Source: Mobula hypostoma
Lineage: Eukaryota
Assembly: GCF_963921235.1 (NCBI RefSeq)
Contig: NC_086097.1
Span: 128,528,001 to 128,592,000, forward strand
Reading direction: 5' to 3'
Length of the DNA: 64,000 bases
The notes under the pieces are model-generated. The model ran no database searches and was not told the DNA's origin. It worked only from the letters and a program-made list of their open reading frames with translations. The translations under genes were made by a program, and so were the position numbers. This document shows positions 1 through 64,000 of the stretch, piece by piece; the first letter of the stretch is position 1; every line of letters starts with the position of its first letter.

Positions 1-123
1 ACCAGATCCAAAATGGATTCTCCTCTAGTCAGTCTGTCTACGTGTTGTATAGGAATCCCTTCTGGACACAATCAACAGATTTCACTCCATATAAATCTTT
101 TACACTGAACAGGTAAAATTCAA

Positions 124-1112
124 GCACACCAAGCACATCTTTCCCTCCCCCCCACTGCTTTCCACAGGGATCGCTCCCTACGCGACTCCCTTGTCCATTC
201 GTCCCCCCCATACCTTCCCACTGATCTCCCTCCCGGCACTTATCCTTGTAAGCGTAACAAGTGCTACACTTGCCCTCACACTTTCTCCCTCACCACCATT
301 CAGGGCCCCAGACAGTCCTTCCAGGTGAGGCAACACTTCACCTGTGAGTCGGTTGGTTTGATATACTGCATCTGGTGCTCCCGGTGTGGCCTTTTATATA
401 TTGGTGAGACCCGACACAGACTGGGAGATCGTTTCACTGAACAATTACACTCTGTCTACCAGAGAAAGCAGAATCTCCCAGTGGCCACACATTTTAATTC
501 CACGTCCCATTCCCATTCTGATATGTCTACCCATGGCCTCCTCTGCTGTCAAGATGAAGCCACACTCAGGTTGGAGGAACAACACCTTATATTCCGTCTG
601 GGTAGCCTCCAACCTGATGGCATGAACACTGATTTCTCTAACTTACATTAATACCCCTCCTCCCTTTCTTACCCCATCCCTTATTTATTTATTTATTTAT
701 TATTCCCTCTTTTTTTTCCTCTCTCTTTTTTCTCTCTCTGTCCCTCTCACAACCACTTTTTGCCTGCTCTCCATCTTCCTCTGGGCTCGCCTCCCCCTTT
801 CTTTCTCCCTAGGCCTATCGTCCCATGATCCTCTCCCTTCTCCAGCTCTGTATCCCTTTTGCCAATCAACTTTCCAGCTCTTAGCTTCATCCCTCCCCCT
901 CATGTCTTCTCCTATAATTTTGGATCTCACCCTCCCCCTCCCACTTTCAAATCTCTTACTATCTCTTCTTTCAATTAGTCCTGACGAAGGGTCCTGGCCG
1001 GAAACATCGACTGTACCTCTTCCTATGGATGCTGCCTGGCCTGCTGTGTTCCACCAGCATTTTGTGTGTGTTGCTTGAATTTCCAGCATCTGCAGATTTT
1101 CTCGTGTTTGCG
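124..1112 (+). mobile_element. 5'-truncated Neptune-type Penelope-like element: GIY-YIG endonuclease region plus pseudo-LTR, 13-bp TSD
   Basis: ORF 325-651 has IYCIWCSRCGLLYIGET..RF.E, preceded by a Cys-rich linker; AGGTAAAATTCAA at 111-123 and 1113-1125; ends GTTTGCG. Confidence 0.92.
977..1012 (+). ncRNA. Minimal type I hammerhead ribozyme motif (slightly decayed)
   Basis: AGTC-CTGACGA-AGGGTCCTGGCCG-GAAACATC-GACT; stem I AGTC/GACT. Confidence 0.75.
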
Positions 1113-2649
1113 AGGTAAAATTCAATATTAGGGATGTTAATGTCACCCATGATAAAAAGTTTGTAATTTTTTGCACTTTTCCAAAATCAACCTCGCTGTC
1201 TCTGTTACTAATAGGGGCAAGGGGTGGTGACTGAGTGATTGTACCCTTCCTGTTTCTGACTTCCACACACATGGACTCAATCTCTCCATGACGTAATCTC
1301 TTTCTGCAGCTGTGATACTATCCCTGATTATTAATGTCACCCTCCCATCTCTTTTACCTCCTTACTTCTCCCTGGAACACCCATCAGCTGTTCCTTCCCT
1401 AGTGACAGATAGGTCTCCAGAATGGCCACAATGCTGTGGTTCCATGTACTGCCCTACGCTTATCACTCTTGTACCTGATACTTAAAATACACACAGTTCA
1501 ACCTATCTCATTGACTGCAATTTTGACGTATCAGCTGCCTATCCTTCCTCACAGTCTCTCTACACACTGCACGTACCTGTACACCAGCTGCTCCATCCTC
1601 TGATTCCTCTACCCCACCCAAACTAGTTTAAACCTTTTCCAATAGCTCTGCTGACAATTATGTTGGTCCTCATCACCTTCAAGTGTGGTCCATCCTTTTT
1701 GACGGGCCATACCTTCCCCAGGAGAGATCTGAATGTTTCTGAAGTCTGAAAACCTGGCCCCTGCACTAATTTCTCGGCCGCACATTCATCCGTCAAATCA
1801 TCCTATTCTTACCTCCACTAGTGCATGGCCCTGGCAGCACCCTTGAGATTACTACCCTTGAGGTCCTCCTTGTCAGCTTCCTACCTAGCTCCTGATATTC
1901 TCTCACCAGGACCTTAATCATATTCCCTACTATGTCATTGGTTCCAATATCTACCAGAACTTTTGGCTGTTGACTCTCCTTCCCTTTGAGAATGCTGTGA
2001 ACCATATCTGCAGAATCCTGGGCCCTGGCACCTGGAAGGTCATACCATTTGACTGACTCTTTCACGTCCAAATAACCTCCCATTTGCTCCCTTAACTATT
2101 GAATCCCTATCACTACTGCAGTCTTCCACCTTCCCTTCTGAGCCTCTTCCAGCTTCTTGTTAATTTCACCCAAAATTTGTATGGTGAGGGCTGACTCTCT
2201 GAGTGTTCAAATATCCGATTCAGTAGCAGATCTGCACCAGGCATATTTGAAGAACTAAGGGATAAAACAGGCCTGGTCTTTGATCTCTGTCACAATGGTG
2301 CAAAATAATTTAGCTACTATCTAATGTCTAATTTGATGCACCCCCATTGTCTTATGTTTGGGCGAAGGGATGAGAATATCTCATGGTCATATGAGTTTGT
2401 AAACCACACCTCCTGTGTAGCTTGTGCTCTGTACACAGTACTGTTTGTTTACAAAGCTGTCCTTTTCATTTCAAAATTATCATGCTTACAATTTACATTG
2501 GAACATGTTTTTCTTGAGGACTGTTTCTTGTTTGAATTAATGCCCGCTTTATCCATAGAACTCCATAATTCCGATCACTTGCCAGCTTTCAGCACTATTT
2601 CCAGCTTAATGATATCCATTCTGTAGCTAAATGACAAGAACTGCACAAA

Positions 2650-2992
2650 ATATTCAAGGATTTAAGATCCTAATGGGGTATGACAGGGTGGATATTGAGC
2701 TGTTTGCAGTTCTTGAACATAGTTTCAAGATTAAAGGTGAATCATTTAAGGCTGAGATTTGTGGAAGTTTTTTTCCTATGGGGGGAAGTGATTCACTGGA
2801 ATTTTGCGCCCCAGGGAATTGTGGAGCATAGTACATTAGAAATATTTAACATGGAGCTAGATATATTTTTGAAATTTTGGGGGATTGAGGGAACTAGCAC
2901 AGCAAGGATTTGAGGCCTGGGGCAGATCTGCCATTTAACGGGGGAATAGAAGGATCTCCTACTCCTGCTCCTATCTAGTTCTGTTCTTGTGT
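2650..2992 (+). mobile_element. Old CR1 3'-end fragment
   Basis: FKILMGYDRVD..HSFKIKGESFKAE resembles the CR1 ORF2 C-terminus; CTCCTACTCCTGCTCCTAT tail. Confidence 0.7.
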
Positions 2993-3107
2993 TGTCCTTT
3001 CTTTTGGTAATTCTTCACTGTTGTTCATTTTCTCCTACTTCCAACTTCCAGAGAAATGTCATTATTTATTCACAAGCCATCACCAAATGATCCCACTGGT
3101 TTCAACA

Positions 3108-3469
3108 CCTCAGCTGGAAGGTCGAAGAAGCGCTATAAGGATCAGATAAAGAATGCTTTAAGGAAGTGCAAGATCAGACCTGTGGACCTGGAGGAGGTTG
3201 CAGCTGACCATATCACTTGGCGACAGCTGTGTAGGGACGGGGTTCGTATTCTGGAGATGGAAAGAACAACCAGAAGACAGCAGAAGAGAGCCAGGAGAAA
3301 TTTAGCCATGGTTGCCACAACTACCACCACCACTACCACGTATACATGTCCCACCTGCAATAGAGCTTGTGGGTCCAGGATAGGACTGTATAGTCATTAA
3401 AGATCTCACTGTTAAAGGAGTGGATATCGTCATCGGATTTCGATGGACAACCGAAGAGAGAGGAGAGAG
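3108..3469 (+). mobile_element. RTE-clade LINE 3'-end fragment
   Basis: GRSKKRYKDQIK..WRQLCRDG..CPTCNRACGSRIGLYSH is typical of RTE/BovB-like C-termini; GA-rich tail. Confidence 0.8.
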
Positions 3470-3769
3470 GTGTCAATCAGTCCCTTCCTGGTCCCCTCTC
3501 TATCAAATACTTCCAGATCAAATACTTCCAGTTCTCTTATCTCTGTTCCTCGGTGTTCCTCTACAACTTTAAACTTGCTTTCTTATTTATGGTTTCCAGA
3601 ACTGGGGGGGAAAAAAGTTTTGTTGACTTGAAATGTTAACTCTGTTTCTCCCTCCAGAGATACTGCCTGACCAGATGATTATTTCTAGTATTTTCTGTTT
3701 TGATGCAGGATATAATACCCTGCAGGGAATTACGAAGAAGTTAAAATGAAGTAAAATTGCTGCTGCATA

Positions 3770-4048
3770 GCTTCTGTGACCCAGGTTCAATCCCAATTTC
3801 ACTTTCTGTGCATATGAGGCTTCTGCACATCCTGATCATGTCCAAGTGATTGACTTTCCTCGCATATCCCAAAGATGTGAAGCATTGGTAAGTTAACTGG
3901 TAAGTAGGTAAAATCAATTGGGAGGGGGTGGTATAGACCAGAACAAGAACAGAACAAAATAGGATTAATGTAAGAGAATTTTAAAAGAGTGTTTAATGGT
4001 TGGCATGGACTCAGTGTGCTAAAGAGCCTGTTTCTCTGCTGTACTGCT
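3770..4048 (+). mobile_element. Old tRNA-derived SINE with CR1-like 3' tail
   Basis: B-box GGTTCAATCCC, central CCCAAAGATGTG core, tail GGCATGGACTC..GCCTGTTTCT..CTGTA. Confidence 0.65.
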
Positions 4049-4239
4049 ACCTAACAAACAAGGAGCACTCCTTTCAAGTCCTTCCTCCATTCCCCAAGGA
4101 CTTCTGCAAAGGATGAGATCAAGAACTCATTCTATGCAAATTCATAATCCGGAACTTTGAGAAGTCGTATTTGAATACAATGTAACCACCAGGGAAAAGG
4201 ATCGCTGTTACTCAAGCGAGAGAAGATAAAAATCTTCCA

Positions 4240-4545
4240 GTATATTGTAATTGTATCTGCCTCCACGGGAAGCTGGTTCCATATACCCACCGCCTTCTGT
4301 GTGAAAAGCTTGCTCCTCAGCTCTCTTTTAAGTCTTTCCACTCTCACCTTAACTCCAAGCTTCTAGTTTTAGAGTCCCATATCGAGGGAGAAAGACCATG
4401 ATCATTTATCTTATCCATGTGCCTCATGATTTTAGATACCTCTATGAGGTCATTGCTCAACCTCCATCACTTCAGAGAAAAAAGTCCAACCCTATCCAGC
4501 CTCTCCTTATATCTTAAATCCAGCAGAACTGTTAACAAGCTTGTG
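4240..4545 (-). mobile_element. CR1 ORF2 3' fragment
   Basis: ORF 4132-4347 contains KRELRSKLFTQKAVGIWNQLP. Confidence 0.75.
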
Positions 4546-7500
4546 ATTTGTTTTTTTTATCAAACAGACCAACTATGTCTGAGCATTAAATGAGACCACA
4601 GTGAGGGAAGTGAATTTAACAAGTCACTAAGAAATAGATCAAGTTCTTGGCTGCAATAATTCCTGCCAGGAGTAAATGTATTTGATTGTCCCCTGAGCAT
4701 TGAAGATGTGCATAAAATTTTTCATCATCGTCTAATCTTTCTGTGCTAACTTTGAAGCTTCACTCTTGCTGCCTTTCACCAAATCCAACAGCAGATACAC
4801 TTTTCCCTTCTCAGTCAGAGTCACGTTAAATTTACTTTACTCATACTATTCCCCATGGCATCAAGATCTTTTATCTTTACTCAAACCAAGTATGATCAGA
4901 AGTGGTATATTTTCCAATACATTTCTGCAGAAGAGGAGGGAAATTTTACCCTTGATCTTTGGCACTAAACAATGTGCCAGCTGTGCTCAGCTTTACACAC
5001 CTGGTTCCATTGCAGCTGAATGTCAGGAGGAGACTACGGCTAGCAGCCAATCACATGCAAAGCGACCTGCCTTGATGTCCACTGGAAAATCCACGGACTT
5101 AGTGAAGGAGTATAGTACAAGATTAGTTGTAATACCTCACTCTGTCATTGTAAAACGCATTACTAACATGCACTGAAAATCATAAGGCGTGCAACATTAT
5201 GTAAAATTGCATTTCAGCAAACATCACCTCTAAAGACTAAGTTGAGTTGTTTTAAAGAATCATCAAAAATAATTTAAATAAAGATCATATTTTTGCACAA
5301 TTCTGTCTCAAATCCTAGGATGGAAAGAAAATTAATTTACATCATTGTAATTATTATTTTATTAATGAAACACATTATCATTGGAAGTAATTTATTCTGG
5401 GCTATGAATGATCTTTTATTTCAGCTAAAAAATAAAATCTATGCTGCAATTCATTTCCATGATGTTTTCTTAATTTCTTCCCTTCTGTAATAGTAATTGT
5501 CGTTTTGATTAATCAGTGATCATTTGCTGAATCTTTAGTGTATCTTAGTGGCTTTACAATCAGCAGTAAGGCGACTCCATTAGAATGTTAAACACCAGCT
5601 ACGTATTTCTGGAGATAAACCGGCACGCTTAAAATTAGGAAACACCACCAATCAACTCAGCAAGCGTTTTGTAATGACATAATCTGATTTATTTGTTTCT
5701 GTAACAAAATTATTTTAATGTTAATGATTTTATTTCGAAAGGAATTCCACAATTCACTAAACATGCTGACTGCTTTAATGAAACTTTAATTTTTCTGTCA
5801 ACGGAAGCAAATTAAATGGTTTTGTCACTTCGCAATTCGGTCCACTTGTTTTATTTTCTAGGCCAGTAACATTTAAAGGATGTGAGCTACAGAAGGCATC
5901 TGTCCCATATATTATTACCCAGACTTTCCACAATATTGATCATTGCATAAAACACATTGAAAATTGATTACTTGGCTACTATTTTGTGTGTGTACATATT
6001 AAATTGCAAGTTCCAAGAGAATAAAAAGCGAATTCATTCAACAACAAATAATATATTGCCTTTATATAACATATTTGCTATAGTGAAGCAACCCATAACA
6101 CTTCACATGAGTCTAACGATTGACACCAAATCATATTGGGTAATATTAGACACAAGTTTAGATAAAGTGACAGATTTGTTTTTGAGTCTTAAAGAACAAA
6201 GAGCACTTTGCATTATTTTTGAAATACAATCTCTTCTAAATTTAATCCTCTAGTTTTAACTGTAAGCAAGCTCACCTTAATGGTACAGAGGGATACCTTG
6301 GAGAAAGGTATCAAAGGTAATCTTTGTATAAATTAGGTTAGCCTGAAATTTCTTGGTATAATTACAAACTTCCTTTGACCTGGTTTTTTTCACATTCTCA
6401 TTTATTGCATCAGTGATTAATGTGTGCATCATCAAACAACAGAACCATGTTCAAGCAGAGAATTACAAAATGCTGGGGATGTTCAAAAAGGCAATTATCT
6501 CTTAGAGGGGCACAGAGGATGCCATAAAAGCTATGAAAGTGAAGGCCAGAACTTACAACCATCTAAGCCCAGAGAAGTCTTGAGATCACTGCAGGGAATC
6601 CTTTTTTAAGATCTTGAGAGGTCAAAGAGATGTTTTGTTCACTTCTAATCCCTTTCCTTGGTATTATGACCATTTGTACTAGTTGCCGATGCTTAACATA
6701 CTTGAGCTGTTAATAAGTGATGACATCCACAATGAAGGATTTGTAGCGATGAGGGCATAATAACTGCACATTTATTGATTGATATTACCATCTGTTAATG
6801 TTGGAGAAAGGAATGACTAATTTTAGGTAGGCAATGTTAGAAAACCCTTGATGGAACAGGGTGGGGAATTAAGTGATTTTAATTTCATCTAGTGTTTTGT
6901 CCCCATTTGTCATCAACTTAGCTTTCCAAATGTGGTCTGAACATGGTTTTACCCAATGCCACCTCTCAATCAGCACAAGGCAGCAAATGCAATTGATTCC
7001 ATGTTGAAGAATTAAACTTGAATCTGACGAGCCCCATATTTAGAAGAGCTCTCAGTTTAGCACTCCAGAAATAATTAAAGAAGGGGTAAGAAAGCACTGA
7101 AAAGCACATTAACTCTCCAGCTTGTGATATTACAGAGACAGGTTCCACAAATTTAACAAAACCGATTGCAGCAATTAGCAAAACAAATTACAGTCTGAAT
7201 GCTGCTATGAAACCATTAGCAATCTGGATTTTGGTCTGAATCAGCTAATTGTTTTTTTATGGGGTGACTGGATAAACTCCGTGGGGAAAATTCTGTCTAA
7301 TTACTGTCTGCAGAATCTCGGCAGTAGGTAAAGGTTGGATTGAAACAAGATTGCCTTCTTGGTAAGAAATGGAAAGGGATTTCAAAGGTCATTTTGACAG
7401 CAGTGTATGATTTTAACTAAGTGGCATAAAACAAATTACAATTCAATTGCCTTCAATACATGAACTACTGAATTAATCTTTTCATTAGAATGAATTGGAA

Positions 7501-7899
7501 TTATATCTATACTTTTTGTGTTTGTATTTACACTGGACAAATGTGTTCAATTTGATTCCTAATTTATTAATATTATTATCTACATTCATTGTGTCTGATG
7601 ATTTAGATTTCCCTTAGTAAAATGCATTGAATGAGTATATGTATAGATCAGCAAAACTATTTTGAGTGTGATCTGTTTGAGAATGGGGATAAAATACTTT
7701 GAGATTCTCTATGTAAAGCATTGGTGCAGACTGTACTATTGGCAATTTGGTAGTTCCTGATAAGAAGAGGCTTTTAATCCGCCAGCTTCTCAGGAACGGG
7801 AAGCTTGGCCGAAAAGCAGAGAAAAAGAGACGATTCAGTGAAGAGAGTGCAAAAATAATAAGACATGAGGGGGCCACAGAACAAGAGAGAACAGACATT

Positions 7900-8800
7900 T
7901 AACTTGACAAGGCAACAACAAGGTAACTGAAGGCTAGGAGTATCTGGTTGAGGCTGATTGGTTCAATGAGTGAACAAGGACTGTGGATGAGAGCTGCGTT
8001 TAGACAGGCTGCAGATGATGAATTGGAAATGAGTGGCAAGGACTCCTGTTACCTGGGTGAAGCTTGGCAGGACCCACCCCTCTACAGCTGGCACCCGATA
8101 GCTCAGGATGATCTAAATAGGTCCATTGAAATTCCTTGATCAGCGGTGGTCCAGGATGAAATTGGATAGCACCCAAGATCTCTCCTCCGAGCCTTACCCT
8201 TCCCAGTTGACCAGATACTGCACACCCCTTCCACGTGACGTGAATCCATCAACCAGTGAAGTGTGTACACTGGACCACCTTTCACCATCGTAGGTTTCGG
8301 AGGTGCAGGCTCTGTGGGTTGGGTAGCCCACGGGCAACAGGTTTGAGGAAGCTAGTTGTTATCCTGAGGGATGACAGCTGGAGATGGTAAGCGACTGGAT
8401 TGATGTGATGGGTAATCTTGAAAGGACCAATGAAATGAGGCAAGAGCTTGCAAGAGCCTGTGTAGCCCTGACACAGCTGAGGTCTAGATGGCAGTGGCAG
8501 ACCTCTATGCCTTAGGGGTAGACCCGAAGTTTCATTTGTTGCCTGAAGTCTCAAAAAGATAATTGATGGAAAAGCTTTGTTGTAGCATTCACCACAGAAT
8601 AGCAGCCACTGAAATGCTCTCACAGTCAAGATATTTATACGCAGGAGGTGGTGGTAGGAATGACTGTGAGACACGAGCCAGATCCCGACAAGTATTTTTG
8701 ATGCCAATCCTCACTGTAGATCCTCATGTCCATTACCTTCCTGGGACAACATTACCCATGGAAAGCTGCACGAATACAATGCTGCAGGTTTTCAAATAAT
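7900..8800 (-). mobile_element. Decayed chromodomain-bearing Ty3/Gypsy remnant (integrase C-terminus, chromodomain, PPT, partial 3' LTR)
   Basis: KLLPHFIGPFKITHHINPVAYHLQL (GPF/Y motif) in ORF 8282-8707; PVYTLHWLMDSR..(frameshift)QYLVNWEG chromodomain near 8150-8280; purine tract AGAGGGGTGGG near 8073-8083. Confidence 0.8.
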
Positions 8801-8984
8801 CTTGAGTATTTCAGAACGCTTAATGACTTGGACCTTTTAAGTGAATGAGATGTTTGCTCCATCCCCACACAGAGTCTGGATCACTGCTGCCCACAGAGTT
8901 TGGAACCTTGTCTCGGATAATCAGAAATTCTACCCCAGAGAGAATCCTAGGAGTGCTTATCCCAGAGCGAGAGTGAGGAGATTT

Positions 8985-9520
8985 GATTCAAGACTGATAA
9001 TTCATTTATTATTGTCACATGTACTGAGATACGTTGAAAAGATTTTATTTGCATGCCATTCAGATAGATCATTCCATATATGAGTGCACTGAAGAAGTGC
9101 AAAAAGAAAACAATAATAGAATAAAGAATACAGTTACAGAAAAAGTGCAGAGCAAGTCAAAAAATAAGCTGCAAGGGTCGTAACGTAGATTCAGAAATCA
9201 GGAGTTCATATTTATTGTATAAGAGGTCCATTCAAGACTCTTACAACAGCAAGATAGAAGCAGTGCTTTAACCTGATGGAGTGTGTTCTCAGGCCTTTGT
9301 ATCTTCTGCCTGATGGTAGGAGGAAGATGAGAGAATGCCCACTGTGGGGGAGTCCTTGAGTAAATTACTGCTTTCCCAAGGCAGCAGGAAGTAAGGATAG
9401 CATCATTCCAGGGAAGGCTGGTTTTCATGATAGACTGTCATGCGATTTCTTGCCTCCTTTGGCAGAGCTGTTGTGATACCAAGCTGTGATGTCTCCAGGT
9501 GGGATGATCTATGGTGTAGG
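8985..9520 (-). mobile_element. Rex1/Babar-like LINE 3' fragment
   Basis: SHLPPTIRQKIQRPENT-type terminus shared with the other Rex1-like copies in this window. Confidence 0.6.
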
Positions 9521-9559
9521 ACCTCTGTTCCTGATCCCTTATAATTTAGAGGAGGACAT

Positions 9560-9820
9560 TTAATCTATGCTGACCTGAAAAAAATCTCATTCCTCTCCAT
9601 ATAATTCCTATATAACCTATTCTCTCTCACATGTCTAAGAAATCTACCTGATTCTCCTCACATTGGGGATAGTCTACATGGCCAATTAACCTAACAATCA
9701 GCATGTTTTAAGATATTGGAGGAAGCATGATCACTCAAGGGAAACCCACTCAAATTTCACACCGAGATAGCATCAGAGGTCAGAATGCAACCTGGGTCTC
9801 TGGTGTCTTGGCTGATAGCA
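9560..9820 (-). mobile_element. Old SINE remnant
   Basis: GGCCAATTAACCTA core and reverse B-box-like AACCTGGGTCTCTGG. Confidence 0.55.
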
Positions 9821-10869
9821 TCCTAGACTCGAGAATTATAGTATTTCTTTTCACTTTTTCCAGACAAGGTTGGCATTTATTGCTCTCATCTTGCTAGCAT
9901 TTATAGTATTATACAAGCAGTACATCTTCTAACATTCCCTCTGTTCTTAAGAATTCTGACATTGTTCTTTGTTACGGTAATAACTCTTGTTTCATCTGAG
10001 TTGCAGCTGTATTTCCCTTTGGGTCTTCCCAGATCTCACTAAAACTTCAGAAAGTCCATTTTTATCAAAGTTGATGAGCAGTAGAACCCTGCAAGTGGCT
10101 AGAAATGATCTCAATGAGTTAATAAGTCAATCTTACACTTCCTGCTGTTTAGTAACTGCTAGAAGTTGGGCTGATTGTTCTTTACAACTTACTGTTTTCA
10201 TTTAGTGAATCGGGTCTTTGAGAACCTGATAGTGAAGCGATTCTTTGAACTTTTCAGAATACTTTGCCTGAATTTGATTTCGTAATCATTTTCCTTTTTC
10301 TCAGCCAACTTGATTTGATTTTGACAAGTAGACAGAGAGTCCTCTTCCCTATAAACAGCAACAGTGCTTTTGTGTAGCAAATCACACAGTATCATTAATC
10401 TGGAACCAGATTTTTTTACTAACAAACAGGATATCATCCCAAATCAAGAAATAGGTGATAGCATTTAGAGGCTTGGAATGCTTTTCTATTCACTTTTTGC
10501 AAGTATCTTTGCTGGCAGGTGTTGTCGGGTGGTGCTGTCAGTCTGAACTAGGTAATACATTTTAAATTACTATGTAATATATTTTCAAGTTGGCAAACAT
10601 CATAATTATGAGTAGCAGAAGGAATTATTATTCAGCGTGATGATAAAGTACTAAATAAGCAGGAAAATCAAGATTTAGTAGATTATGGAATCTGGAGCTA
10701 CAAACAAGATGATGGATGAACTCAGCAGGTCAGGCAGCATCCATGAAGAGAAATGAGCAGTCAATGAAGACTCTTTATCTTGACTGAAGAACAGAGGCGA
10801 GCTAAACAGTATAAAGAGGTAAGGGGAAGAAGTGAAGCAACAGTTGGCAGGCGATAGATGGATCCAGCT

Positions 10870-11710
10870 GGGAACGGAATTGAAATTGGAAATGGTATTG
10901 GAATTGCTTTATTGAAGTCACATGATACAGTGAAAACCTTATCTTGTATGCTGTTCATACAAATCAACTCATTACAAATGCATTGAGGCGGAACAGGATA
11001 AAACAATAACAAAGCAGAATAAAGAGTAACAGCTATTGAGAAATTGCAATGCAGGTAAACAATAAGCTGTGTAACCATTGTGAGCTAGGTTGTGAGGCCA
11101 AGAATCAAGCTTATTGTGGTAGAAAATGATTTAATAGTCTTATGACTTTGGGATAGAAGCTGTATTATTCTGGCCGCTTTGCTGATGTACAGGGAAGTGG
11201 AGAGCATGGAAGGGAGGCTGGTTCCTGTGATGTGCAGATCTGTGGACATAGCCCTCTGCAGTTTGCTGTGGTCACGTGCCATATCAACCCATGATGCATC
11301 CAAATAGGATGCTCCATATGGTACATCGATAAACATTGGTAAGGGTTGATGGTCATGCCAAACTTCTGTAGCCTCCAGAGGAAGTAGAGGCATGCGTGAG
11401 CTTTCTTGTTCATGATGTCTATGTGGATATTCACTGCTAAAAGTTGAACTTCAACCCTCTCAACCTCATCACCATTGATGTAAACAGGAGCATGTGCTCT
11501 GCCCTCTTTCCTGAAGCCAATGACCAGCTCTTATTTTGCTGACATTGAAGGAAAGGTAGTTGTCATGACACCGTGTTACTAAGTTCTCGGTCTCCTTCCT
11601 TTACTCCAACCCTTGTTATTTGAGATATGGTCCATTATGGTGGAATCACCTGCAAACTTGCACTTGGAGTTAGAGCAGAATCTGGGCACAGGGTTAGGAA
11701 TGTGCAGGTG
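10870..11710 (-). mobile_element. Rex1/Babar-like LINE RT C-terminus and 3' UTR, flanked by old PLE pseudo-LTR pieces (10680-10870, 11710-12020)
   Basis: KFAGDSTI (FADD-derived) and KKAHACLYFLWRLQKFGM. Confidence 0.75.
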
Positions 11711-13024
11711 ATAGGAGGGGAGAGTGGAAATAGTGACAGAGAACAGGAGGAGATAGGTTGAGGGGACGAAGAGCTGCAGATGACGTAAAGGCAAATAGGA
11801 TGGTCCATGGAACCAAATAAGGGAGGTGTGGTAGGCAGCTCAAGACAGTTGGGGTGGTAACCAAGTGGAAAGAATTTGTGAGTGATGGACAGATGAAGTG
11901 GGTGGGAAGAGGAAGGAAAAAGAGTTGTGGGGGACTAAGGTTAGTGTGGGAGAAACTTGGTCGATCAAGAGGAGAGAGGGAAGAGATGAAATGTGGGGAG
12001 GAGAAGTAGTTAACCAGTAAGTAAAGAATTCAGTGACCATGGCCATAAGACCATAAGACATAGGATCACAATTAGGCTATCAAATCTGCTCTGGGAATTT
12101 CACTTTTTAATATATTCTGAAGCCATGCGCTCTGATTTTAGTCATTCCCAATATTAAAACATCCTCTCCATGTTCACTCTACCCAGGCTTTCAATATACA
12201 GTAGGTTTCAATGAGATCCCTCTCCCCTGCAGCCATTCTTCTAAACTCCAGACAGAACAGGCCCAGAAGTATCAAGCACTCTTCATATTTTAACCCTTAC
12301 ATTCCTGAGATCATTCTTGTACTCCTCTTCTGGATCCTTTCCAATGCCAGCAAATCCTTCCTTAGGTATGAAGTCCAAAACCACTCACAATACTCCAAAT
12401 GTGGTCGGACCAAAGCTTTACAAAATTTCAGCATTACATCTTTACTTTTATATTCCAGACCTCTCGAAATGAATGCTAACATTGCATGTGCCTTCCCTGC
12501 TTCCAACTTAACCTGCAAATTCACTTTTGGAGAATCTTGCACTAGGACTCCTAAATCCCTTTGGACTTGCAATTTCTAAATTTGGTCCACATTTAGAAAG
12601 CAGTCTATGCCTTTATTCCTTCTACCAAAGTGCATGACCATGTATCCCCCAATCCTCCAGCTCACTACTAAGTTTTGCTATGCCATATGCTCTCCCTTTT
12701 ATGCTTTCTTTGTCTTCTCTTTTTAGCCATGGTTGTTGCCTAATCCCCCCTTCAGAATCCTTCTTTGGGATGAACTCTCAAAATAACTCTCAGAAACTTC
12801 AGCCATTGCTGTTCCACCATCAGCCCTGCTATTGTCTTCTTCCAATCAATTTAGGCCAGTTCTCCTTCACACATTTACAGTTACTTTTATTCAACTGTAA
12901 TGCCAGTATATTGATTTTAAAAACGCAAACACGAGGAAATCTGCAGAGGCTGGAATTTCAAGCCACACACATAAAAATTGCTGGTGAACACAGCAGGCCA
13001 GGCAGCATCTATAGGAGGAGGTAC

Positions 13025-13060
13025 AGTCGACGTTTCAGGCCAAGATCCTTCGTCAGGACT
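13025..13060 (-). ncRNA. Minimal type I hammerhead ribozyme motif, core intact
   Basis: Minus strand AGTC-CTGACGA-AGGATCTTGGCCT-GAAACGTC-GACT. Confidence 0.85.
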
Positions 13061-13359
13061 AACTGAAAGAAGAGATAGTAAGAGATTTGAAAGTGGGAGG
13101 GGGAAGGGGAGATCTGAAATGATAGGAGAAGACAGGAGGGGGAGAGATGGAGCCAAGAGCCGGAAAGTTGATTGGCAAATGGGATACGAGGCTGGAGAAG
13201 GGAAAGGATCATGGGACAGGAGGCCTAGGGAGAAAGAAAGGGGGAGGGGGGAAGCCCAGAGGATGGGCAAGGAGTATAGTGAGAGGGACAGAGGGAGAAA
13301 AAGGAGAGAAATAAATAAATAAATAAATGATGGATGCGTTACGAAGGGGAGGTAAGGCA

Positions 13360-14494
13360 TTAACGGAAGTTAGAGAAGACAATGTTCATGCCATCAGGTT
13401 GGAGGCTACCCAGATGGAATATAAGGTGTGGCTTCATCTTGACAGTAGAGGAGGCCGTGGATAGACATATCAGAATGGGAATGGGACGTGGAATTAAGAT
13501 GTGTGGCCACTGGAAGATCCTGCTTTCTCTGGCGGACAGAGCATAGGTGTTCATCGAAACGGTCTCCCAGCCTGCGTCGGGTCTCGCCAATATATAGAAG
13601 GCCGCATCGGGAGCACCGGATGAAGTATATCACCCCAGCTGACTCACAGGCGAAGTGTTGCCTCACCTGGAAGGACTGTCTGGGGCCCTGTATGGTGGTG
13701 AGGGAGGAAGTGTAAGGGCATGTGTAGCACTTGTTCCGCTTACAAGGATAAGGGCTGGGAGAGAGATTGCTGGGAATGGATGGGGGGACGAATGGACAAG
13801 GGAGTCGTGTAGGGAGCGATCCCTGCAGAAAGCAGAGAGAGGGGTGGAGGGAAAGATGTGCTTAGTGGTGGGATCCCGTTGGAGGTGGCGGAAGTTACGG
13901 GGAATTATATGTGGGACCCGGAGGCTGGTGGGATGGTTGGTGAAGACAAGGGGAACTTTATTCCTAGTGGGGTGGCGGGAGGATGGGGTGAGAGCAGATG
14001 TGCATGAAATGGGAGAGATGCGTTTGAGAGCAGAGTTGATGGTGGAGGAAGGGAAGCCCCTTTCATTAAATAAGGAGGACATCTCTTTCGTCCTGGAATG
14101 AAAAGCCTCATCCTGCGAGCAGATGCGACGGAGACGGAGGAATTGCGAGGAGGGGATGGCATTTTTGCAAGAGACAGGGTGAGAAGAGGAATGGTCCAGG
14201 TAGCTGTGAGAGACCGTGGGCTTATAGTAGACGTCAGTAGATAAGCTGTCTCCAGAGATAGAAACAGAAAGATCAAGAAAGGGGATGGAGGTGTCGGAAA
14301 TGGACCAGGTAAACTTGAGAGCAGGGTGAAAGTTGGAGGCAAAGTTAATAAAGTCGACGAGCTCAGCATACGTGCAGGAAGCAGCGCCAATGCAGTCGCC
14401 AATGTAGCGAAGGAAAAGCGGGGGACAGATACCAGTATAGGCTTGGAACAGGGATTGTTCCACAACGCCAACCAAAAGGCAGGCATAGCTGGGA
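13360..14494 (-). pseudogene. PLE RT C-half, linker and GIY-YIG endonuclease (disrupted)
   Basis: FLRYIGDC, VYYKPT, RLRRICS, IRCSRCGLLYIGETRRRLGDRF spread over several frames. Confidence 0.9.
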
Positions 14495-16986
14495 GACGCT
14501 CCATCTTCCTTTCACCCCAACTCTCCCCTCTCCACTGACACCCCCAGCCTCCCCCCTGCCCCCTCTGATCCTCGCTCTCAAGATTCCAGACTTGAAGGCC
14601 AGGCTGGGTCTTCACATGCTGCTATTGTGACTCCCGTCTCCGCTTCCCCCACCACCACTCTGCAACCTCATCTCCCTCACATTCCATCAGCTACTCCTGG
14701 GCCCTCGAAGGCTCCTTCTTCCCCTCACCCCAACCCTCCCCTCTCCATTGACAACCCCAGCCTCCCTCTCCCTCCCCCCTCTGATCCCACTTCTCATCTG
14801 TGCCAGAGGCCTCTATCATCCCCTCCGACCTTCAACCGTCAGAGGCTCTGTCTTCAGTAAGGGCCTCACCTTTGTTCCCCTTCGCCTACACCTCAGCGAG
14901 TACCGTGTTCGCCATGACGCTGAACTCTTCTTCTGTTGGCTCCGCCTTCGAGCCTACTTCTTCAGCAAGGACTCTCCCACCCCCACTGATGACTCCTCCT
15001 CCCGTCTTCAACCGTCCTCCTCTTCATGGACACCCCGCTCTGGTCTTCTGCCTGCTCTGGATCTCTTTATTGCTAACTGCCGACGGGACATCAACTGTCT
15101 CGACTTCACCGCAGCTTGTTCCCGTTCCAACCTCACTCCTTCCGAACGCTTCGCTCTCCACTCCCTCTGCACTAATCCTAACCTTACTATTAAACCCGCC
15201 GATAAGGGGGGCGCTGTTGTAGTCTGGCGTACTGACCTCTACCTTGCTGAGGCACAGTGACAACTCGCGGATACCTCCTCTTATTTACCCCCTGATCATG
15301 ACCCAACTAAGGAGCACCAGGCCATTGTCTCCCACACCATCACCAACTTTATCCGCTCAGGGGATCTTCCATCCACTGCTACCAACCTTATAGTTCTCAC
15401 ACCCCGCACTTCACGTTTCTATCTCCTACCCAAGATCCATAAACCTGCCTGTCCTGGCAGACCTATTGTCTCAGCTTGCTCCTGCCCCACCTGACTCATT
15501 TCTGCATACCTCGACATGGTTTTATCCCCCCTTGTTCAATTCCTTCCTACCTATGTTCATGACACTTCTCACGCTCTGAATTTTTTCGATGATTTTAAGT
15601 TCCCTGGCCCCCACTGCTTTATTTTCACCATGGATGTCCAGTCCTTATATACTTCCATCCCCCATCAGGAAGGTCTCAAAGCTCTCTGCTTCTTTTTGCA
15701 TTCCAGACCTAATCAGTTCCTCTCTACCACCACTCTGCTCTATCTAGCGGAAATAGTCCTTACTCTTAATAATTTCTCCTTTGGTTCCTTCCACTTCCTC
15801 TAAACTAAAGGTGTAGCCATGGGCACCCGTATGGGTCCTAGCTATGCCTGCCTTTTTGTTGGCTTTGTGGAACAGTCCATCTTCCAAGCCTATACTAGTA
15901 TCGGTCCCCCACTTTTCCTTCACTACATCGACGACTGCATTGGCACTGCTTCCTGCATGCATGCTGGGCTTGTTGACTTCATTAACTTTGCCTCCAAATT
16001 TCATCCTGCCCTCAAGTTTACCTGGTTCATTTCTGACACCTCCTTCCCCTTTCTTGATCTTTCTGTTTCTCTCTCTGGAGACAGCTCATCTACTGATGTC
16101 TACTATAAGCCGACAGACTCTCACAGCTACCCGGACTATTCCTCTTCTCACCCTGTCTCTTGCAAAAATGCCATCCCCTTCTCGCAATTCCTCTGTCTCC
16201 GCCGCATCTGCTCTCAAGATGAGGCTTTTCATTCCAGGACGAAGGAGATGTCCTCCTTTTTTAAAGAAAGGGGCTTCCCTTCCTTCACCATCAACTCTGC
16301 ACTCAAACGCATCTCTCCCATTTCACGCACATCTGCTCTCACCCCATCCTCCCGCCACCCCACTAGGAACAGTGTTCCCTTTGTCCTCACCTACCATCCC
16401 ATCAGCCTCCAGGTCCAACATATAATTCTCCGTAACTTCCACCATCTCCAACGGGATCCCACCACTAAGCACATCTTTCCCTCCCCGCCTCTGCTTTCTG
16501 CAGGGATTGCTCCCTACGCGACTCACTTGTCCATTCGTCCCCCCATCCCTTCCCACCGATCTTCCTCCTGGCATTTATCCTTGTAAGCGGAACAAGTGCT
16601 ACACATGCCCTTACACTTCCTCCCTCACCACCATTCAGGGCCCCAGACAGTCCTTCCAGGTGAGGTGACTCTTCACCTGTGAGTCGACTGGGGTGATATA
16701 CTGCGTCCGGTGCTCCCGATGTGGCCTTCTATATATTGGCGAGACCCGACACAGGCTGGGAGACCATTTCGCTGAACACCTAGGCTCTGTCCACCAGAGA
16801 AAGCAGGATCTCCCAGTAGCCACACATTTTAATTCCACGTCCCACTCCCATTCTGATATGTCTATCCACGGCCTTCCCCGCTGTCAAGATGAAGCCACAC
16901 TCAGGTTGGTGGAACAACTCCTTATATTCTGTCTGGGTAGCCTCCAACCTGATGGCATGAATATTGACTTCTCTAACTTCCGTTAA
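14495..16986 (+). pseudogene. PLE RT and GIY-YIG ORF, 5'-truncated, with stops and frameshifts
   Basis: KGLTFVP, IKPADKGGAVVV, MDVQSLYTSIP, MGTRMGPSYA, YIDD at 15924-15935, CVRCSRCGLLYIGET. Confidence 0.93.
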
Positions 16987-17027
16987 TGTCCCACCTCCTC
17001 TTCATACTCCATCTGTTATTTATTTAT

Positions 17028-17060
17028 TCTCTCTCTCTCTCTCTTGCTCTCTCTCTCGCT

Positions 17061-17097
<37 letters not shown>

Positions 17098-17150
17098 CCC
17101 CCTTTCCCTCTCTCCCTTCCCCCTCCTCCTCCCCTCCCCCTCCCTCCCCT
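17028..17150 (+). repeat. (CT)n/polypyrimidine expansion inside the PLE pseudo-LTR
   Basis: Visible CT repeats, much longer than in sibling copies. Confidence 0.9.
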
Positions 17151-17371
17151 TTTTCTCCCGCTGTCCCTCTCACTATACTCCTTGCCCATCCTCTGGACTT
17201 ACCCCCTCCCCCTTTCTTTCTCCCTAGGCCTCCCGTCCCATGATCCTCTCATATCCCTTTTGCCAATCTACTAACCAGCTCTTGGCTCCATCCCTCCCCT
17301 TCCTGTCTTCTTCTATCATTTCGGACCTCCCCCTCCCACTTTCAAATCTCTTACCATCTCTTCTTTCAATT

Positions 17372-17407
17372 AGTCCTGACGAAGGGTCTCGGCCCGAAAC
17401 ATCATCT
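17372..17407 (+). ncRNA. Hammerhead motif, 3' side decayed
   Basis: AGTC-CTGACGA-AGGGTCTCGGCCC-GAAACATC-ATCT. Confidence 0.65.
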
Positions 17408-18279
17408 GTACCTCTTCCTATAGATGCCTTCTGGCCTGCTGTGTTCACCAGCTATTTTTATGTGTGTATATTGATTTTAACTTCGGCCTCTCAAGCTGCA
17501 AGGTGAGTTCTATCATATTATGATCATTGCACTCGAGGATTTCTTTACCTTATGCTCCCTAATCAAACCTAGTTCAATGCACAAAGCCAAATCAGAATTG
17601 CATTTTTTCGGGCGGGCTCTATCAGAAGCTGTTCTAAAAAGCCACCTTTCCTCATCTTTCCCACAGCTCCCACTGTCAATCTCACAGACAGCAACAATCA
17701 TAGACCTGTTGGACAAGCACAAGAGCTAAGGCTCCTCCAGTACTATCACTTGGATCTGCCTACCTTGCTCACTCACAGTCACACCCTCTTGTCCCTGGCC
17801 ACAGACTAAATTTCAGTTGTTAATGGGTGTTACTGCCTCCTGAAACACAGTGTCCATGTAACACTCTCCCTCCCTGATGCATCAGAGTGTTTGAAGTTCA
17901 GATTCCAGGTCATCAACTTCGAGCCTGAGTTCCTCAAGCAACCAACACTTGCTGCAGATGTGGTCACCAGGAACCACAGTGGGGTCCACCAGCTCCCACA
18001 TCATGTAGCTACAACACATCACCTGATCGTGCATCCCTACTTTATTCAGTTAATTATAATATGGTGTATTTTTATTGAACTATATAAAAACACTACCTGT
18101 TCTTACTTGCTACTCAACTGTGCCTCTCTGCCGATGCCTCTTGAGCCAAAGCAAGTTCCCAGTTCTGCACTGGCAATGTCCATACTGCCAGATTGTCGCA
18201 GCCAGGTAAAAAGCAGGCTGTTTTGTCCTGGATGGGGTCAAGATCCTTGAGAATTGTTGACACTGCACTCATCCAGGCA

Positions 18280-18797
18280 AGAGGAGAATATTATATCATT
18301 TAGACAATGGCTACATTTCATTAGGATTTTGAAGAGATATGGTTTGTCACCTAAGATACTCAAAAACTTCTATAGATATACTGTGGAGAGCATTCTGATA
18401 GGCTGCACCACTCATCACTGTTTGGTATTGGGGTGGTGGGGGGAGGCTACTGCACGGGACCCGGGACCAAAGGAAGCTACAGAAAGTTGTAAAGTTAGTC
18501 CGCTCCATCATGGGTACTGGGCCTCCGTAATAATCAAGACATCTTCAAGGAGCAGTGTCTCAGAAAGGCAACATCGACTATTAAGGACCCTCATCACCTA
18601 GGGCATGCCCTCTTCCCATTGTTACCGTCAGGAAGGAAGTACAGAAGTTTGACAGCACACACTCAGTGATTTAGAAACAGCTTCTTCCCCTCTGCCTTCT
18701 GATTCCTAAATGGACGTTGAACCCATGAACACTACCTCACTTTATATATATCTCTTCTGTTTTTGCACTATTTTAATCTATTACAAACACACACACA

Positions 18798-18857
<60 letters not shown>

Positions 18858-18950
18858 CATATTTACTGCAATTTATTTATTTATTCTTTCTATATTATCA
18901 TTTATGCTGCTGCTAATCTGACAAATTTCACAACACAACCTGATTCTGAT
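18280..18950 (+). mobile_element. Rex1/Babar-like LINE 3' fragment
   Basis: RQWLHFIRILKRYGLSPKILKNFYRYTVESILIGC; (CTGATT)n tail. Confidence 0.8.
18788..18851 (+). repeat. (CA)n microsatellite
   Basis: Direct reading. Confidence 0.97.
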
Positions 18951-18969
18951 TCCAGTGACTCGTGTCTTA

Positions 18970-19083
18970 TGCACAAAGTAATCTGCAGATACAGTCCTGA
19001 TGAAGGGTTCCAGCCCGAAACGTCGACCAATCTTTTCCACGGATGCTGCCCGACCTGCTGAGTTCCTCCAGCGTGTTGTGAGT
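18970..19083. mobile_element. 114-bp inverted mini-PLE with hammerhead at 18993-19028
   Basis: ~21 nt antisense terminus, then AGTC-CTGATGA-AGGGTTCCAGCCC-GAAACGTC-GACC; probable TSD GTGACTCGTGTCTTA (18955-18969) / GTGATCCATGTCTTA (19084-19098). Confidence 0.75.
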
Positions 19084-19291
19084 GTGATCCATGTCTTACG
19101 TTTGGTGGAAATTCTACCAGAATATCAGAAAATTAGTTACTTGCCATGGGATGACCTGTTTTCATATTCATGCCATCCATTGAGCCCAACATACTTGGTC
19201 ATTTGGTCAACCATGCCCACCAGATGGTAGTGTTCTCCAGAGTTATTGGATATCATCACTCTACTGTTGGAACTACATGGTAGGAGTCTTA

Positions 19292-19989
19292 AGGCTAATT
19301 TATACTTCTGCGTAGTAGCCTACGCTGTTGTGAACATTTATACTTGTGCGTTGGTGTGTCTGCGTCTCTCTGCAATTCGTCGCCAAAATGCTAGTTGGCG
19401 GTGGGGTTTCTACGCCACTGTGTTTCAACACAAAGAAACTCAAACTTCAAACAATGGCGACTGAAACTGAAGGAGGGTGAATTTTCTGTGCTTGTCCGGC
19501 CACTGAGAGACATGGACGAGGAAATGCATTTCAAATATTTTCAGATGTCGGCAGGTAGATTTGACGATTTGGTTCATTGTCTCCAACCATTTATTTCGCA
19601 TCAGTGTACGCACAGTATACTCAGAGACTGGCAATCACCATTTGAGTTTTAGCTTCAGGTGGAAGTCAACAGGCTGTAGCAGCTAGCTACAAGCTGGTGT
19701 CAAGTACAGAGTCCCCCATAATTTCAGAGGTCTGTAAAGCTTTATGGAAAGCATTGCAGTCAGAGTTCCTCCCCTGCCCTTCAGTCGCCCAATGGGAAGC
19801 TATTGCAGCGTAGGAGGAAATGCGATGCTACCAAGCGGACCAATCACAGCTGTCGTGGTCTGCAACGCCGCGACATGTAGTTACATTTTTGGGGAGGTGC
19901 GTGTCAGGCTATGGCATAGGGTACAGCGTAGGGTACGTGGCTACGCCGTACCTACGGCGTAGATTTGATGCTGAAGTATAAATTGGCCT
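19292..19989 (+). mobile_element. PIF/Harbinger non-autonomous deletion derivative
   Basis: TIRs AGGCTAATTTATACTTCTGCGT / AGGCCAATTTATACTTCAGCAT (reverse complement); TTA TSD at 19289-19291 and 19990-19992; transposase relic [28 protein letters not shown]. Confidence 0.92.
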
Positions 19990-20300
19990 TTATTTGCCAC
20001 TCATCAACCCTTGCTTCATTGTTTGCTGCATGTACCTAGGGAGTGGATTTTCCTGGGGAGCAATTGGACATGTTGGGTGAGTGACTTATTGTCTGCAAGC
20101 CCTTCAGAACACCTTTATGGGATTAGGCAATAGCAGAGCGTTGACGAGAACAATTATGTTTCTGCCACTGCTTCATAAACTGGTTAAGCTGCCCCTCTTT
20201 ACTTCAAAACTGTTAAAAGAATGTCTCTGAATAGAAAAAACACAATTATAGGATTCAACTATTTTAAATGATTCATACTTAAAGCTTTTAAATATATTTG

Positions 20301-20484
20301 AAACTTGAGAAATTCTGCAGATGTTGGAAATTCAAGTCAGCATACACAAAATGCTGGAGGAACTCAGTAGGTCAGGCAGATCTATGGAAATGAATAAGCG
20401 AACAGTCCTGAAGAAGGGTCTCGGCCCAAAACGTCCACTGTTGTTTCATTTCCATTCATGCTGCTTGACCTGCTGAGTTGCATC
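20301..20484. mobile_element. 184-bp palindromic mini-PLE whose loop is a decayed hammerhead (20404-20439)
   Basis: Antisense terminus 20301-20407, then sense CTGAAGA-AGGGTCTCGGCCC-AAAACGTC; TSD AA(A/G)TATATTTG at 20290-20300 and 20485-20495. Confidence 0.82.
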
Positions 20485-21084
20485 AAGTATATTTGATTTT
20501 ATGTTTCAAAGTACTTAGTTAATTACTATGAATTTCATGGAATGCTATGCTTCTCTATCTCACTGCCTTTGCTCTCTATTGTAAGGAATGGGGTTACCAA
20601 AACTTTGCTTATTCTGTCCTATTGCAGATTCAGCAGGCAGACTTCCCAGTGTAGTGGCTGGGAAGCTGCCAAATATTGCTGGGAGTCTCATGAACTGCTG
20701 GATTTTCTGACAGTCCACTAGCGGAATGCGATTGGAATGACAGGTACAAGCACTTCTCAGGAAGTTTGCATTCACATTCAAATGAGTGGATCTCTGAAGA
20801 AGATTTTATAACTGGCCATCAAGTTAACCTTATAGTTAACTATGCTTTATCAAGCTGCATGACACACAGTTACCCACAAATTCTGTCATCAGACACATGT
20901 AAATGGCAATACTAGCCCATTCTACTTTGATCCATGTCTAACTTAAGACTATCTAAAAAAATTTTCTCTCTTTTTAGAAGGGACCTTAAAACAGTTGATA
21001 ATAAATGCATTAGGTAATGAAAAACAGAAACACTGAAGTACAAATCCATTAAATGTCAATAATTATCCAGCAAATAAGTAGGCT

Positions 21085-24000
21085 TATAATTCAAAATTCA
21101 AAGTTCAAAGTGAATTTATTATTGAAGTATGTATGCAGAATGTCACCATATACTACCCTGAGATTTAATTTCTTGCAGGCATTCACAGTAGGTACAAAGA
21201 AACACAATAGAATTAATGAAAAACTACACACAAAGAGGTTGGACAAACAACCAACGTGTAGTAGAAGGCAAACAGCAAATACAAAAATAAGTAAATAAAT
21301 AAATGAATAAATGTCCACAATCATCTCTTTGGTCTTGTCCACATTGAGAACCTGAGTTGCAGAAACCTTGAAAATGAGCCCATTCGTTGTGAAATCAGTT
21401 CAGCATTGAGATGAGTGAAGTTATCCACACAGGTTCGGGAGTTTGATGGTTAAAGTGTAATAACTTTTCCGGAACTTGGGAACTAAGGCTCAGTACCTCC
21501 TTCCCGATAGCAGCAGCAAGAAGAAAGCATGGCCTGGCTAGTAGGGGTCCATGGTGATGGATGCTGTTTTCTTATGGCAATGTTCCTTTTAGATGTGCTC
21601 AAAGGTGGGGAGGGCATTTTCCTGTGACAGACTGAACTGTATCCATTACTCTTTGTAGGCTTTTCCATTCACGGGTGTTGGTATTTCCATACCAGGCCAC
21701 AACGTAACCGGTCAGGATACTCTCTATTGTACATCTATAGAAGTTTGTCAACGTTTTAAATGGCATGCCGAATCTGCACAAACGTCTAAGAAAGTAGTAG
21801 CGCTGCACACACACTTTTCGTCCCTCTTCCCTCCGGGAGAAGGCTCAGGAGCTTGAAGACTCGTACGGCCAGATTTGGGAACAGCTTCTTTTCAACTGTG
21901 ATAAGACTGCTGAACGGATCCTGACCCGGATCTGGGCCGTACCCTCCAAGCATCCGGACCTGCCTCTCGGTTTTTTTGCACTACCTTACTTTCCATTTTT
22001 CTATTTTCTATTTATGATTTATAATTTAAATTTTTAATATTTACTAATTTTTACGATTTTTAATATTTAATATTTGTAATCCCAGGAGCGGGAAGCACAG
22101 AATCAAATATTGCTGTGATGATTGTATGTTCTAGTATCAATTGTTTGGCGACAATAAAGTATAATGGTGCTTATTTGTTCTGGTCCCAGAACTGACCCTC
22201 AAATTGAACAACACCAAGGAATTTGAAGTTACTGATCTTCTCCACCTCCGATCCCCTGATAAGAACTGGCTCACGGATTTCCGGTTTCCTCCTCCTGCAG
22301 TCAATAATCCTTTCTCTGGTTTTGCAAACATTGAGTGAGAGGTTGTGCTGTGGTACCATTCAACCAGATTTTCAATCTCCCTCCTACATGTTGACTTGTC
22401 ACCACTTTTGATTCGGCCAACAACAGTGGTGTTGCCAGCAAACTTGAATATGGCATTGGAGCCGCACTTAGCCTCACAGCTATACGCATAAAGCACGCAG
22501 AGCAGGAGTCTGAGCATACAGCCTCGTGGTGCAACTGCGCTGTTTTTAATTGTAGAGGAGATGTTGCCAATCCAAACTGACTAGGGGTCTGCAAGTGAGG
22601 AAAGCAAAGATCCAGTTGCACAAGGTCTTGGAGTTTATTGATCAGTTTTGATGGGTTGAATCAAGCGTTCCCAACTGTTTCCGCGGAGGAGCCATTTATG
22701 TGCAGTGAGGAGTGGGTCAGCCTGCTGTTTTCCAAAGTCCACAATCATCTCTTTGGTCTTGCCCATGTTGAGATGCAAATTATTGTGATCACATCATCAT
22801 TTTACCCGCCACGCTACCTGCCCTCTGTGCGCCATCTCATCATCGTTGCTGACGGGGCCAATCACTATCCTGCCATCAGCAAACTTGATTATACAGATAG
22901 AATTGGATCTAGCAATGTGCTCATGCATCAACATTATGAACAGCAGTGAGCTGAGCACACAGCCCTGGCTAGGGTGGGTCCAGTGCTCAGCTTAATGGAG
23001 CTAGACATGCTTCTGCCAACAAAGACTGACTGTGGCCTTCCTGTGAAGAAGTCCAAGATCCTGTTCCAGAGAGAGGTGTTGAGACCCAACAAGGATAATT
23101 TACCCATCTACTTCTGAGGGATGATCATATTAAATGCCAAGCTCAAATTGATAAACAGTTTCCTGGTATATGAAGCACCATTTTCCAGGTGGAACCGAGT
23201 GGAGTGGAGTGCAGAGTCTCTGGCATCATCAGTGGACCCATTTGAGAGATAAGTGAAGTGGGAAGAGTCCAATGTAGCAGGAAGATGCGATTTAATGCGA
23301 TCAATAACCAGCTGCTCGAAGCACTTCATTATTGTTGAGGTTAGTGCCACTGGACGGAGTTGTTAAGGCAGGTTACTGTCGCCCTCTTGGGCACTGGGTC
23401 ACGGTACCTACTTTTAAGTGTGCAGGGACAGTGGACAGTTCCAGAGACATGTAGAAGGTGTCTGTTAGAACTTCTTGCTGACCCGAGAGCTGCCCTATCC
23501 CGTGATCTGAAGGCAGCATCCTGATCTCTCAGCCATACCCGGACCCCTACTGTCAGCCTTGGCTTCTGGATGGTCCTCACATAGATGTCTTTAATAATGG
23601 TAACATACTCAATGCACTGTTCTATATGGCCAGCCTCATATCTCACATATACAGCGATGTTAATGCCATGGTCATAGGTATCCACCTGTCTGAATGTATT
23701 CCAGTCCGTGTTTTCAAAACAGTCCTACGATGTTGAGGTTCTCCTTCCGGCCATGTCTGTATCTCCTTTTGAACTGGTTTGACTCATTTAATCAGTGGTC
23801 CATATTAGCATAACAGATAAGTGGTTAGAATATCTGAGGTGGGGGTAGAGAGCAGCTTCACATGTACCAGGTAATGTTGGTATGAACTAGGTCTAATGTG
23901 TTTTCACCTCTGGTAGCAAAGTCAACATGCTGATAGAACTTAGGCAGGACCATTTTTAAGTTAGCATGGTTGAAGTCGCCAGCAGCATTAAAGAAATCAT

Positions 24001-24715
24001 CAGGGTGTGTGACTTGGAGGATACTAATGGCACTGTAGAGCTCAAACAGCATTATCATGGGGATGTGGGGGATGTATACAGCTGCAGTCACATTAGCAGT
24101 AAACTCCCTCAGTAAACAGAACTGTACTTCACTGTTAAGAACTCTGCCAGAGTCACCATCCTCTCAAAGTGCTTCATCACAGTGGATGCAAGCATTACTG
24201 GATGACAGTCACTGAGGCCAGTTACCACATTCTTGGGCACTAAAGCCTGCTTGAAGCAGGTGAGTACCTCAAGCTACTTAGGTGAGAGATTAAAGACAAT
24301 CATATTCAGCCATTTGATTAGCACAGGTCTTCAGTACTCGATCAGGTCCACCATCTGAGCCAGATGCTCTCTGTGGGTTCATCCTACTGAAGGGCGTTCT
24401 CATGTCAGCCTCAGGGACTGAAATCACAGGGTCATTGGGGATTGTGGGAGTTTGTGAAGATGCCTCCATGTTCTGTTGGTCAAAACAAGTGTAAAAGGCA
24501 TTGTGCTCCTTTGGGAGCAAAACCTCATTGTCAAGTATACTGCCTGATTTCACCTTGTAGAAGGTGAGAGATTTCAAGCCATGTCACAGCTGTCGAGCAT
24601 CCTTCAATGATTCAAATTTGGTCTGGAATTGCCACTTCATATGTGAGATGGCTTTCTGGAGGTCGTACCTGGACCTCTTGTACTTTTCTTGTTCACCAGA
24701 CCTGAACCACACCAA
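21085..24715 (-). mobile_element. Cluster of Rex1/Babar-like LINE fragments (mostly minus; a plus-strand 3' end at ~21812-22163)
   Basis: QRYYFLRRLCRFGM, IFKFAGNTTVVG, ALTSTIMKCFEQL, AGDFNHANL..ATRGENTLDLV; (TTCAAAG)n tail near 21097. Confidence 0.82.
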
Positions 24716-25139
24716 TTTAGCCTATTCTATACTGTTATTAATACATTTGTATACATAGTTTGAAAGTGGCGGGGCATATTCTATCAGTAAATGAGAGAAA
24801 AACATAATCTCAACAGATTTCCAACATCATAGGGAACTTGCAGCGGCATTACATGGAATATGTTACCAAGATTAATTTCACAAATAACTTCAAAAAATTG
24901 TTAATTTAAAATGCTGGACCATAAATTCCAATGGGCTCTTCAGGTCTGTTAGATAACTACATTATTAATCAGTATTAATAAACCAGGCAAATAACTTTGA
25001 AAATTTTCTCTTTTCTTTCCCCCACTCCCATTCTTACGAAAATAGAGCCATAGTTATACAGCACAAAAACAGATCCCACATCCCATCTAATCCATGCAGT
25101 CAAAGCACTGTGCATTGTTAATCTATATTAACTCCACTT

Positions 25140-25386
25140 TGGATGGACGTAACTCTGACTGCAGAAGGAGGAAGGTTGGGCCTGGGGCTAGAAACCCCAT
25201 CCCATAAAATCCCAGAGCTGCAGAAATATTATCAGCAGCTCCAAAGACCTCATCCCTCGGAGAGGAGGGATCTTCACCTCGAAGACACCTGAGGACAACT
25301 TGAAAGAGTGGCCCAGTACAGAGGACTCTGGTGAGCTGCTGTCGGTGGCCTATGCCCCAGCTGGAATGATGGGACAAAGTAAGTAA
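25140..25386 (+). mobile_element. Short RTE-derived non-autonomous element
   Basis: 3' part reads AQYRGLW*AAVGGLCP like RTE C-termini, with an (AAGT)n tail; 5' part GGTTGGG..GGGCTA..AACCCC..CC.TAAAA resembles RTE 5' ends. Confidence 0.55.
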
Positions 25387-26017
25387 CTAATCTATATGCC
25401 AAATACATTCACTTGTGGTCAATAAGTTAATAAAAAGACCTTCCCCCCACCCACACTCCTACAAACAAGTGAAAATCAATCCATTCATTTTCAACACATG
25501 CACCATTAACACTACTTGTGACACTGCAAAGGAAAATTACATTCACCTTTGATGAGCAATGTCACTTTCTAATAGTGCCTTTCAATCTAAATGCCTCAAA
25601 ACAAAATTACTCTTTCAAGGAAGTTTATTAATTCTGAAACCATGGCATAGACCTAAAACCGTGAACAAGAACAGCCTACAACAGTTAAAAAGGGCCACCA
25701 AGAATATGCTGTTAAAATCAGTGTTCTTCCAGTCAATATATCTTTCCAGTGCATGGACTTGGGTTGCTGTTGCCATTCTGAATGTTCCTTCTCATTTTTA
25801 AGCAGGTAAAGCCAAGGATTTTTCAGAGCCACTGGAGCTACTGAATCTTTTCAAGGTAGGTTTCAGACTGGCTTTTTTTCTCTGTAATGATTCTCTGGAT
25901 TAGCTGACTATTCATCAATCAACTTTGCCCTGGTCACCTTGAGTGTTTTTAGGAGGTAAGCCAGTCTTTGCAGAATACTGGGCCTCTAATTTGGTTAAAT
26001 AGATCAAGTCTATCAAG

Positions 26018-26225
26018 TGGGATGGCACGATAGCATAATAGTTACCACAATGCTTTATAGTACAAGCAACCTGGCTTCAATTCCCACTGCCACCTGTAAG
26101 GAGATTGTACAACTCTCTTCCCGTGACCACATGAGTTTCCTCCAGGTGCTCTGGTTTCTTCCCACAGTCCAAAGATACACCAGTTTATTATGAATTGTCC
26201 TGCGATTAGGTTAGCATTAAAGGAT
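26018..26225 (+). mobile_element. tRNA-derived SINE
   Basis: A/B-box-like head and CTCTGGTTTCTTCCCACAGTCCAAAGA core shared with copies at 32505 and 63400. Confidence 0.75.
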
Positions 26226-27289
26226 GCTATCTCCACGCTGTAATGAGTCAAGTCAAACAAATACGGTAATTATGAGTACAATGGAAAATTTGCTTGGAGC
26301 AGCATACTGTAGATAAATCAACAACCCACAGAAGTTACAGTGAAGAAAAGGGACTGTTCAAAACAATCCGTTAGTGGAAACAAATCAGGGACACATCCAT
26401 GGTAGTGCAGGAGCTGGTCTGTATTTCTTACATTGCAGAGGTAGGATTCAGGTTGTGCAGGACATTTCAAAGCCTGATGGTTGTAGGAAAGGATATCATG
26501 GTGTGACACTTCAGCCTTTTGACCTCTTTCCCAAAGCCTCTTCCTCCTTTGTCATGGGCACACTGATTTAGCAATGTAAGTGTTAACATCTGCCAACATA
26601 CTGTATATAAGCCTGTAGCCCGTGTAGGCTGTGAGGCATCTCCTGTCCCTTTAAATCAATCCATGCCTTTTGTGGCATCGCAACGTAGGTTATGCTGGAT
26701 CCCTGCAGGCAACTTCCCTGAAGCCAATGACAGGCCTGCTCTTGGTGGCAGGAATCCCACTGTGAGAATGGGAAATGATCCAGAACCCGTGGAAATGGGT
26801 CAGTGCCGGGCTGGTGTGAGAGAAATGCTGGCCTTGAAGAGGAGACTACCAGTTATTAGAAGCATCCTTGTAGTTGCTATGTTATTGAGGACAAGGCTTT
26901 TTCATTGCATGGACATTAAAGAAGGAAGTCATTTTAATATCGCTTAAGCTGTTTGGTTCTAAGCCATGTGAGTGCAAAATGAAAATGAATCTGACGGAGT
27001 GAAGTGTAGCTCACTGCCGTTTGAAGCTTATTTCATTCACCGTTCATTCCTGATTCAGTCAGGTCACATGGACCCAAAGATAAAGCACACAGGGAAAGCG
27101 AGTAGTCAAATAATCACTGGTAATGTGACCCTTGGGTATTGCTACACTCAATAGAAATGCAGACAGTGAAGTATCTCAATTAGTCAAAAGTTGCATTACT
27201 AGCAAATAAAAATTAAAATACTTCATCTCAACTATGTCAAAGTTCAAAGTAAATTTATTATCAAAGTACACATATGTCACAATCTACTA

Positions 27290-28020
27290 GAGGGAGGTGA
27301 TGGTCAGGTGGGGAGAAGAGAGGGGTTAAGAGGGAAGCCAGTATGGGTGATGGAAAAAGAGAGAAGGGGGAAAGGGAGAAATTACCTGAAGTTAGAGAAA
27401 TCGTCATTCATGCTACAAACAAGAGAAAATCTGCAGATACTGGAAATCCGAGCAACACACACAAGATGATGGAGGAACTCAGCAGACCAGGCAGCATCTA
27501 TTGAAAAAAGTACAGTTGAAGTTTTATCATGCTGTCAGGTTGGAGGCTACCCAGGTGGAATATGAGGTATCGCTCCTCCAACCTGAGTGTGATATCATCT
27601 TGGCATTAGAGGTGACCATGGACCAACATGCTGGAATGGGAATGGGAAGCAAAACTAAAATGGGTGACCACTGGGAAAGCCTGCCTTTCATGGTGGATGG
27701 AACGAATGTGCTCTATATGGTCCCCCAATCTAAGTCGGGTCTCACTGTGTAATGGAAGCTGCACCATAAGCACTGGATATAGTAAATTACCCTAACAGGC
27801 TCACAGGTAAACTGTTGTCTCATCTGGAGGGATTGCTTGGGGCCTGAATGGTAGTGAGAGAAGAGGTGTAGGGACAGGTGTAGTTCTTGTCCTGCTTGCA
27901 GGGGTAAGGGCTGGGACAGAGATCAGTGGGGATGGATGACTGGACATGGAGGTCAGGTAGAGAATGGCCCCTGTGGAAAACAGAGAGTGGTGGGAGGGAA
28001 AATGTTGTTGGTGGTAGGTT
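27290..28020 (-). mobile_element. Older PLE GIY-YIG/pseudo-LTR fragment with a nested PLE terminus at ~27416-27520
   Basis: Diverged reverse complement of the 134-660 region. Confidence 0.75.
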
Positions 28021-28299
28021 AGCATTTCCTTCTTGCCTGCAAATTTATTGCACAGATGAAGGCCATTTAGTCCACGAGGTCCACTTCATAGAAGAATCTC
28101 ACCAGTTCCCTTTTCCCTCTCCCAATTGCCATCTATCCTTGCAACTCACTGTCTCTCACATGCCCATCAAAAACTCCGACTTTTTTTCACTTACCCACAC
28201 TAAGCTTAAGATGAGATATCATCCTATTTCATCAGAGGTAGGACAATCCACAATATCCTCACATTAATCAAGAATTGCCTGACCTAGTGAGTATTCATC

Positions 28300-30270
28300 C
28301 CCAGCCCTTGAACTTCCCCACCCACCTAGCTTCACCTATTACCTTCCAGTTAGCCTCGTTCCCCTACTCCCTCCTTTTAATTCAGGCATCTCCCCACCCG
28401 CTTCCCTCTCAGACCGGAAGAAGGGTCTCAGCCCAAAATGCCGACCGTTTACTCATTTCCATAGATGTTGCCTGACCTGTTGAGTTCCTCCAGCATTTTG
28501 TGTGTGTTGCTTTGGATTTTCTGCATCTGCAGATTCTCTCGTGTTTTCAATTCCATCCCCTCGTTTGCCTCATTTTCACCATGGATGTCCACTCTCTATA
28601 CACTTCTATCCCCCATCAAGAAGGCCTTAAACCTTTAAACTTCTTTCTCAACAGCAAACCTGACCAATTCCCTTCCACCACCATCCTCCTTTGTCTGGTG
28701 GAACTGGTCCTCACTTCCAGTCCCTCTCACTTCCTTCAGACTCAAAGTGTAGCCACAGGCATCCACATGGGCCCCAGCTATTCCTGCTTTATCACTGGCC
28801 ACCTGGAACAGTACATGTTCCAAACCTTCCCTGGTAATGCTCCCCAACTCTTTCTGTGCTACATTGATGACTGCATTTGTGCTGCTTCCTGCACCCATGC
28901 TGAGCTAGTTAATTTCATCAACTTTGCCTCCAACTTTCACCCTACCCTTAATTACACTTGGTCCATTTCTAACACTTCTCTCCTCTGTCTCGATCTCTCT
29001 GACTCCATCTTTGGAGTCAAAATGTCTACCAGTATCTTTTATAAACCTACCGATTCTCGAGGCTATCTTGACTATACCTCTTTCCGCCCTTTCTTCTGTA
29101 AAAATTCCATTCCCTTTTCTCATTTCCTTTGTCTCTACCCTGTCTGATCCCAGCATGAGTCTTTCCTTTCCAGGACATCCAAGAATGGGGTTTCTAATCC
29201 TCCACCATTAATGCAGCCCTCACCCACAACTCTTCCATTTCCTGGACGTCCACACTCATCCCATCTTCCCGCCTCTTTAATCAGGATAGAGTTTCTTTTG
29301 TCCTCACCTACCACCCATGAGCCTCCACATCCAATGCATCATTCTCTGCAGCTCCTGCCATTTTCAATGGGACCCTACCACCAAACACATCTTTACCTCC
29401 ATCCGCCTGCCCACTCACCATTTTCCACAGGGATCAGTTCCTCTGTGATTCCCTCGCCCATTCCTCCTTCACCACCAATCTCCCTTCTGGCACCTATCAC
29501 TGCAAGCAGCAAAACTGCTATACCTGCTCATTCATCTCCTCCCTCACCTCCATTCAGGGCCCCAACGAGTCCTTCCAAGTGAGGCAACACTTCACCTGCA
29601 AATCTGTTGGGGTCATTGATTGCATCCAGTGCTCTCAATGTGGCCTCCTCTGCATGGGTGAGACCTGATGTAGATTGAGAGACTGCTTTGTCAAGCACCT
29701 CCGCTCCATCCGCAAAAGAAGCAGGATTTCCTGTTGGCCAACCATTTTCATTCCCTATCCACCCCCTGTTCTGACGTGTCAGTCTGTGGCCTCCTCTTCT
29801 GCCATGATGCAGCCACTGTCAGGTTGAAGGAAGAACACCTCATGTTCTGTCTAGGTGATGACATGAACATCAACTTCTCCAACTTCCGATCATTTCTTTC
29901 CCTCTTCTTCAATTCCCCATTTTAGCTTCTTCTGCCTATCATCTGCCCCTCCTCCTCCTTCCCCTTCTTCCATGGTCCACTGTCCTGTCCTGTCAGATTC
30001 CTTCTTTTCCAGCCCTTTACCTTTTCCACGTGTCACTGCCCAGCTTCTTAATTCTCCACCTTCTCCCCACTTCACCTCTCACCTTCTAGCTTGTGCTCCC
30101 TCCCCTCCCCACAGTTCCTTATTCTTTCCTTTCCAGTCCTGATGAAGGGTCACGGTGTGAAATGTCGATTATTTACTCTTTTCCATAGATGCTGCCTGAC
30201 CTCATGAGTTCCTTCAGCACCATGCATGCATTGCTTTGGATTTCCAGCACCTGCTGATCTTCTCATGTTT
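28300..30270 (+). mobile_element. Older PLE: pseudo-LTR end, truncated RT-EN, pseudo-LTR
   Basis: MDVHSLYTSIP, HMGPSY, CYIDDC in ORF 28500-29147; decayed hammerheads at 28411-28446 and 30135-30170. Confidence 0.88.
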
Positions 30271-31650
30271 GGGATTCCTCCCTTTTTATATTTTTGATTT
30301 ATTCTTGTAGCTACAGTATTTATAGGGTTGGTCCTGTTAAGGTTCTTTTGTTTAAGCTTCTTCAAATGAAAGGAACATAATTTACTGTAATAATAGCTCA
30401 TAGGAGAGATGAAATTACACACTTTAAACATCTGGGGACCTTTCAATGTTTCAGATTTTATTGTTACAAATACCTAAATCTGGATTTTTATGAATGTACT
30501 TATGTAACATCTCACCTGAAGTTTCAATTTTGTTCTTTTGCTAGATTATTTTAATCGTGTCATTGCCATTTTAAATATGCCTGCGCGTTGGACAATATTT
30601 TAAATGAGTTATGACCTACGGTTTTAAACGAGGTAAGAAAGAGTTGCAAAGACTAATTTGAATTCTTAACACCATGCCCTTAACCGAGCGAGCAAATGCA
30701 GAGCAGTATTAGTGAAAGATTATGGAAGGAATAGACCCTACTGTAGGTTATTTATTTATTATTTATTTGTTTATTTATTCAGGTACAGCGTGGAGTAGGC
30801 CCCTCTGACCCTTCAAGCCAAGCTGCCCAGCAATCCTCCAATCTAATCCTAGTATAGTGACGGGACAATTTACAACGGCCAATTAACCTATCAACTGGTA
30901 CGTCTTTGGGTCACTGGGAGGATATACAACGCCTTACAGACAGTGGTGGGATATTTTTCCTTTGCACAATAATGCAGTAATTTATGCCACAAGAATGCTT
31001 TCCACACTGAAGCTATTTTGAGTTCTTCTCTTAAACTCTGAAGAATTATAATCACTCTTTAAGTTGCTCTGATTAGTGCCTGGGCAAATTTAAAGGTTCA
31101 CTTCAGATCATGTTCCAGTCTGTTGAGCTTTCTACGGCCATCCTGAATATAAAAAAAATCCCTTGAAGAGCCATTTCTGAGCTACAGACCATGACACAAT
31201 CTTATTATGCACTGTGAAAATGACACTGCTTGGAGACATGCCGTGTTTCTTTGTGTGCCTTTTTTGACTGCTCTGTTGCGAGCAAATATAAGTCAGGCAC
31301 TTCAGGACTGGAGGGCAAGAGGTGACATGATGAGCAGATCATTTCCCTTCGCGCTGCCAGCTCTGTGTCACCGTCACCACACCACTTGTTTCACTCTGCC
31401 GCATCATTCGTAACTTCCAGCAGATTTGCCAGATACAGAACTTCGAGCTGACTGTTTCATTGAGGCAAGGCGGCGACTTTGCAGATTTTCAGTGGAGCTG
31501 CCTCCCTCCCCCGAGCCTGTCAATGGGAAGTGACAGGAGCCTTGCAGTGAACAGCTGACATACTGGCGGTTTGCAAGGTGACACCCCGCGTAGAGCTAAA
31601 TGTAAATGTCCTGTGCATTGCAGCAAAGTCTCTCTGAAGTCTGTGACAGA

Positions 31651-31668
31651 TGTCAGTAGGTGGCGCTT
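31651..31668 (+). promoter_or_regulatory. Candidate CTCF-binding motif
   Basis: TGTCAGTAGGTGGCGCT closely matches the CCASYAGRKGGCRS consensus, in unique CpG-retaining DNA. Confidence 0.5.
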
Positions 31669-32256
31669 TAGTACAGCACCAAGGCACTCCTGCAATGGGT
31701 ACAGATATTACCAAGCGACATTGTTTCAGTATTCAGATTAATGGGGAGAACTTAATTGCAGTTCTCGCTGGCTGTAAATGATTCCATTTTGCAAAGAGTA
31801 TATTTTTAAACTATATATTTCCTTTAGTTCTCCCACCCCACCCAAATTCATATACTTTATTAAATGGACTTAAACCTTTTTTTTGCTTGAAACGCTTCTT
31901 CAACCCTCCTCACGTCCTGTAGCTTCAACTATTCATTTTCCTCCATAGATGCTGCCTGACCTGCTGAGCTCCTCCACCATTTTGCATGTGTTGATCTAGA
32001 TTTCTAGCATCTGCAGTCTCTCTTGTGTCTGTTTATTAAATATCTTTGAAGTTCTTAATGTCCTACTAAAATTCCCGAAGGGGTCAGCAAAATAAAACTC
32101 CAATCTTTGAAAAAAATTTCTCTGCGCCATTCTCAGTCCTTCCAATCGGTTGTGGCATGGTCCATGTTTTCCCCTTCTGTCTTTGCCTAACTTTAAAGCA
32201 TACAAAGGTAAAACTCTTCCAAAAAAATAAAAAAGATCTTAGTGCTTTCCCAACGT

Positions 32257-32470
32257 ATATGCCAAAAAAACTCTCCTTGGGCTCTCAGCCAGGTACAGGT
32301 ATCGGTTTTAACCCACGTTTCGATGACAAACTCGGACATCTTCATCAGGTGTGATGCCTGGGTATGTCTAGTCCAGTGGTATATATACCTCCGTTATCCC
32401 CAGCTAACCAGTCAGGCTATTGTTCCACCTAGTACTATCCTCATGCACTGTGCAATGAATTTCCTTAGGT
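32257..32470 (-). mobile_element. Fragment of a second PLE family with a different hammerhead-like motif (32312-32351)
   Basis: Minus strand CTGATGA-AGATG-TCCGAGTTTGT-CATC-GAAACGT-G. Confidence 0.55.
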
Positions 32471-32504
32471 GAATAATAACCCAATTTCGATTTAAATAAT
32501 TGTA

Positions 32505-33008
32505 ATGGTAGCGTAATGGCTAGCGCGATGCTATAATAGCTCATGGCATTGGAGTTCGGAGTTCAATTCCAATGTCCTCTGTAAACATGTCTGTGCATTC
32601 CTTCCCAAGCATGCGTAGGGTTCCTCCTGGTGCTTTGGTTTCCTCCCACAGTCCAAAGACATAGTAGGTTAACTGGTCATTGTAAATTGTCCCATGATTA
32701 GGCTAGGGTTCTGTCTCTTTCACCAATCACCTTTCTAGCTCTCTGCTTCATCCCTCCCCCTCCAAGTTTCACCTATCATCTTGTGTTTCTCTCTCCCCTC
32801 TCCCTACCTTTTAAATCTACTCCTCAGGTTTTTTCTTCAGTCCTGCTGATGGGTTCCGGCCCGTAACATCGACTGTGCTTTTTTTCTCTAGATGCTGCCT
32901 GGCCTGCTGAGTTCCTTGTTTTTAAATCGGTGGGTTGCTGGGTGGCACAGCTCAAAAGGTTAAAAGGACCTGTTCCATGTTGTACCCCTAAATAAAATAA
33001 ATAAATAA
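32505..33008 (+). mobile_element. tRNA-derived SINE interrupted by a PLE pseudo-LTR fragment (~32711-32918, decayed hammerhead 32839-32874)
   Basis: GAGTTCAATTCC B-box; SINE body resumes at TAAATCGG; (AAAT)n tail. Confidence 0.8.
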
Positions 33009-33014
33009 ACCAAT

Positions 33015-34108
33015 TCCAAATACACTACTATCAAATTACAGGAGGTAAGGATTCAGGGTAAGGTGTGCAAATGGTTGCAGAATTGGCACAAGAACAGAAA
33101 ACAATGAATTATGGTGAGAGAGTCATTTTCACCCCTAGAAGATTTTGAATGCGGGGCTCTACAGGGATCAGTTTTGGGGCCACTACTGTTTTTAATTTAC
33201 ATTAATGATTTGGATAAGCACGTAGTAAATTAACCTGTAACATTTGCCGATGACACAAATTAGGCAGATGGGCTGATAACATTCAAGCAGCAGAATCAAT
33301 ACAGTTAGATCTAAACAAAATCCAGATGTGGGCAGGTGAGATTTAATGTAAGTAAATGTGACGTATTACATATAGGAAGTAGAAATATTAGATATAAATG
33401 TACAATGAGAGGTCTTGGGTTAGAAAGTGCGCTGTATGAGAAGGATATGGGCATCCTAGTAGACTCATCACTATCAACGTCTAGATAATGCATAGAAGCG
33501 ATTAGGAAGGTTAATAGAATGTTAGGCTATATAATGCACTCAGTGGAGTTCAAGTCTAGAGATGTTCCCCTTAAACTGTATAATGCCCTCGGCCCCACCT
33601 TGGGTACTGTGTACAATTTTGGTCTCCATATTGTGTGAGGGATGTGAAGGCATCGGAGAGAGATCAGAAAAGGGTGACTAGACTCATTCCAGGTCTGCAG
33701 GGTATGAACTATGAAGAAAGATTGAAATATTTAAATATTTTTAGCCTAAGTAGACATAGAATGAGAGAAGACATGATAGAAGTGTTCAAAATAATGAAGG
33801 GTATAAGTAAGGTGGATGCCAGCTGCTACTTAAAAATTAATCCATCATCAAGAACACAGGGCCATAGGTGGAGACTGGTTAAAGAGAGATTTCAGACTAA
33901 CATCAGGAAGAATTTCTTTACATCAACAAGTTGTGAACAGATGGAATAAACTACCTAGTTGTGTAGTTGAGAGTAGTTCCTTAGAGACATTCAAATCTAA
34001 GCTCAATAGTTACTTCAACACACTATGTGATTAGGAATTTGGAAAGCTTTTTTGGGCCAAATGGCCTGTTCTTGTCAAAAGCTTCCTAACGTTCTAATGC
34101 TCTAATGA
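33015..34108 (+). mobile_element. CR1 RT C-terminus and 3' end
   Basis: TTTGCCGATGACACA (FADDT); RMREDMIEVFKIMKG; (TTCTAAYG)n tail. Confidence 0.88.
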
Positions 34109-34669
34109 AATAAGCGCTCAAGAAATGGTCAGTCTGAAAATTCAGGTAGGAACACAGTTAGGGAAGAATTCATAAAACAAAAGGCAATCCAATAAGAAAT
34201 TGGGACACTGTGAAGAAAGAGTGATTTGTGAAAGAAAGATTTCAATATGACTGGGACCATAAAATGGAAGTGTACAAGGAATGTAACAATTTGGAAGGAT
34301 AATATGCCCAGCATAAAGTTATTAATTAACAGAACTCTATCCAACTTGTTTAAGATCTTCTTTCATCTTCCTCGTCCGGTGTTAATCATTGTAGTTTCAT
34401 TAGGTTCTGATTTTCACTGAATGCGGAGCACTGATTTATGTTCTTTACAGGTGCTCCACCACTCTTCTCAGAGTCTAGAACATCCCAGTAGCCACTTGCA
34501 TTTGACATAGAGAAACATCTAAATGTGTCCACAGTGTACACAATCCCGTGAATCATTTTGAATCTTTCAAATCGCATAGCATTTTTACCTTGTCAGAGCA
34601 TAAAATAAAAAATTACTTTGTTACTTCCTCTGTGATACTGAAGGAGAGCAACGCTGTCCTAACAACCTA

Positions 34670-36030
34670 ACAAAAAAAGAAAGAAGCAAGATGAGGCCTT
34701 TCAACCCCTCATGGCTGATCTGGTATTCAATAACCAATTGCTAATCTGTTACTTCACTGCTTTGTCCCTACACCATCGCCAAATCTTTTGATCCTTTTAG
34801 TATCCAAAAATCTGTAACTTTCTTTTTGAGTTCCAAAGGCTCACCACTTTCTAGCTGAAGAAATTTCTCTCAACTTTCAGCCTGAATTTAACCCTTTATT
34901 TTGAAACTGTGACTCCTGATTCCGGGTACCCAGGTTGTAGAAACATTATCCCTGCCTCTACTCTGTCAAGTCCTTTGACAATTCCGTGTATTTCAATTGC
35001 ATCGCCTCTCGTACTTCTAAACTCAGTGTAGGCCCTTTGTTCTTAATCACAAGTCATACTACAAACCCACAAACCAAAAGTTAATTTGAAGGGCCTTTGT
35101 TGCACTCTTACTACTCTTACTATTGTAAGTACATCTCTTCTTTAATAGGAAAACCACAATATTCCTCATGTGTTCTCTTCACAGCCCAATCTAATTGCAG
35201 CAGGACAACTCCACACATATAATTAAATCCACTTACCAATAAAAAACCAACATATTGTTTGTCTTCCTAACTATTTCTGTACCTGCTGGCCTAGAAAATT
35301 GCTGGTGCCTCAGAAAGGATGTCAAATTAGTGGCTAAATAACGTTTCTGTGAATCCCTGTCTCTGCAAAATCCAACAGCATTGGAGGTCCAGTGTGTTGT
35401 GGATTTGCCTTGCTGACTTCCAAGTGCAAAAATTAAGCAGCTAGGTTTTGGTGAGTGCATTTCCTATTACAAAGACGATACTTCCAAAGCACCTCATTGA
35501 CTGAAAAGCACTTGAAAGAGACATAAAATATAAAATAGTACAACACAGCACTGGCAATTGGGCCCACAATGTCCGTGCTGAGTATGATGACAAATTCCTG
35601 CCTGCATATGATCCCTATATCATCTATTCTGTGCACATCCACATACCTGCCTCGACCACCTCAAGGCACCTATTACTCCAGGTAAAACTTAGCCTGCACA
35701 TCTCTTTTATAATTTTCCCCCTCCTATCTTAAAGCTATCCCCTCTAGCATTCAACATTTATAGCCTTGGAAAGAGATCATTTCTGTCTTCCTTATCAATG
35801 CCTCTCATCATTTTAGAAACTATTGTCAAGGTACCCTCAGCCTTTGATGGTCCAGAGTAAACAATAAAAATATGTGCACCCTAATATTCTCTTATCCAGG
35901 TAGCATCCTGCTGAATCTCTCCTGAACCTTCTCCAAAGCCTCCGCACCTTTCCTCCAATGGGAATACCAGAACTGTAGACAATACTACAGGTGTGACCTA
36001 ACCAATTGTTTTATATAACTGCAACATGCT
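34670..36030 (-). mobile_element. Two decayed CR1 3' fragments
   Basis: Reverse-strand matches to CR1 ORF2 terminal sequence, e.g. CCAGAACTGTAGACAATACT. Confidence 0.65.
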
Positions 36031-36034
36031 GCAA

Positions 36035-36978
36035 GGATTTGTTCTAGGGCCTCAGTATTTCACAATTTATATAAGCAATGAAGGCAGCACGAATGTGGTG
36101 GCTAAATTGCGATAACACATGGATCGATAAGAGAGTAGGTTGTGAAAGGTCCAAGAAGCTAAATGAGCTCTGTAAAGGAGCATAATATGGGAAAATGTAA
36201 AGTTGTGCATTTTAGCAGGAAAAGTTAAAGATAAAGAGACATATTTTGCTTGAATGCTGGGCGATAGCAGAAGTCTTGAGGTGCCAAGGAATTCAGATGT
36301 TCTGTTGTATGATTCGGGAGAGGTAAGCATGCAGGTATAGCATAGCCTTAATAAAGTTATTACACGTTATTGCTTATTGTTACAGGAGCTGAAATCTAAA
36401 GTAAGGAGTTTAAGCTTCAGTTTTATAAGCTGTTGTTGAAAGCACATGTGGAGTACTGTGTACAGTAGTAGCCTCCTTATTTAAGGAAGGGTGTTTAACT
36501 GAGGGAAGCAATTCAGAGAAGGTTTATTCGATGAATCACAAATATGAGGAAGTTTGCAGATGTTGATCAATACCTGGAATGGGCAGTTGCCTAATGTTAA
36601 ACAGACCAGGTATATTTCTGCAGGAGTTTGCAATAAGGAATCTCATTTGAGCAAAGATGGGGAGGATGTTTCCTGATCTGCACTGCGGGATAATTGTTTA
36701 CTAATAAGTGCATGTCCACCTGGGACAGAAATAAGATACTTCTTTTTCTCATCCAAGAGGATTGCTAGTCTTTGGAACTCTCTTCTTCAAAATGAGATGG
36801 AAACAGGGTCCCGGGACATAACTGAAGTAGAAGTAGATAGATCCTTGAAAAGTTACAGAGGATGGACAGGAATGTGGAGTCAGAGTTACAGTCAGATCAA
36901 CTACAATCTGATTAAGTGGGAAAGTAAGCTTGAAGTGCTGAGTAGTTTACATATGCTCCTAATCTGCACGTTCATTTG
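36035..36978 (+). mobile_element. Decayed CR1 RT to 3' end
   Basis: CTGCAAGGATTTGTTCTAGGGCCTC, GGAGTACTGTGTACAG and TGGAACTCTCT landmarks. Confidence 0.7.
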
Positions 36979-39900
36979 AAAAAGGCACCATATGAATTCA
37001 AGTCATTCCCCCTTTTTATATATAAAATACACAAAAGATGTAGTATTGTGAAAGCTAACTGGGAGTTTTAAAGAATGTTAATATGGCTCTTATTTTAGAC
37101 TATTCGTGGATTAGTCTGATTGCATTTTGAGTCTTTTCAATTAACATTTGATTTAATTCAATAAACATAAGGTGATAGTTTCAAGCTAGCAATCAGATGA
37201 AAGCAATACAGTGGGTTGTACCACAATAATGGTAAAAGGAAATTCATCTGGGGATGTAGGATGTTGTGAATAGCTCTCCCCTTCTTAAATAGGACTAATT
37301 CTATCTTTGCATGGTGTGACTAAAACATAGGAAAACAGTGCAGTCAGAAAGTGAATCGGAAGGAGTTTGTCTAACCCTCAACTCATTTACAGCTTCTTGC
37401 TGCTAGTAATGTGTGAAACAGGCCAGATTAACAGCCCAGAATTAATAGAGTTTGTGTTTATTAAGCACTGCCGGATTGCTTATGCCTCAATGAATCTTTT
37501 TGAAGTGCTAGATAAGCTTTCCCTTCTAAGTCCTTCTTTTATGGTCATGCCAAATCTGCCCTTTACTGTTATGCCCTAAGAGCAGGGGGTCGTGGGCCAC
37601 AGAGTTCCCCACACCTGTCATCACTCTGAGAGTAACAGGCTGGAGGTACGTTTGCATGGGATACAACTACTCCTACTCATGAAATGGAAAGAAGTGCACT
37701 GTGATTTCCTTATAATTTTATCCTGCAGGCTCATGAATGGAATAAAACAGAAGAGAGCTGCTTATATTGTTAAATATGATTTTGCACCTTTTGATTTCAA
37801 TAAAGTGTACTCATTCACTTAATCTTCCTCGATGCCAAGCTTGATAGTGATGTGTACCATCTGGTGGCTGACGAATGAAAAGATTATGAAAATAAACAAG
37901 AGGATGATTCCTGCAATTTGTCACTTTCAGAATCTTGGCTGCTTTCTTTCTAGCTGTTTGGGAGTGGAGGGCCTTTGAGGGCTGGACGCGACACAACAGC
38001 TACAAAGGTGGCCTTTTACAAACCGCTCCCAGCATCTGGTCGGGGAAGGCATTTGGGGATGGACACCTGCTGTGTTTCTAAAGCGTCCGTGGTCCTGCCC
38101 CTCCCCATTCCGAGTTGTGCTGAATGCCAGTACCAGGCCGAAAGAAAAACACCATCTGATCTGCATCTATCGTAATGAAAGTCCAGCAAGGAGCTAAGCT
38201 AGAAGCCACCTCCACAATGTGACTGACTAATGGTCCCTCTTGCTCACTGCTGCTGTCAGTTTTAGGATAGCATATGGTACTCACCCACTTTTTGTTTCCT
38301 ATTCAGTAATTTAGCTAATGTCCTTTCACACTTATAATTACATTTTCTCTGTTAATAAGATAACAATCAGACTCGGAAAGAGGAACCTTTAATGGCCTTA
38401 GTAACTTGTGTCACCTCCTGTCACATTACATGTTTTCTTACAGTTAACTAAACCAAACAATTACAATCTGCAATTATACCATATAAACATTTGTTTCCTG
38501 TGTCCCTTGCAATAATTTAATGTTTTTTTTGGCCAGTGTGGGGTCAATGTTTTTATTGGCGACATTGTTTTTGCAGTGGTGACTGTAACATAGCATTAAT
38601 TTCTTTCTCCCTCTCTGATGTTTCAGGTCTCTTGCCAGAAGTCTGAGTGCATTTTTATAGATGCTGTCAGTATGTACTTTTTCCATTTCCCCCTCCCACA
38701 CCCCTCCTTATCTCTTTACATCCACCCCAAAGCTCCATCACATCACTGGCTTAGAAGGGGAAAAAAGAACAAAGGAAGATGGAAAGACGAACCAAGAAAA
38801 GAATCAATTAAAGGGATAAACTGAACATGCGGGAGACAGAAATATCCACAAGAAAGAGATTAAAGGCAGAGAATTTGGGTCAAAAAGCAAACACAATTAA
38901 GAACAAAGGGGAAATAAAATGGAATTAAGTATAACAGAGACAGACCACTTTTACTGAGGTCCTGCACTTTCAGAGAAAGCATTTGTTTTAATCCTTTGCT
39001 TTATTGCAGGGAGTACGATCCATGTAACATTAATGCCAACATTTCGGCAAATTGTTTGTCACCAGATAACTGGGAACACAAGACTTTCAGTAGAGCCTTT
39101 TCGTGAAAAAGGATGGTTCGGTGTAGGCCAATTCCAACACACTGCGATAACATGGCCAGTTTATACACAGTCATGGACCAGAACAAGATGTCAGCCTAGA
39201 TGGATATCAAAGATCCCATGATATTATATTGGGAAAGACCATGGATGCCTTGCCTGAAGGCCTGGGCAATATTTACCTCCCAACCTATGAAAACAAATAT
39301 GCTGTTTACAATGTTGTGATCCTGATTCGTTCTATATTAGGGAAAAGTTGCCAAACTATTTGATTGGAAGTAATAGAAATCCCTGTCATTAATCTTCCAC
39401 TTGACTCTGAAGCTGCTGTTCTTATATTCCCAAACTGGTCTGATAAAGGTCAATGCAAGCCTCAGAAACTATGCCTCATTTCATACTTGGGTGCTCTAGG
39501 TAATAGCTTGGTTGTTGCTTTACCCAGCCCAGTATTTCACTAATTTCTTTTGCTTTCCACCTCATTGCAGCAAAGGGTCGTACAGCACAAAGCAGGCCTT
39601 TCATCCATCCTCTTCATGGCAAATATCAAGTACTAATCCTACTTAGTCTGTGGCCTTCAATGCCTTTTGTTCGCCCTCTCTGCCCCTTAAAACCTGTTTC
39701 AGCTCTAATGCTTTTGCAGTTCTGACAGGAGGCCATTGACCAGACACACTAACTCTGCATCTGTGTCCATGGACGCTGCTCAACTTGCTGAATATTTCCA
39801 ACATCATCTGATTTCAGTCCAAGCTATCACAAATGTTTTGGGTGGATTGTGTAGCCCAATGTAAAAATAAAGGAGCAAAAGAGCCTATAAAGGCAATTCA

Positions 39901-41714
39901 GTTTTAAATAATATATTCCTGGTAGCAGTTTGGATAAATCCAATAGTATTGAATAATTAAATACTTTAATTTAATTCAATTAAATAAGTTTATACATTAG
40001 TGACCTTTGTTCTGGTCACCATTAAAATATGTTGGAGATAGGATTTATGGGATTTTGTACTGTATAATATGTTTAACAGCTTCATTATATAAAAGCAGTA
40101 ACTCTTTGTATTGATGCACTCTGAGACAATTTTTAGTAATGCTAGAAGGAATTAATATTTAGAAAGGCAACTCAAGAGATTGCAGATGCTGAAATTCTTG
40201 AGCATTAAACAGACTGCTGGAGGAACCAAAGAGCTCGAGCAGTATCTGTGGAGGAAAAGGGCTGTCAAAATATTGAGTAAAAACCCTGCATTAAGATTAA
40301 CATTAAGAGATTTTTGTCTGGATTTCAATTTTTCTGGCAAATGACACTTTCCCGAAGTATTAGATTGGATGCTTAAAGCCCTTTAAACTGTCTATATGAG
40401 CCTGGCTCAAGCTTATTGTTTGGATCTTAACCTCTCCTTGGATGGCTCAAAGGTAATGAGATAGTAAGTAACCAAGTGACACAATTCAACTGGTTAGTGC
40501 ACCATTTATTACCATGAACGTTTACTTATACACCATTGTGGTTATAATAGCAGAATCTGAAATCATTGACTGGATCCACAAACTCCAAGGGCAACTTTAA
40601 CCTGCTCCTGAAGTATCTTTGTATAAGAATGTAGCTTTATAACGAAACATCAATGTATTGGAGCATTGTGTTGGATGGTGTCAGTCCATCCACCGCAGTG
40701 TTCCACAGTTATCATTTCTCACTTGCCCAGGTAAGCAAGCATCACCTCCCAGAAACCAGATGTACACCCAGGATACATGCATGTTCAAACAACTAACTAG
40801 GATGGGCATGCACATCGTGGCCAACATTACTGATTATACAAACCCTAATTCTATAGGTCTTGCTTTGGGTGAACTTTGAGGACAACTGCAAGTTAACCAA
40901 AATTTAAGCCATTTATCTTGTCAGTTTTTTCACTTTTACTGCCAAGAGAACTCCAAGTATACTGACAAACAGTGGATTCCAACATAGGTAGCAAATGTTA
41001 TACTAATAAATGCAATTCATTAAACTGCTTGGAGCTGAATTTATATCCAGTGCAATACCATAAAGAATTCAGAGGATTGGGGCAGTAGACTTAGATCCAT
41101 TTCAACAAGAGTTTTTTTTTTGTATATTTATAACTGCAGGGATTAAAACAAGGGACTTGGTCAATATTTATTCCTCAGTCAACATGCTCAAGAACAGATT
41201 ATCGATTGATCATTATTACAAGGCTGTTTATGGGAACTTGCTCTACACAATTCAGCTACCAAGTTTACTCTCTTACAACAATGACTGTGTTTCAAATGCA
41301 CTTTATTAGGAGTAGAGGAGTAGACGATGTCCAGAGCCAGAGAAGGAAAGAAGGGAACCCTGGAGATTAACTGTGATTTTCCTTCAACCAGCATCAACCC
41401 TTTGACAATCTGATAAATATCCCAATCCTGAATTAAGGAGCAGCAAATTAAGATCTCTGTGCTTGTTTAAATTCTACACTTAGATATTTTGAATAAAATC
41501 TTCTGGGGAAGGAGTGTGAAAAGTATCTCGAAATGCAAGACTTTTTCACATGTTCTTACGTTAAGCCATTCGCAATTCAGATGTACTTGGATGTACTCTT
41601 TTGTGTCTTGCAGAAGTTTCTAACTAGTGAGGCTTTATAGTTGTTTGGTTTTTAACAGTTTTGAGTCCATTCAGGAGATTTTCTTGTGACAAACTTTAGT
41701 TTGAACTACTCCAT

Positions 41715-42190
41715 TGAATTATTTTCTGTATAAAGATTAGCTTTATTTGTCATATGCACATCAAAGCATTGAAACATGCTGTGAAATGCATCGTATACAT
41801 CAAATCAAGTCAGCGAGGATGGTGTTGGGCAGCCCACAAGTGTCACCATGCTCCGGGCACAAACATAGAAAATAGATATCTACAGCACATTACAGGCCCT
41901 TCGGCCCACTGTGTTGTGCTGGCCCTGTAACCTACTCTAGAAACTGCCTAAAATTACCCTAGCACATAGCCCTCTATTTTTCTAAGCTCCATGTACCTAT
42001 CTAAGAGTCTCTTAAAATACCCTATTGTACCCATAACATTGCAACATGCAAGTCACTAACCCTTTGGAATGTAGGAGGAACCTGGAGCAATCAGGTCCCA
42101 GGGAGAACTTGCAAACATCTTACAGACAGTGGTGGGAATTGAACCCCAATCTACAGCTGCTGAGGTAAAGTGTTGCACTATGCTGCCACG
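41715..42190 (-). mobile_element. Mosaic of Rex1-like tail, CR1-type tail and SINE remnants
   Basis: ACAGGCCCTTCGGCCCAC CR1-type tail; GGGAATTGAACCC reverse B-box. Confidence 0.6.
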
Positions 42191-43769
42191 CATTCCCACT
42201 GTTTTATTTAGCGGCATTTACTGGTAAACGAGCGAGACATTACTCTCATGAACCATTTGTAGTAGAATCCGAAATTAGAGTTCAAAATTTCTCTTATTTT
42301 CTCTGCTTTTTTGGTGAATACACATTGGAACTGCCCAAGGCATAGAAAACTTCTGCTGCCTTGTTTAGCAAGACATACTCAAGACTTGAGTGTGTACACA
42401 TTTATCTTGGATGTTCTATTATATCTGGGATTACTAACTTGTGAGATTACCACAAAAGGAGTTGAGTTATGGATTTTGTTGTACTGCATTGTGGCACAGG
42501 GAGTAATAGACAGAACTTGCTGAAAATAGTTTACAGTTGACTCTATTTCACTTTACAGTCCGTCTTTGAAAAGAAGCCAGGAGAATGTCCTTGATGGTAT
42601 ATTTGACACAGTACAATCAAGTACACTCAAGGGCTTTGCAATGCACTTTAAATCACAGGAGAAGCAAGTTTCACTTACGGAAGGGACTCTGATACATTGA
42701 GCAGTCTCCTTAGTATACGGTTGCATCTGACCAAGGAGGCAGAGCATCAACTATGGATAGGGAATAGACTCTGGTTGTGTTTGTGCCACCCACATTCTGA
42801 AAGTCAAGTTATGTAATTTCTGCCTGATGGGAGAGGGGAGAGGAGACGAGGACTGGAGTGGGAGGAATCCTTGGTTATGGAACACTTCTCTGTAGGTGAG
42901 GAGTTTTATGGAGTAGACTAAGAAACCAAAAAAAAAGGGAAATTTGCTGAATGAGCCAAGGTTAAAAAAAAAAGGTGAAAGGAAGCTCATGTAAAACAGG
43001 AACATGGACATTAAGAATGACCAGTTCCTGCCATAAGTTCAAGAAACCAATAAAATAATGGAACGTAACAGCTGTGAGCCATTCAGTGGGAAGATAAAAC
43101 TCTACACTCTCTGTTGAAGGTCAGCATGGATACAAATGACTGACAAATAAAAGGGAAGTGAATAAGGAGCTGGGAGGAGTGGTCGACTGCTGTATCAATA
43201 AACAGTGGCAAATATATGGACTAGAAACGTCCACTAAAAGCCCCACAAATGGTTTTATGTGCTTTTACAGTCAAATATTGAGCAAAATGATTCCTTGAGA
43301 CACAATGTTTTAAGTAGATTTTCTGTTTGAGATATCTCACTTGGATACTGGCTCCCCTGCCATGCTTGCAGTATTTATATGTTTTTAATATGATTTCCTA
43401 CACTCCAGACATTCTCCAGTTCCCATATACACAAACACGTCCTTTGAGAATGCATTTGCAACATCAGTGCACAAAGTGGCAGGAAAATCAGTTCCTTCTG
43501 AAAGGTGGAGGTCCACATCAGCAGCCACTGCTCTTTACATCCTCCAAGTGAATCACAAAACTTCCTGAATGACATGAAAAAAAATCACCTTCGTCAAACT
43601 AATTGAGGTTATATCTGACGTTGTTGCTTGCATGTTTGAGCTTGATGCAATAGAAATGTTGAATGCATTTCCTGTTCCCTTGACATGAAACATTAACTCT
43701 TTCTATCAGTGCTGCCTGACCAGCTGAATGGTTGCTGTAGCAATGGAAATGGTTGATAGTTCTCAATAA

Positions 43770-44735
43770 TCATGTGGCTGAGTTTCCCCTACTCTTAATC
43801 ATTCTTCTGGACTTTCTCAATGGAAGTGTGCAATAGGAATATTTGATCGTCATGACATACTGTGAAGAGTCTTTTTACCTCTACAGTCAAAGCCCCAAGG
43901 ACATCTTTGATATGAAACTCTTCCCATCCTGTCACACGCAAGGATTCTACCGCCTTTTCTTGGTTTCTCTGTTCAGCCACATCTGTTTTTGTGATGAAGT
44001 TTTCGACTGCAGGACATCTGAGATATCCTCCTTTTTCAGAAAATACGGTTTCCCTCGCAATGCTGTTGATGGGCCCCTCAACTACATCTCCTGTAATTCC
44101 TGCATTTCTGCCTCGCTGCAGGCATAACAGAATTCTCTAATTTTCATGTACCACCCCCAACACATCAATCTTCGCAGCTTCCGTCATCTACAACGGGATT
44201 CCACCACCAGGCACGACTTCCCCTCCCCTCCCCCCTCCACTTCCCTTAGGATTCACTCTCTCCATAAAATTCTTGTCCACTCATGACTCCCCACAGATCC
44301 CATTCCCTTACCACACCTGCCCCTACACTTTCACCTTTGCCATAATCCAGGGCCTGAAACATCCCATCCAGGTGAAGCAGCTTTTCACAGGTGAATCTTA
44401 TGGTGTTATTTATTGCACCTGCATTGGTCTAGTGATCTGAAGGTCGCTAGTTCGAGCCTCATCTGAGGCAGCGTGTTGTATCCTTGAGCAGGGCACGTAA
44501 CCACATATTGCTCTGCGATGACACCGGTGCCAAGCTGTATTGGCCCTAGTGCCCTTCCCTTGGACAACATCAGTGGCATGGAGAAGGGAGACTTGCAGCA
44601 TGGGCAACTGCCGATCTTCCATACAACCTTGCCCAGGCCTGTGCCCTGGAAAGCTTCCAAGGCACAAATCCATGGTCTCACAAGACTAATGGATGCCTAT
44701 ATAAGAAGCTCCTGTTGTGGTCTTCTCTACATCCT
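43770..44735 (+). mobile_element. Old PLE RT-thumb/EN fragment interrupted by a tRNA-derived SINE (~44420-44702)
   Basis: RTSEISSFFRKYGFP; PLE reads TATTGCACC / GCTCCTGTTGTGGTCTTCTCTACAT across the insert; insert has B-box AGTTCGAGCC and a TCCTTGAGCA core. Confidence 0.75.
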
Positions 44736-45064
44736 CCCTTTTGATATGAACCTGTCAGGTGATGATGTCTTTATTAGATCCCAATGTACTTACGCTGCAA
44801 AAGAACACATTTCACAATATATACCAGTGATATTAAATCTGATTCTGATCAGGTTTACTTCTGACTCCCACAGGTCTCTGAGGAGTGTCAGCGAGCCAAC
44901 TCGAAGTTCCAGGTAATTTCAGGAAGAGCCTCCCACTTATAAATATTCCATTCCCAAACTTCACTGCTGCATTCCCTTCTTATATCAAGTGAGGCATCTA
45001 CAGATTCTTATCCACCCTGCTGGGTGAAGCTTGGTTTTCTTTTTAATGCAATTCGAAGGATCTA

Positions 45065-45134
45065 CAGTACTGAGCAAATGTCTTAGACACATACTGTATA
45101 TATAGCTAGGGTGCCTAAGACTTACACAGTATTG
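45065..45134. mobile_element. 70-bp Tc1/mariner-like MITE
   Basis: TA-CAGTACTG..TCTTAGACAC / GTGCCTAAGA..CAGTATTG-TA. Confidence 0.75.
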
Positions 45135-45292
45135 TAAGCTGTTTTTCAAGTAATTTCCTGCGTGGGTTAATTTTGATTTGATCTGAAGCACACGGTAGAA
45201 AGACATCCATCTCCATCCTCTTTATTTTCCCTGAAACAGCAATATCCGCGAATCTTAAGGTTTTGTTAATATTGGCAAACATTTAGTAGATA

Positions 45293-45364
45293 CAGTCCTG
45301 TGAAAAAGTCTTTGGCACTCTAACTATATATACTGTATGTGCCTAAGACTTTCTCACAGAACTG
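45293..45364. mobile_element. 72-bp Tc1/mariner-like MITE, same family
   Basis: TA-CAGTCCTGTGAAAAAGTCTTTGGCAC / GTGCCTAAGACTTTCTCACAGAACTG-TA. Confidence 0.8.
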
Positions 45365-45419
45365 TATATAATTGAACTTATTTTCCCAGTGATGCGCAGT
45401 GAAATTTTGGAGATGAAGG

Positions 45420-46540
45420 CAGACTTGGATGTCTACCATTTTGGTCATCCTGATATAGAAAGAAGTTATTAAAATAGAAAAATATTTACCAGGATCTTAT
45501 CTGAACCTGGAGGCCAGAGTTACAAAATGTTATGTAGACATCTTTATAGCTGGACTGTAGGAAATTGTAGAGTAACCTGATACCTATTGAATATTGAAAG
45601 GCCTAGATACAGTGGGCATGGAGTTTCCTGCAGTCTAGGACTAGAGGACAGAGCCTCCGAATAGAAAGATGTCCCTTTGGAACACAGATGAGGAGGAATT
45701 TCTTACGGCAGAGGGTATGGGACCCGTGGAATTCTTTGCCACCTGATGGCTGTGGAAACCAAATATTTGGGTATATTTGAAGTTGAAGTTGATAGGTTCT
45801 TGATTCATAAGGGCATCGAAGGTTACAGAGAGAAGACCATGAATGGGGTTGAGAGGAAAAATAAATCAGCCATGATCAATGGCAGAACAGACTCGATGTA
45901 CTGAATAGCCCAATTCTGCTCCTAAGTCTTATGGTCTTATGATATAAGAGAGGCATAGACAGAGTGAAAGTTTTTTTCTTAGGGAGGAAGTGCTAAGGGA
46001 AAGAGGGCATAAACTTAAGATCAGAGGCAAGAGATTTAAAAAGGGTATCAGAGGCACAGGGTGGTGTCAATTTGGAAATAGTGATTGAGGTGGACACATT
46101 ATCAACATTTAATTCCCATCTAACTAAGTACATGAATAGGAGAGGTTTAGAGTGCTGAGAGCCAAGTGCAGGCTGATGGAACCAGCTCATTGGACAAAGG
46201 ATGAGTTGGGCCAAAGGCCCTGTTCCCGTCTTGTATGAACCTTTGTCTCATGGTCATTACTGGACTCTCCTGAACATCTGTATCTTGGGTCACAGCAGTC
46301 TCTATGGCAACCAGGTAAAAGCCATATAAAAGGATACAAATCTCAATCAGGATCTTCTTCTGGAAGCTGGAGGAGCAGAGACAGAAACAATGACACTTAA
46401 AAGACACTTGGACAGATACATGAATAGGAAAGTTTTAGTGGGACATGGGCCAAACACGGGAAATGGACAAGCTTAAATGGACACTCTGGTGAGCATGAAC
46501 AGGTTGGGGCAAGGGCCCTGTCTCATTGACTCTATGATTC
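45420..46540 (+). mobile_element. Three stacked CR1 3'-end fragments
   Basis: Tails ending at ~45940 (GTCTTATG)n, ~46237 and ~46540. Confidence 0.72.
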
Positions 46541-46599
46541 TAAGAGAACTGCCAGTCTCTTAATTCAGCAGGCCAGGCAGCATCTCTAGGAAGAGGTAC

Positions 46600-46635
46600 A
46601 GTCGACGTTTCAGGCCAAGACCCTCCGTCAGGACT
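46600..46635 (-). ncRNA. Hammerhead motif with one core substitution
   Basis: Minus strand AGTC-CTGACGG-AGGGTCTTGGCCT-GAAACGTC-GACT. Confidence 0.72.
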
Positions 46636-47238
46636 AACTGAAGGAAGAGTTAGTAAGAGATTTGAAAGTGGGAGGGGGAGGGGGAGATCCAAAATGATAG
46701 GAGAAGACAGGAGGGGGAGGGATGGAGCCAAGAGCTGGACGGGTGATTGGCAAAAGGGATATGAGAGGATCATGGGACAGGAGGTCCAGGGAGAAGGAAG
46801 GGGGGGGCGGGAAACCCAGAGGATGGGCAAGGAGTATAGTCTGAGGGACAGAGGGAGAAGAAGGAGAGAGAGAGAAAGAATGTGTGTATAAAAATAAATA
46901 ACGGATGGGGTACGAGGGGGAGGTGGGGCATTAACGGAAGTTAAAGCCCCACCTCCCCCTCGTACCCCATCCGTTATTTATTTATATACACACATTCTTT
47001 CTCTCACTCTCCTTTTTCTCCCGCTGTCCCTCTGAATATACCTCTTGCCCATCCTCTGGGTCGCCCCCCCCCTTGTCTTTCTCCCTGGACCTTCTGTCCC
47101 ATGATCCTCTCATATCCTCTTTGCCAATCTCCTGTCCAGCTCTTGGCTCCATCCCTCCTCCTCCTGTCTTTTCCTATCATTTTGGATCTCCCCCTCCCCC
47201 TCCCACTTTCAAATCTCTTACTAATTCTTCCTTCAGTT

Positions 47239-47274
47239 AGTCCTGACGAAGGGTCTCGGCCCGAAACGTCGACT
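47239..47274 (+). ncRNA. Minimal type I hammerhead ribozyme motif, fully intact
   Basis: AGTC-CTGACGA-AGGGTCTCGGCCC-GAAACGTC-GACT: CUGANGA and GAAA boxes, GUC triplet, palindromic ACGT stem III. Confidence 0.9.
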
Positions 47275-48647
47275 GTACCTCTTCCTAGAGATGCTGCCTG
47301 GACTGCTGCGTTCACCCGCAACTATGATGTGTGTTGCTTGAATTTCCAGCATCTACAGAATTCCTGTTGTTTGAGTCTCTCAATTTGCCTCCTGCTCCAT
47401 CCTGTTGCCTACTCTGATCTACCCCTCAGCTAGACCTACTTCAGATTGTTGCCAACAAGATAAGTGACGTTCTGCAACCTTTCTGCAAACATTTAATCTG
47501 AGTCTGTTCCCTAAAGTCTGGCCCACTCCTACATTCACTCCTATATTTGCCATGTATTTTCTGTCTGTGACTGAGGTGATCTCAACTTTACCCACCCCAC
47601 TAGCAATTAACCGCCAAAAATTGTGGCAAAGCTGGTGAGGTTAAAATGAGCCCTTATCTTGGTGACACATATGCCAGTAGATTCAGGAAGCCACATACAA
47701 TTTTGAATTTAAAACTGGATTGAAGATTATACTTTCGTATGCATTGAGACCTGTCTCTCGGAGGTTAAAGGCAATCTTCTTTACTCTGGACTTTAGACAA
47801 AACCATGCTACTGAATGGCCCCCAGTCAAAGTAGACTAGATTCCATACTTGTTTCTTTCTGTAGACAGGCCTGACTCAAATCTTAAATATGCCTTTCTTT
47901 GAGTAAATCAGATAATTACTAGACAAACATCATTTGACAGGTGCCCTCTGGAAAGAATTACATTCCTGCATATGAACTACTATTTAAATTAAAATGCTTA
48001 AGAATAAAGCAAATATCCATCTCTTCGACCTGATACTTATTTTGTGGATTTATCTGTTATTTCGTTTGTAGAACCAGCTCTTTGATAATAACTTCCTGTT
48101 TTCTTTCTAGTTTAAACATGACTAATGCAGCAAAATTTAATAAGTGCTTCATGATGATGTATCAGTTCCCAGTACAAGAGCTGAGGGATGCATTATAACC
48201 TCTTGGATGTTTAAGTTATGACCTTTCTGTGGAAAATAAACATTGCACTTTGATTTCAATCTAAGGTCCTAATAGCACCAGTATGATTATTTTCACCCAG
48301 AAAAAAGAGGGACAACATAATCAGCCACATTATCAGAGAAGTGTAACCCTTTCAAAGCAGCAGGAGCAAAATTCATAAATGCTTTGTGATGGAATGAAAG
48401 GTCACATTTTGCAACTCACCTTCTCACTGTTTATTATAGAGATACAGCACAACATGGAAGTAGGCCCATTGGCCTATCAAGTCAATGCTGACCATCAACC
48501 ACGTATTTTTACACAAATCCTAACCTAAGTAAGTCCTTTTCTTCTCCTTGCATTCCCATCATCTCTCCAGATTCTATGATTTCTCGTCTGTCTTTGGATT
48601 GAAGGAGGAAACCAGAATCCTAGAGGACACAGGGAGAATGTGCAAAC

Positions 48648-49080
48648 TCCAAACAGCCTCCTGGGTGCCAGGGTCCAGGATGTCTCTGACCGGGTGCACG
48701 ACATCCGGGTACGAGAGGGAAAGCAACCAGCAGTCGTGATACATGTTGGTACCAACGACATAGGCAGGAAGAGGGATGAGGTCCTGAAGTATGAGCTTCG
48801 GGAACTAGGCAGAAGGCTGAAGAACAGGACCTCAAGCGTGGCGTTCTTAGGATTGCTGCCAGCGCTATGTGACAGTGATGGTAAGAATTGGAGGAGATGG
48901 CAGTTGAATGCGTGGCTGAGGAGTTGGTGCAAGGAGCAGGGTTTTAGATTTTTGGGTCATTGGGATTTCTTCTTGGGAAAGTGGGACCTGTACAGATTGG
49001 ATGGGTTGGACCTGAGCTCGAGGGGGAGAAATATCCTTGCAAGTAGGTTTGCTAGCATGGTTCGGGATGGTTTAAACTAA
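48648..49080 (+). pseudogene. CR1 ORF1 C-terminal SGNH/GDSL esterase domain (5'-truncated)
   Basis: VIHVGTNDIG..NAWLRSWC..GFRFLGHWD..YRLDGLDL (usual DGLH altered). Confidence 0.88.
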
Positions 49081-49124
49081 TTTGCAAGGGGAATGGGACC
49101 TGGAGCGAGAGAGCAGTAGAAGAA

Positions 49125-52009
49125 GTGCATGGAGTAAAGCCAGATCTAATATATAGAGAGGCTTTGAGGAAAGAGAAGCAGAATAAACGGTGTAAAGGTA
49201 GTAAGGTAGAAGGGCTAAAGTGTGTGTACCTCAATGCAAGAAGCATCAGGAACAAAGGTGATGAACTGAGAACTTGGATACATACATGGAATTATGTTGT
49301 AGTGGCCATTACAGAGACTTGGCTGGCACCAGGGCAGGAATGGATTCTCAATATTCCCGGATTTCAGTGCTTTAAAACGGATAGAGAGGGCGGAAAAAGG
49401 GGAGGAGGGGTAGCATTACTGGTCAGGGATACTATTACAGCTACAGAAAGGGTGGGTAATGTAGCAGAATCCTCTTTTGAGTCAGTATGGGTGGAAGTCA
49501 GGAACAGGAAGGGAGCGGTTACTCTATTGGGAGTATTCTATAGGTCCCCTGGTAGCAGCAGAGATACAGAGGAGCAGATTGGGAGGCAGATTTTGGAAAG
49601 GTGCAAAAATAGCAGGGTTGTTATCATGGGTGACTTTAACTTCCCTAATATTGATTGGCACCTGATTAGTTCCAAGGGTTTAGATGGGGCAGAGTTTGTT
49701 AAGTGTGTCCAGGACGGATTCCTGTCACAGTATGTGGACAGGCCGACCAGGGGGAATGCCATACTAGATCTAGTACTAGGTAATGAGCTGGGTCAGGTCA
49801 CAGATCTCTCAGTGGGTGAGCATCTGGGGGACAGTGACCACCGCTCCTTGGCCTTTCGCATTATCATGGAAAAGGATAGAATCAGAAAGAACAGGAAAAT
49901 TTTTAATTGGGGAAGGGCAAATTATGAAGCTATAAGGCTAGAACTTGCGGGTATGAATTGGGATGATGTTTTTGCAGGGAAATGTACTATGGACATGTGG
50001 TCGATGTTTAGAGATCTCTTGCAGGATGTTAGGGATAAATTTGTCCCGGTGAGGAAGATAAAGAATGGTAGGGTGAAGGAACCATGGGTGACAAGTGAGG
50101 TGGAAAATCTAGTCAGGTGGAAGAAGGCAGCATACATGAGGTTTAGGAAGCAAGGATCAGATGGGTCTATTGAGGAATATAGGGAAGGAAGAAAGGAGCT
50201 TAAGAAGGGGCTGAGAAGAGCAAGAAGGGGGCATGAGAAGGCCTTGGCAAGTAGGGTAAAGGAAAACCCCAAGGCATTCTTCAATTATGTGAAGGAAAAA
50301 AGGATAACAGGAGTGAAGGTAGGACCGATTAGAGATAAAGGTGGGAAGATGTGCCTGGAGGCTGTGGAAGTGAGCGAGGTCCTCAATGAATACTTCTCTT
50401 CGGTATTCACCAATGAGAGGGAACTTGATGATGGTGAGGACAATATGAGTGAGGTTGATGTTCTGGAGCATGTTGATATTAAGGGAGAGGAGGTGTTGGA
50501 TTTGTTAAAATACATTAGGACGGATAAGTCCCCGGGGCCTGACGGAATATTCCCCAGGCTGCTTCACGAGGTGAGGGAAGAGATGGCTGAGCCTCTGGCT
50601 AGGATGTTTATGTCCTCATTGTCCACGGGAATGGTACCGGAGGATTGGAGGGAGGCAAATGTTGTCCCCTTGTTCAAAAAAGGTAGTAGAGATAGTCCGT
50701 GTAATTATAGACCAGTGAGCCTTACGTCTGCGGTGGGAAAGCTGTTGGAAAAGATTCTTAGAGATAGGATCTATGGGCATTTAGAGAATCATGGTCTGAT
50801 CAGGGACAGTCAGCATGGCTTTGTGAAGGACAGATCGTGTCTAACAAGCCTGATAGAGTTCTTGGAGGAGGTGACTAGGCTTATAGATGAGGGTAGTGCA
50901 GTGGATGTGATCTACATGGATTTTAGTAAGGCATTTGACAAGGTTCCACACAGTAGGCTTATTCAGAAAGTCAGAGGGCATGGGATCCAGGGAAGTTTGG
51001 CCAGGTGGATTCTGAATTGGCTTACCTGCAGAAGGCAGAGGATTGTGGCGGAGGGAGTACATTCAGATTGGAGGTTTGTGACTAGTGGTGTCCCACAAGG
51101 ATCTGTTCTGGGACCTCTACTTTTCGTGATTTTTATTAACAACCTGGATGTGGGGGTAAGAAAGGTGGGTTAGCAAGTTTGCAGATGACACAAAGGTTGA
51201 TGGTGTTGTAGATAGTGTAGAGGATTGTCAAAGATTGCAGAGAGACATTGATAAGATGCAGAAGTGGGTTGAGAAGTGGCAGATGGAGTTCAACCTGGAG
51301 AAATGTGAGCTGGTACACTTTGGAAGGAGAAACTCCAAGGCAGAGTACAAAGTAAATGGCAGGATACTTGGTAGTGTGGAGGAGCAGAGGGATCTGGGGG
51401 TACATGTCCACAGATCCCTGAAAGTTGCCTCACAGGTAGATAGGGTAGATAAGAAAGTTTATGGGGTGTTAGCTTTCATAAGTCAAGGGATAGAATTTAA
51501 GAGTCGCGATGTAATGATGCAGCTCTATAAAACTCTGGTTAGGCCACACTTGGAGTACTGTATCCAGTTCTGGTCACCTCACTATAGGAAGGATGTGGAA
51601 GCATTGGAAAGGGTACAGAGGAGATTTACCAGGATGCTGCCTGGTTTAGAGAGTATGGATTATGATCAGAGATTAAGGGAGCTAGGGCTTTACTCTTTGG
51701 AGAGAAGGAGGATGAGAGGAACACATGATAGAGGTGTACAAGATAATAAGAGGAATAAATAGAATGGATAGCCAGCACCTCTTCCCCAGGGCACCACTGC
51801 TCAATACAAGAGGACATGGCTTTAAGGCAAGGGGTGGGAAGTTCAAGGGGGATATTAGAGGAAGGTTTTTTACTCAGAGAGTGGTTGGTGCGTGGAATGC
51901 ACTGCCTGAGTCAGTGGTGGAGGCAGATGCACTAGTGAAGTTTAAGAGACTACTAGACAGGTATATGGAGGAATTTAAGGTGGGGGGTTATATGGGAGGC
52001 AGGGTTTGA
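49125..52009 (+). pseudogene. CR1 ORF2 (APE endonuclease and reverse transcriptase), two +1 frameshifts
   Basis: [54 protein letters not shown] at 51178-51189 in the next frame; second shift near 51722. Confidence 0.95.
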
Positions 52010-53253
52010 GTGTCGGCACAGTATTGTGGGCCAAAGGGCCTGTAATGTGCTGTACTGTTCTATGTTCTATGTAAAAACATACTTTGGGGTTGAACCCAAG
52101 TCTTTGGAGCTGTGATGTAGCAGCTCCATTAGGTGTACCACAGTGTTTCCAATATTGGGATAGGTCGGAGCTATTTCTGACAGTGCCATGTTACTGACCC
52201 CCTGACTCTTGGTAGATCAGTCTGAGGAATAAACCAAGTCGATAAGGTAGTTGGGAACAGCCTTCTCTTTCCTGGTGAAGAAGGAGCTACTCACTATTGC
52301 CTTACAGGGCATCCTGCAAACTGACAAAAGGCCATGATATCAAAGTCAGCAAGTTCAAAGAAATAAAGACCATGACACTTTATGTGCTTGGAAGAGTCTG
52401 ATCGATTGGCCTTTCACCCTACTGTTCATTTATTTGATTCTGGGAAAGCTTAAGAATTAGAAGATGTTAAACAGTGCCATTCCCTAATTTTATTTCATAA
52501 CATTTAGTTTTAGCCAACTCTTAATTCATTCACAATAAATCAGAAAGATCATTTGACAATGTAATGAGAGATCACTCATAGGCTTTTAGGTGCCTCAAAT
52601 CTAAACCCCTTTAAGCAAAAAGAGCTCTATTCCCATGACAACATGTCGGCTTCATTTTTTTAGCACCACATGAAAAGTTTTCTGATTAGTCCCCCAAGTC
52701 AGTAACTCTGGTTCTTTTATATATTGGTATGAGCTGTAAAATATAGTTTGATAATGTACATTGAGAAACATTGGGTTTGAGACCGTTTTCCCCACATACG
52801 CTAAAGTAGTTTGAAGTTGAATGGGAGTAATTTCAATAAGATATTCTTACAGTGAAGCTATTACCTGTTCCATCAGCCTCACTAAAAAGGAAGAATGGAA
52901 AATCCCAACAGAGTCAGGCTGAATACTATCACTGCTTCAAAGAAGCTCTTTGTTAAAGGGGATACTTCAGCCTTTGACTCCTCCATTAGGATATTCAAGG
53001 CATCTGATTCAGATGCCCAAAGAATGGCCTTGGTAACTTCAGCAGATGTCCTGGAGTAGGTTAGGAACAGACCACCCAACAGCAGAATTGGTATACTTTG
53101 TCCCATTTTATTCACAGGAAACTCAAGCTCATCACACCAAATTCTACCTCCTTGTTCTTTTTTACTGCAATTTAAAATTAAGACAATTTCAGGCTGGTCA
53201 AGTGCCTGGAAAAGTTCTGGAACAGTGCCAGGAACTGTTTAAAGAAAAATAGG

Positions 53254-53414
53254 GCAACACACAGAAAATGCTGGCCAGGCAGCACCTTTGGAAAAAGTAA
53301 ACAGTCAACCCTTCGAGCCCAGCTCCCCTCGTAGCTGATGCTGGACGTACTGAGTTCCGCCAGCATTTTGTATTTTACTCAAGCTTTCCAGCATATGTAG
53401 AATATCTTGTGTTT
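53254..53414. mobile_element. Old palindromic mini-PLE; another PLE terminus with decayed hammerhead at ~53450-53570
   Basis: AAAATGCTGG / CCAGCATTTT arms around an eroded antisense hammerhead. Confidence 0.65.
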
Positions 53415-54469
53415 AGTGTCCTGTCCAATGTTCCTTCCTCAAACAACATCCAGTCCAGATGAAAGGCCTTGACCCGAAACGATTGTCCATTTCCTTGCTA
53501 CCTGACCCACTGAGATCTTCCAGCATTTTGTTTTTACTCCAGATTCCAGTATCTTCATTCTTTTGCGTCTCCACCAAAAATACATTAACCTGCCAATTAT
53601 CCTTAGGACATTTTCTTCGCCTAGGTCTTGTGAAAACAGTTATTGACTTCAAAATTATTACTGTGATTTAGCACTCATTTATTTGATGTTAAGATGATTT
53701 TGAGACACCCTGATCAAATTATGTCAATGCCTTAAAATTGACATCAATTCAATATATATGACACTTAATATGTTGTAAAGAAGTTGATGCATTTGTCTCT
53801 TGATGTGAAGTCCTGTTATGATACAATTAACTCTATATAGAGGTAAAATAGCATAGTAACTGAGCTAATCTCCATGATAGAAGTTCCGTGATGCCCAACT
53901 GCAGAGGAAGAGACACGACAAAGAATGAACAGTTCACTGAGCTTTAAGAAGAACTGTTCAGAACAAAGGAAATTACTAATTGCTAGGCCAACAGGGCCGC
54001 TAACGAAAAGCTCTCAAACTTACTAAAACCTAACGCCGTTATTCTGGCTCAAAAGCAGTAACCTAGAGCTAAATTAATACTGCTCCTATAACAGAATCTA
54101 TCTGAATCATTAATCTTCTTTCCCAGAACATGGAGCATTGCCGTTGCTGTGTTTTGAACAAGACAGAAGAAAAAGGATGAGAGTTAAATACAATTACAAT
54201 AAAACCCTAATTGACTGGAATGTGTGCATTCTCATATGCATGATTTCATCTTCCAGCTGCCCGCCTGTTAGAGAGCCCAGACTGTGTGCCAGAGTCCGTG
54301 GTTGTGACACCCCACCAGTTTACTTCTCAGGATCTATAACCAACCAAGACAATACGTTTCCTGTCTCACCACTAAGATCAATTGGCCTCATGTTGATGAT
54401 GGTAGACACAGAGAGGTCTCAGAACTTGCTTCCTTCTCCTTTATCACTACTAGTACTAGTTTTACTTAG

Positions 54470-56045
54470 AGCGGCAGAGGGATGGGGACCTAAGGAAGAG
54501 AACCAAGAAAACAGAATACGGCATGCTAATGTGCTGGGACATTTTGAGATTAAGGAGCAGATAGTGCTGTGTTTTCCAGAAAGCATGAAGGTGAATAAGT
54601 CCCCAGTGCCTGATGGCAGATATCACAAAATATTGAAAGAAGCAAGTAAGAGCATTGCTGAGACTTTCACAAGGATATTTGTGTCCTTATTAACAAACAG
54701 GGAAGGTACCAGAGGACTGGGGATTTGCAAATGTGTCTTTGTTCAAAAAAGGAAATAGAAATTATCCAGGAAATTATAGACTGAGGAGCCTCAAGTCATT
54801 GGTAGCAAGGCATTTCAAGAAAATGATGAGGGAAGGATTTACATGCATTTTGAAAGACATGGCCTGCTTAGGCACATGCAGCATGGCTTTGTATTGAACA
54901 GGGCATGCGTTAAAACCTGATTGAATTTTCTGAGGAGATGACAAAGTTGCTCGATGAGGGTAGGGAGGTGGACATTATCTACATGGACTTCAGCAAGGCA
55001 TTTGACCTTCATGGTAGGTTGATTCAGAAGATAAAGTTGCATGGGATCCAGGTTAAATTGCAAGTTTAGATTCAGAACTGGCTTGCCCATTGAAGTCAAA
55101 GAGTAGGGGTAGAAGGTTGTTATTCTGACTAGAAGCCCATGACTAGTGTTGGGACCATTGCTTGTGATACATATCAATGACCTGTATGAAAATGTGGTTG
55201 GGTAGATAACCAGGTTTGCATATGACACCAAGATTGGTGGAGTTATGGACAGTATAAAGGACTACCAAAGAATACAATGGAATATAGATCACTTGTTGAT
55301 ATAGGCAGAGAAATGACAGATGGAGTTTAATCTGGACAAGTGTGAGGTGTTTCACTTTGGGAGGTCAATTATGAGGATAAAATTTGCAGTTAATAATTGG
55401 CTCCTTAGTAGCATTGAGCTATGGAGGGATCTTAGGGTCTAACTGGATAAGGATGTGAAAAAGACATATGGAATGCTTAAATTTATTGGTAGGGGTTTTG
55501 AGTATAAGAGGAAGAAAGTAACGTTGCAGCTATATAAAACTTCATTCAAATTACACTTGGAGCATTGCTTGCAGTTCTGGTTGCTCCCTTATAGGAAGGA
55601 TGTGGAGATTGTGGAAAAGGTACGAACGAGGTTTATCAGGATGCTGCTTGGATTAGAAAGTTTGAGCTATAAGGAAAGGTTGGACAAACTTGGGTTGTTC
55701 TCTTAAATAGTCAAAGGAAGAAGGGAGATCTCATAAAGGTCATATGAAAGGCATAGAAAGGGTAGACACAAGGACATGCTTTTAAGGTTGGAGGAAGTTT
55801 AAAGGAAGTTTAAAGAATGTTGAGGGGAAGTGTTTTTACACCGTGTCTGGTAGGTGTCTAGAATGGGTTAGCAGGGGTAATAGTGAAACTGGGCATTTTG
55901 GTGGAACTTAAGAGGTGCTTAGATAGACCTATGAATTTGAAGAGAATAGAGGGATATGCATGCTACACAGGAGGAGGACAAGTACAAATCAGCACAACAT
56001 CGTGGGCCAAGTGTCCTGTCCAGTAATACACTGTTCTGTGTTCTG
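54470..56045 (+). mobile_element. Decayed CR1 ORF2 3' half
   Basis: MKVNKSPVPDG; ATGGACTTCAGCAAGGCATTTGAC; LQLYKTSFKLHLEHCLQFW. Confidence 0.85.
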
Positions 56046-56389
56046 TTACAGATGAAGTAGACCTATAATCAGGGAGCAATGGCCAACTGTTTGTAAAGCT
56101 ATCAAGTAGCACTATACTCTACTAATTCTTCACTGGGTGTGAGCATTGCTATTGTCATTTAACATGGTGGCACTGGGTGGTCTGGATAATTTCTGGCCTT
56201 GACTAATTAATCTGGTGGAGAAAATAAATGATTATGGTGAAAGAAAAACAGAGTTTCTGGAAAAACTTATCAGGCCAGGTAGCATGTGTGGAAAGAGAAT
56301 CAGTCAATGTTCAAGAGAGAAAATAAGTTGGTTTCATTAACCATAAAGATAGGGGGCAGGGTGTAATGGGTGAAACAAAAGAATGCATT

Positions 56390-57900
56390 GGATTGGCATT
56401 CAGTATGAAGTAGTAATTTGGATAGACATTGCCTTCACGGGAAAAGCCAGAAAATGGTAGTAGATAGTTGCATCTTTGAATGGAGGCCTATGACTGGTGC
56501 TGTGCTGCAGGGATGGGTGCTTGGTCTGTTGTCATCGATATCAAAGAATGATAATTGGATTAACAATTTCGAGAATGACAGCAAGATGCAGGGTGTAGTG
56601 GAAGGCTATCAAGGCTTATAGCAGGACCTGAAACAGTTGAAAAAATGGGCTAAAAATGGCAGAAGGAATTAAGTGCGAGGAGTTGCATTTTTGGTGGATG
56701 AACCAGCGTAGGACTTACACAGTGAACAATAAGTCACTGAGGAATGTGGTAGAACACAGGGATCTGGGAATACAGATCCATAATTCTTTGAAAGTGGCAC
56801 CACAGGTAGATAGGGTAACAAGAGTTTTTGGCACATTGGCCTTCATAAATCGAAGTATTGAGTACAGTAGCTGGGATGGTTTTTTTTTGAAGTTGTAGAA
56901 GACATAGATGGGGCCACATTTCAAAGTTTAAAGTAAATTTAGTACATATATGTCACCATATACAACCCTGAGATTCATTTTCCTGCGGGCATACTCAGCA
57001 AATCCATAGAATAGTAACTGTAACAGAATCAGTGTGAAAGATCAACCAGAGCACAGACAACAACAAACTGTGCAAATGCAAATATAAAAAAATTGCAGTA
57101 AATAATGAGAACATGAGATAATGAGCTAAACAAGTTCTAAGGCTCTTGTACCATCAACCTGATGGCAGCAGCGAGAAGAAAGCATGACATAGGTGATGGG
57201 GATCTCTGATGATGAATGCTGCTCAATGGTTGGGAGGGCATTACCACACACTGCTGAAATGATAATTTAAAGATCTCAGTGACCACACCAGTCAGCTGGT
57301 CAGCACTGGTCTTGAGTCTGGTCCAGGTGCTTTACGTGGGTTCACCCTCCTGAAGGCTGCCCTGCACATCAGCTTTAAAGACTGAGATGACACAATCATT
57401 GGAGGGTGTGAGGGTTCACGATGGTTCCTCCTTGTTCTGATGGTCAAAGTGAGCAGGGAAGGCTTTGAGCTCATCTGGAAGCAAAGCCTTGCTGTCTCAC
57501 ATGTTGCTTGATTTAACTTTGTAGGAGGTGATAGTTTGAAGCCTTGCCACAGCTGTCGAGCATCCCTCATTGATTTGTTTGGTCCAGAATTTCCACTTCG
57601 CCTGTGAGATAGTTTTCCAGAGACCATACCTGCTCCTCTTGTAGCTTTCTTGGTCTCCAGACTTGAATGCCTCTGATCTGGCCCTGAGCATATTTCAGAT
57701 CTCATGCTTTATCCAGGACTTCTGATTGGGGAAAGACTCTGAGTGATTTAGTGGGCACACACTCATCAACAGTTGTTTTTAATAAAGTTCATTAAAGCCA
57801 TAGTGTATTCATTCAGGTTCATATTTTGAGCTTTGTGTGCTGTTCTGGTCATCCACCTACAGGAAAGATATCAATAAGATTGAAAGAGAACATTGAAAAT
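56390..57900 (+). mobile_element. Decayed CR1 fragment interrupted by a minus-strand Rex1-like fragment (~56920-57810)
   Basis: HRDLGIQIHNSLKVA; CR1 resumes at GAGCTTTGTGTGCTGTTCTGGTCA; insert encodes AAFRRVNPRKAPGPD on the minus strand. Confidence 0.75.
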
Positions 57901-57904
57901 TTAT

Positions 57905-60493
57905 AAACGCAGAAGCCTTAGACCCCCACTCCCAACTATCCTGATGGTGAATGAAGTCTCTGGAAAATAAAATTGAAGACCTCAGAGCAAGATTGCTGTA
58001 CCAGAGGGACATTAAAGACTGTTATGTACTCTGTTTTACAGAAATATGGCTCACACCAGTGATCTCAGATGCAGCGTTGCGGCCTACCCAATGGCTTCAC
58101 CATTCTCTGCAAAGGCAGGACAGCTCAGCCTTTTATGATTAAATGATGGCACACAAATGTGGCAATTCGGTCTCAGTCCTGCTCTCCTGACCTGGAACAT
58201 CAAGCGATCAAATTATGCCCATTTTATCTGCTGAAGGAGCTTTCCACCATCATCCTGGTAGCAGTGTACATTCCACCTCAGGCCAACGTTGGGCAGACTC
58301 TGGTGAAGTTGAGCAACATAATCAGCATGAAACCGCGCCGTCTGTTGATTTCCCTATCACCGTGGGAGATTTCAACCAGGCCAGCTCGAAGAGGTCTCTG
58401 ATCAATGACCACCAACATATCATCTGTGGAACTGGAGGAGTCAACACACTTGAACATGATTATACCACCATAAAAAACGCTTACCATGCCATTACACACC
58501 CCACTTGGGGAAGTCAGAGCACCTTGCTGTACGTCTACTGACAGCATACAGGCATAGACTGAAATTGACAGCACCAGTGGTGAGGACTGAGAAGGTATGG
58601 TTAAGGGAGGCAGTGGAATGATTACAGAACTGCTTTGAGTTGGTGGGATGGACAATATTTAAGGATTCATCTTCGAATCTGAAAAGCACGCCACAGTTAT
58701 CACCAACTTCGTCAGGGCCTGTGTGGATGAGTGTGTGCCTTTGAGAACATATCGATATACTCAAACCAAAAGCCATGGGTGAATCAGGAGATTCATAATC
58801 TGCTGAGGGCTAGATCTGTGGCATTCAAGACTGGTGATCCTTAATTATTCAGGAAGTCCAGCTATGATCTACAGACGGCTATTTTAAAGGTGATAAAACA
58901 ATTCCGACTGAGATTAGAGATGGAATTGGATGCATGTCAGCTCTGGTAGGATTTGCAAACCATTTCTTCCTACAGATCGAAACCTAACATCATGAATGAC
59001 TGTGATGCTTCACTCCTAGATGAGCTCAATGCCTCTTATGTACACTTTGTCAGGGAGAAAAAAACTACACCTGTGCGAATCCCTGCAGCATCTGATGACC
59101 CAGTGGTCCCTGTCTCAGAGGCTGACGTCAGACACCTTTCAAGAGGGTCAGGCCTTGATGTTGTACCTGGTAGGGCTCTGAAAATCTGTGCCAACCAACG
59201 GGTGGGAGTGTTCAAGGACATCTTCAATCTCTCACTGCTGCAACTGAAGCATCTGCTTCAAAAGGGTGACAATCATACCATTGCCCGAGAAGAGAAAGGT
59301 GAACTGCCTCAACGACTATTGCCTGGTGGTACTCACATCTTCTGTGATGAAGTATTTGAGAGGTTGGTCATGCTCAAATCAATTTCTGCCTAAGCAAGCA
59401 CCTGGACCTGCTGCAAATGGTCTATTACTACAATAGGTCCACAGCGGATGCAATCTCACTGGCTCTCCATTAGACCTTGAATCACCTGGAGAGTAGCAAT
59501 ACCCATGTCAGGCTGCTGTTTATTGGCCACAGTTCAGTTTTCAAGACAATCATCCACTCAGTTCTAATCAACAAGCTCCAAAGCCCGGGCCTCTGTAACT
59601 CCCTCTGAAACCAGATCCTCGACTCCTCACCAGCAGACCACGGACTGTGCGGATCAGAAATAACATCTCCTCCTTGCTGACAATCAACACTGGCACACCT
59701 CAAGGATGCGTGCTCCATCCACTGTTCTAGTCTCTCTACATCCATGATTGTGTGGCTACAGCTCAAACACTATCTATAAATTTGCTGATGGCAAAGCTAT
59801 TATTGGCAGAATTTCAGAGGGTGATGAGGCGTTCAGGCATGTGATAAATCAGCTGGATCCTCGCCAAGGATCAGAAGTGGAAAGAGTGAGCAGTTTCAAG
59901 TTCCTGGGTGTCTACATCTCTGAAGGTCTATCCTAGGCCCAACATACAGATGCAATTACAAAGAAAGCACGACAGTGGCTGTACTTCATGAAGAGTCTGA
60001 GGAGATTTGGTATGTCAACAAAGACATTCACAAGTTTTGATAGATGTACCATAGACAGCATTCTGACCGGTTGCATCACAGTCTGCAGGGGATACCACAC
60101 AGGTAGCAAACTCAGTCAGCTCCATCATGGGCACTAGCCTCCCCAGCATTCAGGACACCTTCAAAAGGCAACACCTTGGAAAGCCTGTTCCCATCCAGGA
60201 CATCCCCTCGTCTCATTGCTGCCATCAAGGAGGAGGTACAGATGCCCGAAGACACACACTCCACATTTCAGAAACACCTTCTTCCCCTCTAACAACAGAA
60301 TTTAGAATGGACAATGAACCCATGAACACTACATCACTATTTTTTCCTTCTCTTCCTGTACTATTTCTATATATATATACTTTCTAATATATAATTTATA
60401 GCTCTTATTATTATGTATTTGCAATGTACCCCGCCGCAAAACAGCAAATTTCATGACATATGCCAGTGATATTAAACTTGATTCTGATTCTGA
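57905..60493 (+). mobile_element. Rex1/Babar-like LINE, most of APE-RT but decayed
   Basis: SLENKIEDLRARL..LCFTEIWL, AVYIPPQA, GDFNQA, IYKFADG, SSFKFLGV; (GATTCT)n tail. Confidence 0.88.
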
Positions 60494-60534
60494 ACTTGAG
60501 TCATAGGTCGGGGGTGGCACAGTTGTGTAGTAGT

Positions 60535-63398
60535 GGCGAGCAGGAAGGAGCTGAAGAAAGAAATTAGGAGAGCCTGAAGGGGCCATGAGAAAGCCTTGGC
60601 GGACAGGATTAAGGAAAATCCCAAGGCGTTCTACAAATGAGTGAAGAGCAAGAGGATAGGATGCAAGAGAAGAGGACCAATCAAGTGTGACAGTGAAAAA
60701 GTGTGTATGGAACTGGAGGAGATAGCAGAGGTACTTAATGAACACTTTGCTTCAGTATTCACTACAGAAAAGGATCTTGGCGATTGTAGGGATGACTTAC
60801 AGCGGACAGAAAAGCTTGAGCATGTAGATTTTGTCACGAACCCTGTGACAGGAATAAAGAACCAGCAGAGATGGAAAACACTTTGGAGTCCAGTAAAGCG
60901 ATAAACTAATAATATCTATTAGTAACTATGCAATACAGTAATATAAATGTAGATAAATCAAACAGGTTAGCAATGATTATATATATAAGTAAGTATATCA
61001 GTAAGTTTGGAAATATATGTATGAAAAACCAAGCTTCTTTAAGTCTGGGGTAAAAAGATACAGTCTTACGATGATGAGTAAAGTTCAGTTCAGTTCGTGG
61101 TATTGAGTTGAGTAGTGATGGAGAGAGAGAGAGGGAGAGATTTGAGTCTTCAGGTGAGCTGACACCATTGATCTTCTCGTTGTCCTTCACACTTCTTTAA
61201 AAGTCACCGACTGTGACTTTAACGAAGGGGACTGATTTTCTGTGGTGGAGCTATCCCCCAGGCGAGGGTGGACTCCCCACCAGTCAACCCTTTTCCTCTT
61301 TCCACTGCAAGAGCGATGGATCGATCCACCTGATCAATCCTCCAAAACCCATTTTTCCTGCGGGCACAACAAAGCTCATTCAGTGTCCAGACATGTGTCT
61401 GAGGTCTGTATCATCTGATCTCCTATTCATCTCACCATACTGGGTACCACTGTCATTCAAATAACTCTTCCTTCCTCTCTCTGTGAAGAAATACAAGCAG
61501 GCAAAAATCCTTGAAGAAAGTGTCAACAACCTGCTGAAAATCATAACATCGAGTGTCCATTAAATAACACCGACTTTGGTCACCATAGCAACTTACAAGC
61601 TGCTCGGTGTTGTCTCCAACTCCAACTCAATAGAAATCCAAAGTTACTTCCATTGCCTTAAAGTGACAGTCCAACCGTCAGTCTTCGTCTCTCTCTCTCT
61701 CTCTTTTACAAACAAGCTGGTGTTAAATAACTCTCTCTCTCTCTCTCTCTTTTCAAAACAACAGTTCATAGGGGTACTTCAGGATCCCGTCACAATATTA
61801 AGAAAGAGGGTGTGCTGGAGCTTTTGGAAAGCATCAAGTTGGATGAGTCACCGGGTCTGGATGAGATGTATCCCAGGTGACTGTGGGAAGTGAGGGAGGA
61901 GATTGCCGAGCCTAAGGTGATGATCTTTGCATCATCAATGGGGACCGGAGAGATTCCAGAGGATTGGAGGATTGTGGATGTTGTTCCCTTATTCAAGAAA
62001 GGGAGTAGAAAATTATAGACCAGTGAGTCTTACTTCAGTCGTTGGTAAATTGATGGAGAAGATCTTGAGAGGCAGGATTTATGAACATTTGGAGAGGCAT
62101 AATATGATTAGGAATAGTCAGCATGGCTTTGTCAAAGGCAGGTCATGCCTTACGAGTCTGATTGAATTTTTTGAGGATGTGACTAAACACATTGATGAAG
62201 GTAGAGCAGTAGATGTAGGGTATATGGATTTCAGCAAGGCATTTGACAAGGTACCCCATGCAAGGCTTATTGAGAAAGTAAGGAGGCATGGAATCCAAGG
62301 GAACATTGCTTTGTGGATCCAGAACTGGCTTGCCCACAGAAGGAAAAGAGTGGTGGTAGACGGGTCATATTCTGCATGGAGGTCGGTCACCAGTGCTGTG
62401 CCTCAGAGATCTGTTCTGGGACCCCTACTCCTTGTGATTTTTATAAATGACTTGGATGATGAAGTGGAGAGATGGGTTAGTAAACTTGCTGATGGGACAT
62501 AGGGTGGGGGTTTTTGTGGATAGTGTGAAGGACTGTCAGAGGTTACAGCGGGACATGAATAGGGTGCAAAACTGGGCTGAGAAGTGGCAGTTGGAGTTCA
62601 ATCCAGATAAGTGTGAGGTGGTTCATTTTGGTAGGTCAAATATGATGGCAGAATATAGTACTAATGGTAATATTCTTGGCAGTGTGGAGGATCAGAGGGA
62701 TCTTAGGGTCTGAGTCCATAGGACACTCAAAACTGCTGTGCAGGTTCATTCTGTGGTTAAGAAGGCATATGGTGCATTGGGCATCATCAAACGTGGGATT
62801 AAGTTTAGGAGCCGAGAGATAATGTTGGAGCTGTATAGGACCCTGGTCAGATCCCACTTTGAGTACTGTGTTCATTTCTGGTCGCCTCACTACAGGAAGG
62901 AAGTGGAAGCCATAGAAAGGGTGCAGAGGAGATTTTCAAGGATGTTGCCTGGATTGGGGAGCATGCCTTATGAGAATAGGTTGAGTGAACTTGGCCTTTT
63001 TACCTTGGAGCAACGGAGGATGAGAGGTGACCTGATAGAGGTGTATAAGATGATGAGAGGTATTGATCGTTTGGATAGTCAGAAGCTTTTTCCCAGGGCT
63101 GAAATGGCTAGCACAAGAGGGCACAGTTTTAAGGTGCTTGGAAGCAGGTACAGAGGAGATGTCAGGGGCAAGTTTTTTACGCAGAGAATGGTGAGTTAAT
63201 GGAACGGGCTGCTGGCAACGGTGGTGGAGGCAGATACGATAGGGTCTTTTAAGAGACTCCTGGACAGGTACATGGAGCTCAGAAAAATAGAGAGCTATAG
63301 GTAACCCTAGGTAACTTTTAAGGTAAGGACATGTTCGGCACAGCAGTGTGGGCCAAAGGGCTTGTATTGTGCTGTAGGTTTTCTATGTTCTCTATGTT
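60535..63398 (+). mobile_element. CR1 ORF2 3' two-thirds, interrupted by a solo LTR
   Basis: [51 protein letters not shown] tail. Confidence 0.92.
60832..61794 (-). mobile_element. 963-bp solo LTR (probably Gypsy; orientation tentative)
   Basis: TGTCACG...CGTCACA termini; flanks ATTT (60828-60831) / ATAT (61795-61798); removal restores CR1 EHVDIKKE. Confidence 0.85.
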
Positions 63399-63399
63399 G

Positions 63400-63632
63400 T
63401 AGTGGTCAGCACAATGCTTTACAGTACAGGTGACCGCGGTTCAATTCCTGCTACTGCCTGTAAGAAGTTTGTATGTTCTCCCCGTGACCACATGGGTTTC
63501 CTCCCACAGTCTAAAGACATACCAGCTAGTAGGTGCATTGGTCATTGTAAATTGTAGCATGATTAGACTAGGTTTAAATTGGAAGAATTGCTGGGCTGTG
63601 TAGCTCAAAGAGCCAGAAGGGCCTTCTCCGGG
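63400..63632 (+). mobile_element. tRNA-derived SINE
   Basis: GTAGTGGTCAGC A-box, GGTTCAATTCC B-box, shared core. Confidence 0.78.
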
Positions 63633-63887
63633 CTTTTGAGTTCTTACGTTGCCGAGCATGATGCCGTCTGGAGTTTAGCTTCGAGTACGGTCACCCCTAG
63701 TGAGCTTACATGGAATATTGTGAGCTGTTTTGGACCCACAGCACCTTCAGACCTTGTTTGGGCAAACCCTCCGACAAGAATATCCAGAGGATATAGAAAA
63801 ACGTTGTTGCTGCTTAAATCCACCATCGTCGACACCCGCAAAAATATCAAGATTAGTTTGATGATCATGACATGGTGATAGACTAAC

Positions 63888-64000
63888 TCAAAGTTCAAAG
63901 TTCAAAGTAAATTTATTACCGAAGTACATATATGTCACCATTTCCAACCCTGAGTTTCATTTTCTTGCGGGCATACACAGTAAATCCGAGAAACACAATA
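63888..64000 (-). mobile_element. Rex1-like 3' tail running off the window
   Basis: (TCAAAGT)n AAATTTATT, matching copies at ~21097, 27237 and 56920. Confidence 0.7.

Follow-up and report, generated by a model that had tools for sequence, protein, structure and literature searches.

Head-to-head Penelope-like element insertions with a one-sided tail in Mobula hypostoma: an unproven polarity rule and a tentative twin-priming origin

The 64,000-nt stretch of the Mobula hypostoma genome analysed here (NC_086097.1, 128,528,001-128,592,000; hereafter the window, to which all positions refer) contains five loci at which two 3' segments of a Penelope-like element (PLE) lie in opposite orientation, raising the question of whether a single asymmetry rule governs such pairs and by what route they are made. 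The loci were named E1 (12921-17465), E2 (18970-19083), E3 (20301-20484), E4 (46566-47373) and E5 (53254-53414; Table 1). They are real, truncated head-to-head insertions, of a familiar type, of a PLE with a Neptune-type linker; structures of this kind are ordinary for the PLE class and abundant. The inverted copy, the one-sided tail and the TSD are already published, and the polarity rule is an unproven, small-sample pattern.

Domain order, motifs and pLTR features identify the element, as judged from its sequence, as an EN+ PLE. RT is followed by a GIY-YIG endonuclease at the C terminus, with the RT motifs of E1 upstream of EN, and the pLTR with a hammerhead motif, the optional tail and the inverted 5'-truncated partner are all present. 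Pfam searches returned PF00078 on 28476-29144 (E 1.3e-6, slightly below the curated cut-off) and PF01541 on 13409-13861 (E 2.3e-5), and no match for four of the six fragments searched. The E1 centre holds a DKG motif at 15201 and FTMDV at 15624, and a CxxC lies between GIY and YIG in ORF 109-651 (GLIYCIWCSRCGLLYIG); DKG and this CxxC are among the EN+ PLE features named in passages of PMC8557442. The linker CKRNKCYTC, found before GIY-YIG in ORFs 109-651 and 13406-13861, fits the zinc-finger-like CX2-5CxxC type that defines Neptune or Nematis in the same passages. The clade would be one of these two, which the linker does not tell apart, and an initial guess of the Poseidon clade was abandoned given the Neptune-type linker. 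Among proteins, ORFs from rays and sharks come closest, the top two at 79-84%. The window is densely populated with PLE end modules, at about 20 matches in its 64 kb. When further copies were sought by pattern scans, the matches numbered 1 in viral, 5 in metagenome and 3 in prokaryote sequences and were taken as chance.

Table 1 Coordinates of the arms and TSD copies of the inverted insertions and of a sixth insertion in the window.
Feature	Position	Strand	Remarks
E1 left TSD copy	12906..12920	+	15 bp, identical to 17466-17480
E1 tail-bearing arm	12921..14494	-	1574 nt
E1 tail-less arm	14495..17465	+	2971 nt
E1 right TSD copy	17466..17480	+	15 bp
E2 left TSD candidate	18955..18969	+	12/15 matches to 19084-19098; marginal
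E2 tail-only arm	18971..18990	-	20 nt, no overlap with other arm
E2 tail-less arm	18991..19083	+	begins at 5' edge of hammerhead motif
E3 left TSD copy	20290..20301	+	12 bp, 1 mismatch to 20485-20496
E3 tail-bearing arm	20302..20407	-	inner end in 5-nt hammerhead stem I word
E3 tail-less arm	20403..20484	+	bears hammerhead core; about 58 nt short
E4 left TSD copy	46554..46565	+	12 bp, 1 mismatch to 47374-47385
E4 tail-less arm	46566..46943	-	64-66 nt short of terminus
E4 tail-bearing arm	46940..47373	+	subfamily-specific sites as in left arm
E5 tail-less arm	53254..53335	-	decayed hammerhead core; about 36 nt short
E5 tail-bearing arm	53333..53414	+	apparently another subfamily
Sixth insertion	111..1125	+	13-bp perfect TSD (111-123, 1113-1125)

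At all five loci the segments are oppositely oriented with their termini outward, as the earlier note had described, and the complete terminus that it assigned to one arm was recovered as a tail on exactly one arm in 5/5; the other arm, said to stop roughly 35-65 nt early, ends about 36-66 nt short in our alignments. The claim of a TSD at four loci was borne out for three. When scored against 3000 random site pairs, the 15/15 match of E1 was equalled by none and the TSDs of E3 and E4 (12 bp with one mismatch) by 0.23%, and these are solid; that of E2 (15 bp with three mismatches) was equalled by 6%, or by 2.9% when the left flank of E2 was kept constant, and is marginal, and E5 has no TSD (79% of random site pairs are as good). 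The tail arm had also been described as short inward and the tail-less arm as carrier of the unpaired centre. The tail arm does extend less far inward, and the tail-less arm further, in 5/5 pairs, but the former does not always have fewer bases (tail vs tail-less, about 103 vs 85 nt in E3, 433 vs 379 in E4 and 82 vs 82 in E5) and E2 has no loop. Overlap between the arms is graded, from none in E2 through about 50 nt in E3 and about 370 nt in E4 to about 1530 nt in E1.

The tail-bearing arm of E1 comprises the C-part of RT, the linker, GIY-YIG, the pLTR, the hammerhead and the tail, and the tail-less arm, whose end aligns 41-43 nt before the terminus, contains the whole unpaired centre (14495-15835, 1341 nt). 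The two arms show 145 differences over 1504 aligned columns, and a 14-bp indel sets them apart: E1 left and the copy at 124-1112 carry the 14 bp, which E1 right and both E4 arms lack. The E1 arms are otherwise as close as those of E4 (26/279 vs 22/279 columns), with subfamily features common to both. The 20-nt arm of E2 is a real tail, ranking 7 of 127,962 window positions on a tail profile built without E2, with a score that none of 319,905 shuffled positions equalled. Its partner ends 43-45 nt before the terminus, and about 17-19 nt of the element are absent from both arms; because the arms do not overlap, E2 is an L1-style inversion and not an inverted repeat. Both arms of E3 have in common the 5-nt stem I word at 20403-20407. 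In E4, the 4-nt loop 46936-46939 belongs to the tail-less arm and the adjacent 4-nt microhomology (46940-46943) derives from a palindrome that occurs naturally where the ORF ends; the inner ends lie no more than 8 nt apart after about 400 nt, and eight subfamily-specific sites are common to the arms vs three that split them. The arms of E5 align poorly and look like different subfamilies, and because it also lacks a TSD, E5 may not be one event.

The single asymmetry rule proposed earlier describes all five loci but is not statistically established: the two-sided p is 0.0625 for 5/5, 0.22 for 5/6 when a possible exception is counted, and 0.25 for E1, E3 and E4, which alone combine a solid TSD with overlapping arms. 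The exception is the sixth insertion, in which a long tail-bearing arm (127-1112) is accompanied by an 11-nt inverted match between 116-126 and 1072-1082, the latter in the tail-less zone, with 8 nt of the match inside the TSD and 3 nt inserted (124-126). A match of this length was found by chance at 72/4000 random sites anywhere in the element and at 1/4000 in the tail-less zone; 124-126 is possibly a 3-nt tail-less inverted arm preceded by 8 nt of target-RNA complementarity, and the insertion (124-1112) may then break the rule. No demonstrable single insertion in the window has a long centre owned by its tail arm. A search for inverted arms in 13 regions found none at 12 of them, E5's own aside, and the old pair 27280-28018 / 28270-30271, 34% divergent and lacking a TSD, was rejected as a further scorable pair. 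Ownership of the centre by the tail-less arm was not found as a rule in the text of the literature searched, figures showing tail position excluded. Coming from one window, the polarity rule is a lead, not a result.

Contigs of four runs, of which X1 may be the source sample, were compared with 12000-21500, a range that leaves E4 and E5 outside. Contigs from X1 and X5 span the right junction of E3; at the left junction of E1 and the right junction of E2 contigs extend less than 31 nt into the element and do not bridge the junction. In this comparison no empty-site joint occurred among the best 15 of 9541 joints, and no contig covers a whole insertion. Joints at the hammerhead edge recur in four related organisms. 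Joints to 20344 and 13023 were regarded as paralogue mosaics and disregarded.

How the pairs arose is best accounted for, at a probability of roughly 0.45, by twin priming on one RNA, in which the tail-primed copy would trail the internally primed one, displace it and hence never overtake it. A staggered cut would leave two 3' overhangs of 12-15 nt, the stagger being displayed by the TSDs. One target end would prime at the terminal start site and copy the tail, and the other, with that site occupied, would prime 36-66 nt upstream, aided by partial pairing; the joint use of both start sites on one RNA is what we infer here. The upstream enzyme would lead, and the tail-primed enzyme would halt before the internal primer in E2 and continue by strand displacement in E3, E4 and E1, presumably recopying the same RNA. 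The two antisense cDNAs would then join through short inverted matches, observed as junction microhomology of 5 nt in E3 and 4 nt in E4 (0-1 nt at the inversion junction of E2), and a putative fill-in repair would yield a head-to-head pair with the unpaired centre on the tail-less arm. Were the tail-primed enzyme first past the internal site, a plain one-armed copy would result (124-1112, 27415-27526, 31866-32031), and 124-126, only 3 nt long, would have a size fitting an aborted leader.

Several arguments of the earlier note carry over to this reading. Simple snap-back is indeed inadequate, the loop-bearing arm being unable to supply its partner's tail, and priming by both target 3'-OH ends is probable, with in-vitro support (PMC11167929). 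Loss of the short ends by later deletion is unlikely in E1, E3 and E4 and was rejected there because the ends abut intact TSD copies. With regard to the pairing, TSDs match the element just past the tail-less end more than shuffles do in 4/4 cases, with a combined Fisher p of 0.009 or 0.037 according to the TSD copy used. Singly the pairing is weak: the right TSD of E1 matches the element sequence that would follow at 8/15 positions (shuffle mean 4.2, p=0.02), E4 reaches 4/12, only E1 has p<0.05, and the E2 register was taken from another subfamily; the flanks of E5 and 32917 pair below the shuffle mean. One tail per pair and the deeper reach of the tail-less arm, each in 5/5, the graded overlaps and the inner ends and markers of E4 support the use of one RNA, whereas the 14-bp indel of E1, unless due to later gene conversion or repeated deletion, and the unlike arms of E5 count against a single template. 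In none of the literature consulted is a PLE RT reported to displace a strand over 1.5 kb.

An overlap of as much as 1.5 kb between arms calls for displacement, for fold-back or for a second template. The last would combine two primers, two templates and microhomology joining, the second template being either another pLTR copy within a tandem transcript, as put forward in the earlier note, or a second RNA on the dimer; we consider it rather unlikely. It does explain the 14-bp indel of E1, which is common to other insertions, agrees with the unlike arms of E5, with the tandem arrangement of PLE loci and with the multimeric RNAs proposed for them (PMC11167929), and makes strand displacement unnecessary. 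It gives no reason for exactly one tail, the second copy having its own free tail site, and leaves unexplained the further reach of the tail-less arm (5/5) and the near-equal inner ends of E4; also against it are the otherwise close E1 arms with their common subfamily features, and the frequency of microhomology-bounded deletions among such copies, for example of 20 bp in the left arm of E1 and of 14 bp in that of E5. In fold-back on one RNA with two primers, the cDNA primed internally would fold onto itself at a short palindrome, serve as its own template and then switch to a short tail-primed cDNA as the source of the tail. This would predict a strict rule and suits the E3 and E4 junctions, which coincide with natural palindromes whose small loops belong to the tail-less arm, as well as the recurrent joints at the hammerhead edge. 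It is nevertheless improbable: it requires an extra template switch, has to accommodate a 1341-nt loop in E1, does not explain the indel, and short stems are so frequent (382 nt contain 11 of four bases, spread over about 8 places) that microhomology joining gives the same junctions. Still less credible is self-priming of an antisense transcript, with a hairpin intermediate from which endonuclease or repair trims the tail of one arm. This route has been proposed for palindromic head-to-head junctions (Arkhipova et al. 2013, PMC3846280; "EN-mediated resolution" in Craig et al. 2021, PMC8557442; both in the passages available) and would place the loop on the antisense, trimmed arm, but it cannot make the non-overlapping arms of E2, the indel between the E1 arms speaks against it, and later work showed that RT starts on sense RNA at the tail boundaries (PMC11167929). 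That there is no rule, with centre ownership random, five in a row due to chance and some pairs, such as E5, being neighbouring independent insertions, is very improbable given a window without a long centre owned by the tail arm in a demonstrable single insertion, even if it agrees with p values of 0.06 (5/5) and 0.22 (5/6), with the missing TSD of E5 among dense end modules and with the two-template model.

The hammerhead motif in the pLTR was matched by eye to the description in PMC4209133, and its activity is only predicted. At E4, Rfam gave solely hairpin-driven, miRNA-like matches below threshold. Cleavage by the hammerhead was considered as what sets the inner end of E3, which coincides with the predicted cut, yet the shared 5-nt stem explains it equally. 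One copy gives a well-folding stem-loop around the tail-less zone (z -2.68), but a conserved one was discarded, being unsupported by the full end modules, which gave no good fold (z 0.19 to -1.51), or by 12 aligned copies, which gave no consensus structure.

What could matter here is the polarity rule, now that a purified PLE system exists (PMC11167929). In its strict form, the inward reach of the tail arm would never exceed that of the tail-less arm, except where an arm was aborted after a few bases, as the outcome of a dimeric enzyme engaging both target ends on one RNA with the tail-primed RT chasing and displacing the internally primed RT; we regard this as possible but doubtful. If true, a single mechanism would account for the tail on one side only, for the inverted pLTR and for the palindromic junctions, all of which have been described as undefined in the PLE cycle. 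The origin of tandem and inverted PLE insertions is stated as an open question in a passage of PMC8557442.

The canonical EN+ PLE unit, as outlined in parts of Craig et al. 2021 (PMC8557442) and exemplified by Pen2a_Av in parts of Arkhipova et al. 2013 (PMC3846280), has an inverted 5'-truncated copy, a 30-40-bp tail at one end and a TSD. The present loci resemble it in the head-to-head inverted copy, the one-end tail, the TSD around the whole unit, the palindromes or overlap at the inverted junction and the hammerhead in the pLTR; the TSDs are 12-15 bp here vs the 8-10 bp given there for rotifer PLE, and the shortfall is 36-66 nt vs 30-40. Which arm bears the tail is not stated in the passages of these two texts, figures aside. 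The motif has the form of the minimal type I hammerheads that Cervera and De la Pena 2014 (PMC4209133) describe in metazoan PLEs, with a CUGAYGA ... GAAA core without helix III, palindromic 15.2-16.2 positions and a 5-bp helix I; its activity is a prediction, and no Rfam model scores it. In the in-vitro reaction of PAc, the Poseidon of Anolis carolinensis (Frangieh et al. 2024, PMC11167929), the purified protein, a predicted dimer, cuts and extends both target strands and uses two RT start sites bounding the tail. The AT-rich targets are shared with PAc; PAc belongs to the Poseidon clade, whereas the linker here is of the Neptune/Nematis CX4CxxC type, and its start sites are not homologous to the cut DNA, whereas weak target pairing is seen here. 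Inverted pairs are not treated in the available part of that paper. According to the summary in Kojima 2010 (PMC2912911), L1 twin priming involves annealing of the second target end at an internal position of the RNA that the first end uses. The present loci would likewise have been primed once at the 3' terminus of the RNA and once internally, may share the joining of cDNAs by microhomology, and include in E2 exactly this form; unlike in L1, only tens of bases separate the internal site from the terminus, and the overlap reaches 1.5 kb. An inverted and a direct segment inside one TSD, as in L1, is solid in E1, E3 and E4, marginal in E2 and absent in E5, and the L1 combination of the same RNA with little overlap does not describe the set, overlap being absent only in E2. 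E1-E5 would work like twin priming but are not, as a set, the L1 product.

At all five head-to-head sites of Penelope-like elements (PLEs; E1 to E5), the tail, that is the terminal element end, was confined to one arm, and the tail-less arm, which stops 36-66 nt short, reached deeper inward (5/5, p = 0.0625), the tail arm being longer in bases in E3 and E4. The arms were opposed throughout, as the earlier note had claimed, those of E2 without overlap; of the four target-site duplications (TSDs) of 11-15 bp also claimed, those of E1, E3 and E4 are solid and that of E2 is only marginal. The shorter E2 arm is genuine by a profile test. Solid TSD and arm overlap coincide only in E1, E3 and E4, where the rule has p = 0.25. 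The copy at 124-1112, if real as a pair whose centre belongs to the tail arm, is a formal exception, and counting it gives 5/6 (p = 0.22). The polarity rule is testable and unproven.

PLE sites and neighbouring elements in the window
Feature	Position	Strand	TSD	Remark
E1 tail arm	12921-14494	minus	15 bp, perfect	
E1 tail-less arm	14495-17465		15 bp, perfect	unpaired centre 1341 nt
E2	18970-19083		marginal; 6% of random pairs equally good	tail arm 20 nt, tail-less arm 93 nt
E3	20301-20484		12 bp, 1 mismatch	
E4	46566-47373		12 bp, 1 mismatch	near-perfect 800-nt hairpin, 4-nt loop
E5	53254-53414		none	arms unlike each other
Decayed PLE end module	53416-53557			~40 nt from E5, resembles its right arm
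One-armed tail-bearing copy	124-1112		13 bp	
One-armed tail-bearing copy	27415-27526		7 bp	112-nt scrap (27408-27533 with TSD) in endonuclease end of the next element
Older PLE	27280-28018			same orientation as the scrap
One-armed tail-bearing copy	31866-32031		10 bp	
Older PLE	28270-30271			both pseudo-LTRs (pLTRs) with tails, direct orientation
Single tail-less PLE piece	~32680-32917		none clear	
LINE ORF2-like frame	49056-51762			nearly intact (705 aa + 200 aa); endonuclease and RT motifs by eye

The window DNA is vertebrate and rich in repeats, with about 20 copies of the PLE end module in its 64 kb by a profile search. In the 28270-30271 element the upstream pLTR and tail abut the middle of RT directly, probably through internal deletion. 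The repeat apparently interrupted by the single tail-less piece is presumably SINE-like. Frame 109-651 (endonuclease) has predicted ray and shark proteins as top relatives (79 and 84% identity, the best 2 of 19 matches). The RT domain, GIY-YIG domain, DKG motif, CxxC between GIY and YIG and CX4CxxC linker found in the window mark the element, judged from sequence, as Penelope-like, of the Neptune/Nematis type as PMC8557442 defines it.

The E3 arms join within a 5-nt hammerhead stem I word, the hammerhead core sitting on the tail-less arm. All four bases of the E4 loop fit the antisense reading, and the loop is therefore a property of the tail-less left arm; the E4 junction carries a 4-nt microhomology whose source is a natural palindrome. 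If transcribed, the E4 hairpin would make long double-stranded RNA. E5 may belong to a cluster of insertions that arose separately.

Since the tail-less ends of E1, E3 and E4 all adjoin intact TSD copies, later deletion is an unlikely source of the short ends. Contigs of sequencing run X1, which may be the source sample, spanned both junctions of E3, the right, tail-less one with 0 differences. That junction was also spanned in X5, from another organism (11 differences in 717), and the left, tail-bearing one in X13 (28 differences, 3 gaps over 381); no contig crossed the centre. E3 is therefore old and its ends are not an assembly error. Among the 15 joints listed, out of 9541, five had an antisense arm, its inner end variable, linked to a sense arm that begins at the hammerhead 5' edge, so that hammerhead-edge junctions recur in these genomes, the tail-bearing arm not being readable from them. 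Loose contig ends at 19085 (417 contigs, X1) had about 8 element-like bases followed by AT-rich sequence of low agreement, which hints at a common tail-less end at this position. In run X20 a contig links 19288 to 19990, the 700-bp repeat 19289-19989 being absent there in that organism.

The TSD matched the element sequence just past the tail-less end more closely than its shuffles did in 4/4 cases (8/15, 6-7/15, 5-6/12 and 4/12), a modest signal when combined (Fisher p 0.009 or 0.037, the E2 register being taken from another subfamily); at two flanks without a TSD the score lay under the shuffle mean. Across the 5' junction of 124-1112, 11 nt match the tail-less zone in inverted orientation, 8 nt of them within the TSD and 3 nt inserted (116-126 against 1072-1082), and random sites gave such a match in 1/4000 cases in that zone and 72/4000 anywhere in the element. 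Positions 111-126 are a possible trace of aborted second priming.

The earlier note was right that two primers are needed and that plain snap-back is unable to supply the partner's tail. Our preferred reading, at a probability of about 0.45, is twin priming on one RNA. One target end would hold the terminal site, so that the other would have to start upstream and each pair would carry a single tail; the enzyme that started upstream would lead and the follower, unable to overtake, would produce the polarity. A follower reaching a stalled leader would stop beside it (E4), a blocked follower would leave an L1-style inversion (E2), and an aborted leader a one-armed copy with an inversion trace (124-126). 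Twin priming on one RNA would require long strand displacement, and it fails on a 14-bp indel that splits the E1 arms (E1 left and 124-1112 carry it, E1 right and both E4 arms lack it). It is the strongest evidence for the two templates that the note had proposed, as one character in one insertion; gene conversion or repeated deletion are alternative sources of it. Over 279 gap-free pLTR columns the E1 arms differ at 26 and share 2 private sites, against 22 differences in E4, whose arms have 8 sites in common against all other copies and therefore stem from one source lineage. One RNA explains more than two; two templates are the next most probable reading. A fold-back, with a patch to add the tail that snap-back lacks, is improbable, and an antisense hairpin slightly more so. 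That there is no rule is very improbable.

Among the papers found by literature searches (including PMC8557442, PMC3846280, PMC11167929, PMC2377424, PMC2912911, PMC4209133 and bioRxiv 10.64898/2026.07.22.740005), none was seen to say which arm bears the tail or to invoke twin priming for PLE pairs; because subscription papers and figures lay outside this search, the polarity rule may already be in print. In the accessible text of PMC11167929, both strands undergo cleavage and extension, and the tail lies between two start sites; "inverted" occurs there once, for a blocking group. PMC3846280 reports palindromic junctions, a tail, an inverted pLTR and TSDs of 8-10 bp; the mechanism it proposes is self-priming on antisense RNA. 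According to PMC8557442, an inverted copy lies adjacent and a tail of 30-40 bp is often present at one end; the paper credits this to EN-mediated resolution and terms the mechanism undefined. The architecture is already known, and E1 to E5 are new examples of it.
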